From positions 10,782,311-10,846,310 of the forward strand of contig CAJINV010000001.1 in NCBI GenBank assembly GCA_905178155.1: DNA of 64,000 nt, read 5' to 3'. The translations under genes were made by a program, and so were the position numbers. The notes beneath the pieces were generated by a model. It was not told the origin of the DNA. It ran no database searches and saw only the letters and a program-made list of their open reading frames with translations. Shown here in pieces: positions 1-64,000 of the stretch. Numbering within the stretch: the stretch's first letter is position 1; each line of letters opens with the position of its first letter. The DNA is from Amoebophrya sp. A120. Taxonomy: Eukaryota > Protista > Dinoflagellata.

Positions 1-63
1 AAACTTCTACCCGCGTTAGAGTCTGCCAGCCCGCACCGCGCCAGCCTGGTTCCGCTGAACGCT

Positions 64-2376
64 TTGCTCAAGCAACTCCCGCTGCCTGCCGCCGCAGTGC
101 TGCTTGAGTGCCGGTTCGACGGTGAGATGGGGAAGGATCTGCGCGAGGAGCTGCTTCTTCCTAGCGCTACCGATTCTTCCACAGGCAGAAACTACACCTC
201 ATCATCGTCGTTGCCCTCATCGCGTCCACCAGACGGCGTATTTATCTGCAAGGGAGAGGAGCTGAATCTGGAGAAATGCTTTGGAAGGAGAAGGGAAAAT
301 GTAACAAAAGCTGTCAGCGGGGGCACAACATCAACATCAACCGAGGCAGTTGAAGGTAACACCACGAGCAGTCCTCCGGCCGCCTACGTCGATTACGACA
401 CGACGCCAATCCAGCTTGTCGCGCCCGACGCTTTTACGCTGTCCACGGTGCTCCAGAAACTCGGCAACGCCGCCCGGGTGGCCATGCGACAGCGCGAAGA
501 GCGTTGCGTGCAAGAGGGGCGGAGGACAAGAAGCTGTCACTACCATCAGAAAGCAGAGTCATTGTACCGCAAGTACGCGAAGCCCTGCAGCGCGGATATC
601 CGGTGCGCCATGCAGGTGGTGCGGTGTTTCCCGTCCCGAGCGTGGCGCGAGTTGTCAAAATTTGTCGATCACTCGGTACCAAAAGAGACACAGGACACTC
701 ATTTCCTCGGCTCGGCGCTGGACGTTGTCGCGCGGGCTTGCGATCAGAACCACCAACATCAAGAAGAAAGTCGAACGGTGATGCTAGCGCATTTCCTGAC
801 GAAAAATTTGGATCACAACGACAGTGCGCAGCTAGAGCAAAGGCAAGACACAGCATCGTCTTCAGAGTCGTCTGCCGATTGTTCATCTTCCCATGCGCGC
901 ATTCTGGGCGAAAAATCCAGTGACGATCCACTGCTAGCCGCACTGAAGATCTTCATCACCGCGAGGCGCCGGGGATTGGCAAACACGGTGGTACACAATG
1001 CCATGCTACTGGCGCTGCACAAATCCGGGCGGTGGATGGAGGGATTGGAACTGCTCGCCCACATGCTGCAAGTTGAGGAGAACGGCGGCAATGATTTTGC
1101 AACTACAGGTGCGGCGAATGATAGTACACCGAACCCAAAGCCTGTTGTTGACAAGATTTCCTTCGGAACAGTAATCTCCGCGCTCCCGCCCGGCGAGTGG
1201 CTCCTGGCTTTGAATCTTTTGCGGAAGATGCAGGACCTGAAAATGGAGATCAACACCCAGATTGCCTACGCCGTGCTGCACAATCTGGAGCGGTCGTATA
1301 ATCTCGAAAGCAACCAGAACGAAAATTCGGCAGAACTTCTGGAGCAGCAGCGCTGTCTGTCTTCCGGAACAAACTCGGGCGGTAGAATCCGCGTGTTCGC
1401 AATTACCCGTGCCGGAGACGGAGACCACCATGGCGGAGAGGGGCCGTCGAAGCAACATGTTCGACTGGCAACTGCGAAAAATGATTCTGTCGCAACAAAT
1501 AAGACTGTGAGTGTCCATGGACTTCCGCGGTGCCTGCTGCCTGAGACGATTCTGACCGCGAGCGTTGCTGCTACCGGACCCGATCGGCAGGAGGCGGGCG
1601 CGAGCTGGAAGTTTTTTTGGGCTCCCGAAGAAGGACCGCCCCAGAGTTGCCAATTATCCCCGGTGGATGGAGGCGCGATCCCGGCCAGTATGTCCGTGAT
1701 CAAGGCAAGTACCGTGCAGATTGCACGCAAAATGATCCTCGGACCCTTCCACCCACAGAAAACGAAAGTGCCCTGGACCGAGGGGCTCTTTCGAGCCGGT
1801 TTTGCGTTCCTTTTGGATGGCGCGACAAATTTGACGCACCCTGGCTGGCAGGCCGCCGTGCAGCTGTGGCAAACGAGGAGCGCCGACGTGTATCCGCAGG
1901 GGCGATTTGATTTGAAAAAGCTACAGGGGATAGGAACGGGACTGCAGCCTGTGGGTCATGAAGATACTTCAGCGAGCAATCCCCTGATCTTGGATTTTCA
2001 TCCGGTGAACATGTGCACCGACCGCAGTTATTGCGCCCCAGTGGTGAAAGTTTGTTTGTTCTGCGCTTTGGGCCAGGTCGAGAAAAGTTTTGGCGCTGCT
2101 GCATCTCGGAATGGATTATCTTCAGGCGACTTGAATCAGACGGACGGAGGCACTCGGTCGCGAGTGACTTTGCGCCTCATCACCGGGAAAGGCGAAGCAA
2201 GATTATTTCGGGCTGCCGTGGAGTTTCTCGGTTCGGTTCGCTCCGTTTTTCCCAGCATCCAGACGGTGCACCCACGGGACGCGGGGAATATCTTTGTGAC
2301 AATGGAGAAGCCGCTGGGAAACCGGGATGTGACAGGGGAGGGTCGGAGAACAACCCGGGCGGCGGATAGTGCTTGA
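64..2376 (+). CDS. PPR-like repeat protein with C-terminal Smr-like domain (5' end uncertain, may extend beyond the window)
   Basis: 770-aa ORF; PPR-like helical repeats (VVHNAMLLALHKSGRWMEGLELLAHM; DKISFGTVISAL..EWLLALNLLRKMQ); LILDFH...LRLITGKG resembles the Smr motifs of PPR-SMR proteins. Confidence 0.6.
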   Translation: MLKQLPLPAAAVLLECRFDGEMGKDLREELLLPSATDSSTGRNYTSSSSLPSSRPPDGVFICKGEELNLEKCFGRRRENVTKAVSGGTTSTSTEAVEGNTTSSPPAAYVDYDTTPIQLVAPDAFTLSTVLQKLGNAARVAMRQREERCVQEGRRTRSCHYHQKAESLYRKYAKPCSADIRCAMQVVRCFPSRAWRELSKFVDHSVPKETQDTHFLGSALDVVARACDQNHQHQEESRTVMLAHFLTKNLDHNDSAQLEQRQDTASSSESSADCSSSHARILGEKSSDDPLLAALKIFITARRRGLANTVVHNAMLLALHKSGRWMEGLELLAHMLQVEENGGNDFATTGAANDSTPNPKPVVDKISFGTVISALPPGEWLLALNLLRKMQDLKMEINTQIAYAVLHNLERSYNLESNQNENSAELLEQQRCLSSGTNSGGRIRVFAITRAGDGDHHGGEGPSKQHVRLATAKNDSVATNKTVSVHGLPRCLLPETILTASVAATGPDRQEAGASWKFFWAPEEGPPQSCQLSPVDGGAIPASMSVIKASTVQIARKMILGPFHPQKTKVPWTEGLFRAGFAFLLDGATNLTHPGWQAAVQLWQTRSADVYPQGRFDLKKLQGIGTGLQPVGHEDTSASNPLILDFHPVNMCTDRSYCAPVVKVCLFCALGQVEKSFGAAASRNGLSSGDLNQTDGGTRSRVTLRLITGKGEARLFRAAVEFLGSVRSVFPSIQTVHPRDAGNIFVTMEKPLGNRDVTGEGRRTTRAADSA

Positions 2377-3034
2377 TAATGAAAATCTAATGAGGGCTAG
2401 AAGTACTCCGATATGTTGTTGTGCCGCTCCACGTATTCTCGGAAATGAGTTTAAATGTACGCGTTTCATCAGGCACTCGCACTTCCTCCCGCGCAAGGGA
2501 AAAATGAACGTCAATCTTTTGACTGTCTCTCTCCGCCAGTCCGAGTTTCAACACTGCACGTCATGCAGAAAGTTGGTACGGGGTGCCCTAGACTTTCCCG
2601 TTGTGATTGACAAATTCAGTGTTGGCGGCGTCTTTGCAATTTCCAATCTTACCCGGCCCTGTGTGTGAGCAAGCGCATGTGTCGTGCATTCGGGTCCTTG
2701 CGGCATATCAACTGAAAGAGAGGTTACTGTACGTGCAACTTGAATATGGAGACTGTGGGCATTTTTTGTCGAAGGAAATTTCTAACAAGAGTGAAGATAA
2801 GTCGTGAAAAGACCACAAGATTTCTTACTGAATGACATACGTTGCGGCCCTTGCACTTCTCCAACTCATACCTAGTCTGATCAGATGTACGAAGTGCGAA
2901 ATAATGAAATGCATTTTAACCTTCAGACCTTTGATGTAAGGTAGAGACGTCAGTGCTTTTTCTTGGTTGTACGAAGTGTTTTGCATCGAAAAACTAAATG
3001 GCACTATCTGTGTAAATAAAAGCCATCAACAAGA

Positions 3035-4964
3035 ATGAACACGAATTTTGTACAGTCCCCCTCTTCCTCGGGGGGACTGGTCCAGGACATGCTCGGGTCA
3101 AGAAGCGCTTCCATGTCATCCAGCACACAACACTACTCCGATCCCGGCACGTCTGCACGCGCTACGACAAATGGAGAAATCGCGCTCGGAGGCATCGGTG
3201 AGTGGATTTTCTTCGGGGTCGCGTTCGTGCTTCTCATGGTGTTCGACAGTGTGTGCTTGTTGCGGGGCATCAGCAAAATGACCTTGAAGCAAAGCGCCTT
3301 GTATGTGTTGTTCTACTTCCTCTGTGCGCTAGGCTTCTGGGGCTTCATCGTTTTCGTGCGCGGGGTCACCCCCGCGCTGCAGTGGAGCACCGGGTAAGGG
3401 AGTAGTGCATTGATTTGTGCTGGGGCTTGTTTAATTTTTTTTTGTGGTTTTTTGAATAAAACTGGCACCAGCATGTATCTATGCAATGTCATACATTCAT
3501 TTCTCTCCTCGCCCACCAGTTACCTCCTGGAGTGGATGCTTTCCGTGGACAACCTGTTCGTGTACCGGGTGATTTTTGAAATGTACAAGTGCCCGAGTTA
3601 CCTGCAGCAAAAACCGCTGTTCCTCGGCATCATCGGCGTCATCGTGCTGCGCTTGCTGCTGTTCGCGGTGGGAGAATGGCTTTACCACAGCATCTCCTTC
3701 GTCTACCTGATCCTGGGCGGGTTTCTCGTTTACACGGGCGTCAAAGTCGTGGTCACGGACGAGGATGACGACGAGGACCCGACGCAAGGCCGCGTGATCC
3801 AGTGGCTGGCCAAGCGCATACCGCTCGTCAGCTACTACGACGCGGACGGGCGGTTTTTCGTGCAGGTGAGCAAGCACAGCTACGACGACACGCTGGCCGA
3901 CTCGCCCACGTCCGCGGACCGGATGCACCAACATGTGGACCTTCAGAACAGCAACCTAGCAGCGGGGCTGGAGCAAAAGGGCGGCAGCTCGAGTACGAGC
4001 AAGAACATCGAGCTGGCGGAGGTCGTCGGGAACAACAGTAGCAGTGGTAACATGAAGGACCTAGACTTGGAGATTGGCGGCAGTGGCAGCGGCGCAGCGG
4101 GGGCAGCGGGATCTACTTCCGCAGGACCGGGCAGCAAGACGGCCGGCGAAGATCGTGCAGGCGGAAGCAACGAGAGCGACAACATACTAGCGGCCGGCAG
4201 CCCAAATTCGGATCGAACAAATGGCGAGCTTTCGGACGAAGGGATACCGAAGAAGCACCGGTCCCTGGTCAGGAGGTTCCCCTACAGGTCACCCTCGAAA
4301 AGCAGAAGCGACAGTGGGGGTGCCGGGGGGACACCGGCTGAAGAGGTAAGTACGTCGTCGTGTTCCATTTGGTTATCACATTGCTAAGTCCCGGCCTGCT
4401 CGCGAGGGAAGAAAGTATGTATGGAAACTTCGATGTTGCATCGCTTTCCATCTCGTATCTGATGACTTATTCGTATGACCACGCAACTGATTCTCCATTA
4501 TTCCAAAACAGCTGCAGACTCGCTGCACCATGTCGTTTCTTGTAGCGTGCTGTCTCGCCGCCACCGACGTGGTTTTCGCCGTCGACTCGGCGTCCGCCAT
4601 CATTGCGCAGATACCGGATATCTACCTGGCCTACACGGCTTGCGCCTTCGCAACGCTCGGCCTCCGTGCGACGTTTTTCATGGTGTCCGAGCTCATCGCG
4701 CTGTTTTCGCTGCTCAAGTATGGCGTGGGCTTCGTGCTCGTCTTCACGGGCGGTAAACTGATGCTGGAAAAGGTCGTGAAAATACCGGACTCCGTCACCG
4801 CGGGCATCATGCTCTCCACGTTCGCCATCTGCATTCTGGGGAGCTACCTGCTGGAAAAGTTCAACCTGCAGAAGGCCACGGAGCAAGACCCCAACGAGGC
4901 GCAGAAGGGCCGGGCACTAGCGACGCTTGGTACTAGAGAGATTTTTAGTAATTCTACTTGTTGA
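3035..4964 (+). CDS. TerC/Alx family integral membrane protein (exons 3035-3393, 3520-4345, 4512-~4964; 3' end uncertain)
   Basis: GT-AG introns 3394-3519 and 4346-4511 join in frame to give TerC motifs GYLLEWMLSVDNLFV, GIIGVIVLR, DVVFAVDS and FATLGLR; long S/G-rich insertion in the middle. Confidence 0.85.
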
Positions 4965-5145
4965 AGAAGCTCCAGCTTCGCGACGACTGATCATAGGGAT
5001 GGCTGTGTGAAGTAGTTCTTTTACGAAACATCATCTGCAGTACATGTTCCAGACGTTGTCCCTATCTTGCAGCCGACAGGAGCCTTAGGATTAGCCACGA
5101 CAAGTGAAGATGATACTCGCACCTCTAGATTAAACGGGTGCAGCT

Positions 5146-5830
5146 GGTACGTCGAGCAAATCTACTTCGGGGAAGTGAAGATCAAGATCCTTTACTCGTT
5201 TATACTCTAAGGGATCCTTTTCCTCATTGGGTATGCCTGCATGACCGAAGTGTGGGTGGAGCGGATGCACGACACCATCACTGAGAAGAATGACAACGCG
5301 TTTTTCCTCCTGCCGCAGCCGGAGAAGCCCGTGCGCGCGTTCTACTATGAAGAGTGAGTAGGAAAAGGAGTAGCACTAGCAGTAGCTGCACCTGTTACAA
5401 CTGCAATCTCGAGGCTGCTGCGGCAGCTGCATCCACGATAGTGATGATCACTCACCGATGAACACTCACCGTTCCAACTTCATCAGGCGGCGACGACGAA
5501 GCGGGGAGCAAGGAGCTCCTGTACCACGAGCCGAAGGGGGCGGCTGGTGGTGCCTCGTTTTCCAGTAGCACGACCGCGATCAGCAAAAACGGAGTCCTCG
5601 CGGGAATACGAAACGGATCTTCAGCGGGATCGTCCTCGGGAACCGCCAACAGCACAAGCCCGTTTGACGGCAGCAACGTCGGGAGCAACCTGGCCAGTGA
5701 CGTGGAGGCGCCGATTGTGCCACGACAACTCTCCAACGCATCGAGGAACGGGAGTCCCGCGAAAAGCAAACCGACATAGAAGAAGTGACAAGCACCATCA
5801 CACGCTGGAAGGCCAGAAGTGCCGGGCTGG
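5146..5830 (+). pseudogene. Possible decayed gene fragment
   Basis: Coding-like reading (WYVEQIYFGEVKIKILYSFIL*GILFLIGYACMTEVWVERMH...; TLTVPTSSGGDDEAGSKELLY...) broken by stops and a frameshift; no recognisable family. Confidence 0.3.
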
Positions 5831-6397
5831 GACGATCGGGTACACGAAGGGGGCCATGACGCGGCAAGACTTCGGCGAGACTGCGGACGAAGATGCTTGT
5901 AGTCGGTCTCTGCCTTCTTGTGACGTTTGACACGCAAGTCCAAGGAACGGCGTGACGTGAGGACGGAAGTTGTAAGTACTTCTTCGCAGGAATGCTGGAA
6001 ACTATTGGGCGCGGGATGTTGTAAAAAAACGAAATGAACACGCAATCAGTCAACGCCATTGACTCTGCAAAGTACGACATGATTCTTTCACAACTGATTC
6101 ATTTTTTCATGGATTGTGCGATACAATCGTGCATACCCGGTTGTTCAGGTGATGCGGGTATATACTTTTTTCTGGCAGATAAGTTTGGCAATTTCAATTG
6201 TGCGGGGTTTATGAAAATGCCTGGAACAAGGATCGCGAGTGGAGCGTGTCAGGGAGGAGAATTAGAGCGCATTCAAGACCGCGGTAGACAGAGAGTGGCT
6301 ATCTTCTGAGCTATCTATTGCGCACGGCGCCTTGCGTGAAAACGCTACTCAAATGTGAAAAAAGAACGGCGTCGTTTTGTTCCTATCAGTGACGAAG

Positions 6398-7318
6398 ATG
6401 CTTGTTTCGTCACGATCTCTCGGGCAGCAGGTATCTTCTCCCTTGATCGTGATGCGGCCGCGAGCTTTCCGGCGGCTAGTGTCCGCGACGCAAACTGAAA
6501 CACGCTCGAGTTCTTCGTCTTCTTCAACTCGCCTGTGGCGACCTGGTGTCGTCCACTTGCAAGTGCGCCCACGAAGATTTGATGCGGTCTACTCTGCCTC
6601 AGCAACCCCGACCGGCCCGGCGCATAATCTTAATCGACCGTCACATCAGTCCTGTCGGTTTCTCAGCACAGACAGCATCCGTTCCAGGCTGCAGGCGCTG
6701 GAGACCGCACAACTGGAGAAATTTCGCACGGAAAATGCCGCGGCCTGGGAGGCGCTCGAAGCCCAACTCGAGCACATTGACCCGTCGGCCGTGAAGCCCC
6801 CCGTCCGGAAAAAGCGCAGCAGTGGCGTCGAAGCCCTGGCGAGCAGCGTCAACGGCACGCCCGGCAGCGCCGAGGATGTGGCCGAGCAGATGCAGGAAGA
6901 CGAAGAGCCGGTGGATCCGCCGCAGCCGCGACAGCTGCAGCTGTACTTCCTGGGGAATTTCTTGCCCTTTCTCGCGTTCGGCTTCCTCGACAACACCATC
7001 ATGCTGGTGTTTGGCGAGTTCTTCGACGCGTACCTGGGCGCCTTCCTCGGGATCAGCACCATGGCGGCGGCGGCGTTGGGAAACATCGTGGGCGACGTGT
7101 CCGGGATCTGGCTGGGTGGCACGGTGGAATACCTGGCCGGGCTGCACGTGGACGACCACAGACTCACCTCTAGGCAAATGAAACTGCACGAGGTCCAGCG
7201 CATGAAAACCGTGGCCATGGCAACCGGGATTTTCACCGGGTGTCTGCTCGGCATGTTCCCCCTGCTCTTCACGAAAAGTCGCGAAGAGCGCGAGCGGGCC
7301 GCAGAGGACGGAGCGTAG
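6398..7318 (+). CDS. TMEM65: TMEM65-like mitochondrial membrane protein
   Basis: Signature PFLAFGFLDNTIMLVFGEFFD..LG..LGISTMAAAALGNIVGDVSG and GIFTGCLLGMFPLLF; R/S-rich N-terminus resembles a mitochondrial presequence; ATG at 6398. Confidence 0.85.
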   Translation: MLVSSRSLGQQVSSPLIVMRPRAFRRLVSATQTETRSSSSSSSTRLWRPGVVHLQVRPRRFDAVYSASATPTGPAHNLNRPSHQSCRFLSTDSIRSRLQALETAQLEKFRTENAAAWEALEAQLEHIDPSAVKPPVRKKRSSGVEALASSVNGTPGSAEDVAEQMQEDEEPVDPPQPRQLQLYFLGNFLPFLAFGFLDNTIMLVFGEFFDAYLGAFLGISTMAAAALGNIVGDVSGIWLGGTVEYLAGLHVDDHRLTSRQMKLHEVQRMKTVAMATGIFTGCLLGMFPLLFTKSREERERAAEDGA

Positions 7319-8230
7319 TTGGAGGAGTCGGCCGCGAAAAGGCAACTTACTCGGCAGTGCGCCGGAGCATCCGGACCGGCACCGGCGGAGGCGAAGACCC
7401 GGTGCGATGGACTAATTTCAACGACTTGCCGGTACAAGAACTCGCTTCCAAGAATCGTACGACAGTGCCAGAGCGGTTTGCGATAGAAACGAAACCGCGT
7501 TGGCTATCACGCGTTGCGTTCGGGCATGCGGATCTTGGTATGTAAAGGAAGCCTGCGAGGCTGGTCTCTTGTGGCGAGTGCACGAGGCTGGATAAAAAAC
7601 ATAGCCGCACTGCCATGAGATAAACCGGCGTCTCCGTTGTTTTGCGAATACCACCGCGAAAGAACACGTGACTGCGCGGTGCAAGGGTATCTTTGTGACT
7701 GCGCTGCAGGCACCAGGAGAAGGAGTGCGAGTCTACTTACAGCTTCACTGTGTAAAATAGAATTTGAGGCATCAATTACCAGGACCTCAAGAATTCTTTG
7801 TAAGAGGTGTTGTCGTCGTACCTCTTGAACGTTAACCACCAGTAAGCGTTTGCGAGCGCATCGCTCTTGGATATCATACATTGGTCTATCAAGCTTTATT
7901 TGCGGGCGGAAGTTTCAGTTTCGCTTGGTTTGTTCCTCGTCCAGTACACAATTTACGTTCCTTTTCTGTAAATCGTTGGTTCAGGTTTCTGGTTTCGTTT
8001 CGTCAGAGCAAAAAGTTTGAAAGGGCCTAAAATCGTCATGGTGGATAACTGTAGTAGTCCCTAGAAGATTATGCGGGCGGGGCATAACACTAACGTGGAC
8101 AGAAGGATCAACACTGAGCCAATTATGCCAACGAACCTGAGCGAGGAATGCGAAAGAGGACGAATGATCAGGCATGGGGAACAAGAATGATCATGAGTGA
8201 AATGAAAGAGAGTCGAGTCGCAGAACAACA

Positions 8231-11200
8231 ATGCAGTCCTTCATCTGCGAGGTGGAAAGCCACTCGGGGTCCGACCGGGCGTCCGCTAAAACGCTGCGAC
8301 CTCCCAGTCCGAGCAAGAAGCAAGGCGACGGGGGTAGTGAGGCGTCCGACACAAATGCGTTCAACGCAACCTCGGAGAAGGCTGCTACCGCGTCCGCGGC
8401 CTCTTCGGACCGGGGAACCAGCACGGGGGGCGGAACAACTGCTGCCGGATCTCCAAACAAGACGCAACTACGCGCCGCTACGTCGCCGGCCCTCGGCAGA
8501 AACGGAAATGATAAATCGGTTTTCCCGAAGGCAGCGAAGCGATCCGCCAGTGGCACATCCAGCATCGGAAGCGGCCACAGCGCCGGCAGGCCGGGCTCCG
8601 CTGCGTCGTCCCAAGCTGGCGGCGGGCCCCCGAAGGGTCGCCCGGCCTCGGCGGTCTCTTCCTCCTCCCGTGCCTCGGCTTCGGCCGGCGGCGGGGGTGG
8701 ACCGCAGCAGGAGCAGGGGACGGTTGGCGGGGTTCCGGTCCTCGGCGCCGCTTATCCGGTGTTTGAGCAAAAAATCTCCGAGGACCCCGAAAATCCCGGG
8801 CAAATTTTGTTCACGCGGGTGGAGAACTGGGACTATATGCGCAAGGCTGTCGCGGCGTCCCACACTGATTACGTCAGCAGCCAGTCATGGGCCCAGACAG
8901 ACGTGTTTGGGTGGACGATCCTCCACTTCGCGGCCGACGGAAACAGCGAGGCGGTGTTTCACTTGCTGAAAGACACGAGCGCGGACCTCAAGTTTTACCC
9001 AGCGAACGCTACCCAAATACCAAAGGACAAGTGGACGACGCCGGAAAAATCTCCGAACTCCCTCTGGGAAGCGCTTCTCGAGCGACCAGAGCGGGATTTG
9101 CAAAAGCCGCTGCACGTCGCGGCCCGTGCGAACGCCAAGGAGGTGGCGCAGCTGCTGCTCTCTGCGCGAGCCAATCCTGGCGGCCGGGACTTCAACCTCT
9201 TCACCCCCTTGATCGCGGCGAGTATTCACGGAAACGACGTCACGGTGGAGGCGCTAGCGCGGGTTTGTTCCAAGGCACTCGTGGACGCGGCAGACAAGGA
9301 CGGGCGGACGGCGATTCACTGGGGCACGATTCACGGGCACGTGGAGACGTGCAAACTGTTGATTTGCAACGCGGCGAGTCTGAACAAAGAGGACAACTTT
9401 GGACGCACGCCCGTGCAGGCCGCGCAAGACCACCGCGAGCAGCTGATCGTGGTTCGCGAGGTGCATGCGCTGAACTTGGAAATGCTGGAGGCGGCGAAGA
9501 ATCGGGAGACGGCGATTGTGCGCGAGTGTCTGGCCAAGGGCGCGCAACTGGATGCGGTGGATGACGACGGCTGGAGCGCACTCGTGTGGGCCGCGCTGAA
9601 CCGGAAGATCGATCTGCTGCAATTGCTGATTGCGAAGGGTGCGTCCGTCTACATGCGGGACCACGTGGGGAAGACGGCGGCGGACTACGCAGCCCAGATG
9701 GGGGACAACGCGAAGGTATTGGAGCAGTTGTTTGAGTGCAACAAGGGCCTGTACCACGCCGCGGAAACCCGACATCCCGTGGTGCCCTTTTTGGAACTGA
9801 AAGCCTACCCGGAGTACGTGGCCGAGCACAACTTCAGCAAGTGGACGCCACTGATGTGGGCCGCGTTCAACGCGGACAAGAGCGCGGCGGCGGTTCTGAT
9901 CGACGCGAAAGCCGACCCCACGCGGCAAGACTTGCACGGCGAAGACCCGCGGTTCCACTGCTGTCGCGGCGGGCAAAACGGCTTTCTGGCCGCTGTGAAC
10001 GGAAATGCCAACCCGGCGCTCGAGCAGGAGGCGCGGGAGATTTTCGAGCAACTGTTGAAGGTGAACCCCAAGGGGGTGAGCTCTCTGGACGAGCCGAATC
10101 TGGACGGGGAGACGGTGCTGCACATCGCGGTGGAGAACAACAAGCCCCTGCTCGTCGACTGCATCCTGTCGCAGGACATCCGGCTGATGCAGACGGTTTA
10201 TCCCAGGTCCACGATTCTTCCCTTCACGAGGGCGTGCATGAAGGGCTACGGGGAAGTGGTGAAGGTGTTTCTGCGGTTTTTCTGCGAAACCACTGAGGTC
10301 CCGCTGCACGACCCGAGCTCAGACGAGTACAGCTCCGTCCCCCCGAGCGAGCCGGTCACCGCCTCGCTAGCGAGCTCCAACCCCTACGCCGCGCCGATCC
10401 GCGAGCGGATGCCGCCGGAAATTGCGGCGCAGCACGCGGCGTTTCGCGCGGCGGACTACTACCGAAGCACCGCGGGGTCGCAGTCGTACGGTGCGCCGTC
10501 TGGGTTGGAAGACGGAGAAAGTTCGCTCCTTCTTTCGGATCAGGAGTTAGTTGCGGCAGGACAATTTCAAGTGGAGCATGGTTCAGTTGGCGTCAATAGC
10601 ACTACCGCGGCCAGAGGACCAGCGAAAAGCAACGCTCAAAAAGGTCCTGCTTCCCCGCGCGGCGTCACGTTTGCGGACCCGGCGAAGCGACTGAAGAACA
10701 ACTCGTGGCTGACTGCGGACACCTTTGAACCCGGCGATATTTTGCTGAAGAACGTGCAGCACGGGGGCTTTTGGAAGATGAAGGAAGGGGGAAGCGTGAT
10801 GCCCACGGTCCCGGGTCACTTTGTGGAGATTTCGGTCGGTCGGAACCTGCACGATGAGGTCGGTCGACGGCTTGGCGAGACCGAGGGCGGGGCGGGGAAG
10901 AGAAGTATAAGTGTACTCGCTTACAGAGCTTGTTTGCAACTAATTCGTTTCATGGACCGCTATGCCATCCCACCTTCTCTGCCGTACGCGTGTGTCTTTA
11001 TCAGGAACAGGTCTCAACGTCTTCTGAATATTCTTTCATCGAACCATTTTCACTTTGACAGTTCTTCAGCTGCACCGTCCCGACTGCGAGACGGAGATTC
11101 TTTCTTCCGGCGCCATGGTCATCAGTCGGAGTCAGTGGTCGGCGCTGAAGGTGAGCTACCGCAACGCTGTGCTCGAGTACGCAAACGGGAGGCTAGCTTT

Positions 11201-13026
11201 CAGCACTGCCGGGGAACTCCTGCAGATGATGAACTCCTATCCTCGGGTGCAAAACGAGCAGCAGTTCGCGCAGGCGCGGCGGGAAATCGAGCCGGGGTGT
11301 ATTCTGTACTTCGAAAACGCACCCGCTAGTGGGGCCGAGGTGGAGCAGCAAACCAGCGCGATGAAACAGCCGGCGAACAAGCCGCCCGTACCACTGCGCA
11401 GCGACGAAGAAGAGGACGGCGTGGCAGTCGGGGCAGGCGAGACCTACCTCTTCTGCGAGGATTTCGTGCGACTAGCGGAAACGGACCGGATTCTCGTGTT
11501 CGAAGCCGCGAGCTCTGCTACAGAAACCACGGTCACCGCACTGGAACAGCAAATGGAGGACCGACCGTTTTCCTACGGCAGTCTGGACCTCGCCGCGCAC
11601 AGCTGGAACTTGCGGAACGCGGTGCTCGAAAGCCAAAAACTAGACGACTATCTGACGCCCTTTGTGGCGGATGTCCGCTGTCTGGCGTTGACCGAAGACG
11701 CTCTCCCGAATCCCCCACCGGAAGCTTTGCTGCCCCCGCCGGAGGTAGCGAGGGAAGAAGGGAATAATGGTTCTCCTGCGAGGGACCAGAAGGAAGGTAT
11801 TTTACTACTTAGAAGATGATCTGTCTGTATCAGATTTCGTCCTGCTAGTGTGAAAATTCGATTGTACCCTCGTAGCTTGTTGAAAAACGTATACGACATT
11901 ATCTGCAACAGTCCCGTCCGCAGCACAGCCCAGCGCGGAGCCAGCTGCACCCACTGGCACCCACGACGACGCCGCAGCGGCATCCTCGCCTGACGACATC
12001 AACGCGTCCCCGGAAGATCATTCTGGGACAGACGGGGACAAGAAGAAGAAACCCGTGGACCTCCGGTTGACCGAACGCGCGAGCTTGGCGTCCCGCTGGG
12101 TTGAGAAATACCCGACGCCGAAATCAAAGCGGACCAAGCGGATCCCGGTATTCAACTCGTTGGAGGGACACCACGAACCCGGGGAGTTGTCTCCGCTCCA
12201 TCTCGTGATCCAAGCGGGGTGCGTCGCCGGGCTGATCGCAATTCTGAATCACAAGTTCGAGTTCGCGTACCGAAGACTGTTGGTGTACCTAGCGCCGAAC
12301 TTGCTCGTTCTTGCCGCGCAGGCGGGGAGTTGGGATTGCACCAAGTTCCTGCTGGAATCCGATGTCAAGCCCGCGTGGCAGTTCGAGCGGTGTTGGCAGG
12401 CCGTGTTGAAACGGGCGCAGCGGGAAGCGACGGTGCGGAAGTTTCCCTCGGTGGCAAAGCTGCTGCAGCCCTTCGCATATCTTCCGGAAAGAAATTTGGA
12501 ATACCGCTGCTACCTGTACGGGTTTCCCCGCGGCCTGGATGAGGACCAGTTTCGGGACTGGCTCGACGACCATTTGATGGACATCAAGGGCAGCAGCTAC
12601 GCGCAGAACCACGAGTACCACTGCGGTCCGATGGCGGAGCACCTTTATAACGTGGAGGAAAAGGCGGCGTTCTGGCTCACGACGAGGGACTGGGAGACCT
12701 TCTGCAGTGTGCTGGACGTGTCCGGGGAAAATTACACCTACCGCAAGCCCTTGACGGATTTCGCCCGGGAACGGATGTCTCGCATGGTCATGCACATGGA
12801 AAAGGAGGATGCCGCGGGGGAAAGGCGGTCGAAAAACACAATCTGCGTCATGGCCTGCTACCACAGCGAGTTCGTCGCGCAGTACCTGTCAGCCGTGTAC
12901 CGGGTGCGGAAGCAGGGCGACTCGCCGAAGAAGAGCCGGGGCATGTCCCCGACCGGGAAGCAGCGGCGGTTGCGAGCGCTGGGGCCTTTTCTCGGGGGCG
13001 AGCAAGTGCGCAGCGAGGACTATTAG
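8231..13026 (+). CDS. Large ankyrin-repeat protein (exons 8231-10904, 11062-11796, 11912-13026)
   Basis: Many ankyrin repeats (GWTILHFAA, PLHVAA, GRTAIHWG, GWSALVWAA, GETVLHIAV, SPLHLVIQAG); GT-AG introns 10905-11061 and 11797-11911 join the ORF frames correctly. Confidence 0.85.
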
Positions 13027-13447
13027 ATGCTTGTTCGGAGCAGGAGGAATTTCCAACGCACAAAAGGAAGGCTGTCAGTTCAACCACGCATCAGATTGGT
13101 TTTCTCGGTTACCCGGTCGGTGTTCATCTCTATGATAGGAAAAATGCATCGAAGTGATCTTCACTCTGGGATCAGGGGAATAAAACACATTCCAGTATAC
13201 TCCGATCCAATAAAAGTTCCGTTGCTGCGGTTAATGAAGACATGTGAAGGTGGCAATGCCAGTGGTGTGTCAAACCTCACACTTCAGCAGACCAAAAGTA
13301 GTTCGGATCTGTGATTGCGTTTTGTTTAGATGTAAGTCGAATCTTACAACTAATCGGTTGACGCTGGCCTTGTAATTGCAAACATCAAAAATCGGAGTAG
13401 TTCTCGACTCAACCTCTTCGTCGTACATTCCCACACTGCATCAAAAA

Positions 13448-14210
13448 ATGGACGGCAAGCGAAAAACTGAGTTTGTGGAATTCTGCTTGACCCAGCAGGC
13501 GCTGAAATTTGGATCGTTCACGCTGAAATCTGGCCGGCAGTCCCCGTTTTTCTTCAACGCTGGCAGCTTCAACTCCGGCACTTCGGTTGGCGAACTTGGG
13601 GAGTTTTACGCCGACGCACTCGTGTCCTCCGGCCTGGAGTTTGACCATTTGTTCGGACCGGCGTACAAGGGCATTCCACTGGTCACCGCGACCGCGATAG
13701 GTTTGAGGGGGCACAAGAAGGACATCCCCTTCACGTTCAATCGAAAAGTAGAGAAGGACCACGGCGAGGGCGGCGTCTTCGTCGGCGCGGACTTGGCAAA
13801 CAAAAAAGTCATCATCGTCGACGACGTCATCACGGCCGGCACCGCGATTCGCGAGTCCCTGACACTGCTGGAGAAGATACCCGGTTGTACCGTGGTTGGC
13901 GTTCTGGTAGCACTGGATCGCCAGGAAAAGGTTTCCCTAGAGGAGAACTTGTCCGCGATACAGAAGGTATTTTTTGATGCTTATGGTCTTTATGTTTTTT
14001 TTGCATGGAAAGGTTTTTCTTTTTGGAAATGACGCCGCAGAAGTACTTGCCATGCGCTAAGAAAGAACAACATCACAGGTCGAGCAGGAATTCAAATTCC
14101 CCGTAATCAGCATCATCCAGCTTGGGGACTTGCAGCTTTATCTCAAAGACAAAGGCGATCCACTTTTGGACGCCGTCGTGCAGTATCGTGAACAGTACGG
14201 TGTAAACTGA
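13448..14210 (+). CDS. pyrE: Orotate phosphoribosyltransferase, monofunctional (intron 13967-14078)
   Basis: [42 protein letters not shown] and PRPP motif [15 protein letters not shown]; after a GT-AG intron, exon 2 gives [13 protein letters not shown]...YREQYGVN*. Confidence 0.95.
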
Positions 14211-14897
14211 AACTAACTGTGCGACAACTCCGCAACCTGTCATGTATGTAAGTTTCCATCTCAACTTTCTGATTTGTACTCGCCTTGATGCCATAAAGGG
14301 CTTCGCAGCGGTGTGTTCTGTAGCGAAAACAAGATTTGTTTTTCATCGCATTTTCCGGCGCTTGAAGGCGCTAATCGCTTGCTCGTTTCGATACTGCCTG
14401 CACTAATTTTAGGAGTGTGAAGTTGAGCGGGTCATCCTCTTGAGCGATTTGATAATGAGAGATTTGCTTTGAAGAGGGCACTACATCGGTCGTGTAGATA
14501 CTCAGTTGAAGCCGAGCAGAATTGTTTGTAGCATCGGACTGAAGCTAACTCTTTTCGCACCTGTCGCCAGGACCTTTTTCATCTTCTGCTACCCATATTG
14601 AGTATTGTGAGCTTGATTCTTTCTACCCGTATTCCCGTGTCTACCCATTAATTTTTTCACACAGTGCTGAACAAGCATCTTCACTAGTTCTTTTCCTGTC
14701 CGTGTTTTTGTTGACAAGTTTGAATTTTCTTAAGCTAAAGCAATCTTATTTTCCAGCACCCACAATCACCCACCATGCGTCTCTTACCTCGATTAGCAAT
14801 GTGCATGCACCGCTTAGTCCAGCGGTTGAATTTGGACGTGACGGCAGCGGGAAGAAGACCCCGCGCCTGAGGGAAAATCCCGTGTGCAGCTTTCACG

Positions 14898-17800
14898 ATG
14901 CTGACGAGACTATCCATCGGGGTCGCGGGAATGCGCTTGTTTCCACTCCTCCTTTATCTTCTGACGTGCGCCCTGCCGTTTCTACCAAGAGCAGATGCCG
15001 GATTTCGGAAGCACGGTGACGGGCGCTGCACGTTCGAGCAGGAAGAAGTGACCGGGATCAAAGCCAACCTGAACGGCTTCGATTTCCATGTGGGCTTCAA
15101 GCTGTGCCGCGACTACTGTGCGGGCGCGGGCACTTCCTGTTGGGGCATCACCTGGTCGCACTGCCGCCGAACTTGCACGCTGCACGGTATGCCTGCGAAT
15201 CTCTTCGCGGCGCAGCCGCTAGTTGGGGAATCCAGTCTGGATGAGTGTTCCATCGAGCCACTGACCCCCAGCCCGGCGCTCTTCAAAGCGGTAGGAGGGG
15301 TGAGTATTGGGACCGAACCGCCAACCGTGATGAACTCCGACGGGTTTTGCGACGCAGTGTGCCTCGTGCACACCATGGAATGCAGTGTGAAGGACAACAA
15401 CCACAACATCTTTGTGTCCGTCGGCAGTGCGGCGGGCGCGCAGCAGCTGAAGCTCATTGTGCCCGACGTACCCGCACTGCAGCCGGGCCGATACACGCAG
15501 GGTTACTGTCCAGCAGGGTACAACTTGATACCTGCAATTTTTGTTTTATTTCTTTCCTGTTGCCCTTATTCTATACCTACAGGTTTCATCTTCTCTGCTG
15601 TGTGTTTGTCTTTGACGTCATGCAGCTGGCTTGTTTGTTCGAGAACCCTCTAGAGAAGTGGTAGAGAAACTACAGAAAGTACTACATTCCAAACAGGTTC
15701 CAAGGGACTGTGGACCTGCTCTGCCAACTTGGCGAAGTGACCTTCCCACCTGGTGTCACGCAGCAAATGAAGTGCAACCGCGACTGCGCGAAGGGGACCA
15801 TCCAGGCGCTGGAGTCCAAGCAGGTGGTCGTCGTTCCGGCCATGGCGCATGGGTCGTTCCAGGACATCCCCTGCCCGGACGGGTACGGGGGCCCGCTGCG
15901 TTTGCGTTGCTTCAACGGGCAATACATGTACACCGACCAGAAATGCGGCCACGACTGCCCGGCCGGAAACATTTTGGACAACGGCGCGCTGCTCGGGTAC
16001 AACCCCATGCCCCATAGATCCACGCAGACCATCGTTTGCAAGGCCCCGTACCAGGGGGTCATAAACCTGCAGTGCGACAACGCGGTGGTCACAGTGCTTT
16101 CCGGAAACTGTTTGCTCGGTTGCCCCGTCGGCACGCCGGACCCGGTCACCAACATCATCATACCGGGCAGTCCCCCTCGAACCTTGCACCCGAAGGGTTT
16201 GAAATACAGCTACATGGACGAGATGGAAAGACCCTACACGTTAGATTACCCCGTCACCGTAGTCATGGAGCACGACGAAAAGCGCGTGGCCAACTGTCCC
16301 GGGCAGTATGCGGGTCAATTCGAAATGCACTGCTACCACGGCCAGATCGCGATCATCACCATTGGCACGCCGTGCGAGGCAAACTGCAACGACCTGCGGC
16401 CGTTCATGGCGGGCCAGTTCTTGAAGGCCATTCCGAGTGTCCCGGCGTACTTATCAAAAGGAAAAATCCCCCCTCCCCATATCAAAACGAAGTTTCTGAT
16501 GCTGGATTTGCGTACACAAATCAGATTTGGCTTGCTAGAGACGACTGCAGGCGTATGTCAAGCCTCAGTCGAGAGGTTTTGACGTAGGCGCCTAGCATGA
16601 CAGACGTGTATGCTCTAATCCCAACAGCATCACAAACCGCCTGCAAAATGCGGAACGCTTTCTGGACTTGCCTTCTTGCAAGACAGACAGGATTTGAGGT
16701 CACAAATGCGCATCACAAATTTTCAGACGGATACGTTTTCGATATGGGGAGGGGGGATTTTTCCTTACGATAGTACTCGGGAGAGGTGAAAAAGTTCCCC
16801 TGCGAGGAAACGGGGACCCTGATCGACGCAAAATGCGTACAGGATTTTTGTGCTTCTATCTGTGATGTTGAATCGATCGCACAGTATGCGCATATGGCGG
16901 TTTTTTTTTCTTGTCTTCAAATAGAAATCTTCGAGAAAACGTTATTTCCGGAATTTTTATACAGGTTCGGGGCCGGTTCCAGAGTCAGCAGGTCTGTTAC
17001 CGCAACTGCTTGCCTCAAGTTGTGTACCACGGCGGCATGCCCCTAAATCTGACGAACTCATCTAAGCACGGCGAGATCGTCCGGCGCGACTGCGAGACCG
17101 GGTTTTACGGCATCATCGAGATGGCGTGCGACGATGGTTGGGCATATGTCGCAACCTTCGAATGCGGTCAAAATTGTGCAGGAGGGCAGTTTCCCTTAGG
17201 GAAGGGTGTGGTAGTGTCCTTCGGTGAGCAGTTGCACCTGTCCACCTTCCAGGCCACTTGCCCTGATGGATATGTGGGAACGGTGATGATGAGGTAAGCA
17301 TAAGCAAACACTTGTTGCAACCTGCGGCTACTCAAAGGAAGTCTAGTTAAAAATGGAAGTCTCCGAGGGCGATCATCCTGTAGTCACATCTGAAAATGAA
17401 AGACCCCGGTCTGCAAGATTTTATCGAACCCTTCGCATGCATCTTCATTGCGCTGGGTTTTTTGATTCTTGCTAAACTAATGCGTTGTTTACTACACTTC
17501 CCGGTTCCAAAATTCGGGATGGTGTTATGCTACAGCGGCACAATAAATATGATACACCTACTTCTTCACCTGCACTCGTATCGACCACAATAAAACGTGA
17601 ACGGACGGAATGTGCAAGATTTTATCGAACCCTTCGCATGCATCTTCATTGCGCTGGGTTTTTTGATTCTTGCTAAACTAATGCGTTGTTTACTACACTT
17701 CCCGGTTCTAAAATTCGGGATGGTGTTATGCTACAGCGGCACAATAAATATGGTACACTTTCTTCACCTGCACTCGCATCGACCACAATAAAACGTGCAC

Positions 17801-20800
17801 GGACGGAGTCAATGCGTCATGATCTGAGCCAGATTTATTTCACCTTTGTTTCATCTGTATCTGCCAAACCCGATTCTCAGATGCGAAGACGGCACGCCGT
17901 CGTACCAAAGTGGTATCTGCCTTCCAACGACCACCACGACCACCACTACCACTCGCGCACTCTACTGCCACAACACAACCATTTCGCTCGCGTACAACGA
18001 CACACAGTACGTGCTTGCCGCGAACAAGTCCGGCCACGTCATGGCCTACAACGTTAGCAACCTGACCTACCTCTCCACGATGCAACTGCAGTGCCCGCCC
18101 GGGTTTGGCGGTCCCGTCGAGATCATGTGCGACGCGTGGGGGGCACTGGAGGAGTCGCAGTTGAAGACGTTTAAGGATAGCATGACGTTTCCGGGCAGTT
18201 CCGAGGCGGAGTACCTGAAGTACTACGACACGCAGAACTTCGCCACGGCGTCCTCAAGGGAGTTGGAACAGCAGGAGTTTGGAACGTTTTACAACGGCGA
18301 AAGTCAGGCGGACTACATAAACTCGCCAATGGGAGCAGGACGAGGCGGAGGAGCGGCGTCTTCTACTTCCAGTCTGGAACACAGTGCTCTTGGTGTAGGA
18401 ACAACGACCACAACATCGTCAAGTGAAATAAACCAAGAAAGGAGCACGAGAGCGTATTCTGAAGCCCCCCCGGCGCCACCCGCAGCTTCACACGGGCGAC
18501 AGTTGCACCATCCTGCCCTCCCCTTCGGGCAGACACTCCCCCCCGCGGAGCAGACGCGGCACGATATGGGTGGCGGCACGGAGACCTACCGCGGCTACAG
18601 CATCAACGTCGAGCAGGACTACAATTCGTTGCGGGGGCGGCCCTATTGGCGGGTCGCGACGTACTTGAATGCAACGACGTCTTTGTTTCCCCCCTACCAG
18701 TTCGACCACGCGCGGCGGTACGGTGACCAGTACTACGATGCATTTGACGAGAACAAAACGGACTACGGTCCGGGGCGGCCGTCGCTGCATCAGTACAACC
18801 TGGACGCTGCGCTCTACCCCTACAAGCAACTCCCGCGTATCGTCTTCGTCTCGCGCGTCACCTCCTGTGGGCAGAGCTGCTACGGGCCGCTGGTGTTCGA
18901 GCACTTCGACACGCGGTACGAAACGGGCAGCCACACGTACGAGGTAAACAAGAATCTCTTGCACGGCGAGGAGCACCACATCACCTGCCCGGGAGCGGGG
19001 AACCTGGTGCGGTTTGTGTGCTGGGACGGCATTTTTGTGAAGATGGACCAGACGGAAATCTGCGGCGTGAAGTGCGTGGTGAACGACCTGGCCGACGTGT
19101 GGCGCCGGTCCGGCCTCACGCAGCGGTTGGACTACAACACCACGCTGTCGATCATGTTCACCTTCGCCACGACGACGACGACTACTCCCCCACCCACCAC
19201 CGAGCCCCCGCCGCTGCTTCTCGGCATGACGCGACCGCCGATGATCACATCGGACATTGCGACCACGACGCCGGACCCGCTCTTTGTCACGGACCACTTC
19301 GACTTCTTTTCCGCGCAGAATTTCACGGGGTTCCAGCTGGAGCACATGGAGACGAAGCTGATGAGCTGCTGGAACAACCACAGCAACACGGACTTGTTTT
19401 CCAGCAACCCGTTGCTGCTCTGCTACAACGGAAATGTCACGTTCGGCTCGAAGGATTTTTCCTACGACGGGAAGCCACCGACGCAGGAGGATCGGGTCGC
19501 GGCCCTGCAGGACTCCGTCGCGTGCGGGCGGAACTGTCCCGCCGAGGGGTTTTTGTTCAAGATCGGGAGGGCCGATCCGAACTACGTGGGGTTTGCGCGA
19601 AACCCCTTCACGGAGAAGTACGGGCATCTGGACGAGGTGGGGGACGACCCGTTCACGTTGTTCCTGGAGTTCTTCTGGGGCAACCAGCCGACGGCCCGGA
19701 CTGAGTTTGAGGAGCACGAGTGGGACGTGGACGTCGACCCGCTGCTCGGGACGGATGGACTGCCGATTTACGACAACGGGGGCTACACGACGCCGGAAAT
19801 CAACATCGACCCGCGGACCGGTTTGGCGATCGGCCACCCGCAGTTCTCGTTGGAGTTTGGCCACTTCCGCCCGGTCCGCACGCCCGGGTTCACGTGGCGC
19901 GACGAGCTGCAGCGGGAGCCGACGTTCTCGTTGATGCGCAACGGGGAGCAGCATTCGCGAAACTGCGAGGACATCCTCGGCCGGAAGTCCGCGCCGGTCC
20001 CCGGCGTGCCGAACTCCGGCGGGCACAGCCTGTTCATGGGCACAGTTAACTGGCAGTGTCAGGACGGCACCGTGAATGTGCAGGCGACCTGCAAGCGGCG
20101 GTGCGTCGCGGCGCAGTACCGCAAGGCGTTTCCGGGGGGCAACTTGCTGTTACTCCCTCGCGACGATTCCGTCTACTACGACCACGGGGAGGAAGTTTTG
20201 ACGCCGTGCACGGACACAAACAAGTTCGCCAACGGCACCGGGATTTTGCGCGTCTGCGACGACGGGGAGCTGAAGATATTGGAGGAGAACTGCGTCATCA
20301 ACTGCCGCCCCTACATCTACCAGGGGACCATCGACGTGCTGCCCCCCCGGGTCGTCGAGCACGGCACCACGGACAACGTGTTCGAGTGCCCCCCGTACCT
20401 GGCCGTGGGAACCTACCGCGTGGAGTGTTTCAACGGGATCCGCAAGGTCCCCGCGGAGGACTTCACCTGCAAGCGGCATTGCCTGCCCCTGCGTCCCGGC
20501 GAACTGATCAACGACGAGTTTCGCCACGGATTCATCTACCACGACACCTTCCACAAGGGCCAGTGCGCGGACAACAGCACCATTTCCGTCGGGTGCAGCG
20601 ACGCGCAGGTGCGGATCGTCGGCGGGGACTGCGGGTTCCCGTGTCTGGCGGGGGAGATTCTGCTGGACCCGCGCCGGCCGCTGGACCCGCCCGTGCAGTA
20701 CCCGAAGTTCTACCACATGCAGACCCTGACGGTGTCGTGCACCGGGGGCTCGGTCGGGACGGCGGAGCTGCTGTGCCAGAACTCCCAGGTCACCGCGCAA

Positions 20801-21202
20801 AACGTGAACTGCAACGCGGAATGTCCGGTGCGGTACGATCTGGACACGACGTTGTGGGTGGACACGTCGGTGCAGGACGACTTCGACCCGCGGAACTACG
20901 GAAAGTTGTCCACCGGGAAGGTGCTGCAGCCCGACACGCTCCAGCGGTACAGCTGTGCCGGCGGGGAGGCGCTCGTCAAGTGCGACACGTCGGGCGAAAC
21001 AGCCGTCGAGGGGGTGATCGATCAGCCGTGCGGAATTCCGTTGCGCCTGTGCGGTTGCTGCGCCCTCAGCTCGCAGCTGCCCACGGCGGGCGCGAGCTCG
21101 TTGCGGAGAAATTTCGAAAGTTTCTGGACCAGAAATGGCATAGTCGCTTTGTTTCTCCTACTCAGGTTTGCGTTCGCCGTCCGGGCGGACGACGCGAGAT
21201 AG
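14898..21202 (+). CDS. Large secreted/surface cysteine-rich repeat protein (exons ~14898-15517, 15697-16451, 16778-16842, 16965-17293, 17881-21202)
   Basis: N-terminal signal peptide; PAN/apple-like Cys cluster; repeated H-x5-CP.GY.G...C..G...C...C modules; Thr-rich tracts; hydrophobic C-terminus (TM or GPI signal); exon frames join. Confidence 0.75.
16452..16772. mobile_element. TIR introner/MITE family B, 321 bp
   Basis: TATCAAAAGGAAAAATCCCCCCTCCCCATATC...GATATGGGGAGGGGGGATTTTTCCTTACGATA; TSD GTACT; removal gives in-frame PAYSGEVKKFPC. Confidence 0.93.
16843..16964 (+). other. GA-AG intron
   Basis: Flanked by direct repeat TACAGG; removal gives KCVQVRGRFQSQQVC; no GT/GC donor available in the repeat. 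Confidence 0.65.
17412..17808. repeat. Tandem duplication, unit ~201 bp, inside intron 17294-17880
   Basis: Two near-identical copies beginning TGCAAGATTTTATCGAACCC at 17412 and 17613. Confidence 0.9.
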
Positions 21203-22396
21203 GCGGTGGCACTCCCGAGCCCGCAAGAGCGCCGTGCGCGCTCTGTGCGGTACTGGCCTAGCGTGCGAGAAAGATATTAGTAACCGAGCGCCGCGACACT
21301 CCCAACAACGACGACGGCTGGCGGGGCTAGAACTCCTCGGTGCACAGGAGGAGTAAGTTACGATGGACGGGGGCGCGGGATGCAGCAGTTGTACCAGGGT
21401 ACTTACCGCCTTGCTAGGTCGTGAGCAAGGCGAAGTGGGGGGCTTGCTTCTGTAAGGAGAGAGCGGAAAGGAAACTACTTTTTACCTCATCGGGATGGAG
21501 TAGTTTCTGGCTGCGAGGAGGACTTGAATCTATCAGAGCTGAACTTTGTTTGGGACGAAGATCCTTTGTTCTTGATCTCCATGCTATGTGTAAACTGCTG
21601 TGTGGAAAGGAATTTGTGAAGCAAAGCTAGTACAACTTCTAGAATGAGAAAAACAATTATAGGCGCTCGCAGGGTTCGGGTTCGCGTGCCGTCTGCGCAG
21701 CAAAAAGATCTGTTCCTTCATCTGTGTATATGGTGCTTGTCTTGTTTTGGTTCGCCATCATCCTGCTCCTGTAGCCTTCGTCGTTTTTATGATTTGGATT
21801 TAGTGCGGACGAGCTGGAGTTCTTTTGACTCCTCGTGGTATCCTCCGTCTTTCGAGCCGCCTTATGCATTGATTTGGCGCGAAGTAAAACTGAAGCTATG
21901 AAAATCAGTGCATGTAAAATGCAATTAGCATCGGTGCAGAATCGATTGAGCTCGTCGTTCCAGCCGTATTATGAAAAAAGCTCTGCCGTCGGTTCAGCAG
22001 CATTGCCAGTCGTACGAAAAGATTATCCATCGGTCCTCTAATCGTTGGAAGAAAATTTCGGATACTTACTCTCGTCGGTCTAATCGTACGAAAAAATCGT
22101 CCTTTATACCGTCCACTCATCGTTTCGTTCTTCTGAATCACGACCGCATATCAGGAGTGTTGCTTTATTCACATGAATTTTCAAGCATTTTTCTGTGACA
22201 GTTCCCCCCGATTACGATTCTCTTTTTTTTCAGATCACAAAACCATCCAGAACCACCTACCCGTACCCCCACTACGCATCAGAACATCAGGCCCAACATC
22301 TCTAACAATTTTCGTAGAACCGAGCACATCAATATTGCGAACTGTTTATGGATTTTTACCTTTTTTCGTTTATGAAATCCGAATCCCCATGATAGC

Positions 22397-22756
22397 ATGA
22401 ATTCCGGGGAGGTGGAAAGCCCAGGGAACCGGGCGAGTACCCACTCGGTGGTCTCTTCGGCAAGCAGCCAGGGCGGGGAGAACGCAAGAAGGAGCATTCT
22501 GAAAAGCTCCTCTTCCCCGACTGCAGGCAAACAGATCGGAACAGTGCTGCCACCAGTGGTCCCCGCTGATACGAGGCCATCACTGGGCAGACGGGACTCC
22601 AGAGGGATTCCCATCACGGAGAAGAAAAACCACGCTATCGGCTTTCACGAGTCCGCTACGGGGGAAGTGGTGGCAGACGTAATCGAGGTAGAGGAGTTCA
22701 AGACAACCAACACGACCGTGTCAGGCGGTTGCTGTGGCCTCTTTGCACGCGGTTGA
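22397..22756 (+). CDS. Small hypothetical protein with C-terminal CC motif
   Basis: 119-aa ORF in GC-richer sequence flanked by AT-rich DNA; ends SGGCCGLFARG (possible lipidation). Confidence 0.55.
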   Translation: MNSGEVESPGNRASTHSVVSSASSQGGENARRSILKSSSSPTAGKQIGTVLPPVVPADTRPSLGRRDSRGIPITEKKNHAIGFHESATGEVVADVIEVEEFKTTNTTVSGGCCGLFARG

Positions 22757-22948
22757 CAATTGTAAACTACATATAGATAGATACATAGTTTTTTTGATAT
22801 AGAAGTACTTCGCATAGTGCTGCGCTTTGTCTCTAGTCCTAATACACATAGTGCATTCATTCTTCATCTCCGATTTTGAAAATTTTATTTTGGGAAAAAA
22901 CCTCTATAACTCTAGTAGTCGTGTCACGTAAGAAGCAAAACTATAACT

Positions 22949-25900
22949 ATGCCATCTGCACCAACTCCGAACCGCTCGACCTCGCCGTCGGAGCGACGCC
23001 GGAGCGCGGCGGAGCACCGCGCGCGTAACCATCGAAGAAGTGCGGCCCCTGCTGGCCAAAGCATCTACTCCGCACACCTGCCCGTTGTTCTTGTGCAAAG
23101 TCCCTACAATACGACCAATCGCTCCCAATACGGACCGCTCCTGTTTAACCCCGAAGAGGTTCACGAGCCTGTGGGCCGAGGTAGCACGGATGAAGAGCAA
23201 GACCCGCCATTCCCGGTGCGCACGCGCAGGCGCAGTCGCGGCTCCATGCAGGCGCTGGGTGGTGTACAGCCAGCACCTGAGGAGGACTCGCAATCTCCAG
23301 ACGCGCCGCGCCGTGACTCCATGCAGACGTTGGAAGGCCAGTCCGCACTGATTCAAATGTCTGGCAGCTCGGGGGAGGAAAATCAAAATGCGCACCGGAG
23401 CTCGCTGCTCGGAATTGGGGACCAAGACCCACCTTTGGCTCGGTTGAACTCTTCGGACGATGAAGGGAAGAAAAGTTCTTTCGTCGCAAGTACGCCGGAG
23501 CAAGGAATGGATAGTGATATTCCTGTTCCGTCACCCGGTGCTACGCAGACTGGCATACTGGCGGGCGAGGAAGTGTCCAGCCCTGCAGCGGGGAAAAGAA
23601 GCTCCATGGCAGCTTTAGGGACTGGGGACGCGGAGCAGACGGGCGTCATGATGTCTAATCCGGGCACTCCGGAAGATGGCACGACTCCACGGCTAGCGGG
23701 GAACAAGTCGGCTGAACTGACGTTGACTGAAAGGTTGAAGCTACCACAACTTGCCTCGATGGATACTCTTGCGGGAAATAATATCGAGGGAGCGAATACA
23801 CACACGCAAGACATGATTGCGGTAGCATACACAGACCAAACGATCGCTGCACCACCGACAGGTGCTGAAACGACTGTAGCGGCATTGGATAAACCGTCTG
23901 CTATCACGACCGAAGAACAACCAGTCATCTGGCAGCGACAGGGGCGACGTCGGGAAGAACCACAACCACAAATAGTTGCAGAAGTAGCTGCTGCTCCAGC
24001 AGTTGTAACTGTCCAGCAACATCAGGGCGATGCAGCCAACATTACGGTCGAGAAAGAGGGAGAGAACAACAAGAAGGAAGAACAGGTCGCTCAAAAAGTG
24101 GAACAAGGCAAACAAATCGCAGCAGCCATGGCTCCAAGTGGTCCAACTGTAACTTTGGCCGCTACCATATCTGCAGCCCATGATCATCAAGAAACTTTCC
24201 TACAGCGCGAAGATGACCTCGAAGTGGCGGAGGCGCAGCGTGACGAGTTACTTGCCGAGGCCGCGGCAGTGGAGGCGAAGGCGGAGAATAATGCCCTTGC
24301 CGTAGAGCAACAGCTGACGGCGCAGAAACGAGAGGTCGAGAAGATGCGCGCGGAGGCAAAGCGGATTTTGGCCGCGGCACAGGCGGAGAGGGACGAACTT
24401 CTCGCCAACGCCGAGGCCGAGGTGGCGCATTTGCAGCTGAAGGCCGAGGAGCAGAAGCGGCACTTGGATGCGCAGGAGGAGGAGCTAAAGCGCGTGGACG
24501 AGGACCGTGCGGCGGACAAGGAGAAATTTGTGCAGGAAGCGAAAAAAGTCCTGGTTCAAGCGGAGAAGGAGCGGGAGAAGATCCTGCAAGACGCTTGTTC
24601 CACGGCGGAAGACATTCAGAACCTGTTCTTCGAGGCGGATATCGGCCAGGAATTTTTGAACCTGTTGAAGGACTTGCGGCAACTGAGTCACAGTCTGGCC
24701 GCGGAACTCCCCGTGCTCGGGGTGGGCTTGACCGCGCACGATCAAATGATTTCGCAGAACGCGATTGCAACCTCGTCGAGCAGCAACTCTGAGGCGGATG
24801 AAGTAGATCAGGAGCAAATGGGAGGCGTCACCTCGGACGAGGAGGTGGACCCAACTGCTGCGAAAAACCCCGCTATTAGTAGAGAGGGAGACGCAGTCAT
24901 GAAAAACGCGCCGGAACAAGAGGATCAGGAGCAAGACCAATCTTCCACGATTCCAATTTTGACAAAAATCGAATCCGCGGAGCAAGCGGCCGAGCTGCTG
25001 CTCCCGAGCCGCACTGACTTGTCGAAAATCTGCGAGCAAATCGACCTGTTGCTGCTGCAAGCGCGGGAAATCCATACGGCGGGCGGGTTACAGAAGGTTT
25101 TAGCCATTGTCGCGTCAAGCCAGAAGATGTTCGATGCGCAGAGAAAGGCGGAGCTCGATCGAGCTAAGGAGGACGAAACTTCCACGGACGAAAGTGCGAG
25201 TGGACATGTGACTGCTGCTGGTTTATTTCCAGTTGCAAAAAGGCGGTCCACGAATACGCAGATGGAAGTTGAAGAGCGGGAACGGAAAATTGCTCTTTTA
25301 CAGGAGGAAAACGAGGACTTAAAGGACAAGTTGGAGCGACTAGCGCACGAACTAGCAGAAAAGGAGACGGAGTTGAATGACCCACTGAGACTCGCGGACC
25401 GCCAGAAACGAGCTTCGCGGGGGAAAACTGGTTCTCGATCTGGTGATGCTGTTGTGCAGGCTGTACTACCATCGGCCGCTGCCGTTGCTGACTGCGATGC
25501 TGCTTCCGCCCTTGCTGCTCTCGATCTCGCTCAGAATGACGCCGGTGCTCCTGCAACGCAAACTGCGTCCGCCGAGGCTCTTGCTGCAATTGATGGATCC
25601 TCTACTACCAATGCAAATGCTACAGCCGAGCAGCGAACTCAGTCCATGCCAACGACAACATGGCAACAAGACGGCGCTTACGTGCAGCTTCCAACAATGA
25701 CACTGACCGAGCTTGCTGCGAAGACTGCGGCGGTGTTTCAGAAAGAAGAGAAACTGCGCCAGAAGGAACGGCAGCTCGCCGAAAGAGCGCTCTCTCTGTC
25801 CGAAGAGGCGAAGCTGCTGGAGCAGGGCACGCAGGAGCTGGAACAGTTACAGGAGGAGTTGCACGTGCGGGAAGAGGCTCTGATCGAAAGGGAGCAAGAG

Positions 25901-28723
25901 GGAAACAACCTGATGGACGCGGTGTTGAACGAAGCGAAGGGATTCGTGCCCCCCGACGCGCACCACGACGTGTCCGTGGAAGCGAAGCAACTGCGCGAAG
26001 AACTTGTGCAGGTGCAAATCCTGCGCGCGAACGAGAAGGAGATGGTGCTAGCCACCAAGCGGCACATCGACCAAAAGTACGCAGCGCAGTTGGAGTTGCA
26101 GGTGGCGAAAAGCAAAAGTCGGGATCTGGTGGACAAACTGACGGACGCGGACATCGCGAAATTGACGGCGCAAAAAGAGTTGGAAAGCGTGAGGGCGATG
26201 CTGGACCAGACCGAAAAGAGCAAGAACGCGCTGGTGTCGGAGCTTCAACTCGTGGAGGAAAAGCTGGAGATTGCGCAGTCTGCGGTGCAAAATGCGCAAG
26301 CTGACATCGAGAAGCTGCTGGCGGAAGTGAAGGAGCTTGAAACCGTGAAACAAACCCTGCAGGAAGATTTGAGGCAAAGTCGATCTGACCAAGCGGAGCA
26401 GGAACGAAAGAGAGCAGAAGTTGTGGAAGAAAAGTTGCTCGCGGAGCAAAAGTTGGAAGACTTGGAAAAACAGCACGGAAAAATCCAGCAAGAGCAGGCG
26501 CAGCTAGTTGAGGCAAAGTTGTACCTGGAAAAATTGCACGAAGAAAGAAAAATGGAAAAGGAAGAGCTGGAAACGGAGTTGGGGCGTGTGAAGGATGTCA
26601 TGAAAAACACGGAGGTAGCAGCCATAGCCGACAGCGACGGGGAGAGAGCAAAATTGAAGCAGCAGTTGGAAGATTTGCGGGCGAAACACGCAAAAGCGCA
26701 GGAGGAGCTGGCCTTGCACGTGGAAGAGAAAAACCAGAAAAACGCCGACATGCTGAACCACCTGGCGGACATGCACGACTTGCACGCGGAGGCGCAGGGC
26801 AGTCTAGACACAGAGTTGCAGTCCAGCAAAGCGAACGAGGCGTTGCTGTTGCAGAAAATTGCGGATCTGGAAGCGGAAAAGAACGATTTGCAACTGGCTC
26901 TGCACACCACACAGCTCGTGTCCTCCGGCGGCCGCGGGATCGGTCGTGCGGCTGGCGACGCCGGTGGTGGTGAAGATGTTGAAAGCCCACGACCGCCCGG
27001 TGCGACTGTGGCTGCACTGCCGCGTCACGCGAGCGAGGGAGAGGCGAGAGAGGAGGACTTTGGTACAGAAAACGCGTCCGGCGCTATCGATTTGCAAGAG
27101 GCTGTTGGTTCTCAGTTTCGTCTTCCGGCTGCGAAAGTGGTGGCAACGGACGGGGAGAAGGCTGCGCCGGTAGTCGGTCCGCTCGTGATTGAGGAGGGGA
27201 TGCAGGACGAAAGTGGCGAAGAACAGGAAATAGACGGAGGCCAACATGTTGAGCAAGGGTCAGACTTAGATCCGCTTCCGCCTATGAAAGAAATCGATAC
27301 ACAAGAAGAAAGTGGACAAAAAGGAGCGCCCAAGGCTCCCTCGCATGCGTCGCCGTTCCCGGCAGCCTCCGATGCTGAGGATCCAGATTCCGCTGCTGGA
27401 AAAAGAGAACACGCACCTACTTCGAGTGACCAGGGCATCTCTGCCCTTCCAGAGGAAAATAAAATCGACACAATTTTGGACAACGCCGACACTGTCGCAG
27501 ACAACGGAACCAACGACAAGAGTCAAGACATCAGTGCGGACAACACGATCGCGTTGGATACAGATACTACTAAAGTCCGGTCTCTCGTCAAAGACCACCA
27601 CATGCGGACCTCCCGCGTCGCCCTCCCGTCCCCGCCCCGCGGCCGGCGCAACTTGCGACCGCTGGCCGCCGCGCGGAGGCGCGGCGAGGCAGCTGAAGCG
27701 GAGGAGCAGGGCGCGATGGGAGCTTTGGTGGACGACACGGTGCGGCTCATGAAGGAGATGCACGTCACGGAAGCCTTTAGCGGACTGAATCTAACCGCCG
27801 TAACGGCCATGGTGAATGACAACGTCGCCAAGGTGAACGAAATTCTCGAGCCCATGGAGATAGTCGCTTTCGACGAAGACGACCTCGGACACCCCGACAG
27901 TACTAGAGACAAAAACGGCAACTACACGCGGTCCTCTGGAGGTGGTATCAAGCGGTACGATCGAATGGCTTCTTCGAAAGATGACGACTCGAGTTCCGCC
28001 GGTTCTGCTGCGGGGAACCGTGATGGCGGAAAGAAGGAAGAAGAGGAGGAAAAAAGCCTTTTTTCGCTAGTTGGCGACTTTGCTTTTGACGTTGGAGCGG
28101 CGGTAGGCGAGTACGCCGGAGAGACAATGACGGCGCCGACGAACAAAGGTGAGATGAATGTTTCGAAAGATTCCACCACAACGAAAAATGTGGCGTCGCT
28201 CATCCCATTTCACGGGGAGAACATTGTCAAGCTCGAAAAGAAGAGCAGTAACCCGCAAACAACTGGGCCTGTGGTGGTGCTATCCGCGTTGCCGTCGTTC
28301 TTGGAAATGGACCGAGACAACAAGGAGATGCCGGATCTGCCAGCAGGCGCTGCTGCGCATTCAGAAGAACAGGGGGCCCTGTTTTCTACTATTCAGTTTT
28401 TAGAGCAACCGACGCCTACAGATGATGCCCCAGGAGTGGGAACGAGAACAGGAACACCGCCCCCGGGGGCGGCGGGTGGCGCCGACGCAGCTGCATCCGC
28501 GGCCGCTCAACCCGCCGCAACGAGGCGGAGTCTCGCAAATGCAGTAGATGAAGACATTTCAGCGCGCGGCACAACCGGGAGTGGTGGCACGGGCGCGCGG
28601 CGGATTTTGGCGCAGGGTTTGAACAATAGTAACCGACCGAGTTTGAGCCTCCCGCTCAACCAGCGCACCGGTCATCGCAGATCGCAAACTTTTAGAATTC
28701 CGAGCAGCAGCACCAATTTGTAG
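22949..28723 (+). CDS. Large coiled-coil / low-complexity protein (1924 aa)
   Basis: Uninterrupted ORF with long E/K/Q/L heptad-rich segments and disordered ends. Confidence 0.8.
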   Translation: MPSAPTPNRSTSPSERRRSAAEHRARNHRRSAAPAGQSIYSAHLPVVLVQSPYNTTNRSQYGPLLFNPEEVHEPVGRGSTDEEQDPPFPVRTRRRSRGSMQALGGVQPAPEEDSQSPDAPRRDSMQTLEGQSALIQMSGSSGEENQNAHRSSLLGIGDQDPPLARLNSSDDEGKKSSFVASTPEQGMDSDIPVPSPGATQTGILAGEEVSSPAAGKRSSMAALGTGDAEQTGVMMSNPGTPEDGTTPRLAGNKSAELTLTERLKLPQLASMDTLAGNNIEGANTHTQDMIAVAYTDQTIAAPPTGAETTVAALDKPSAITTEEQPVIWQRQGRRREEPQPQIVAEVAAAPAVVTVQQHQGDAANITVEKEGENNKKEEQVAQKVEQGKQIAAAMAPSGPTVTLAATISAAHDHQETFLQREDDLEVAEAQRDELLAEAAAVEAKAENNALAVEQQLTAQKREVEKMRAEAKRILAAAQAERDELLANAEAEVAHLQLKAEEQKRHLDAQEEELKRVDEDRAADKEKFVQEAKKVLVQAEKEREKILQDACSTAEDIQNLFFEADIGQEFLNLLKDLRQLSHSLAAELPVLGVGLTAHDQMISQNAIATSSSSNSEADEVDQEQMGGVTSDEEVDPTAAKNPAISREGDAVMKNAPEQEDQEQDQSSTIPILTKIESAEQAAELLLPSRTDLSKICEQIDLLLLQAREIHTAGGLQKVLAIVASSQKMFDAQRKAELDRAKEDETSTDESASGHVTAAGLFPVAKRRSTNTQMEVEERERKIALLQEENEDLKDKLERLAHELAEKETELNDPLRLADRQKRASRGKTGSRSGDAVVQAVLPSAAAVADCDAASALAALDLAQNDAGAPATQTASAEALAAIDGSSTTNANATAEQRTQSMPTTTWQQDGAYVQLPTMTLTELAAKTAAVFQKEEKLRQKERQLAERALSLSEEAKLLEQGTQELEQLQEELHVREEALIEREQEGNNLMDAVLNEAKGFVPPDAHHDVSVEAKQLREELVQVQILRANEKEMVLATKRHIDQKYAAQLELQVAKSKSRDLVDKLTDADIAKLTAQKELESVRAMLDQTEKSKNALVSELQLVEEKLEIAQSAVQNAQADIEKLLAEVKELETVKQTLQEDLRQSRSDQAEQERKRAEVVEEKLLAEQKLEDLEKQHGKIQQEQAQLVEAKLYLEKLHEERKMEKEELETELGRVKDVMKNTEVAAIADSDGERAKLKQQLEDLRAKHAKAQEELALHVEEKNQKNADMLNHLADMHDLHAEAQGSLDTELQSSKANEALLLQKIADLEAEKNDLQLALHTTQLVSSGGRGIGRAAGDAGGGEDVESPRPPGATVAALPRHASEGEAREEDFGTENASGAIDLQEAVGSQFRLPAAKVVATDGEKAAPVVGPLVIEEGMQDESGEEQEIDGGQHVEQGSDLDPLPPMKEIDTQEESGQKGAPKAPSHASPFPAASDAEDPDSAAGKREHAPTSSDQGISALPEENKIDTILDNADTVADNGTNDKSQDISADNTIALDTDTTKVRSLVKDHHMRTSRVALPSPPRGRRNLRPLAAARRRGEAAEAEEQGAMGALVDDTVRLMKEMHVTEAFSGLNLTAVTAMVNDNVAKVNEILEPMEIVAFDEDDLGHPDSTRDKNGNYTRSSGGGIKRYDRMASSKDDDSSSAGSAAGNRDGGKKEEEEEKSLFSLVGDFAFDVGAAVGEYAGETMTAPTNKGEMNVSKDSTTTKNVASLIPFHGENIVKLEKKSSNPQTTGPVVVLSALPSFLEMDRDNKEMPDLPAGAAAHSEEQGALFSTIQFLEQPTPTDDAPGVGTRTGTPPPGAAGGADAAASAAAQPAATRRSLANAVDEDISARGTTGSGGTGARRILAQGLNNSNRPSLSLPLNQRTGHRRSQTFRIPSSSTNL

Positions 28724-29439
28724 TAAGTACGCATTTATCATTGTTCATCTCCCGACATGGAGTAGGAGTAGGAGTACGCGCACGCAGTTAGTAAGTACGC
28801 ATTTTTTGTTCTTCCTGAGTACAAATTCTGCCGAAGATAATGGCACGGCATAACGCATTAGATTTTGTTTATTTCGTACAAGCGAAGTTCAGAGTGAAAA
28901 AGAAAATCTGCCCTCCAGGGCTCGGTTATATGCTGCGGCAGCACGACACAACTTGTTTGAAGGGGGCGGTTGCTGCTTTTCGTGTTCCAATGTGTGTCGG
29001 TGCCCGGGAGTGACAGCGGGTCAGTATCGATAGAGGAAATCGGGCCTCATTGAGGATTTCTGGAGCGAAAACGAAACCTCAGAGTGCAGAATCAAAGTTG
29101 CAATCGTCTAGACAAGTTGCTTGCGTGATTTCGTCGTGTTGACAGTGCTTAAACAATCTAAAACTTTGTTCCGTCACGTGGCACAATGTCGCTTCCTCTC
29201 TTGATCACGACTGCTCAGCGGCTAGAAGAAGAGAATGCTCCTCTCGCAGCTCTCAGCCGCCTTCTACCCTTGTGGCAGTTAGTGAAAGAAGAAGGCCAAC
29301 AACGGTCGTGTGAGGTGCGCCGCAGCAAGTCCGGGCAGCTGCGCGACAAGATCTGCTTGTTCCAGACACGAAGACCACCGGCCTCATCTGGTCGTGTCCT
29401 CATTCGAAACACGAGAAATCAGGGCTGGTTTGTGCAGCC

Positions 29440-32400
29440 ATGCCCGCGGACACGGAACACACCCGAGCGCTGCTCTCTTCGGCGCCCAGCCTGGAGAAAG
29501 GCAGCACCGCGCTGCATGCGGCGGCGATCAGCGGAGACCTCGCGTTGATGGAGTCGCTTCTGCGGCGGCACGCGGATCTGCTGGACAGCCCGAACTCGAG
29601 CGGCCTTACCCCGCTTTCCGTCGCGGTTTCCAGTGGGAACCTGGAGATGGTCGAACTTCTTCTGACAAACGGCGCGAAGCTCGGGGTACAAACTTCTTTC
29701 GGGATGAGCATTCTGGAGGTGGCGGCGCAAAAGGCACCCGAAATCGAAATGTTTCTCCGGAAGACTGCCGAAGCGAGGAAAACGGAACTAGCACAGAAGT
29801 TGGCAGAAGCACAGGAACTCTACTACAGGATCGACGCGGAGCTGCAGGACTTGCACAAGCTGACGGACTCCAGTCCACCGACGGCAGTAGGAGCAGTTGT
29901 AAACCATTCAATATCTCCACAGGAGGAGCAAGAGCAACCGGCAAACGACGAGCAGGAAGTAGATGAGGATGCAAGTGCAGAGCAAGGCGGATCCGATGCA
30001 GCTGGAGCGAAGGAGACCGTGCCGGGAGAGGATGTCGTTCGTGCAACCTCCGCGAACAAGCCGGCAGAGCCTGCTACAGCACCGGCACCAGCAGCCGAAA
30101 AGTCTCTTCCTATCGGGCCTAAGGACCACTACTACGTCCGCTATGCAAATGAGATTCAATCCTGCATCACCGCGCTGGCCGACGCTAGGCAGTACTGGAG
30201 CCCGGTGTTTGTCGGAAATTTCTTCGGCTCAGCCTTCGCGCAAGAAGTAAAACCATCTAAGCTATCATCAAGAGATTCATCCTCAGCTCCCAACAGTACC
30301 AAAAAAGCAAAGCGCAAGTTCAACGAAATACGTGTGGCCGAGGCGGACTTGAGTTTGCAATCCGCCGTACACCGGCTGATGACCATGGCGGCAGATCGCA
30401 AAGCGCATTTAGACCACACGCAGGCCTTGGAACTCCCCTTGAAAGAGGTAGACGTGTACACGAAGACGGGCGTAGCGGTCGAGTCTGGCTCCTCCGAAGA
30501 AGAGAATATTGCGACCGACGTGATGGCGCGCGTCATGGCAAAGGAAATACCGGTGGTGAAGGTACGACACGGAAATTTTTTTTCTATGGCGTCCGCAACC
30601 ATGTTTGTTCTTGTTGTATGGAACACTCTAGGTTACTCTTTTGTGCGAAGGCTATGTTTTTGTTGTGTCTGTAGTTGTACTTGTACATCTTCTTATATTT
30701 TAGGAATCGAAATTTCGTCGACTTCCAAACTACTACGTTGAAGACGCAATATCACAGGATGACCCCTATCAAGTTAGCGCCGATGGGCACTTGCTAAGTG
30801 CCGGGAAGGAGATCAACTACTGGGAAAGTTTGGTGTTTCCGGACCAGAAAAAATACACGGAGCCCAGCGAGTCTGACACCGACCGAACTGTCAGAGGGTA
30901 TGAAGTTTTAGTAATTTTTGCTGTCAGAGGCAGCGGTTGCGGTAGAAGGACGAGGATCTTTTTCATAATTCTCGGTGCTTCGAATGAAGACCCTCGATCT
31001 TGCATCTAGGGTGCAATATTTGTACTATAATTTCAGCATGACCTTTCTTGATGACGATGAGATGATCCTCTGAGGGTAATCAATATCAACTGTACAACGA
31101 AATTTATTCAAGGGACTGGTTCGGGAACCCGATGGCTGTAGTGAAGGACATCTTTGTCGTTGGCCGGCGCTTCATCACTTCGGAGGTATTCACGACGAGC
31201 GTGAAGCTTCTGAAAAAAGAAAAAGCAGTTCCGCCCGGCACGGTGCTGGGATTCCTGTCCGGAGAGTATTGCAGGTAAAGGCGGAGGAAGTAGTGTGATT
31301 TTAGTGCATTCATGTTTTAGCAACATGCAGGGAGTTCATCTTCAGCAGGTCGTGTCTTTTTTGCATGAAGATTTTTCAGCAGCTGCAGCTGCAGTTTGGT
31401 TTGATACCGAATGCTGAAACGCAAAGAAATCTTATTATCAGGAAACAAGTGTACGACGCACAGAACGCGAGCGAGAGCGGGTACTTTTTCGCTCCTGGTA
31501 CTTACGCGGTACAGAAGCTGTGCGCCGATCGCAGTGTTGCTGCGGAGCGACTCTTTTTACTGCTGGACTCGCCGGAAGTGAATCCGCTGAATGCAATCGG
31601 TGACGTCACTGGCGACCCGTTTCGATTGCTCGAGAGGCAGCCAGACAGTACTAGCTTATTTATTGTCACACTTATTTTGTTTTGTTGTTGTTAGGAATTC
31701 TGAACACATTCACAGCATACGAATAGCGGCCGAGTTCGCATCTTTCTGTTTGGAATGATTCAGAACGGAGTACTGATTCACATCTGTATACAGGTGGTGT
31801 TTCAAGATGGATTGATTCGTTTGGTTTGGTCAACCAGACCACAAAGACGACGAGACGACTAAGCTAAACGGTTAGGATCGTTACTGTGCTGAAGATCAAG
31901 ATCGATGGAACCACGCAGGGGAGCTTGAACACGCATTGCATGCTGTGTGCATAAAGCTCTAGTCAACATTCCCCCCCCCAAGCGCAAGCCGTTTCTCGAA
32001 AATCGCAGCAAGTAAAAGCTGTTCGACAAAATCACCACCAGAAGCTTGCAATGAAAAAGCAAAGCAGAATGGTGGATCACAAGTTTTTCTTTCAAAAGCG
32101 ATCAGGATGGCTACGGCATGAAAAAGCGCAAGGGGCTCCGGCGTATACAAGTTCCTTTCTAAGCCCAAAGGTCTTCAAGTGAAAAGAAGAGACCGGGCAC
32201 GCCTACCACAGTGAAACAAGCGTCGACCTCCTCAGGGTCTTCGGACACTTTCACTTTCCTCTTGTTCGTCATGTGCGGATTGTGGTGGAAGACGTGATCT
32301 CGAACCTCACGAGGCACATTGTTCTTTGTGAGGCAATCAGCTTTCATGTGCTCAGTGGGACAGAACTTAATCTTTTCGCATTCATCCGCAACTTTGTGGT

Positions 32401-35400
32401 AGCGCAGGGCAACGTGGCGGCTACGCGGGCGCTGTGCATCGCCTGGCGTCTTGGCGACCGTGATGGCGGTCTGATTGTCCATCCAAAGGTCTTCGCTAGC
32501 ATCGCGATCTTCAAGAAAACCCTTGAAGGTGCATGTCTCGGACATGATCAGTCCATCAGAGCCAGCTACAAACTCTGCTTCGAATGTGGAATGCGTTCTG
32601 ACCGATTGGCGCGCGGTCTTCCACACGATGGGGGCGCCTCTGTAGTACAGCAGAGCGCCAGACGTGCTTTTCAACGTTACAAAACAAGATGCAAAACTTG
32701 CGTCGGTGAAGAGATTCCAGTCTTTCAACTTTTCTCCCTTTTGCAGAAGTGATCCGTATACCTGCTTGAACTTTTGTTCGTTCTCGGGTGAGTAGTCGAT
32801 GCCTACGTCTTCGGTGTGAATGACATAGCGCAAAACTTTCTTTACGCATGCGACTACTGCTTTGGTGCAGGGCTTGCTTGCTACCTTTGCGAGGCAGTTA
32901 ACGGGCTGCGCGATGTCGGGCCTACAAATCGTTACGCACCATTGCAGGGCACCTACAGCTTCCCGCAACGGGAATTTCACTTCGGGCGAGGCGGTATCGT
33001 ACAGAGCTGATTCGGTGAAGCATGGATTGTCAACTTTCTTACAACCAACCATGCCAAACTTCGGAGCTAGTTTTGTTCGGATGTAACTCTGCATGCAAAT
33101 GCGTACTTTGTACTTGTTCGGGTTGTAGTGGACGTCTGCACCGAGCTGATCATACAAAAGATCACCATTTGGCTGGTGTTCGGGCTCAATGATCTTGCCA
33201 GGAAACTCTTTCAAAATCAAACTGACTTCATGCCTAAGCTCGTGCTCGTCCGGGCCTGTTGCGGTGTTGTCATCTACATAAACTCCCATCTTCATATACT
33301 TACTGAACTTCTTGTAACTCTGGAAGTTGTTGCCTGTGGCCTTGGAGAGCTTTCTCCACAACCCTTTTTCTGTTGACTGTGTCCAACCGAGACTGACTAA
33401 CTTCTTTTCGTAGTGCTTTGCCCACAGCCTCGGGGATTGTGGTAACCCATAAAGGGCACGAACTAGCTTCCGAATACCATCGTCGTTTTGCTCACGCCAT
33501 TCCTTTGGCAGACGAATGAAAATTTCCGAATCGATCAAGCTCTGTACGAATGCGTTGTCAATGTCAAACAAAATTATGGCATCACCATGCGCGGCGGCAT
33601 CGATCAGCAGGTAGCGCGAGGCTCCAAAGCTGATTACGGGCGCGTAAACTTCTAACTCACCGCCGGGCTTGTAGAGATTACCTAGGACGACAGCACGGCA
33701 CTTGAACTTGCCACAGCGCTTGCGGCTAAGCACCAATGCTATCGGGACCACGCCTGTGGTCTTAGCGCGTTCTAACTCTTCTGGAGTAGGCACTCTCCAC
33801 GTCTGAAACGCCTCAAGCTTGCACTTCTCGAGGGATTTGGCTTCTAACCAGTGCGGCGCATCTGGCGAGCTCATCGCGGCAACGTTCGCGAACTGTGGAA
33901 GTGCTTCGACTAACTCTTCACCCTCTTCGAAATCGTCTACGACGCTGTCACATACATAACAATCATTGATCACTTCTGCAAAGTCGGCATAAAACGCATC
34001 TGAGTTCTCGGCTTCGGACAATTGCTGCTTTGTTCTTCGCGTGCGTTGCGTTTTGTCCTTTGCCCCTTTGGGCCTACCGCGCGGGCGCTTGGTCTTTTCG
34101 CGACCAAAGACCACTTCAGGGTCTGGCTCATGGTGTTCAACCGTGTTCCGGGCGGGCGCGCGCGATGAAACTGAATCAGGTGCGGAATGCGGATTTTGTA
34201 CTTGCGAATTGTCACCACTGGCATGCTGATTTGACTGAAGATTGATGTCTTTGAACGAGGCAGAGGATGCGTTATGAGCGTGTTCTTGTGAAGCTGCTTT
34301 CTCGACTTCTAAAAGTGGCAGGGAGTTGGACCCGCCAACCCCCCCAGAACCTGAGACCTCTGAACCACCCGGATTTTTGCGCACAGGAGCACAATCCCGA
34401 TCAGAACCAACCACCCGGGCATTGTCCTTCGAGCCACAGATAGTCTGCAGGAGCTGGTCGTCTGAAACTACGACGCCACCGCGGTACCCTGGGCGTAGAG
34501 AGTCAACATTGTCGATCAAAACTGACTCGACAAACTTCACGGCGTTTGTTTCGTAAACTGCCCAGCGCAAAGCGCCGGCCTTGGAGTATCGATCATCCTT
34601 AACGTAAGTTCCAACTAGATAGCACGAGGACTGATCGCAATACCCAAGAAAGACTCCTTTCGTGTACTTCTCTACAAGTTTCTTGACCCCTTCTACTGGC
34701 TGTCTCAGGAAATAAGCGAGGCAACCGAAGCGACGCATCCTGGAGTCAAAATTCGAAGTCTTCAATATCTCATCGGGCTCTTGGGGTTCTGTGCGAGAAA
34801 CTTTCCGGTCATTTTGCAGTGACTTCCTCTGTCGACAAGCTTCCAAAGGTGAGAGACCATTGAACTGAGGGGCGCGCTTGTAGAATTTCCGCTGTAAGCG
34901 ATTCCACGTGTATACAAAGTAAGAAGCGGCATAATCCCAAAGTCTCAAGTCGACACCCACTAGATTAGCCCTTAAACCGGGACCCAGAGTACCCATGAAG
35001 CGTTCGCACACACCATTTTTCTGTGGTACGTATGGGACTGAGTGCTGCCGAAAAACGGAGAGCGCTTGGAGCGTATCCTCCCACTTCTTTGCTCTGAACG
35101 TGGGGTCGTTGTCACTGCGGACAAACCATACGACCTTATCTGTCAAGTCGATGCTGTCCGATGCGCGAAGTTGCTTGATTAGCCGTTCTACGACTGCGTA
35201 GGCCTGATCTTTGTGCTTCAACTTGAACTCAAACACACGCGCAACAGCAGGGCAAATGAAAATCAATAGCCATGAATTGCCTGTCAAGCTGACGGGTTTG
35301 ACTGGACCCCAAAAGTCAGCATCAAGTTGCTTTAGCGGTGTTGGATCAGAGTACTTCTGTGGTCGTTCTTTCCTAGCACCTGACCTGCCACCCTTTGCGA

Positions 35401-38388
35401 GGGCGCATTCAGGGCAAAACACCTCTTCACCTGGGACATGGATGTGGCCACGTCTTCGGTGTCGGTCTAACTTGGACAAGTAGCATAAATGCTCAAAATC
35501 CTCTACGCAGTCGGCCAAGGCATCTCCAGTGAAAATAGAAGCAGACTCATCGAGCTGTCCTACGCGGCGCTTTTTGCAGCAGTTGGATAAGCAATCAGGT
35601 GTGAAAAGATTGCAACCAAAACGCGACGCAGACAAAGCGTCTTCCTCTGACAAAACCTCTTCAAATTCTCTGCAGTATAAAGCCACACCCGTGCCGAAAA
35701 GCTCACCATCAGGCAAAAATGGTAAGTCAGGCGGGTTATTTTCTAATGGCACTGCGAAATCTGCGAATCTTGAAACTATCTCAGACTTGGCTACTGCTTT
35801 TGGTTCTAGCTTTACTGACCAACCCATTGCGTTCAGGGTGGTTGTAGGTAAAAGGCGGCGCACGGGCAAAGCGCTGTGAAAAATACCTACTGAGTAACCA
35901 AGTCGATTCGTCTTCAGCCTACCTATCCTTGGAGGATTTTTCGCTTGCAAAGTGCCTCCGACTCCATTGATTTTCACAGGATTGGAGCGAAAGGACACAA
36001 AATCGCTAAGCACACTCGACACGTAATGAGTAGTGCCACTGTCGAGGATATCCCTGTTTGTCCTCTGTTTTCTTTCCTCTGCCGAACCTTCATCCAAAAT
36101 GGATTTGTTGATCTTGCACTCTATAATCGGCATTGATTGATCGATCTTGCACAGTAACGATTTTTGATTGTAACTAGTAGCATCGTGACTTGTGTAAAAG
36201 CACGAATAGTAGTTGTCGTCGTCATCAAATGCATCGCTCTTTTCATCAGTGTTCTTCGACACATCAACGAAATTTGATTCCAACTCAACATCGATTTTTA
36301 CATCGTGTTTTGAATCCATCAGCCTCGATGTATCATCGACATCATCAGCAGAATCGTGGTCCTTATGTCACCACTTGCGACCCTTCTGGTGAGACTTGTA
36401 GCCACCTTTCTTCACGCCGTGTTTGCCACCGCCCTTGCCACCACCACCGCCCTTCTTGTGGTTGTTGCCGTAGTTGTTCGCGGGTGGTGGGGCAGTGTTC
36501 TTCTCCTGCTGGCGTTTCTTGCGATAGCAGTAATGAACGTCATGTCCTGGACGTTGGCAATACGTACACCAGAGGCCTCCTTGATTCTGCGCGTTGTTAC
36601 CATAGGGCTGATTTCGATTCGCATAGGTATTGGAATTGTAGTTTTTGTTGTTGTGTTTTCCCTGTCCTTTGTGACCCTTATTCATCATAACTAAGGCGGT
36701 TTGGTTATTGATGGACTGACACATCAATTGCTGCTCGAAGGTCGCGCCTTCCGGTGCGACGATGAAGTTGGAATTTTTGTTACCAGAAGATGAAGATGAT
36801 GATGATGCACCAGCAAGGAACGCATTGGGGTTTGCGTTTGCGGGGGCGACGTTCGTTCGTGCTAAATGCAAAGTCGCTTGCTGTTCCTTTTCAATATTCA
36901 TTCTGCCTGATTTGATGAAGTCCATCACCATTGCCAGTCCTTCTTTCTCCCAAGTAGCTGTAGTACTGTTCAAATTTCTGATCTCCGCCATGATTGTTTT
37001 CATGCAAGTCGGGTCAAGTCGGAATTTGAGGACGTCCCACATCTGGCGATTGATCGCAGCCGCATCTGGGTATCTGTCTTTCAGAAGGAGGATTTTGCTG
37101 TACTTTTCTGCGTAGATCCAAATAGAAAAATCTCCATCCTTCTCCATGTCGTAGCAGACAGTAATCAATTCGTTGTTGGTTGTGTCACTGTCAATTGAAG
37201 ATGCTTTCTGATCCCAGTGCGATGACAGAAGGAAGTAACATTTTACAAAACCCACTGTCTGGCTGTTCGTGATCAATTTTGCTGCGTCGTCTTGCAATGC
37301 ATTCAAAAATGTGGACTCGAGGGAAAACACATCTTGCTTTTGCTGTGCTGTCAACCCAGGCTGAACATTTTGAAAGTTCGTCTGCTGGGTGTTGTCGTTC
37401 AAAATTGCCTGCCATTGTGCGTCCAATTCCAATACCATGCTCATCATCGATTTGATTTTATGCTTCCACATCGTCCAGCCCTCGGAGTTCTTTATCTCCG
37501 GGCAGATGATCTTCCGATCTACCGTCGGCATACCGTCGGGATTCGTAAATCAATCTATTCCAAAGAGAGATTTTTGCGTGTAGATACCGATGGTGTTCCG
37601 ACGGAAAAATTTGGACTTGTGGATGGCGAAGTTGTTCGTTGGCTCGCGATTACCGGTCTCACCGGTGGCACCAAGTGTGAATCAGAATGTTAGGAATTCT
37701 GAACACATTCACAGCATACGAATAGCGGTCGAGTTCGCATCTTTCTGTTTGGAATGATTCAGAACGGAGTACTGATTCGCATCTGTATACAGGTGGTGTT
37801 TCAAGATGGATTGATTCGTTTGGTTTGGTCAACCAGACCACAAAGACGACGAGACGACTAAGCTAAACGGTTAGGATCGTTACTGTGCTGAAGATCAAGA
37901 TCGATGGAACCACGCAGGGGAGCTTGAACACGCATTGCATGCTGTGTGCATAAAGCTCTAGTCAACAGTTGTCCTTGTCGCTGATCATCATGTGCTTTCA
38001 ACGTTAGATAACGAACGTCCAGTGTTACCATTGTGCGCGAGAACCAGCAAATATGTTCCTACTTGCGCTGTGAGGATTATCGAAGCTTGATTGATAGTTT
38101 GTTTCCCGCGCCAGACGCTAGTACAAAAGTGGGTCAACCATCAAGATGAACAAATCCACAGCGGTGACGGACAGCACGCAGAGTCCGAAAAGCCGGGCGC
38201 GGACAGTTTTGGCGCAGATGGAACAGGAAGAAAAGCTAATGAAACCAGGGGGCAGGCCCAACGTCGAGATCGTTGAGGTGCTCGTGCGGGGCGTACCAGT
38301 TCCGTTCGTCAGGGCCTTGTCACAGATCAGGCCAGACGAGGAGCTAGTGCTGGATCGCACCACCATATTCAAGAAAAAGACTGTGTAA
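29440..38388 (+). CDS. Ankyrin-repeat + SET-like domain protein, multi-exon, with the copia element inside its last large intron
   Basis: Ankyrin repeats (GSTALHAAA, GLTPLSVAV); exon pieces at ~30758-30897, ~31075-31274 (AVPPGTVLGFLSGEYC), ~31442-31647; final piece ~38122-38388 (PNVEIVEVLVRGVPVPFVRALSQIRPDEELVLD) resembles a SET C-terminus. Exact splice junction around the copia not resolved. Confidence 0.55.
31689..31968 (-). repeat. 3' LTR
   Basis: TGTTAGGAATTC...AGTCAACA; 2 substitutions seen versus the other LTR. Confidence 0.97.
31969..31980 (-). promoter_or_regulatory. Polypurine tract
   Basis: Minus strand TGGGGGGGGGAA directly precedes the 3' LTR. Confidence 0.9.
32159..36367 (-). 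CDS. pol: Copia Pol (protease, integrase, RT, RNase H), in frame with gag after one TGA
   Basis: ILDSGTTHY protease; H..RGH...CPEC zinc finger; DADFWGP / RSDN / NGVCER DDE triad; FDIDNAF, LYGLPQSPRLW, YVDD (RT); FTDAS, EAEF, DNQTA, ADCLTK (RNase H). Confidence 0.95.
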   Translation of the reverse strand, partial: HKDHDSADDVDDTSRLMDSKHDVKIDVELESNFVDVSKNTDEKSDAFDDDDNYYSCFYTSHDATSYNQKSLLCKIDQSMPIIECKINKSILDEGSAEERKQRTNRDILDSGTTHYVSSVLSDFVSFRSNPVKINGVGGTLQAKNPPRIGRLKTNRLGYSVGIFHSALPVRRLLPTTTLNAMGWSVKLEPKAVAKSEIVSRFADFAVPLENNPPDLPFLPDGELFGTGVALYCREFEEVLSEEDALSASRFGCNLFTPDCLSNCCKKRRVGQLDESASIFTGDALADCVEDFEHLCYLSKLDRHRRRGHIHVPGEEVFCPECALAKGGRSGARKERPQKYSDPTPLKQLDADFWGPVKPVSLTGNSWLLIFICPAVARVFEFKLKHKDQAYAVVERLIKQLRASDSIDLTDKVVWFVRSDNDPTFRAKKWEDTLQALSVFRQHSVPYVPQKNGVCERFMGTLGPGLRANLVGVDLRLWDYAASYFVYTWNRLQRKFYKRAPQFNGLSPLEACRQRKSLQNDRKVSRTEPQEPDEILKTSNFDSRMRRFGCLAYFLRQPVEGVKKLVEKYTKGVFLGYCDQSSCYLVGTYVKDDRYSKAGALRWAVYETNAVKFVESVLIDNVDSLRPGYRGGVVVSDDQLLQTICGSKDNARVVGSDRDCAPVRKNPGGSEVSGSGGVGGSNSLPLLEVEKAASQEHAHNASSASFKDINLQSNQHASGDNSQVQNPHSAPDSVSSRAPARNTVEHHEPDPEVVFGREKTKRPRGRPKGAKDKTQRTRRTKQQLSEAENSDAFYADFAEVINDCYVCDSVVDDFEEGEELVEALPQFANVAAMSSPDAPHWLEAKSLEKCKLEAFQTWRVPTPEELERAKTTGVVPIALVLSRKRCGKFKCRAVVLGNLYKPGGELEVYAPVISFGASRYLLIDAAAHGDAIILFDIDNAFVQSLIDSEIFIRLPKEWREQNDDGIRKLVRALYGLPQSPRLWAKHYEKKLVSLGWTQSTEKGLWRKLSKATGNNFQSYKKFSKYMKMGVYVDDNTATGPDEHELRHEVSLILKEFPGKIIEPEHQPNGDLLYDQLGADVHYNPNKYKVRICMQSYIRTKLAPKFGMVGCKKVDNPCFTESALYDTASPEVKFPLREAVGALQWCVTICRPDIAQPVNCLAKVASKPCTKAVVACVKKVLRYVIHTEDVGIDYSPENEQKFKQVYGSLLQKGEKLKDWNLFTDASFASCFVTLKSTSGALLYYRGAPIVWKTARQSVRTHSTFEAEFVAGSDGLIMSETCTFKGFLEDRDASEDLWMDNQTAITVAKTPGDAQRPRSRHVALRYHKVADECEKIKFCPTEHMKADCLTKNNVPREVRDHVFHHNPHMTNKRKVKVSEDPEEVDACFTVVGVPGLFFSLEDLWA
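36368..37531 (-). CDS. gag: Copia Gag
   Basis: 387 aa; W..WK..I N-terminal motif; CCHC knuckle CTYCQRPGHDVHYC; ends at TGA 36370-36368. Confidence 0.9.
   Translation of the reverse strand: MPTVDRKIICPEIKNSEGWTMWKHKIKSMMSMVLELDAQWQAILNDNTQQTNFQNVQPGLTAQQKQDVFSLESTFLNALQDDAAKLITNSQTVGFVKCYFLLSSHWDQKASSIDSDTTNNELITVCYDMEKDGDFSIWIYAEKYSKILLLKDRYPDAAAINRQMWDVLKFRLDPTCMKTIMAEIRNLNSTTATWEKEGLAMVMDFIKSGRMNIEKEQQATLHLARTNVAPANANPNAFLAGASSSSSSSGNKNSNFIVAPEGATFEQQLMCQSINNQTALVMMNKGHKGQGKHNNKNYNSNTYANRNQPYGNNAQNQGGLWCTYCQRPGHDVHYCYRKKRQQEKNTAPPPANNYGNNHKKGGGGGKGGGKHGVKKGGYKSHQKGRKW
37656..37673 (-). promoter_or_regulatory. Putative primer binding site
   Basis: Minus strand TGGTGCCACCGGTGAGAC, complementary to a tRNA-like 3' end (...GTCTCACCGGTGGCA-CCA); starts 14 nt from the 5' LTR. 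Confidence 0.65.
37688..37967 (-). repeat. 5' LTR
   Basis: 280-bp near-identical copy of 31689-31968. Confidence 0.97.
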
Positions 38389-39640
38389 GTGTAAGCCTGT
38401 GATGCAGAAAATGCCAGACCACAGTTTTTTTACATTGGTCATGCCAGACACCCAACAAGTCCGCTTTTCCTGTGCGTTTTCACGTACTGGCCCTGCGTGA
38501 CTGGTTTTCTCGGTCATGATGTACTAGCGCAGTTTTTTTCTTGGATACGCTATGTGGCTGGGCTATGCCGCCAGCTTGAGGCGGATGCGGTTACTGAGAA
38601 GCACTGTCAGCGCATTTGTCACACGCGTTGGCGACTAAGTTTCACAGGCAGCAGCTGACGTTATCTCGATTTAAAAGATGCTCCTCTAAGTCATCTTGTA
38701 GTTGTTGCACGTGCGAACGCGAGGAAGTGACAAAATGTCTCCGATGCAGCTACAAAAGGCGCTTTGGTACACTAAGTCCATCACTACAGGCTTTCAATAT
38801 CTGTAGTTTTTGAGAGACGAACCAGAGGTCTGTTTTGTTCTAAATTCAGTGTTCTAGAAGACATTGCGGCACAAGTATGTTCTCGATTGCAGACAAGGAA
38901 TAAAGCGAGATTGTGATAGAGTACAGGCGGGAGTTGCAACAAAAAAAGTTGGTGTTTTTTTTGAGCGGTTCCTGTATGCGTGATTGAATACAAAATACAT
39001 CGGTAGTTTTTACTAGTCCAGATTTCGGTCTAACTATAGATAAGGTTGGCATCCTGCTAGAAATGGACGTGTGAGAAGGTTGATCTGAAACTCTACTGGC
39101 TCGAAAAGATGCAGTTTTGCGTGAAAAATCTGAACGTGAACCAACTTTTTGAATCATCCATCAGGCCCCTAAAAAGTCAATGCTATGGCGATTTCTTTTT
39201 TGCAATGCTGGCGTTGTCATGTGATTACTTGCCCCTTGATGGGAAGGCTGTCAAGATGAATAACAACTATGGCTCCTGCCAAAAGATAGGTTTTGTAGGT
39301 ACTTACCGCGTAGTAGTTCTAAACAAGGCTGTGTTTCTGTGATTGAAGAGCATTTCGTTTCTTATCCATGAATGGTTTTACGTTTACCTCTTCTGACATT
39401 TTTACCTTCGCGACCTTTGTTGTATAAGCCATGCCTATACAACCAGATATCGAAGCAAAGAATTATGATTATCATTATGTAAAAGCAAGAACTGCTGCTG
39501 TTTGCCGTTGTTAGGAGCTGGCGCGGTCACTGTTTTTTTTTCCCATTTTGATACAACTCGTCCCATTGAAGAACAGTTCACACTGTATAGAACAATTCAC
39601 ACTCTTGGTTTGAGTTTGACGCATTTTCCGGGTACAAATT

Positions 39641-42600
39641 ATGGATCCAGTTCCGGTGATTTTTGCTACGCAGACGGGGATCAGCGAGGAATTCGCCCAA
39701 AATTTAGAGGAGGAGAGCGCGGGCAAGAAAGTTCCCTTTGTCGCCACGAGTGTTACCTCAGTTGCTGTGGATTCGCTAAGGGAAACGAAACTGGCCGTGT
39801 TCATCTGCTCCTCGCACGGCGACGGAGATCCGCCGGATTCCGCCTGCAACTTTTACAACGCCCTGACGGGGGAGCGGAACAAGAAAGCCCTGGCCCACCT
39901 GCGGTTTGCGCTGCTGGGTCTGGGGGACCAGAATTACATGCAGTATCAGGGCTTCCCCATCTCGCTGCAATCCGCTCTGGCCGCTTTAGGGGCAACCTTG
40001 GTGTACGTGCGCGGAGAGGCGGACAACGCCGGGGACATCGACGAGGACTTCGAAAACTGGAAAAACAATGGGTTCTGGGACTGCTTGGAAAGTGAATACC
40101 AAAAGTGCGGAGGTATCACAAGGAAAAATCCCCCCTCCCCATATCAAAAGGAAGTTTCTGATGCTGGATTTGCGTATACGCGTCAGGTCTGTCTTGCAGT
40201 AGAGGAAAGCAGGCTCCTGCCCAGCCTGAGTAGAGAGGTTTTGGCCTAGGCGCTCAGCATGGGAAACGTCTATGCTGTGGGCCCAACAGCATCACAAACC
40301 GCCTGCGTAATGCGGCGGAGCCTGTGGAGTTGTCTTCTTGCAAGACAGACGCGATTTGTTGTCTCAAATCAGCAAGACAAATTTTCGGAAGCATACCTTT
40401 TCGATATGGGGAGGGGAGATTTTTCCTCTCAATAGGAGGGAAGCCTTACTTTGAGGAAGAGGACAGCTCGACCGAAATCTCGACGGCCCCGAATTCGCAG
40501 AATCATGCCGACGACACGGACGACAAGAGCGGTATGGTTTTGTATCAAGCTGCTTCTCGTCCAGAAAGCAGCCCGCTGAAGAAAAACGACTTCTACGCGG
40601 CTGCGGCGGCCGACGACCAAAGAGCTGCCAAAGCAGTTTCAGCGAAAGCCACGCCGGTGGCATCTCCGGCTGCGTCGCCTGCTAAAGAACCGGGACTTGG
40701 CAAGAAGGATATTTTCGCCGTGCTAACGCCGCCGGCGAATAACAAAGTTGTTGCAACTACATCTAGCCCGAGTTGTTCCAGCATCACCTCACCCGTCGGA
40801 AAAAGTATTTCGCCCACAACTTCTCCTCTACTAACGGAGCAGAAGAATCAAATACTGAACAATAGTCGAAGCCGCGTCCAAAATTCCACAGCTACCGCCG
40901 TGATTTTTGGTCAACAAAAGCACCTGCTCGCGCATGTCAATAGCGCTGGAGGTGCTAAGAAGTCATCAAAGGGTAGTACTGGTGAGAATAATCATCTTTC
41001 TGTCGAAGAACTCTTGAAGTCTGACCGCGTTGTGTACTGTGACGAAGCAGTGTTCGTACCCACGAAGGCGGGCGCGTTCGATGACTCCGATACCTCGGAC
41101 TTTGCCCGGGGTCTGTTTGCCCTTGAGTTGCAGAGGGCGTTTGCGCGGAAGGAAACGAAGTATCCTGAGTAAAAACGTACCCACACCAGAGTTGTAATGC
41201 AGGTTTGCAAAGACAGGAAGACTTGTCATGCGCATCCCCATGAGAGCCATTTCCAATCGTGTTTTGGAATTTGTGATGCTGTGAACAGGATGAGCAGCTG
41301 GATTTGTGACGCGGCTGCACTTGCTAACCTGCACTACACTGCAGAGTGCAACTTGTCATGCGTGACTCACAAAACGGCTAGGTTTGTGCTGCAAAATCCC
41401 CATCCTGACTCTGGTGTGGGTACGTTTTTACTCAGGATACGAAGCATCTTTTCTTCATCCAGAACGTGGACCAGGTGGCGCGAACCGTTGCGCGGTTACC
41501 AAATGTAAAAATGTCTGGGTTTGGAAGAATGCAACTTGTAATGCGTATTTCAGAACACAGAAACGTCTCTCATGCATACGTAGCAAAAGCTCCCACTTTT
41601 TGCCAGCAAAATAGGGGACTTGTCATGCGGATTCGGCATTGCGGAAGGTTCTCGAAACCTGTGATGCTAGAGCTTCCATGCCAGACCTTCTGTGTCATGC
41701 AAAAACAGCATGACTCTTCCAGACCCAGACATTTTTACATTTGATAGCGGTCGCTCGTTGACAAAAGCTTTGGGTTTCCGGAAACGCATTTCGCGCACGT
41801 CTCCGCGTGCGTGTTGATGACCGAGAGGCAACAGGACGCAAACACGACCGCGAAGAAGCTCGTCTCTGTGTTGGAGAAACTGAACTGCAAAGTGTTCCGC
41901 GCGGCAAGCGTCGCCGAATTGCTGGAATACGTCCAGTTCTGCGTGGGCGCGGATCCGGACCCGGCTGCGGAAAAAATTGTAAACGAGAAAGAAAAGAAGA
42001 AGAACAAGCAGGACAAAGAGCCACAGGATCGTTTGTTATCGGCGTCAGCGTCAGAAGCATCACCCGTCGCGGGCTCGATGTTTTCGCCACAAAAGATGTC
42101 GATGAACGTGACGTCGCCGGTGGCGGGACTTACAATGACCCCGTCCCCACCGCGGGCGGGATCCAGATCCACTCCCACGTCCGCGCAACCGAAAAAAGGA
42201 TGGGTGCGAAGCGTTTCGCCGCGGGGGAACGTGTACTACTCGAAGTATCGTGGCGTGCAGTGCAAGGGAGAAGATGAGAATTCCCCACAGGAAAAATTCT
42301 CTCCTGGGGCGAAGGACGCTCTTCCGCCGAGTCAGCGAAGTTCCGTGCAGCTTTCCTCCAGGTCTGTTTCCTCCCCGATCTCGCTGGCGCGGCGCAGCCG
42401 AGCGGGCGACTTGGAGGGGTTCGAAGACGCCCCCCTGTCTTTTGAGAACATGAGCCGGCTCGCGTCGCAGTTGCACGTGGTACTGGACTTTTTGGAGCAG
42501 AGCCACGAGCTGGAGACGCGCGCGGTGCAACCACTTTTGGCGGCGAATGCGGAGGATCCGCGCCGGATGGTGCACGTGGAGTTTCAACCGCTCCTCTCCT

Positions 42601-44024
42601 CGTCTGAGTTCCTTGTCAGCGACAACGTGTCCATTCTCGCGCCCTCGTCTCCACTAGCGGTGGAGAAGCTGCTTCTAGCCTTGGAAGCAAGTAGTGCGGC
42701 CGATGAACATGATGTCGACAACGCGATCATGTTGAAGGAGCACGACGTGACAATCAACGGGGCGGGCGGAGGACCAAACAAAAAAGCTGAAAAAGCGAAG
42801 AACGGCACCACCTCCCCTACCGGCACTTCCTCTTCTGTCGCGATGAAGCGGAAACTGGTCGACGTCTTAAAAGATTATGACGAGGGTAAAAGCCAAACCG
42901 ACCTAGCCCGGTTTCTGAACGCATTGTTCGTGCAGACAGAGGAGGGCAAGGCATTGCTGCCACGTCTTCAGAAGAATGCGCGCGTGGCGGACCTAGACTG
43001 CGTCGGCACATTTCTGGGCTACTGCTTCGCGCTGGAAAACTTCTCTTTTGCTAATATCAAGCAGCAGGACCACGCGAACAAATCAGAACCGCCGTCGCCA
43101 GGTACTACTGGCTCGGAGATGAAGCTGAATAGTAATTTTGAGTTTATGCAATTCGTGCAGAAGTCCCGTCCCTACACGCTCGTCGGGAAGACAGGGATCT
43201 GTGTGACGCATCAGTCTTTCGGCCAGGCGTCGACTTTCCTTTGTTGCAACTGTGAAAAGGGAACGAAGGTTTTCGCCAAACTGGTGTCCTCCCCACTGCG
43301 GCTGCAGGATCTGGAGAAGAAAAGCAACGTCTGGAAATTCCTGCCCAGCATTGATGAGAAGAATGTGGAGCCGCCCCCGCTGCTCATGATCGCGACCGGT
43401 GCGGGCATGGGCGTTTTTATCGGGTGGCTGCAGGAGTTTCTGGGCCGCGAAGAGAAGTGCCCCTTCCACGACGTCACCCTGTTTGCCGGTTGCAGGACCT
43501 GGGACGAAGTTCCTTACAGGGGCTTTCTGCACCAGACACTGACGAAGGAGAGTTTTTCTGTGAACTTGGAAAACAAGAAGATCATGGACACAACCTCTAA
43601 TATCTTCGAGGACCACAAACACCTACAAGATGAAAAGATGACGTCGACGGATAAGAGAACGAAGACGGAGGACAATGAGGAAGCAAACGCGTACGCGGTG
43701 AAAGACGAAGCTTTTCTGATCACCAGCAGCGGCACTGAGTTCGGGCGGCAAAAATTCAAATTTCACTGGCACCAGGCACTGTCCCGCGAGGGGAAAAAAC
43801 TATACGTTCAGAAACTGCTGCAAGTCCACCAGGGTCTGCTTGTGGAAAAGCTTGTGGCGAAAAAAGGATTTCTGTACTTTTGTGGAGAAGCCAAGATGAT
43901 CAAAGAATGCAGAGACTTTTTGAAGCAAATCCTCCCGAAGCAGGTCTTTGACGAGAAGCGAATCATCGCGGAACAGTGGGGAACCACCAGGAAGCGCAGC
44001 CGCGCCGGCAGTTTAGTTGTGTAG
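39641..44024 (+). CDS. Diflavin (FMN/FAD/NADPH) oxidoreductase, CPR/MTRR/NDOR1-like, interrupted by three introners
   Basis: Flavodoxin motifs FATQTG, SSHGDGDPPDSA, FALLGLGDQNY; FNR-type C-terminus MIATGAGMG, LFAGCR, ALSRE..KLYVQ, LYFCG, AEQW; one frame once 40114-40434, 41161-41439 and 41497-41746 (each plus one TSD) are removed. Confidence 0.85.
40114..40434. mobile_element. TIR introner family B, 321 bp
   Basis: Same TIRs as 16452; TSD GGAGG; removal gives QKCGGKPYFEEE; the only copy that can be read GT-AG. Confidence 0.93.
41161..41439. mobile_element. TIR introner family C, 279 bp
   Basis: Perfect ~32-bp TIR TATCCTGAGTAAAAACGTACCCACACCAGAGT; TSD CGAAG; removal gives RKETKHLFFIQNVDQ. 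Confidence 0.93.
41497..41746. mobile_element. TIR introner family A, 250 bp (orientation 1)
   Basis: TACCAAATGTAAAAATGTCTGGGTTTGGAAGA...TCTTCCAGACCCAGACATTTTTACATTTGATA; TSD GCGGT; removal gives TVARSLVDKSFGF. Confidence 0.93.
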
Positions 44025-45101
44025 TAGTGCAGCATCGATCTCTTCTTTTTAAGTACAACAATTTTAAGACCTTGTACCTTCCGCTGGCTGTGCAAGCAAG
44101 TAGGCAAAAGGTGCTTTTACTTAAAAGCTTTCGCTTTAATTGCAACTGTAGGTCTACCACAGCCTCAAAACCAATGTCATTTTGACCATAGCAGTTTCTT
44201 ATGGCATAGGACATTGACATCAGGAGTATGTAGGTACACAAAATGGAGTCGCTTTTTGGTCACGTCGAGGCGAAGTTTCCAGAATTTTGCGGTGAAAAAA
44301 AAACCGAGAAACCTGAACAATTGTTTATTACGGAGAAGTGTCGATTGCGTTACGGATATGCTGAACAGGTGTAGGTGTACAATTGATCTTTTTTATACCA
44401 CAGGAAAATGAAAAATGGCATAAAAATGAGAAGGATGACCAATGTCGTCTTTCAATGACGAATAGGAAATTTCTGTTCGAGCTACCTTCTAAAGATCGGT
44501 GAGTACTTATTCGAGTTTGTGTGCTCTCTTGTAGTGCTCTCTTGTCGTAGCTGCACTTGTATATCCATTTTTCTGCTCGTCCGCAGCTGCTGGTCGTGCT
44601 CGAAGATTCTTATAGTGAAAATTATCCTGTCTATTTTTGCAGCCCAGCTCCGTGATCCTCAGCCTCATCAGATGATTCGTGAAGTACTCAACGAAACAAG
44701 CCATCGTGAATTACGTGTCGCAAAGCAGTTTCTCTTCGTCATGATCGTGAAGGAAATTCGGTGCTGTCTATTCAAGATCGGTTCGTCGAAGTACGTGTTT
44801 AAGGCAGTTTTTGTATGCTTCGCGATAGTCATGACTAGCACACCGGCATCATGGAGACAAGTGCTTACTACAACAAGTTATTTTCGCCACCTCTACAACT
44901 TGTTTCCGCGACTCGTAACCAGTTTTTTTTTGCCGGTTCGGCTGTCGTTGTGACCTTAGTGGTGAAGTGATGGCGTAGTTTTTTTAAAAGACGAGATCCG
45001 GCACGACGCCAGCAGAAGACCGGGTAGTAAGTTGTACTTACACACTTTGCCCGACTAGAGATTTTATTCCAGGTCATTTCCACACTGTTCGTTGACAGCA
45101 T

Positions 45102-48100
45102 ATGGAGCCGCCGCCTGCCCCGGTGGTTTTGCCGCCGCCTTTACCCGATGCGAGCGTACCCGGAAGTCCGCCGGCGGACCAAACGGGCAGTCCGATGCTG
45201 CCGAACTTCCCCCCTCCGCCGCCCTCGTCGCCACCACCAGACAGCTCTCCATCTGTGGTAGATTTTTGTGGTTGTAGTTTGATCGTGATAATTTATTTTT
45301 TCTGTATTTTGTTATCGTGTGAGTGGTCGTTGTCGCAGCATCGATCGATCTAATCTTCCTAACACCCAGGTTTCCCCTCCGCAGCAACTCCACGACAGTA
45401 TGGGATCGTCTCAACAGCACTATCACCAGGAACAATCGGGTGAGCTGGTGCTGGAGTTGAATGAAGACCATCACTGGCACCAAAACGGAAACGAGCCCAG
45501 CGGGACGCAGCAGGGAACAAACAAGCACCAGCAGCAGGATTATTACAATTACAACAATCACCACGCCGCGCAATACTACTACGAGCAGCCGCATAACCCC
45601 TCTCAACACGGAGCGAATGGCGGGAGCAGTCAACACCACCGCAGCAACTCTGCCAGCGGAGGGTACTATCACGACCAGAATTACGACCATTACGGCACGA
45701 ACAATGGTAACTGGAACCAGTCCTCCTACTGGGCCTCGGGTTGGGGGGAGCAGCAGCATCAGCACGAGCACTCTCACATCAAACGCGTGGAGCATACATC
45801 GCATCATGGTCATCAAAACTCGTGTACTTACTACCGTTTTTTTGAAGTAATCATGTTGAATTCCGCTCTTGTTCTGAAAAGATGTTGTTACATTCTTCTA
45901 GTACCTTGAATCACATCACATCACATCACATCACATCACGAACCCTAAACCCTAAACCCAAACGCACGAAACAAAAAATCCCAGCCCGCCAAAACGTCGA
46001 GTACTTGCAGCAAAGCATGTTCAACGGGGGCACAAATCCATTTTTTCACGAGTACGGTGCGAACCCCAATTCTAGCCACCACCAACATCACTATCTGAAT
46101 GGAAACGCGCAGAAATTTGATTTTCACGCCAAAACCAGAAACCACGGCCACAACGTGTCGGTTCCCCTGCTCTCGGTCGGCAGAAGTAGCAGCATTGTTG
46201 TGGATTCCGTGACTGCCGCCGCCCAGGCAAAAAACCGCAGCGCCTCCGACTCCGAATGGATCGCGCAGTCGAGTAATACGGCCGCCGCGGCGCAGCAGCA
46301 CGCTAATACTTCTAGGCCTCCGCACCAGAGCACCAGCCACAGCTCGGGCCAAGCGTCCCCGGCGATCAACATCAATCCTCCGCAACAAGTACTAGCCCCA
46401 GATCATGTTTCGGATAACTCTTCTGAGGCCAGCTCGATTTCGAACGAGGTTGATTTTCCTGACCTGGATCAGTACTCCACCGACGATGGGCTGGTTGACG
46501 TGGCAGCCTTTCGGCAATCTGTCGAAGCTTCGCAGAGGTCTCGCACGAAGGGCTCGCTGGAGATCCGGCGATGCGCCGACGGCGAACTGGTGCCAGACGG
46601 CGTAAAGGTGCCCAAGGAAGTCATGAAGAGCGTGGATTTCTTCCTTGCCCTACCGCACAAGACGTTGCGGTCCCTGGACGCGATCGCGCAGGCCGTGCAG
46701 GAAGAGCAAATGTTCACCTCCACGCAGCAAATGGACGTGACCCCAGGAACGGCGGACGCCGGGCTGGATATCAGAACCGCGGACGGGACCACGTCAACGG
46801 TGACCGCAGAAGAACATCAACCCGCCGCCAATGCCGTTGACTTACTCAACGGCGGCCTCGTTGTTCCCGAAGTAGGTCTCGCCAACGTCTCCCCCTCCGC
46901 GTCGAAGGAAGGTAGCACCTGCGGGGCCAATGTCCGCCGGCAGGGGCAGGGCCGGCGAGCCAAGTACAAGATCGAGTTTCAGCTTCTCACGGGCGAGGAC
47001 GAGGCCGAACCAGAAACGCTGAAAAAGCGCGACGCCGTGTTCCGCCAGGTGGCGGCTCTGGTTGATGTCGCGAACCAGTCCGAGCACTGCGAGTTGAACA
47101 GCATCTCCGTTGGGGTAAACACAACCACGCCGGTGATTGCCGGAAACCTCGCGTCCGTGGTATTGCAGCGCGTGAAGGAGAGTTGCCACCTGCGCGAGGT
47201 CGTGGTGAAGAACATGGTGATCGGAAAGACGATGACGGCAGAAACCATTCAGATTCTGGCGGACCGCGGGGCAAGGGGTTGGCTGGAGAGTTTGTGTTTG
47301 ATCAACACGTGCATCGGCGACACGGGGGTTTCTGCCATCGTCGGGCACTTGATGCAGAGCAAGAAAAGTTCTTCAACCACTGCGGGCAGCAAAACTTCTT
47401 TCAAACTTGTCGAGCAGGGGGTGAATGGCTGCGGCCACGAGGCGGCGGGGGGAGCTTCCGGCTCGCAAACGGAATCCGAACAAGAGAACGCTCCTGCTGG
47501 TAGTTCGTCAGACGCCGAGACGCTGCAGCAAATGTCAAAATCGGCCTTGGAGAAACTGGTGGTGAAGGAACAGAACATCTCCCGTGCGGGCGCATTAATA
47601 CTCGCCGAGGCGCTGCGAACGCCGAACGCCACTTTGGCGGTCTTGGACCTGTCGAATAACCACCTTGGGTTGGACGGCGTTGACCGGCTCGGGGAAATGC
47701 TATTCGTATTCTGCATAAAGTTTTGTCCTACTTGTACTTTTCGACCTCATTCTGTGAAATACTGCCAAAAAGTAGTGGATCTGGATTCCTGTTTCATCTT
47801 TCCCGTTTCTAAGTTTGCGTAATCTTCTTGCACATAGATTATACTCGGCCAGCACTCTGTTGTATGCCGTGATAAGGATTCGCGTAAGAGTACTAGTGCT
47901 CGTGGTTTAATAGGAAGAAATGCCAATCAAATCAGGTCAACAAGTCGCTAAAAGAGCTTTACCTCCGGAACGTGGGGGCTATGACGTGCTCAGCTGTTAC
48001 AATCTCAAAGTCAAACGTTACAATAGAATATGGAAATCTGTGATGCGCGAGTGCATGATCCATCCAACTCTCGCAGGATTGCGCATGACAAGTTCCGGAG

Positions 48101-50476
48101 CCCCAAACCGCACTAGAATCTGGCGAAATTTGTGTTGCAGAAAGTAGAATGCTCTGCGAGTCTGTCATGCTCATCATGCAAGACAAATTCCAGATTCTAT
48201 TGTAACGTTTGAGATTGTAACACCTGAGCGGGTTATAGGGGCTTCTGGGAATTTCTGGAATCGCGGTTTGTTCAAGGTAGTGGCTATCAAATGTAAAAAT
48301 GTCTGGGTCTGGAAGAATGCAAGATTTGTCATGCATATTTCTCATGACCCATGATGCCTGTAATGCATGCCCTAGCATCACAGATTTTTTGAGGGATTCT
48401 TGATGCCCATTCCGCATGACAAATGCCCTCTCCGCGTAGCAAAAATTAGTCTCTGTTTGCTGCTCATGCAACACAAATTTTTTAGTCATCGAAACGCAGC
48501 ATCACAAGTTGCATTCTTCCAGACCCAGACATTTTTACATTTGATAGTGGCCGCATTGGAACAAAGCAACACGATATGGAAGCGTCAGGTTTGAAATCGT
48601 CAAAGTTGAAATAATTTGTAATGCATAAAATGCATGCCCCGAGGTGCGTGCGTTGCAGAGCAGGCAAGTGAGGCCGATTGTAAGCCTGTTTGGGGTTACA
48701 GCTCGAGCTGCTAAAGTAGCATGAGAAAATCACTCTTCTTTGCCTAGACAGCACGACAAACTGGATTTAGGGACCGCCGAAATTTGTCATGCGCCACTTG
48801 GAAAATGGGTTCCAACTGGCATCCATTTTATGCATGCCAACTGGCATCCATTTGTTGGCGAAAAGTAAGGTTTGTTGGCGAACAATAAACGCATCCGTTG
48901 GCGCAATGTAAGGATCGTTGGCGAACGTTAAACGTACTCAGTGGGCGAAAAGTTGGACTTGTTGGCGAAAAGTATGGTTTGTTGGCGCAAAGTAAGGATC
49001 GTTGGCGAACGCTAAACGCATGTTGGCGAAGTGAGGACTGTGTGCGAAACGTTGTGCGTGTTAGTATGGCGAAGTGAGGACTCGTCTAGCACGTTGTGCG
49101 TGTTAGTATGGTGGCCGGGATCGAAGCTTATGCCTTATTTTTATTTTTGTATGCGGCGACTCTTTTGGTCGGTAGCGCGTAGTCTTTTTATTCCGCTGCG
49201 TTTTACTCCATGATGAGCTTTGACACATTTCTTTTTGGCTGCTCGTTCACTACCCGCTGGCAGACACCTATTCTGTCATGCGAGTTTTGTGTTGCACGCC
49301 TGAAAAAATTTATAACTTCACTGTGTCGCCTGATCAAATTGCGAAAAAGAAAACCTAGATATTTATTTGTTTCGGAGGCCCGCATCCCTCCTAGCTCTAG
49401 TTTCTTCAGCCGATCCGAAGGTAGTTTGTATGTGTGCCCTGGCTTTCCGATATCGAGCTCTGTTTTGCATGCAAAATCGGAATGTCGCCTCTTGCGCGGA
49501 GTTGCTTGAGGACACGTTGTATGTTTTTGGGACCACCTACCTACTAGCCCGAGGGGGTGCGGGAGCCTGAAAAAAAAAGAAAGTAAGGAAAAGTTGGCGT
49601 AAGTGGGATCATGTGCCCGAGGATGATGGTGATGGCTTCGGTCCGCCTGACTCCACGACCTGGTGGCCGAACCATCTGCGGTGAGGTGCCCTTACAGGTT
49701 GTGTTGTGGTTTCGGTCGGTTTAGCATGACAAATTATTTCAACTTTGTCGATTTCAACTCTGACACATCCATACACGACTTTGGAGCTGCTCGACCTAGG
49801 ACAGAACAACATCAAGGACAAAACGGCGGGTAAACTGGGCGAGATCTGGAAGAAATCCGGGCTAAAGAAGCTTTTTCTCAGCGGAAATTGGCTCGCGGAA
49901 GAGGCCATATTCCAGATTTTGGAGTCCGTCGTGCAGCACGACCGGTTGGAGGTGCTAGACCTGGGCGAGACGAAGATGGGCCGCCTGCCGGCGCTGCGCG
50001 TCGGCACCATGCTGCGGAAGGTAAAGAACTTGAAGACGCTGCTGCTGCAAAAGAACCAATTCGGCAAGCACGGGGCCGCCGCCATTTTCGATGGGCTGAA
50101 GGCCAACCGGTCGGTGAAACGGCTGGACCTGATGGGGAACGAGATCTGCGACCACGGGGCGGTGGCCTGCGTGCACATGCTGTGCACGAACAAGACCTTG
50201 AAATACCTGGACCTGCAGCACAACCATCTCGCGGAAAAGACGGCGAAGACCCTCGCCTCGGTGATCAGCAACGTCAATTTGTGTCCACAGCTAACGGTTC
50301 TCAAACTGCAGAACAACAAAATGACCGCTGAGCAGATCCGTTCCCTGCGGAACGCCCTGTCCGCACGAAAAGCCGCGATCCATCCGATGACGAACGCGGC
50401 ACTGGTGGCCGCGGGGGCGAACAGCAACGAGGAGGAAGAGGTTTTCCAAAACCACGAAGCGGGGGTGGTCGCGTGA
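45102..50476 (+). CDS. RNI-like leucine-rich-repeat protein, multi-exon (5' exons uncertain)
   Basis: LRRs LESLCLINTCIGDTG, LAVLDLSNNHLG, LELLDLGQNNI, LKYLDLQHNHL; GT-AG intron 47706-47935 plus three introners give continuous MLFVNKSLKELYLRNVGASGNFWNRGLFKVVAALEQSNTTLELLDLG. Confidence 0.8.
45910..45962. repeat. (ATCAC)6 microsatellite followed by telomere-like CCCTAAA repeats
   Basis: ATCAC x6, G, then AACCCTAAACCCTAAACCCAAA. Confidence 0.75.
47980..48237. mobile_element. TIR introner family G, 258 bp
   Basis: ~60-bp imperfect TIR (TATGACGTGCTCAGCTGTTACAATCTCAAA... / ...TTTGAGATTGTAACACCTGAGCGGGTTATA); TSD GGGGC; frame restored. Confidence 0.9.
48285..48546. mobile_element. TIR introner family A, 262 bp (orientation 2)
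   Basis: Family A TIRs; TSD GTGGC; interior is reverse-complement relative to the 41497 and 53939 copies. Confidence 0.93.
48575..49773. mobile_element. TIR introner family F, 1199 bp, carrying an ~890-bp internal insertion
   Basis: ~50-bp imperfect TIR TATGGAAGCGTCAG.../...CTGACACATCCATA; TSD CACGA; removal gives SNTTLELLDLG; aligns to the reverse complement of 60061-60370 except 48837-49723. Confidence 0.9.
48854..49110. repeat. Degenerate tandem array of GTTGGCG(A/C)A units, period ~20-24 bp
   Basis: About 9 units starting GTTGGCG, followed by a duplicated ACGTTGTGCGTGTTAGTATGG. Confidence 0.8.
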
Positions 50477-51384
50477 AGAAATGAACCTCCTCCGCAGGAC
50501 GATTCCGGGTTTTTTTTTCAACATGACTGATTCTGATTTGCTTCGGCACGAGCTTCTTTTTTCGTTTTAACTTTTTATGCTGGCTTTTTATGAACATACT
50601 TTTTAGCCAAACGAAACTCCATTTCAGTTCTTTTGTGTTTCGGTTTCTCGATTCTAGCTCAACATTCTTCATCATTCTGATAGATAGACGCATCTTTGAT
50701 CGTGAAAGTCATAGTTTTCATCGTCTTATTTGACGGTTTCGTTGTGCACAGTCTACGCTAGGAAACAATTACCATGTTCATGCAAATTCTTTTTTAGTTT
50801 TAGGATCACGAATTATAAGAATCGCGTCGTATGTACCGTATTTTTTGTGGCTGTTGAGCCAGTTTTAACCGCACGCTTTTCCTATCAGAGGCCGAATTCC
50901 ACTTTTGATTTGGATAATCTGTAGTTAAGTTTGAATGCTTTTCTTGTATCATATAGAAAGTTTCGGCGTAATTTTCTAACTTGGAAACACTTATTAAATG
51001 CATGCACATAAAGATTGTCTCACCTTTTATATTTATCCAGCAGAGGTGGGTTACGCTTACGACCAGCACGGTCACACCTCGTCACAGTCCGTGTTTGCCT
51101 GAGAGTCCTTGAGAGTATCATGGATGAGAAATTTAGTAGGTTGTATATGTACCAGTGGAAACGGGTAAAAATGCCGTTTTTGAGTGTGAGCGATTCCAAA
51201 CTGGTGAACTTTAAGCCCAAGGCGCGATGGTAAGAACAATTCCAATTATTGTTACAGGACCCCATTATAATTTAAGTACGACTTTGGCTTTGCGCACGTA
51301 TTGGTATTCGGAGTTTCAAAAGTATTCTGGTGGATCTTAAAGATGTCACTTTGATCCTGTGCTCACACATACTGTGAAATAGAA

Positions 51385-53034
51385 ATGGGCTGTGGTGCCT
51401 CGATGCCCTCCACCGGGCCTCAGCCAGGTGCGCATTCTGTGATGGCCCGCGGGCCTGAGGAGGATGAGGAGCTCGTTGAGGTTTCGCTGCTGGATGAAAC
51501 CGGCGAGTTGCTAGATTGGGTGACCGCGCGCGTTTTGGAGCACCACCCCGCAACAACTGACGCGGTGACTCTGCGAAAGAAGAGGGTTTTCGTCCTCCCC
51601 ACTGCTGCGGCGAAGGCCCACGGGTATCCCAACGGCACGGAGCTGGTCGTGGATCCGCGGAGACTGCGGGAAAAGATGCCCTACGCGGTGGACACAGAGG
51701 ACGCATCGAAAATTCTTGCCGCAGGGAACGGCGGCTCCGGGGAAAGCTCGCGGGGGAGACGGAAGGAGGGCCTCTTAGACAACGATGACGAGAAGGACGG
51801 GCAAGCTTCGAAGAAGAAAGGGAAGAAGAAAAACACGCCGGGCGCAGACCTGCTTCCCTCGGCGGCCTTGATGGCGAACGACTTTCTTTCCGCCCCGGAA
51901 GAGATCCTTCTAGGGACCGGGCTCGAGGCGGTCGCCGCGCGCAACCCCTTCGGCCCGGAAGCAGTGCAGCTCCGAGAAAAGGTTGCCTTGTTACTTGACG
52001 ACGCGCCACATATCAAGCCCGCAAAGCGGATGGCGAAAGAACTCCGCGCGCAAAACGAATCGCTGACGACAACGAACGCGGATCTGGTCGCGGCGTTTCT
52101 GCCCAATCCCGCAAAGCTGTTTGAGTGGCGCATCGCGCTGCGGGCGCCAGACCGAACGCCGTACGCGAAAGCGATTTTTTACCTGCACTGCGATTTCGTA
52201 AACCGGACCAGCGGCGAATCGAAGTACCCATTTGAACCGCCGAAGCTGCAGTTCGCGACCCCGATTTTCCATCCGAACGTCTCCCAGCGGGGCAAAATTT
52301 GCTTGAATACGCTAAACGAGAAAACGGAGTGGTCCCCCATGATGGACCTGAGCATGCTGTGTGTCGCGGTTTCCGTGTTGCTGCAACAGCCAAACTGTGA
52401 GGACCCACTGAACACGCATGCAAGCAAGCTTTTGCAGAAACACCCCCCGGAGTTTAAGCGCCGTGCCCGCGAGTGGACGAAAAAGCACGCTTACTGTGAC
52501 CCAGAATTCGATCTCTACTCGAGGCAGCTGGAATATGAGCGAGATGCGGACTTCTCGCAACAAGAGGATCTTGACTACTTCTCCTCCTCCACAGTAGCGT
52601 CAAAGAGCCAATTGACAGGAGCTCATCCTGGTCGTAAACGTGGTCCCGGCCAGCAGCAATTTTCACTTGTCGAGTCCATACGGCAAGACCCGCAGCCGGC
52701 GACTTTTGCAAATCCGCTGTTCCACGGCAGTGCACCTGGTCAACCTGCTGCGCAAAGTCAAAGCAAACAGAATGACGGCGATTCGCTGACGTCTATTCTC
52801 GCCGGGAACAGACAGAAGCACGCAGCGAGGCAAGCGGGAGCAAACACGGGCGGTGCTTTCGGGCCCACAAGTGTTCCGGCCGCCGGGCTTCTACACTCCG
52901 ACCCCTACGCTGATTACCAGACCGACCGGGCAGGGCGTGCCTTGGATGACAGGGACGCTGGTCGCCGCATTCGATGGAACCACGCACTGGAACAGTATCG
53001 AGCCAAAAAAGAAATGAGTGAGCGATACTGCTGA
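51385..53034 (+). CDS. Ubiquitin-conjugating enzyme (E2) with long N- and C-terminal extensions
   Basis: UBC core TPY...YPFEPPKLQFATPIFHPNVSQRGKICLNTL...WSP with catalytic Cys; N-terminal MGCGAS acylation motif. Confidence 0.9.
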   Translation: MGCGASMPSTGPQPGAHSVMARGPEEDEELVEVSLLDETGELLDWVTARVLEHHPATTDAVTLRKKRVFVLPTAAAKAHGYPNGTELVVDPRRLREKMPYAVDTEDASKILAAGNGGSGESSRGRRKEGLLDNDDEKDGQASKKKGKKKNTPGADLLPSAALMANDFLSAPEEILLGTGLEAVAARNPFGPEAVQLREKVALLLDDAPHIKPAKRMAKELRAQNESLTTTNADLVAAFLPNPAKLFEWRIALRAPDRTPYAKAIFYLHCDFVNRTSGESKYPFEPPKLQFATPIFHPNVSQRGKICLNTLNEKTEWSPMMDLSMLCVAVSVLLQQPNCEDPLNTHASKLLQKHPPEFKRRAREWTKKHAYCDPEFDLYSRQLEYERDADFSQQEDLDYFSSSTVASKSQLTGAHPGRKRGPGQQQFSLVESIRQDPQPATFANPLFHGSAPGQPAAQSQSKQNDGDSLTSILAGNRQKHAARQAGANTGGAFGPTSVPAAGLLHSDPYADYQTDRAGRALDDRDAGRRIRWNHALEQYRAKKEMSERYC

Positions 53035-53049
53035 GCTTAGTGAACGGAA

Positions 53050-53109
53050 GATGGCGACTGTTTGATGTCAGAGCAAACGACGGCGACTGTTTGATGTCAG
53101 CGCGCAAAC
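53050..53109. repeat. Short tandem duplication (~29 bp)
   Basis: GA(T/C)GGCGACTGTTTGATGTCAG occurs twice, just downstream of the E2 stop. Confidence 0.8.
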
Positions 53110-53599
53110 TGGCTGGTTACGCAGTTAGCATAATCGCAAAATATGCTGCAATCGATGAATGTCAACGAACCAGAGCAACTGACTTTGGCTTCGGTACCAG
53201 CCTAGACACAAATTTGAATTTCTTAGTGTTCGAAGGCAATTTAGCGAAAGAAGTGGCCGCTAGATTGTCCATTTCCGGAAAAAAACGGTGCTGAGCGCTG
53301 TCAGAGTTCGTCAAACCCATTTCAAATGCAACCGCCTAAATCTATCCATTGTATTTGCGGTTTCCAAATGACAGCTGTTCCTGGCTCGGTAGTAGTGGGA
53401 AAAAATGAATAAATGAAATAGTTGTAATAATGAGTGCCACTTGTGTCTCGAGCGTTTTGAATGATATGACCGCTAGTATTGCGACCGGCTAATCGCGCGC
53501 TGATGGGTGAAAGAACAAAACACAACGGGCCACTTCCCCTCGCCTTTCAAGTTTTCCAGCAGCAAGGGTCCCTGCAAAAACTGACCACCTGCGGCCTCC

Positions 53600-56395
53600 A
53601 TGAAGCGGGGTGCCACACGGAGCGGGACTGCGTCTTCGCTACAGCGCAGCGCTACGTTCGAAGAGCGACTGCTGGAGCTTTCGACGAAGCTAGAAAACCA
53701 CCAATGGAAGGAAAACATAAAAGAGGAAGACCGCGTCTACGTCCAGAAATGGATGCGGCACGAGCCTCGTAATGTTTTCTTTGTAAAGTTGCTTTTATAC
53801 AACCCAAAAATACAAATACAATCTGCTGGGAATCGATCTGTTTCTTTGCTTCCCCTTTTCTTTGCAGGACGACACGCAGAGAATGAATCCTTTGGCTGCA
53901 CAACCAACTACAGGTCTCCGTCGTTTTCTGATCAGCTGTATCAAATGTAAAAATGTCTGGGTCTGGAAGGATCCGAATTTGTGATGCGAATTCCACAACA
54001 CGCGCAAATCTCTCATGCCTAGACAGCAAAAGATTCCCATTTTCTGTTACAAAACAGGGGGATTTGTCATGCGGATTAAGCATTGCGGAACGTTCTCGAA
54101 ATCTGTGATGCCAGGGCTTCCACGACAGACCTTCTGTGTCATGCAAAAACACCATTACAAAAATCTGCATTCTTCCAGACCCAGACATTTTTGCATTTGA
54201 TAAGCTGCAACACCGTAGACGACGCGTTTGAGTCGTTGAAGAAGGTCGCGGCCGACCGCACCAAGCACGACTTGTGGGGTCTGCACTATAAAGAGCTGTC
54301 GGAGACCGTGAAAAACGGGCTCAAGACGGGTGCCTTCTACAGTCAGGGGGTCTCCAAGGAGGGTTACCCCATCATCTGGCAGACCAACCGACGGCTGGAC
54401 TGCCGCCTCGCGGAGAAGGAGCGAATACGGGCCGTGGTGCTGGTGCTGGACTCGCTGGAGGCCAAGATGGACGACGGGCAGTTTGACAAGAGGCGGTGGA
54501 TCATTGTGATGGACCAGGCCGGCAGCCCGGCGTATGGCTCTCCGTCCCTGTCCTTCAGTAAGACCCTGTATGCTGTGCAAAAGCATCGTACTCGTATAAA
54601 TGCAGGTCTTGCATTACAAATTTCTTTTACAAGGCAAATCAGCATTACAAATTTTATTTCTCATGCTGAGAAAATTTGTAATGCATTTATACGAGTACGA
54701 TACTTTTGCATTTCATACCCTGGTCGGAATGACGACGAAGTTTTACCCAGAACTCATGTACAAAGTGTACATCATCGACGCGGGAACCATTCCGCATCTC
54801 ATCTTCTCCTTCATGAAACCCTTCCTCGGCGAGGGTGCACAGCAGAACATCAAGTTTGTCAAGCGGCCGCGGAAGAGCTCAATATCTCGGGCGTCCTCCA
54901 GTTCGTCCATCAGCGGCGGAAGTAGTGATGTTTTTTGGCGGGATCCTCCCACTTATTCTTGCACGACTTAGTTCTTGATTGAATCTGCAAACGCGCTGCG
55001 CGCTGCTTTCGGTGAATGCTTTACTTACTGCACCATTGGCGACATGATCATCAGAAGTCATCTAACTGGACCAAATCCTTACCACATGTCAGAGGCAAGT
55101 GCGCTGGAGAACATGGTGGAGCTTATTGGCGCCGAGGCGGTGCCTGACGATATCGGCGGCTGCAGCGGGTTTGAATGGAACGGTGAGCATATCCAAGAAA
55201 AAAACTGTGTTAGTGTAACTTTCTTTGGGTGACAGCATCACAAATTTGCTCTACATGACAGAAAAAACCTGTCATGCGTGGTTTGTAAGGGAAAACACAC
55301 ATGAAAAGAGGACTTGATGGCTGTCTGGCATGACAGACGTGCCTCTGTTGCAAGTTCTGCATTACAGAGTTACACTTACACAGTTTTTTTCTTGCATAGA
55401 GCAGCACTGGGAGTCGATAGTGCTGCTAAAGGAGCCACTGGTTCCCGACGAGGCCGACCCGCTCAACGTCCTCGAGCCGGCGGGTAAAAAAGGGCGCCGC
55501 TGGAGCCGCGGGCTGGTGCGGTCCGCCGCCGCAATGAAGAGCACGGCCGCGGCCTCTGCGACAACGCTGAAAAACACGGCGAAGCCGGTCCTGAAAAGGA
55601 TACCGAGTAAATCACGGGAAAAACTAAGCGCCGCTTCCAGTGCGGCAAGTACGCCGCAGACGGAGCACGGCGCGAGCCACTTGCAGGGCCCACCACAACT
55701 CACCAAGGAAAAGTCGCAGGACAGCCTCGCGCACAGCTCCTCCAGCGACGGGCGGACGCAGAACGCAGGAGTACCCCCAACCAAGCTGGGACCAGGCCAA
55801 CATGTGCGTGAGCGAGGTACTAGCTACTCGGTGGGCGATATTTTGCATTACAGAATCTCTTGTAGCATCTTGGTAGCTATCGTGATGGTCATCCTGCTAC
55901 GTACTTGTCGTTGCCCCTCCTTCGGCCCTCTGTGTAGTAACTGAAACGCGAGTGCAAGAGAAAGCAGTAGCAATCGTTTTCATATGTAAAAATTCAGGTA
56001 GTGGAACTTGCTGCACGCGCAACGACGAGCGGGAGGGTGGCAGTCGGTACTCGAGCAAGCAGAAGAATTTGCTGACGAGCAACAACACTCCCCCAGATAG
56101 TCAAGAAAAGCCGCGCGTGGAAGACGACGTTTTCTCGCTGTACAGCTTTCAAACCGTGCAAAGTAACGACTACAGTGCTCCTTTTGCTTCTCCGTCAGCC
56201 CCAAATGCAGTGCCGAGCAGCACCGTGGCCATGCGTACTGATAGATGTGTTTCTCCTTTGCAAGGATTTCTCGACTCTCAAGATGTTGCGTTTCAACTGA
56301 GAATCAATAGGAGCATCGAGATCTTATTTCGAGGGTCAAACCTAAAAACCACTCCGCAGCTTTACCGGTGGCAATACCTGAGAACAAGCGTTTAA
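53600..56395 (+). CDS. CRAL-TRIO/Sec14 lipid-binding domain protein, multi-exon (ends uncertain)
   Basis: GT-AG intron 53769-53913 plus three introners give HEPRLRRFLISCNTVDDAF..., GVSKEGYPIIW, WIIVMDQAG, FSKTLVGMTTKFYPELMYKVYIIDA, MKPFL...QNIKFV, AVPDDIGG. Confidence 0.8.
53939..54202. mobile_element. TIR introner family A, 264 bp (orientation 1)
   Basis: Family A TIRs; TSD AGCTG; removal gives FLISCNTV. Confidence 0.93.
54569..54717. mobile_element. TIR introner family D, 149 bp
   Basis: ~36-bp TIR TATG...TGCAAAAG(C/T)ATCGTACTCGTATAAATGCA; TSD CCCTG; removal gives SKTLVGMTTKFYPE. Confidence 0.92.
55190..55398. mobile_element. TIR introner family E, 209 bp
   Basis: ~31-bp TIR TAT(C/G)CAAGAAAAAAACTGTGT(T/A)AGTGTAACT; TSD GAGCA; removal gives WNGEQHWES. 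Confidence 0.92.
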
Positions 56396-57551
56396 AAGAT
56401 CCGGGGGAACGGTCTGGGTGTTGTAGCTGCTTTCGTTCGACGGCCCGAGAACCGCAACTAGATCGGATTGCGTGACGAGCAGGTCCCCAGTGTCAACAGC
56501 CGCGTTTCGCGTTGGAGAGCGGCTCCGTCCTTGCGTTCCCGACAGGGCAGTGAGTCGGTACACACGACACCCGTATCCGTTACTGCTTACGCGTCGCAAC
56601 ACTCGCGCGTAGAGTGGGAGCAGTATCTTTTGCGGTGCAGCGTCGGCTTTGGTTCTGGCCGACGCGGCCGGGTGTGCATTTCGTGTAGAATCGCCAATTT
56701 GATGTACGCCGTCTTCCTTCTTGTTGTGATAATTGCGCCGCACGGAAGATGCTGAGGCTTTCCTCGCATGCTTTAGCTAGTACAACGCAACTTTCAGTTT
56801 CGACGTATAGTACGAATGAAACGAAGAACATCTTCATCTGTACGATGGCGGTGCTTGCGAACCTTGTTTCAAACGTTGCGTATTGGTTTCGCAGTCGTGT
56901 ACCAGGAAAAAAATTTTATCGGAAGAACGCCGCGCCTTTCTTTGCGGCGCAGGCGGGTGTAGGTGGTACCTACTACTTTCTACTGGTTGATGTCACGCAC
57001 CGGACGCGGTCCCTCAGGAACCAGTGTTTTTCTGCGCCGATTTCCAAGAGGAAGAGTTGGAACAGTTCGGAAGAGGATCGGAAGATCTTTGATGTTGACC
57101 ATCTTCTGGTGGATTATCCGATGCGGCGCCATGGGCTCATTCAGGAAGATGATCCGTTAAATAATTCTGTGATCTAGTACTGTAGTGCGCAACAAGCTGA
57201 AGGAGCTGCATGTTGGAGATCCACAATTTTTTGCTCTGCTATCCGCGGCTGAAGCGTGGTCGCGGGGACGGTGAGAACCATGTCAACCTTTCGGATAATT
57301 GCTCTCTTCCTTTGACGACCCAAATACAGTCTTTCCTCTGTCATTTGTCTTTCTTATGTTCGCTCCAGAGTTTGTGTACTAGACCTTGGAAAATAGCCAG
57401 GTCGACGTGGAGACCAAGAGTTTATTTTTCTAGTAAGTACAGGCTTTTTGTTTTTACTTTTTGTTTTTACTTACCTAGAGCTACTTCAGCTTTGAGGAAT
57501 GTAGCGACTTTTTTCTTGGGAGAAAGGACTAGTTTGACACAACTCGTCAAA

Positions 57552-60500
57552 ATGAGCGGGTCTACCACCTCCGTTCCCGAGGATCCCGCCGCCCCACCGG
57601 TGCATCTGAGTCCTACCGATCGTGATCCGTTTTTTGGCACCCTAGGTAACTTGTGCTTTCGGAAGGCGGACGCACCGGCGAAGAACTGGGTCGGTGCGCG
57701 TTCCAATGTCGGCGTCAATCTCGCAAGCGGGGGGAAGGTCGCCTTTCAAGTCCTCCTGAAGACGCCGGGCGTGGCGCGGTTTGGCTGGAGCACGAAGGAT
57801 GCCACACTCGAACTGGGTATGGACGCGAAGAGCTTTGGCTGGGGCGGGACCGGCACCAAGAGTACGAACAAGAAGTATCAAAAGTACGGGCAGACTTTCG
57901 GCGTGAACGACACGGTGCTCGCCGTCCTGGATGCGGACCGACACACAATCACCTACTACAAGAATGGTGTGGCCGCCGGCAGTGGGGACGCGTTTTGGAT
58001 CCCGCGAGAGCTCTGGCAAGAGACCTTTTACGCGCACGTCCTGACGAAGGAAGCAACTTTCTGCGTCGACTTTGCGGACGTTCGAGCGGGGTCGAAGTTC
58101 CCGCTGCCCAAAAACGCGAGCTGGCTTGCCGCACGCCGCCCGGGAGCCGTTGACCTGCGGCCACGCAACGCCGGAATCCAAGAGAGCGGAGCAGGCGCGT
58201 ACGGATATTTCAATGCGCACGCAGACATTGCCGCGGTCCTCGCTACTTCCGCATCAACTTCCGCCTCCTTTGCCTACAACCCTCCGGGACGGATGAATAA
58301 TGACGCCGCTCAACAACCCGCAAGCGATCCGAACTTCAAAAGCCAGCACACCTTGGGACAGGAGAAGCCGTGGCACCAGGCAAAAACCGAGTATGTGAAC
58401 CACTTCCGGGAGTTGCTGACGCACGAACACAAGGCCGAGAAGGACAAGCTCGCGAGCCGTGTCCGCAGGTCCTTAGACAGCCTGCAACGCGACGGCTTCG
58501 GGGTGGGGGGCCAAGTTTTGGACCGCGGACTCGCCGAGGACGTCGAGAAACACAATAGTAACCATCAAAATCAAAAGTTTCTGCAATTGGCGAAAAACGG
58601 CGAGCTGACCTTGCGGTGCGCCTCGCGGCCGTTTTTCCCCTACCTTTCGGAAGTGCACGTCGGCCGGGAGGTGGTTGTCACGCCGGAGACCCTGACGCCC
58701 GATCCGGACGACGGCAGCGTCAGCATTTTGGCGGACGTGGTGAAATGGACACCCGACAAGAAGTGTCTGATCATTCAAACGTCCTTCAGCCTGTTGCCTC
58801 GTGCCGCGAACGGGAAGTACCGGCTGGACCTCTCTTGCAACGTGACGACGTTCAAGCGAATGGATTTGATTCTCGACGCCATCCAGCGGGACGGCGGCGC
58901 ATCCAACACGCAGATGAAAAAGGACAAGTACCGCCTCGGACTGCTGCTTTCCGGCACGCCCCTGGCTGCCGCCGTCTGCGCGGACATCAAAAAAACCTCA
59001 TCCGCGGCCCAAAAGTGGGACCCGCTGGACCGCGCGTCTTCGGATGCAAAAGCCGCCATCAGCGAGGCAGCGGCGGCACGGCCGCAGGCCGCGAATGCGT
59101 ACGAAACGAAGTCGGATCTCGGGGAAGCGAAGCAGGTGGTCGCGGAGACTCTGAACTTGTCGCAGAAAAACGCCGTTGCGCAGGTGCAAAACCGGAAGTT
59201 GACCTTCATCCAGGGGCCGCCAGGTACCGGGAAGACGACGACCGCAGCGGCGATTGCCGTGGAGTGGCTGAAGAAAAACAAGGGGCCGGTGTTGTGCATA
59301 TCAAATGTCAAAATGTCTGGGTCTGGAATAGTGCGTGATTTGTCATGCTGCTTTTCCATGACCCATGAGGTCTGGAATGCCGGACCTAGCATGACAGATT
59401 CTGCGAGACCTTTGTAATGCCTATTCTGCATCAGGAACTACCTCCTGACTTGGTCAAAATTGGGCGACTTTTGGTAATCATGCAACACAGATTTTTGCAT
59501 ATCAAAAGGAAACATCCCCCCTCCCCATATCGAAATGGAAATCTGTGATGCAGGATTTGGGTACACAAATCGGATTTGTCTTGCAGTAGGGCATCGCAGT
59601 CAGATCCTCGGCCTAGGTAGGGGCGTATAGGTCTAGTTGCTTAGCATTGCAAACGGGTGTCCCCTAGGCGCAACAGCATGCCAAATCGCTTCCATAATGG
59701 TGCGGAAGCCTCTGCGCTTGTCTTCTTGCAAGACAGACGTGATTTGTGGCCTCAAATCAGCAACACAAATTTTCGGAAACATACCTTTTCGATATGGGGA
59801 GGGGGGATTTTTCCTCAGAATATTGCATGCTGCAGATTTAGCATGACAAGTTGCAATCTTCCAGACCCAGACATTTTTACATTTGATAGTGCACCGCGTT
59901 TTCCAACAAGGGTACGGATCACTTGGGGCAGGTGCTGACGAACAAGTTTAAGCTGAACGTGGTGCGCGTGGGGCTTTCGCCCGTCGATTTCTCGCTCGAC
60001 GCACTGATAGAGCAGTACGGGGGCACCTTAGCCAGCATCATCTACGACTGGGCGGACGTATATGGAAGTGTCAGAATCGAAATTGACAAAATCGGAAAAT
60101 TTGTGATGCACAAAATCGATGCCAGTTGGGGCCTCAGTTTCCAAGTGGCACATGACAAATTTCGGGAGCACCCAAATCCAGTCTGTCATGCTGTTGGGGC
60201 AAAGAGGGCTGCTCCTGGCATGCTACTTCGGCAGCAAATTGCATACCCCTAAACAGGCTACCTTACAATCGGTCTCATTTGCCTGCCCCCCAATACAGGT
60301 CTTGCGTGCCATACATTTTATGCATGACAAGTTTTTCGATTTTGTTGATTTCGATCCTGACACTCCCATAACGTAGTTTGCGCGACCTGCGTCGGCTGCG
60401 GGATGTCGATTTTGAAAAAGTTCGAGTTTCCCTATGTGATCATCGACGAGGCCTCGCAGATCGTGGAGCCCGCGGCGCTGATCCCCTTGACGCGCGGCTG

Positions 60501-61913
60501 CGTGCAGTGCGTGATGGTCGGCGATCAGTGCCAGCTTCCTCCCACCGTGATGGCCGACGAGGCGGCTCGGGGCGGGCTCGGGGTGAGTTTCTTTGACCGG
60601 TTGATCCAACAGGGGATGGAGGTCTTCATGCTGGATACGCAGTACCGCATGGCCCCGGTGATCAGCGCGTTTTCCAGCGCCCGGTTCTACGGCGGCAAGC
60701 TGCAGAACGGGGTTTCGGACCAGGACCGGCCGTTCGAAAAGCTTCGCGTGCACGGGGGGGAGTTTTCCAATTTGATGTTCATCCACGTCGAGGCTTGGGA
60801 GCAAACGAGCGGCTCTTCCAAGTCGAACGACGAGGAGGCGAATTGTGTCGTGCACCTGGTCGAGCATTTTTTGAACTGCCGAGTGTGTCCCTCTATCAAA
60901 TGCAAATATGTCTGGGTCTGGAAACTTGTGATGCTGAATTGCGCATGATTGAAGCGCTTCCAATGGCAGCCAAGCATGACAAGTTTTTGAGACGCCCGCT
61001 GATGCATAGCACGCATTACAAATTGCGTTTTTGCATGACAAAGAAAGTTTCTCTTTTGCTGCTCATGCAACACAGATTTTCCAGGGATGCTTGACACGCA
61101 TTACAAGTTCCACTTTTCCAGACCCAGACATTTTTGCATTTGATACCCGCCAAGGAAATTGGCGTGATCAGTCCGTACTCCGCGCAGGTGGGGAAGGTTC
61201 GGAGCCGGTTGTCGAAGTGGACCAACACGAATCCGGAGGTGAAAGACGTCCAAATAAGCTCCGTGGACGCGTTTCAGGGATCGGAGCGCGAGATCGTATT
61301 GGTGTCGCTGGTGCGCGCGAACGCGGAGGGCAACCTGGGTTTTGTGCGGGACTGGCGCCGGCTCAATGTGGCGCTCACGCGCAGCAAGAAGTTTTGCGGA
61401 GTGGTTGGAAACTTGAAAACGCTGGCGAAGAGTGCGAGTAGCATCACGCACGAGATGCTGCGGTTCCACTATCAACAAGTGAAGAATTGTAGTTCTGGCA
61501 GGTCGGAAAACAAGCGCGCGGCTTTCGCCACGTGGGACGCGGTAGAGAAGGAACTGCTGCCGTTACCGGGAAATTTCTTCGACTCATACTTCAGCGAAAC
61601 ATTCTTGCATCCACGAAGTAGAAGAGCCGCAGCAGGGGCACCGCCGGGAGGCAATCGTGCGGGGGAAGTACTAGCCCAGCAAGAAATTATATCCGCAAGT
61701 ACAGAAGAGACGCCAGTAGTGGAAGTCGATTCAGGCGAGTCCTGGTTGAAGGTTGTCGAAGTTCAGCCAATTTTGGCGGAAGGAGATGAGGAGGACTGGG
61801 ACCAACTGATGCCCCCTCCTCTCATCCCCGCCGTTGATGGAGAGGCACAACCTGGGTCCACCGGCTCCTCAGCAAAAAGACCGCGCGCGGAAACCCAAGT
61901 GGATGAATGGTGA
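57552..61913 (+). CDS. SPRY domain + UPF1/DNA2-NAM7-like SF1 helicase, interrupted by three introners
   Basis: SPRY (RFGWST..LELGMDAKSFGWGGTG.KS.NKKYQKYGQTF); helicase motifs LNLSQ, IQGPPGTGKT, CTAFSN, VVCATC, IIDEASQ, GDQCQLPP, QYRM, GVISPY, SSVDAFQGSE, RRLNVALTR in one frame after introner removal. Confidence 0.9.
59299..59888. mobile_element. TIR introner family A (orientation 2), 590 bp including a nested family B copy
   Basis: Family A TIRs; TSD GTGCA; removal gives GPVLCTAFSNKG; length without the nested copy and its TSD is 262 bp. Confidence 0.93.
59500..59822. mobile_element. Family B element nested inside a family A introner, 323 bp
   Basis: TATCAAAAGGAAACATCCCCCCTCCCCATATCG...CGATATGGGGAGGGGGGATTTTTCCTCAGAATA; TSD TTGCA. 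Confidence 0.92.
60061..60370. mobile_element. TIR introner family F, 310 bp
   Basis: TATGGAAGTGTCAGAATCGAAAT.../...ATTTCGATCCTGACACTCCCATA; TSD ACGTA; removal gives DWADVVCATCVG. Confidence 0.92.
60894..61145. mobile_element. TIR introner family A, 252 bp (orientation 2)
   Basis: Family A TIRs; imperfect TSD CCCTC/CCCGC; removal gives CRVCP(A/S)KEIGVISPY. Confidence 0.92.
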
Positions 61914-62952
61914 GTAGGGTTTTTGCTGCTCGGTTGCGCGCACTTTTATATCGAGAATTTTTTTCCCCGATGCCGGAAGATTCGGAAAGCAGCACCAAAA
62001 ATGGTCAGAATGTAAGTATACGTAGACAGGTTCATCCTGATCCTCGCAGACTCACATCGCCGCGGGTGACGATACAAAATTACGATCGGAATTCGGAAAC
62101 GACATATTCTTTATCGGAAGCAAAAGTGTTCCGATCTATGCCGCACATACTTAAACAACACGTAGAAGAAAAGGAACACAAGCTCAAAAAAAATCAAACG
62201 CACAAGAAGGAAAATCAGAACTTCAAGCGGTGAACAGTAGACTCGATCTTGAGCCTCGCAAAGCAATCGGTGATGCATCAACCAAAAATCGTGTGCGGTC
62301 GCACGCAAGAAAGCTCGGAATCACAGAAGTAAGATATGCGCTCATGAAGAAAATTTTTCCAGAATGGTGTTGCGCGGTTCTAACTGTGGCATATTACACT
62401 AACCACTTACCACACTGGCTCACCTTGTACTCACGTTATTCCTGTTGACGGGCAAACAAATCATGGTCATTTTTATCTGATTTTCCCATCAGTCTAACCA
62501 GATTTGGGAAGATCGGGATCGGCGCACTATTCATGTGCTCCCATCAGTATCTACAAGAATATTAGTGTTTTTCGTTTCCGCATTGCCGTACTGTACTCGC
62601 TTCATGTTCATGGATAGGTCAGAATATTTTTGGTCCTCCTCGATAGATCAGAAGTGGTGGGCACAGACATTCGGAAGCCACGGCACATCGTCGTAGCGCG
62701 ATTTGCTGTGTTTTGCGTTTCCCTTCACCCTTCATTTCCGCAGAGTCTTTCTCTCCCCCGCCCTTCTCCCTGCGATTCTTCAAGATGGAAGGCCAGTACG
62801 ATTTTGGCACAGAAATGCACGACCGCAGTGCGGGTAAAACGAATGCCCCCGCAGCCGACGCTGCAGCGCAATCTGCTGCAGGCGGGCGTCTTTTTGCCGA
62901 GGAGAAAAGTGAGTTCGTAAGCGGAGAGCCACTTAACCGTCAGGCGCGAACG

Positions 62953-64000
62953 ATGCCTGCGCACCGCCATGCAGCAGTTGGTGTGAAAACGAAGCAAGCT
63001 GCTCCGTCGCCACCTGGTGGAAGCGTCTTGTCAGCAGCTGTTTCGTATGCGGCCCTCGCTCTGGCGTGTCTGATTTTGTGGAAGCCAACAATCGTGGTAG
63101 CGTTTCCGGGCTTGCTGTATACCAAAGACCTGTCCACAGTCTACGTCCATGAGGCCTGTGTGCCGGGCTCAACGGCGACCATTCTGGTTTTTTGCATTCT
63201 CGAGGTGCTCGTTGCCGGCGTGCTGTTGAAACGATTTGTTTTGCCAAAATGGTTTCAAAATCCACCACGCGCAGCACAATTCGAGCCGCAGAACAAGAGC
63301 AACAATGCCAAGAGTAGTTGTGACGAAGTGGTGCCCAGCTCTACTTCGGACCTGGAGGATGAAGCTGCGAAACGGGACCGAGCGACTGCGAAGTCCGCCT
63401 GGGACGGCTTTGGCGCGGACAAGCAGAACCGGCTCACGGGATTTGCGAACAAGATTCTGGTGCGCCTCTCCTGTGCGGTGCAGGTTGGTCTGCTTTGCGG
63501 AAGATACCTCGATTTTGACCAAGGCATGGCTTTTATGGCGGGCGACGGATCAAGTATATCACGACAACCGCACGAGACCACAGGAACTACTAGTAACACC
63601 GTCCCCACCACTCCGCCTCCGTCGGTGAGGCAAGCTGGATTTGTAACGGACTACGTGAAGCACGGAAAGTTGACTACCTGTGCGGCTGCGGGCATGCGCT
63701 TGGAGGACGCGGTGGGGATCCGCGCCTGGATGTTCAGTCGTTACAATCTCGTCGCGGTCATGCTGTGGGAGCTGTGTTTCATTCCGCATTTGGGATTGGA
63801 CGCGTGGCTGCATCATTTGTTTGTCATCTTGGGGGTGGCGCTAACGCTGGACGAGCACTTTCAAGTTGATGACGAGAGCACCATGCCATTACGCGTTGAC
63901 GCAGGACAGCGCGCGGCCTCCACGTGCGACAACTCGAGCAAGCGGGCGGTCGTGCTGGAAGTGATTGGATACTGCCTCACACTCGGTGCGTGTTTGGCGG
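62953..64000 (+). CDS. Multi-pass membrane protein, possibly TLC (TRAM/LAG1/CLN8)-like; truncated at window end
   Basis: My translation from ATG 62953 stays open with hydrophobic segments and WELCF...WLHHLFVIL; not in the ORF track, presumably because it has no stop inside the window. Confidence 0.55.
   Translation, partial: MPAHRHAAVGVKTKQAAPSPPGGSVLSAAVSYAALALACLILWKPTIVVAFPGLLYTKDLSTVYVHEACVPGSTATILVFCILEVLVAGVLLKRFVLPKWFQNPPRAAQFEPQNKSNNAKSSCDEVVPSSTSDLEDEAAKRDRATAKSAWDGFGADKQNRLTGFANKILVRLSCAVQVGLLCGRYLDFDQGMAFMAGDGSSISRQPHETTGTTSNTVPTTPPPSVRQAGFVTDYVKHGKLTTCAAAGMRLEDAVGIRAWMFSRYNLVAVMLWELCFIPHLGLDAWLHHLFVILGVALTLDEHFQVDDESTMPLRVDAGQRAASTCDNSSKRAVVLEVIGYCLTLGACLA

Follow-up and report, generated by a model that had tools for sequence, protein, structure and literature searches.

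The closest described relatives of the elements analysed here are the introner elements of Amoebophrya sp. A120. Farhat et al. (2021, PMC7789003) report introners of ~240 nt with non-canonical borders and RNA-seq support, whose inverted repeats start with TAT, continue through seven loose positions into an A-run, and are bordered by direct repeats of 3–5 nt (5 bp in the legend of Fig. S19). Their census counts 29,850 elements in 1,954 families; non-canonical introns exceed 60% in that study, and an alternate removal mechanism is proposed there. The same source describes an A120 spliceosome retaining nearly all proteins and U2, U4, U5 and U6, with U1 not detected and the minor snRNAs reported absent. 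A word search of its main text, figures excepted, returned no orientation test and no mention of nesting, a subterminal motif or a branch analysis, and the passages of its supplement contain no occurrence of the word "nested". In a later classification (Gozashti et al. 2025, PMC12130899), A120 introner family 38 is assigned to Ginger, annotated "5-bp TSD, TA/TA Termini" and described in the main text as without typical Ginger termini and TSDs; other A120 families carry TSD calls of 2 to 6 (40/58 rows of supplementary file 8). Our literature search, which reached few subscription journals, found no publication resolving the removal mechanism.

Comparable introns occur in other lineages. Nonconventional introns of euglenids and diplonemids likewise have paired ends, TSD-like repeats and no GT–AG; circles are reported in Euglena, and RNase III-type, tRNA-type or spliceosomal removal has been proposed (PMC11282704, PMC12621601). 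They differ from the present elements in lineage and end motifs, and their circles have no counterpart shown for Amoebophrya. Non-canonical introns of Fritillaria borealis resemble the elements in TIR, TSD and MITE origin (PMC11282704), whereas they keep a preferred AG–AC/AT border alongside a divergent U2AF (PMC11282704, PMC13326754); A120 elements have no preferred border.

Elements and host genes in the window

Exons of the window, the whole 64,000-nt stretch analysed, are 100% identical at the protein level to NCBI entries for Amoebophrya sp. A120, and by this protein comparison the DNA is from A120 itself, a parasite of algae and the host organism of these transposon introns. On their sequence traits, the elements are almost certainly A120 introner elements, a published system. 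We find no difference in kind from the introners as described in the available parts of PMC7789003: the strain is the same by protein identity, inverted repeats start with TAT followed by loose positions 4–10 and then As, the direct repeats at the borders fall within 3–5 nt, family members recur elsewhere (at least 147 loci), and removal from RNA is seen as piece ends at 4/13 sites and an empty element 7 interior. Of these traits, the TAT ends and the 5-bp direct repeats have been published before, as have the RNA support and a proposed alternative splicing mechanism (PMC7789003); the initial annotation likewise noted published inverted and direct repeats for Amoebophrya introners. How tens of thousands of non-canonical Amoebophrya introns are removed is thus a question raised in 2021 and rediscovered here; the constraints added, which narrow the possible answers, are indifference to orientation, to splice dinucleotides and to TSD sequence, a single shared motif, and tolerance of nesting. 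Host genes and elements are as follows, the elements being numbered 1–15 and listed without strand.

39641..44026, + strand: diflavin (flavodoxin + NAD-binding) reductase gene, 1172 aa after element removal
46002..50476, + strand: LRR gene, 3' part modelled, with one canonical intron and elements 5–7
53600..56395, + strand: CRAL-TRIO gene, as database protein P0004, with canonical introns and elements 8–10
57552..61914, + strand: SPRY + Upf1-like (AAA_11/AAA_12) helicase gene, 1064 aa after element removal
16452..16772: element 1, family A, 321 bp, TSD GTACT, in the gene of a large, cysteine-rich, putative surface protein whose frame stays open through the junction
38366..38547: element 15, family G, 182 bp, decayed TSD CACCA/CGCTA (3/5), inside an unassigned short ORF
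40114..40434: element 2, family A, TSD GGAGG, the sole GT–AG-readable element, in the diflavin reductase gene
41161..41439: element 3, family C, TSD CGAAG, in the diflavin reductase gene
41497..41746: element 4, family B, starting TAC, TSD GCGGT, in the diflavin reductase gene
47980..48237: element 5, family D, TSD GGGGC, in the LRR gene
48285..48546: element 6, family B, opposite in orientation to elements 4 and 8, TSD GTGGC, in the LRR gene
48575..49773: element 7, family E, 1199 bp, TSD CACGA, in the LRR gene
53939..54202: element 8, family B, TSD AGCTG, in the CRAL-TRIO gene
54569..54717: element 9, family F, 149 bp, TSD CCCTG, in the CRAL-TRIO gene
55190..55398: element 10, family G, TSD GAGCA, in the CRAL-TRIO gene
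59299..59888: element 11, family B, 590 bp (262 bp without its insert), TSD GTGCA, in the helicase gene
59500..59822: element 12, family A, nested in element 11, TSD TTGCA
60061..60370: element 13, family E, opposite in orientation to element 7, TSD ACGTA, in the helicase gene
60894..61145: element 14, family B, imperfect TSD CCCTC/CCCGC, in the helicase gene

The initial annotation had listed 13 elements with their TSDs; all are present, and they comprise every element above except the nested element 12 and the decayed element 15, which it had missed. Searching for TAT..ATA flanked by a 5-bp repeat recovered 12 of the 13 plus the nested element, and a stricter scan (TAT..ATA, TSD with at most 1 mismatch, TIR match of at least 22/30) gave 13 matches in the window versus 0 in each of 20 dinucleotide shuffles. 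TAT...ATA ends, claimed for all 13, hold for 12: the GCGGT element (element 4) starts with TAC and was recovered by an unbiased inverted-repeat scan. Left-end identities give seven TIR families (A–G), matching the earlier estimate of about seven.

Pfam returned no match in the two ORFs scanned in element 7 or in the ORF around element 15, and no coding element or transposase was found with Pfam on the element 7 ORFs and with tblastn. The window's Copia, considered as a mobiliser of the elements, ends in TG..CA and is not similar to them; its pol gave no tblastn match in element 7 or the sampled loci, and such a role is not shown. Viral contigs gave 0 matches.

Junction models and sequencing-run contigs

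Removal of each element with 5 nt, that is, one TSD copy, yielded stop-free models of the helicase (1064 aa), diflavin reductase (1172 aa) and LRR protein (836 aa), which differ from the database proteins at 0/1064, 0/1172 and 0/836 residues, respectively. With the CRAL-TRIO gene, where 3/3 junctions agree, the database proteins are reproduced at 12/12 checked junctions (element 1 lies outside this check); being annotation, they are not independent of an aligner. The LRR model is identical to P0009, which therefore provides no independent orthologue. Independent support comes from gapless alignments to orthologues, taken from a different strain or an MMETSP transcriptome, at 5/9 junctions, namely 2/3 in the helicase (A25), 2/3 in CRAL-TRIO (MMETSP transcript) and 1/3 in the diflavin reductase (A25), the remaining four lying in gapped regions. 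The proposal that excision of the element plus one TSD copy restores the frame stands, but an open frame is obtained with 2, 5 or 8 extra nt alike and so does not by itself determine the length removed; where gapless, the orthologue alignments set this extra length at 5 nt. The host genes with three insertions each contain no other stop or frameshift. Use of cryptic GT–AG sites nearby, named earlier as a competing reading, has in-frame pairs within 30 nt at 13/13 sites to draw on, but is opposed by the gapless orthologue alignments and the RNA piece ends where testable.

Comparison with sequencing runs spanned 47500–61700, covering 9 of the 13 elements. Starting in unique flank with a depth of ~44, DNA contigs of run X1 extend across 12 element ends, and the summed DNA depth over elements is high; the unbranched course of these contigs from flank into element places the elements in the DNA and leaves no common empty site. 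In run X6, whose RNA nature was guessed, one contig is without two canonical GT–AG introns, with an exact match of its 239-letter middle piece, indicating that X6 holds spliced RNA. At elements 7, 8, 9 and 10, the match of X6 contigs to the genome breaks off precisely at the edge of the TSD, and the contigs continue elsewhere. At element 8, the only site with such letters, five upstream exon letters are visible, and at element 9 the break falls where a 6-letter overlap predicts. RNA contig depth was 0 in the interior of element 7 versus 11.7 in the next exon. The RNA support called for by the initial annotation was thereby obtained at 4/13 sites, as contig piece ends rather than junction read-through letters, repeat joints of the DNA run having taken up the joint table. 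X6 also holds element sequence joined to other flanks, which could be precursor RNA or DNA. Only elements were hit by the partial reads obtained from the raw RNA runs X9 (10 reads) and X10 (4 reads), which left the genes uncovered; these runs probably come from another strain and are uninformative. Collectively, presence of the elements in DNA and their absence from RNA are established in part.

Element ends, orientation and splice registers

In the direction of the wider scan suggested earlier for TAT..ATA, 5-bp TSD and TIR, a TIR-pattern search in one contig set of a metagenome collection identified at least 147 related loci (256,131 nt), known from DNA alone, at which splicing is assumed. 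A perfect 5-bp repeat flanks 171/270 TIR pairs (window included), whereas repeats of length 3, 4 or 6–9 number at most 3 each. Resolution of cross-pairs left 229 pairs, with 170 perfect TSDs, 20 matching at 4/5 and 39 worse; the last were left out as largely cross-pairs or internal repeats, and one more was left out by hand. Among 176 outer non-window elements, 137 have an open frame after removal; 87 passed the strand thresholds and 89 were left out. Strand was called with a codon model trained on window genes, so that its 10/11 correct calls at window sites are not an independent control.

TAT occurs at 366/378 ends, in a scan that favoured it (5 of 6 letters required), and A occupies TIR positions 11–13. 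Mismatch between the arms is 31% at positions 4–8, 2% at 11–13, 4% at 16–28 and 3% in the TSD; the TSDs are therefore not better conserved than the inner TIRs (3% versus 2–4%), and the high mismatch at positions 4–8 means that the stem would often end in only a 3-bp A–U helix. Two elements fold as long stems (z −9.9 and −6.9), as any TIR element would, such folding following from the TIRs and not showing a role in splicing.

An internal motif, TTGTVATGC, is common to all families and symmetric at both ends. In the window, TTGTNATGC has 32 copies in 4,664 nt of elements versus 0 in 59,336 nt outside. Its 8-letter core is present in 189/190 elements, mostly 33–34 or 41–43 nt from an end, and the N position is never T (0/174). 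We found no branch-site asymmetry between 5' and 3' ends: perfect copies number 62 versus 62 of 100, with a sign test of 26:23. Multiple spaced copies and this symmetry fit transposase binding sites. The initial annotation had several transposon families exploiting one removal system; because the seven window families share TAT ends, the A-run, the 5-bp TSD and the internal motif, they fit sub-families of one transposon superfamily instead.

We then slid each junction through all its equivalent registers, which number 6–8 at perfect-TSD sites and 2 at the imperfect site, rather than six throughout as had been stated. The accompanying claim held: among the 13 window elements, GT–AG can be read only at 40114, the GGAGG site, where GA–AG is also available, and GC–AG and AT–AC are found at 0/13 in any register. 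In the loci, GT–AG registers are at chance level (5/77 versus 4.3 expected), GC–AG gives 3 versus 3.8 expected (n = 77), GA–AG 7/77 versus 3.3 (p 0.049, uncorrected for 3 tests), and AT–AC 2/77, both strands. The borders are thus of neither U2 type (GT/GC–AG at 1/13 window elements and 5/77 loci) nor U12 type (AT–AC at 0/13 in the window). Copies of family B, the main family, at the sampled loci lie in the direction of the gene in 21 cases and against it in 23, with 10 unclear; within the window, elements 4 and 8 oppose 6, 11 and 14, and element 7 opposes 13. No TSD letter bias is evident in the sampled elements.

Anatomy, intact host genes, insertion in either orientation and the lack of a dinucleotide signal are read directly from the sequence. 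Given orientation independence, random TSDs and chance-level dinucleotides, the paired ends are the only shared signal left. Removal is likely guided by the element ends and blind to orientation. The initial annotation's view that removal ignores splice dinucleotides and probably reads the ends is therefore supported by the chance-level registers and the symmetric ends.

Probable removal of the elements from RNA

As a whole, the observations are probably explained by non-coding TAT...ATA inverted-repeat transposons in intact genes that are removed, with one TSD copy, via their paired ends. Insertion would occur by a staggered 5-bp cut, as the TSD suggests, and one integrase-type, Ginger-like transposase may spread all families, the repeated TTGTVATGC motif being its putative binding site. 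The elements would in this respect work like integrase-type transposons. Ginger transposons end in TGT...ACA; the window elements end in TAT...ATA, and membership of Ginger is not claimed. As TIR DNA elements with a 5-bp TSD and TA/TA termini they resemble family 38, and they are uniformly 5 bp in TSD, in contrast to the calls of 2 to 6 among other A120 families in the tabulated rows of PMC12130899.

In the RNA, the TIRs may pair as a stem that brings the element ends together, whereupon a structure-guided endonuclease would cut and an RNA ligase would join the exons. We put this enzyme pair forward tentatively, by analogy with what has been proposed for euglenozoan nonconventional introns; it is favoured over an altered spliceosome mainly because no 3' dinucleotide exists. 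More tentatively still, most introns of A120 might be spliceosome-free, with a cut-and-ligate system reading a UAU/AUA-closed stem in either orientation and a 5-nt stagger mirroring the DNA cut of the transposase. If true, every insertion of one transposon superfamily would be silently repaired at the RNA level, and a second mRNA splicing pathway neutralising a transposon would matter for intron origin.

A rather doubtful but serious competitor is an altered, U1-independent spliceosome, in which the stem bridges the ends, UAU serves as 5' site, an inward GCAUVAC ~33–43 nt from the 3' end serves as branch site, and distance sets the 3' site. The motif has a U-N-A-C core resembling the branch-site consensus and, standing at both ends, would offer a branch-like site in either orientation. 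A120 keeps the spliceosomal components noted above, U1 not being found (PMC7789003), and in Fritillaria a changed spliceosome handles introns that are not GT–AG (PMC13326754). However, Fritillaria keeps AG–AC/AT (PMC11282704), whereas no 3' dinucleotide at all is present here; the motif is no better kept at 3' ends and is weak at 3/13 of them in the window (5/8, 5/8 and 6/8), and it is predicted to be paired inside the stem.

Skipping of the element by RNA polymerase, with a template hairpin and the 5-nt duplication letting the nascent RNA realign so that no intron RNA is made, would account for independence of orientation and sequence and for the upstream TSD copy kept at element 14. It is nevertheless very unlikely: 12/95 TSDs in coding context are imperfect, and X6 holds element sequence joined to other flanks, although this may be precursor RNA or DNA. 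We know of no precedent for Pol II skipping of this kind.

Scarcely credible is a reverse-transcription artefact, under which the element would stay in the mRNA, leaving the genes either dead or read by hopping ribosomes. A hairpin with a short direct repeat is the usual substrate of false introns from reverse transcription, and the RNA support here is all cDNA. Such false introns do exist (PMC8240250), but element 7 has an interior depth of 0 while its flanking exons are covered, and the triply interrupted host genes are otherwise intact. Excision at the DNA level like that of ciliate IESs, which transposon anatomy would permit, or an assembly artefact is just as improbable, as DNA contigs run unbranched into 12 element ends at ~44x and, since contigs drop rare forms, leave room for at most a minor empty-site fraction.

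For removal through paired ends, imperfect TSDs can locate the cut. At element 14, where the two copies differ, the annotated protein retains the upstream one (Ser811), which places the 5' cut within 1 nt of TAT at this one site if the annotation follows RNA. This protein would put the 5' cut either directly at TAT or 1 nt upstream of it, and the 3' cut 4–5 nt beyond ATA.

Micro-exons and canonical introns of host genes

The LRR gene contains two micro-exons:
48243–48284, micro-exon of 42 nt between consecutive elements
48552–48574, micro-exon of 23 nt between consecutive elements
These separate three successive elements belonging to three different families (D, B and E). In the CRAL-TRIO gene, a contig from X6, a run guessed to be RNA, implies a canonical GT-AG intron at 56235–56359, which is missing from the database protein P0004; the C-terminus of this protein may be mis-annotated. 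A tandem duplication of ~200 nt (17400–17810) lies within the canonical intron 17294–17880. A further gene is devoid of elements:
51385–53034, + strand, ubiquitin-conjugating enzyme gene (UQ_con), single ORF

Atypical elements and their ends

Two insertions are listed below:
38366–38547, strand not given, fifteenth element, TSD copies matching at 3 of 5 positions
59500–59822, strand not given, family A element within a family B element, insertion site TTGCA
The short ORF hosting the fifteenth element belongs to no known family; if this element is spliced, TSD identity would prove dispensable. The nested pair is removed either whole or stepwise. Across 147 related loci (L001–L147) from a metagenome contig set, families B and F repeatedly show variant ends, TATGCATTG and TATGAAATG among them, a pattern that suggests end exchange or shared ancestry. 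Reads from X9, a raw RNA run probably derived from another strain, leave the window genes uncovered and, at 59888, display a family B end fused to a different flank; a related strain may thus carry the same elements.

Copia-type retrotransposon

The window also harbors an apparently intact LTR retrotransposon:
31689–37967, − strand, Copia-type element with LTRs, ends, TSD and ORFs
Its 280-nt LTRs share 99% identity, with TG..CA ends and a 5-bp TSD (GTTGT). The gag-like ORF (393 aa) and the pol ORF (1402 aa; RVT_2 and a weak rve domain) occupy a common frame interrupted by a single TGA, an arrangement suggestive of stop read-through.

What the first reader, a model, noticed from the sequence alone, without database searches (positions are those of the whole stretch)
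41497..61145. The same introner family occurs in both orientations in + strand genes
Seen: family A interiors at 41497 and 53939 read ATTTGTCATGCGG / CTGTGATGC, while copies at 48285, 59299 and 60894 carry the reverse complements (e.g. CCGCATGACAAAT, GCATCACAGATTT). Family F at 48575 aligns to the reverse complement of the copy at 60061. All hosts are + strand and all frames are restored. Established: spliceosomal branch-point and polypyrimidine signals are strand-specific. Inference: only the TIRs (same ends either way, forming a 30-60 bp RNA stem that juxtaposes the exons) and the TSD can specify removal. This resembles euglenid non-conventional introns or endonuclease/ligase-type splicing.
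Basis: partly seen in the sequence, partly recalled or inferred. Interest (0 to 1): 0.88.

Follow-up and report, generated by a model that had tools for sequence, protein, structure and literature searches.

The report
Introns removed whichever way they face
In a parasitic marine dinoflagellate, small transposon-derived introns without normal splice signals sit in genes in either direction and are missing from the transcripts either way, likely because the cell reads the hairpin formed by their matching ends rather than their interior; the introns are already described, but this two-way behaviour and the cut position narrow down how they are removed.

Summary
Observation confirmed. The window is Amoebophrya DNA (nearest protein: strain A25, 50%), and the elements match the published A120-type introners (TAT-N7-AAA inverted repeats, 5-nt duplication). 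Family A copies 41497/53939 face one way and 48285/59299/60894 the other; F and G pairs are also opposed. All hosts are + strand, and removing the element plus one duplication opens the frames. Across the window and 136 metagenome loci, family A splits 36:38 relative to inferred host sense, and 93-95% identical copies face opposite ways. Transcript contigs lack both orientations of families A and G; a DNA run keeps them. New details: at 2 of 2 imperfect duplications the upstream copy stays, so the cut is at the hairpin base on the 5' side and 4-5 nt past it on the 3' side, and duplication identity is not needed. The 5' arm is better conserved than the 3' arm (29:8). The elements are known; their removal chemistry is open.

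The parts
41497..41746 (+). Family A introner A1, reference orientation, duplication GCGGT; removed unit 255 nt
   Evidence: removal read from contig pieces X4 record 18 and X3 record 11 (arithmetic)
48285..48546 (-). Family A introner A2, opposite orientation, duplication GTGGC, in the LRR gene
   Evidence: no transcript contig spans its joint
53939..54202 (+). Family A introner A3, reference orientation, duplication AGCTG
   Evidence: joint 53770-[13 nt exon]-54198 in X1
59299..59888 (-). Family A introner A4, opposite orientation, duplication GTGCA, carrying nested B3
   Evidence: joint 59293->59889, 595 nt skipped, in X1
60894..61145 (-). Family A introner A5, opposite orientation, imperfect duplication CCCTC/CCCGC; upstream copy kept
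   Evidence: X1 record 5 piece starts at 61150 with no mismatch
48575..49773 (-). Family F introner F1 (1199 nt, extra interior), opposite to F2, duplication CACGA
   Evidence: removal not covered by transcript contigs
60061..60370 (+). Family F introner F2, duplication ACGTA
   Evidence: removal inferred from the 167-nt side of the neighbouring joint and the contig length 1791
38366..38547 (.). Family G introner G1, opposite to G2, imperfect duplication CACCA/CGCTA; upstream copy kept (host + strand inferred from a 117-codon ORF)
   Evidence: X2 record 1 joins 38364 to 38552
55190..55398 (.). Family G introner G2, duplication GAGCA
   Evidence: joint 55184->55399 in X1
40114..40434 (.). Family B introner B2; the only window copy with a GT..AG reading
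   Evidence: X2 record 3 and X3 record 8 end at 40435 and 40108
59500..59822 (.). Family B introner B3 nested in A4, duplication TTGCA
16452..16772 (.). Family B introner B1, duplication GTACT
   Evidence: no reads laid here
41161..41439 (.). Introner C, duplication CGAAG
   Evidence: removal from X4 loose end at 41434
47980..48237 (.). Introner D, duplication GGGGC
   Evidence: not covered by transcript contigs
54569..54717 (.). Introner E, duplication CCCTG
   Evidence: joint 54562->54717 in X1 and in 2 raw reads of RNA run X7
39641..44024 (+). Host gene: flavodoxin + NAD-binding oxidoreductase (hosts B2, C, A1)
45849..50476 (+). Host gene: leucine-rich-repeat protein (hosts D, A2, F1); 5' part of the model not resolved
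53600..56470 (+). Host gene: CRAL-TRIO protein with 4 GT-AG introns and 3 introners (A3, E, G2); ends approximate
57552..61913 (+). Host gene: SPRY + SF1 (AAA_11/AAA_12) helicase (hosts A4, F2, A5)

Best explanation
These are Amoebophrya A120-type miniature transposon introns that sit in exons in either orientation between 5-nt duplications and are absent from transcript contigs either way, likely because a dedicated non-GT-AG machinery recognises the hairpin formed by their inverted ends and cuts at fixed distances from it. Step 1 (inferred from anatomy): a transposase acting in trans inserts the element at near-random exonic sites, with no orientation preference, making a 5-nt duplication. 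Step 2 (predicted): the roughly 30-nt ends pair in the pre-mRNA whatever the interior's direction. Step 3 (shown at 2 of 2 informative sites): the removed piece runs from the first base of the stem, or one base before, to 5 or 4 bases past it, so the upstream duplication stays and the message is restored exactly. Step 4 (inferred, untested): cutting and joining is by a stem-measuring cut-and-ligate route like that proposed for Euglena nonconventional introns, not by branch-point chemistry. A weak preference for one end sequence at the 5' side suggests that the enzyme also reads some terminal bases. I put about 0.8 on 'the ends, not the interior, direct a fixed-register removal' and about 0.45 on the whole chain including step 4.
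For: Orientation relative to inferred host sense: family A 36:38 (74 of 138 copies called; strict 20:24 of 44), and five other families also occur both ways. Near-identical copies face opposite ways, e.g. window A4 vs L008 93.5% and L011 vs L079 95.2%. Both orientations are missing from transcript contigs for A (A3 and A4 as listed joints; A1 and A5 from piece ends) and for G; DNA run X5 runs through the element ends. No terminal dinucleotide rule: GT/GC/GA..AG is possible in 11 of 122 copies, and duplication bases follow flank composition in 19 of 20 cells. Removing element + 5 nt gives the best frame in 83 of 90 scored copies. Mean predicted pairing is 0.8-0.94 at positions 8-28, and sense and antisense fold equally (74 of 137 lower in sense, p=0.88). 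U1 snRNA was not detected in A120 (PMC7789003 section 10). In Euglena a paired motif at fixed spacing from the borders is required (PMC12501133 abstract and discussion).
Against: No test here touches the chemistry. G.U pairs are not favoured over A.C mismatches across the arms (120:121), so there is no sign of selection on RNA pairing beyond what a DNA transposon end gives. Positions 4, 5 and 7 of the stem are matched in only 81, 80 and 67 of 137 copies. The 5' arm keeps TATCAAATG more often than the 3' arm (29:8, p=0.0008), which a purely symmetric stem reader would not cause. A U-run and a GCATBAC motif lie near the 3' end in both orientations. The published view favours an adapted spliceosome. 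The cut register rests on two sites, seen in assembled contigs of one sample.
Confidence: 0.45

Rival explanations
1. A remodelled U2-type spliceosome removes them. The inverted repeat supplies the same linear signals in either orientation (TAT..AAAAA at the 5' end; branch-like GCATBAC, U-run and ATA at the 3' end), the stem brings the ends together, and a new factor replaces the missing U1.
For: Spliceosomal proteins are nearly complete and U1 was not detected; 15% of canonical A120 introns share the repeat layout. GT-AG introns alternate with introners in one transcript. The GCATBAC motif lies 30-60 nt from the 3' end in 33/36 and 28/37 copies of the two orientations. 5' arm bias. Precedent: MITE-derived non-canonical introns of Fritillaria are spliceosomal (PMC11282704 section 6). 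Two-way introners exist in Aureococcus and Polarella.
Against: The last bases of the intron come from a near-random duplication, so there is no acceptor dinucleotide, whereas Fritillaria, Polarella and Aureococcus introners keep defined ends. The U-run is predicted to be paired in the stem. The 5' bias is weak in copies not picked by the search pattern (43:28, p=0.08).
Confidence: 0.4
2. The skips are reverse-transcriptase jumps across a strong hairpin between short direct repeats, not splicing (artefact type recalled from general knowledge).
For: Strong stems plus direct repeats are the setting for this artefact; all transcript evidence here is cDNA.
Against: Keeping any of the three elements in the helicase gene or the three in the oxidoreductase gene cuts the ORF (1081 to 638-845 aa; 1179 to 758-1083 aa) and splits Pfam domains. 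G1 is skipped exactly although only 3 of 5 duplication bases match.
Confidence: 0.04
3. The elements are excised from DNA in transcribing nuclei, as ciliate IES are, and not from RNA.
For: They have transposon ends, and excision would be blind to orientation.
Against: DNA run X5 has flat 42-46x depth and its contigs cross the element borders of G1, B2, C, A1, D and F1; none of the 15 joints shown is a clean excision (58 more were not shown).
Confidence: 0.05
4. Orientation is fixed within subfamilies, each adapted to one direction, and the window only mixes two subfamilies.
For: In the window A1 and A3 share 131 of 159 aligned interior bases, but only about 65-69% with the opposed copies.
Against: 69 of the 119 most similar pairs are opposed, with whole-element identity up to 95%.
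Confidence: 0.03

Closest known systems
Amoebophrya A120 introner elements (Farhat et al. 2021, PMC7789003; sections 10-12 and 16 read, supplement searched as text)
   Same: Ends TAT + 7 variable bases + AAA (both ends in 203 of 245 copies); 5-bp direct repeats; about 240-260 nt; non-canonical borders; hairpin proposed to join the exons; nearest protein is from Amoebophrya A25.
   Different: Not a different thing. The paper text does not discuss element orientation, calls the splice position variable and the repeats 3-5 nt. Here the duplication is 5 nt, the orientation is random and the register is fixed at the two sites that can show it.
Two-way introners of Aureococcus anophagefferens, Micromonas and Polarella glacialis (bioRxiv 2020.10.14.339549 passages; PMC10228655 passage on Huff 2016; Huff 2016 itself not seen)
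   Same: DNA-transposon introns with TIR and TSD that make introns in either orientation.
   Different: They carry or recruit GT/GC/GA and AG ends, need particular TSD sequences, and Polarella classes 6, 8 and 10 show an orientation bias. Here there is no dinucleotide rule, no clear TSD preference and no interior bias.
Euglena nonconventional introns (PMC12501133 abstract and discussion; PMC11282704 section 6)
   Same: Non-GT-AG, terminal pairing, MITE-like origin, longer unpaired overhang at the 3' end than at the 5' end, machinery unknown. My inference: in both, the two overhangs add up to a duplication-like length (3+5-6 there; 0-1+5-4 here).
   Different: The Euglena code (N3-CDG ... CHG-N5-6, then a purine) is not met; the stem here is longer and starts at the border; circular products were not tested.
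Fritillaria borealis non-canonical introns (PMC11282704 section 6; PMC13326754 abstract start and passages)
   Same: MITE-derived, TIR + TSD, non-GT-AG, abundant.
   Different: They have dominant AG-AC/AG-AT ends and are spliceosomal; no dominant ends here.

Membership tests
Amoebophrya A120 introner elements | Organism is Amoebophrya | tested here: met
   Best named homologue of the ubiquitin-conjugating protein is Amoebophrya sp. A25, 50% identity over 99%; the strain is inferred from the end motif only
Amoebophrya A120 introner elements | Inverted repeat starting TAT, 7 variable bases, at least 3 A | tested here: met
   Both ends in 203 of 245 copies, either end in 223; the scan itself required TAY ends; families D and F deviate
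Amoebophrya A120 introner elements | 3-5 nt direct repeat at the borders | tested here: met
   5/5 match in 205 of 237 locus copies and 13 of 15 window copies; the scan looked for 5-nt repeats
Amoebophrya A120 introner elements | Repeated, non-canonical, removed from transcripts | tested here: met
Euglena-type nonconventional intron | CDG at +4 to +6 paired with CHG before N5-6 | tested here: not met
   Family A reads mostly CAA or TCA at +4 to +6 under the two possible cuts
Euglena-type nonconventional intron | Purine at the first base of the downstream exon | tested here: not met
   A+G is 60% or 48% at the two candidate positions, against 57% in flanks
Euglena-type nonconventional intron | Stem joining the two ends | tested here: met
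   Predicted only
Euglena-type nonconventional intron | Excised as full-length circle, no lariat | not testable with these tools
   Needs RNase R / debranching data
Aureococcus/Polarella-type spliceosomal introner | Works in both orientations | tested here: met
Aureococcus/Polarella-type spliceosomal introner | GT/GC/GA donor and AG acceptor carried or recruited from the TSD | tested here: not met
   11 of 122 copies; 1 of 15 in the window
Aureococcus/Polarella-type spliceosomal introner | Removed by the spliceosome through a lariat | not testable with these tools
   No branch-spanning reads available
tRNA/IRE1-type endonuclease-ligase splicing | Dedicated endonuclease and ligase; 2',3'-cyclic phosphate and 5'-OH ends (recalled) | not testable with these tools
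   No genome held; no end chemistry

The most novel reading that the evidence does not exclude
Amoebophrya runs a second, spliceosome-independent mRNA splicing system that measures from an RNA hairpin, needs no splice-site sequence and no orientation, handles tens of thousands of introns, and arose independently of the Euglena system: a general way to neutralise any transposon with inverted ends.
Probability: 0.4. Interest if true: 0.88.

Novelty: already known. Interest (0 to 1): 0.52.

Why it matters
How Amoebophrya removes the majority of its introns is an open question since 2021. The elements and the hairpin idea are published. I did not find in the papers searched (text searches of PMC7789003 and its supplement; PMC12130899, PMC9860276, PMC11282704) that their orientation is random, that both orientations are removed, or where the cut lies. 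Supplementary figures that are pictures were not visible. These three facts shrink the signal to about 30-50 nt at each end and give a ruler (0-1 nt before, 4-5 nt after the stem) that can be checked genome-wide from imperfect duplications. A sequence-free, orientation-free intron would explain how so many transposon insertions in exons are tolerated, and would be a second origin of hairpin-guided mRNA splicing if the spliceosome proves not to be involved.

Tried and rejected
No whole genome was held and the metagenome records could not be opened further, so the count is not genome-wide. No match of the family A end in viral contigs. No holder on record as RNA was listed; X1-X4 are guessed RNA from one sample, and I treat them as transcripts because one X1 contig also lacks four GT-AG introns. 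Raw RNA runs X7-X9 gave only 10, 4 and 47 laid reads, nearly all on repeats: no use for splicing efficiency. The LRR gene (D, A2, F1) was not spanned by transcript contigs, so F is shown removed in one orientation only. High-depth joints between different elements come from other copies and were set aside. G.U versus A.C test: 120:121 overall; the sub-window excesses (53:29 at positions 17-28, 25:43 at 10-16) run in opposite directions and follow from the 3' arm drifting more, so I do not count them. Sense-versus-antisense folding energy: no difference. A at duplication position 3 (50 of 136, p=0.004) is one of 20 tests and is not claimed. Mismatch positions in imperfect duplications (18 mismatches in 15 copies) did not settle the cut. 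The codon model had one training gene out of frame; it was fixed, whose counts I report; the pair list uses the earlier host calls. The earlier-findings search returned nothing. The protein atlas did not answer. PMC12621601 holds none of the searched terms.
Full report
What is there. The window holds 15 elements that begin TAY, end ATA, have inverted ends of about 30 nt and sit between 5-nt direct repeats. Fourteen pass a fixed filter that finds none in 20 shuffled windows. Five belong to family A. After trimming 45 nt from each end, A1 and A3 align forward, and each aligns to A2, A4 and A5 only in reverse complement; F1/F2 and G1/G2 are opposed too. The hosts are + strand genes, and taking out each element with one repeat restores long frames with intact helicase motifs across all three joints of the helicase gene.

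Organism and class. The nearest named homologue of a window protein is from Amoebophrya sp. A25 at 50% identity. Farhat et al. (PMC7789003, sections 10-12 and 16 read) describe A120 introners whose repeats start with TAT, seven variable bases and at least three A. That motif is at both ends of 203 of 245 copies here. They report over 60% non-canonical introns, no detected U1, and propose that the hairpin joins the exon borders. So the elements are known.

Is the orientation really free? Within the window, orientation is confounded with subfamily. They yielded 237 distinct elements. With 14 window copies, 245 of suitable length were clustered and 240 fell in six families with no inconsistent orientation edge. 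Host strand was inferred from the frame and codon score across the joint, and could be called for 137 (91 under strict limits); the rest were left out. Family A splits 36:38 (strict 20:24); the others 5:7, 5:11, 7:3, 8:13 and 2:2, none significant. Of the 119 most similar pairs 69 are opposed, with identities up to 95%. Orientation is therefore free at the level of young copies. These host calls are predictions, and the loci are a biased sample from a related population.

Are both orientations removed? Contigs of run X1 join 59293 to 59889 (A4, opposite, with its nested element) and skip A3 (reference orientation), E and G2, on a contig that also lacks four GT-AG introns. Piece ends and lengths show A5 and F2 missing from the same contig as A4, and A1, C, B2 and G1 missing from contigs of X2-X4. 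DNA run X5 crosses the element borders at single-copy depth. Thus 10 of the 14 non-nested window elements are absent from transcript contigs, covering both orientations of A and G; D, A2 and F1 were not spanned and B1 was not examined. Limits: the contigs come from one sample, their RNA status is a guess supported by the missing canonical introns, and only E has raw-read support (2 reads).

Where is the cut? Perfect repeats hide it. Two copies have imperfect repeats. At A5 the downstream piece starts at 61150; at G1 the contig joins 38364 to 38552. In both, the upstream repeat is kept. The removed piece starts at the stem's first base or one before, and ends 5 or 4 bases after the stem. G1 matches at only 3 of 5 bases, so repeat identity is not required; G1's host strand is inferred. 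Repeat sequence follows flank composition, and a GT/GC/GA..AG reading exists for 11 of 122 copies.

What is read? The ends are predicted to pair with probability 0.8-0.94 at positions 8-28, and less at 4-7, equally in sense and antisense. There is no wobble signature of selection on pairing (120:121). Two results point to some linear reading. The 5' arm keeps the family 9-mer when the 3' arm has lost it in 29 copies against 8 the other way (25:7 with one copy per locus), in both interior orientations; the trend is weak in copies not picked by the search pattern (43:28, p=0.08) and was found post hoc. A GCATBAC motif lies 30-60 nt from the 3' end in both orientations, because it belongs to a loose inward extension of the repeat.

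An inverted repeat presents the same linear signals whichever way it faces, so orientation-blindness excludes the interior, not the spliceosome. Polarella and Aureococcus introners work both ways with ordinary splice sites (passages; Huff 2016 not seen). What does weigh against a normal spliceosome is the lack of any end dinucleotide and the fixed distance from a long stem, which parallels the spacing rule shown in Euglena, although the Euglena sequence code is not met. Fritillaria shows that a spliceosome can adapt to non-canonical MITE introns.

Verdict. Real, belonging to a known class, with orientation-freedom and cut register not found in the papers searched. End-directed, fixed-register removal about 0.8; cut-and-ligate chemistry 0.45 against remodelled spliceosome 0.40. 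Interest 0.52.

Noticed in passing
window 31689-37967, - strand: Copia-type LTR retrotransposon: 280-nt LTRs 99% identical, TG...CA ends, 5-nt duplication, RVT_2 domain, 393-aa and 1402-aa ORFs in one frame separated by a stop. Its duplication length equals that of the introners; PMC12130899 (passages) reports A120 introners with TIRs and homology to Copia/Gypsy elements.
   Followed up: partly
window 59500-59822: Family B element nested in A4 with its own duplication; the whole 595 nt is missing from the transcript contig.
   Followed up: yes
window 48846-49723: F1 carries about 880 extra bases, including a 20-nt repeat array (48854-49018) and a 533-nt segment (49046-49578) ending in an A-run that other copies lack.
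   Followed up: no
window 41368-41788 and 48104-48524: Summed DNA contig depth of 1e5 against about 43 for single-copy DNA hints at thousands of family A ends; not a copy number.
   Followed up: no
family A copies in L001-L136: Positions 4-9 of the ends come in a few recurring types shared between families, suggesting exchange or common ancestry of end tips.
   Followed up: partly
window 55254-55393: 46 raw reads of RNA run X9 lie only on the interior of G2 with an inversion joint; probably another copy or strain.
   Followed up: no
window 53914-53938, 48243-48284, 48552-48574: Micro-exons of 25, 42 and 23 nt lie between adjacent introns; the 25-nt one is kept in the transcript contig.
   Followed up: partly
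loci with imperfect duplications: 7 of 18 mismatches fall at the first duplication base, mostly with T or A in the downstream copy, which fits that copy being intronic.
   Followed up: partly
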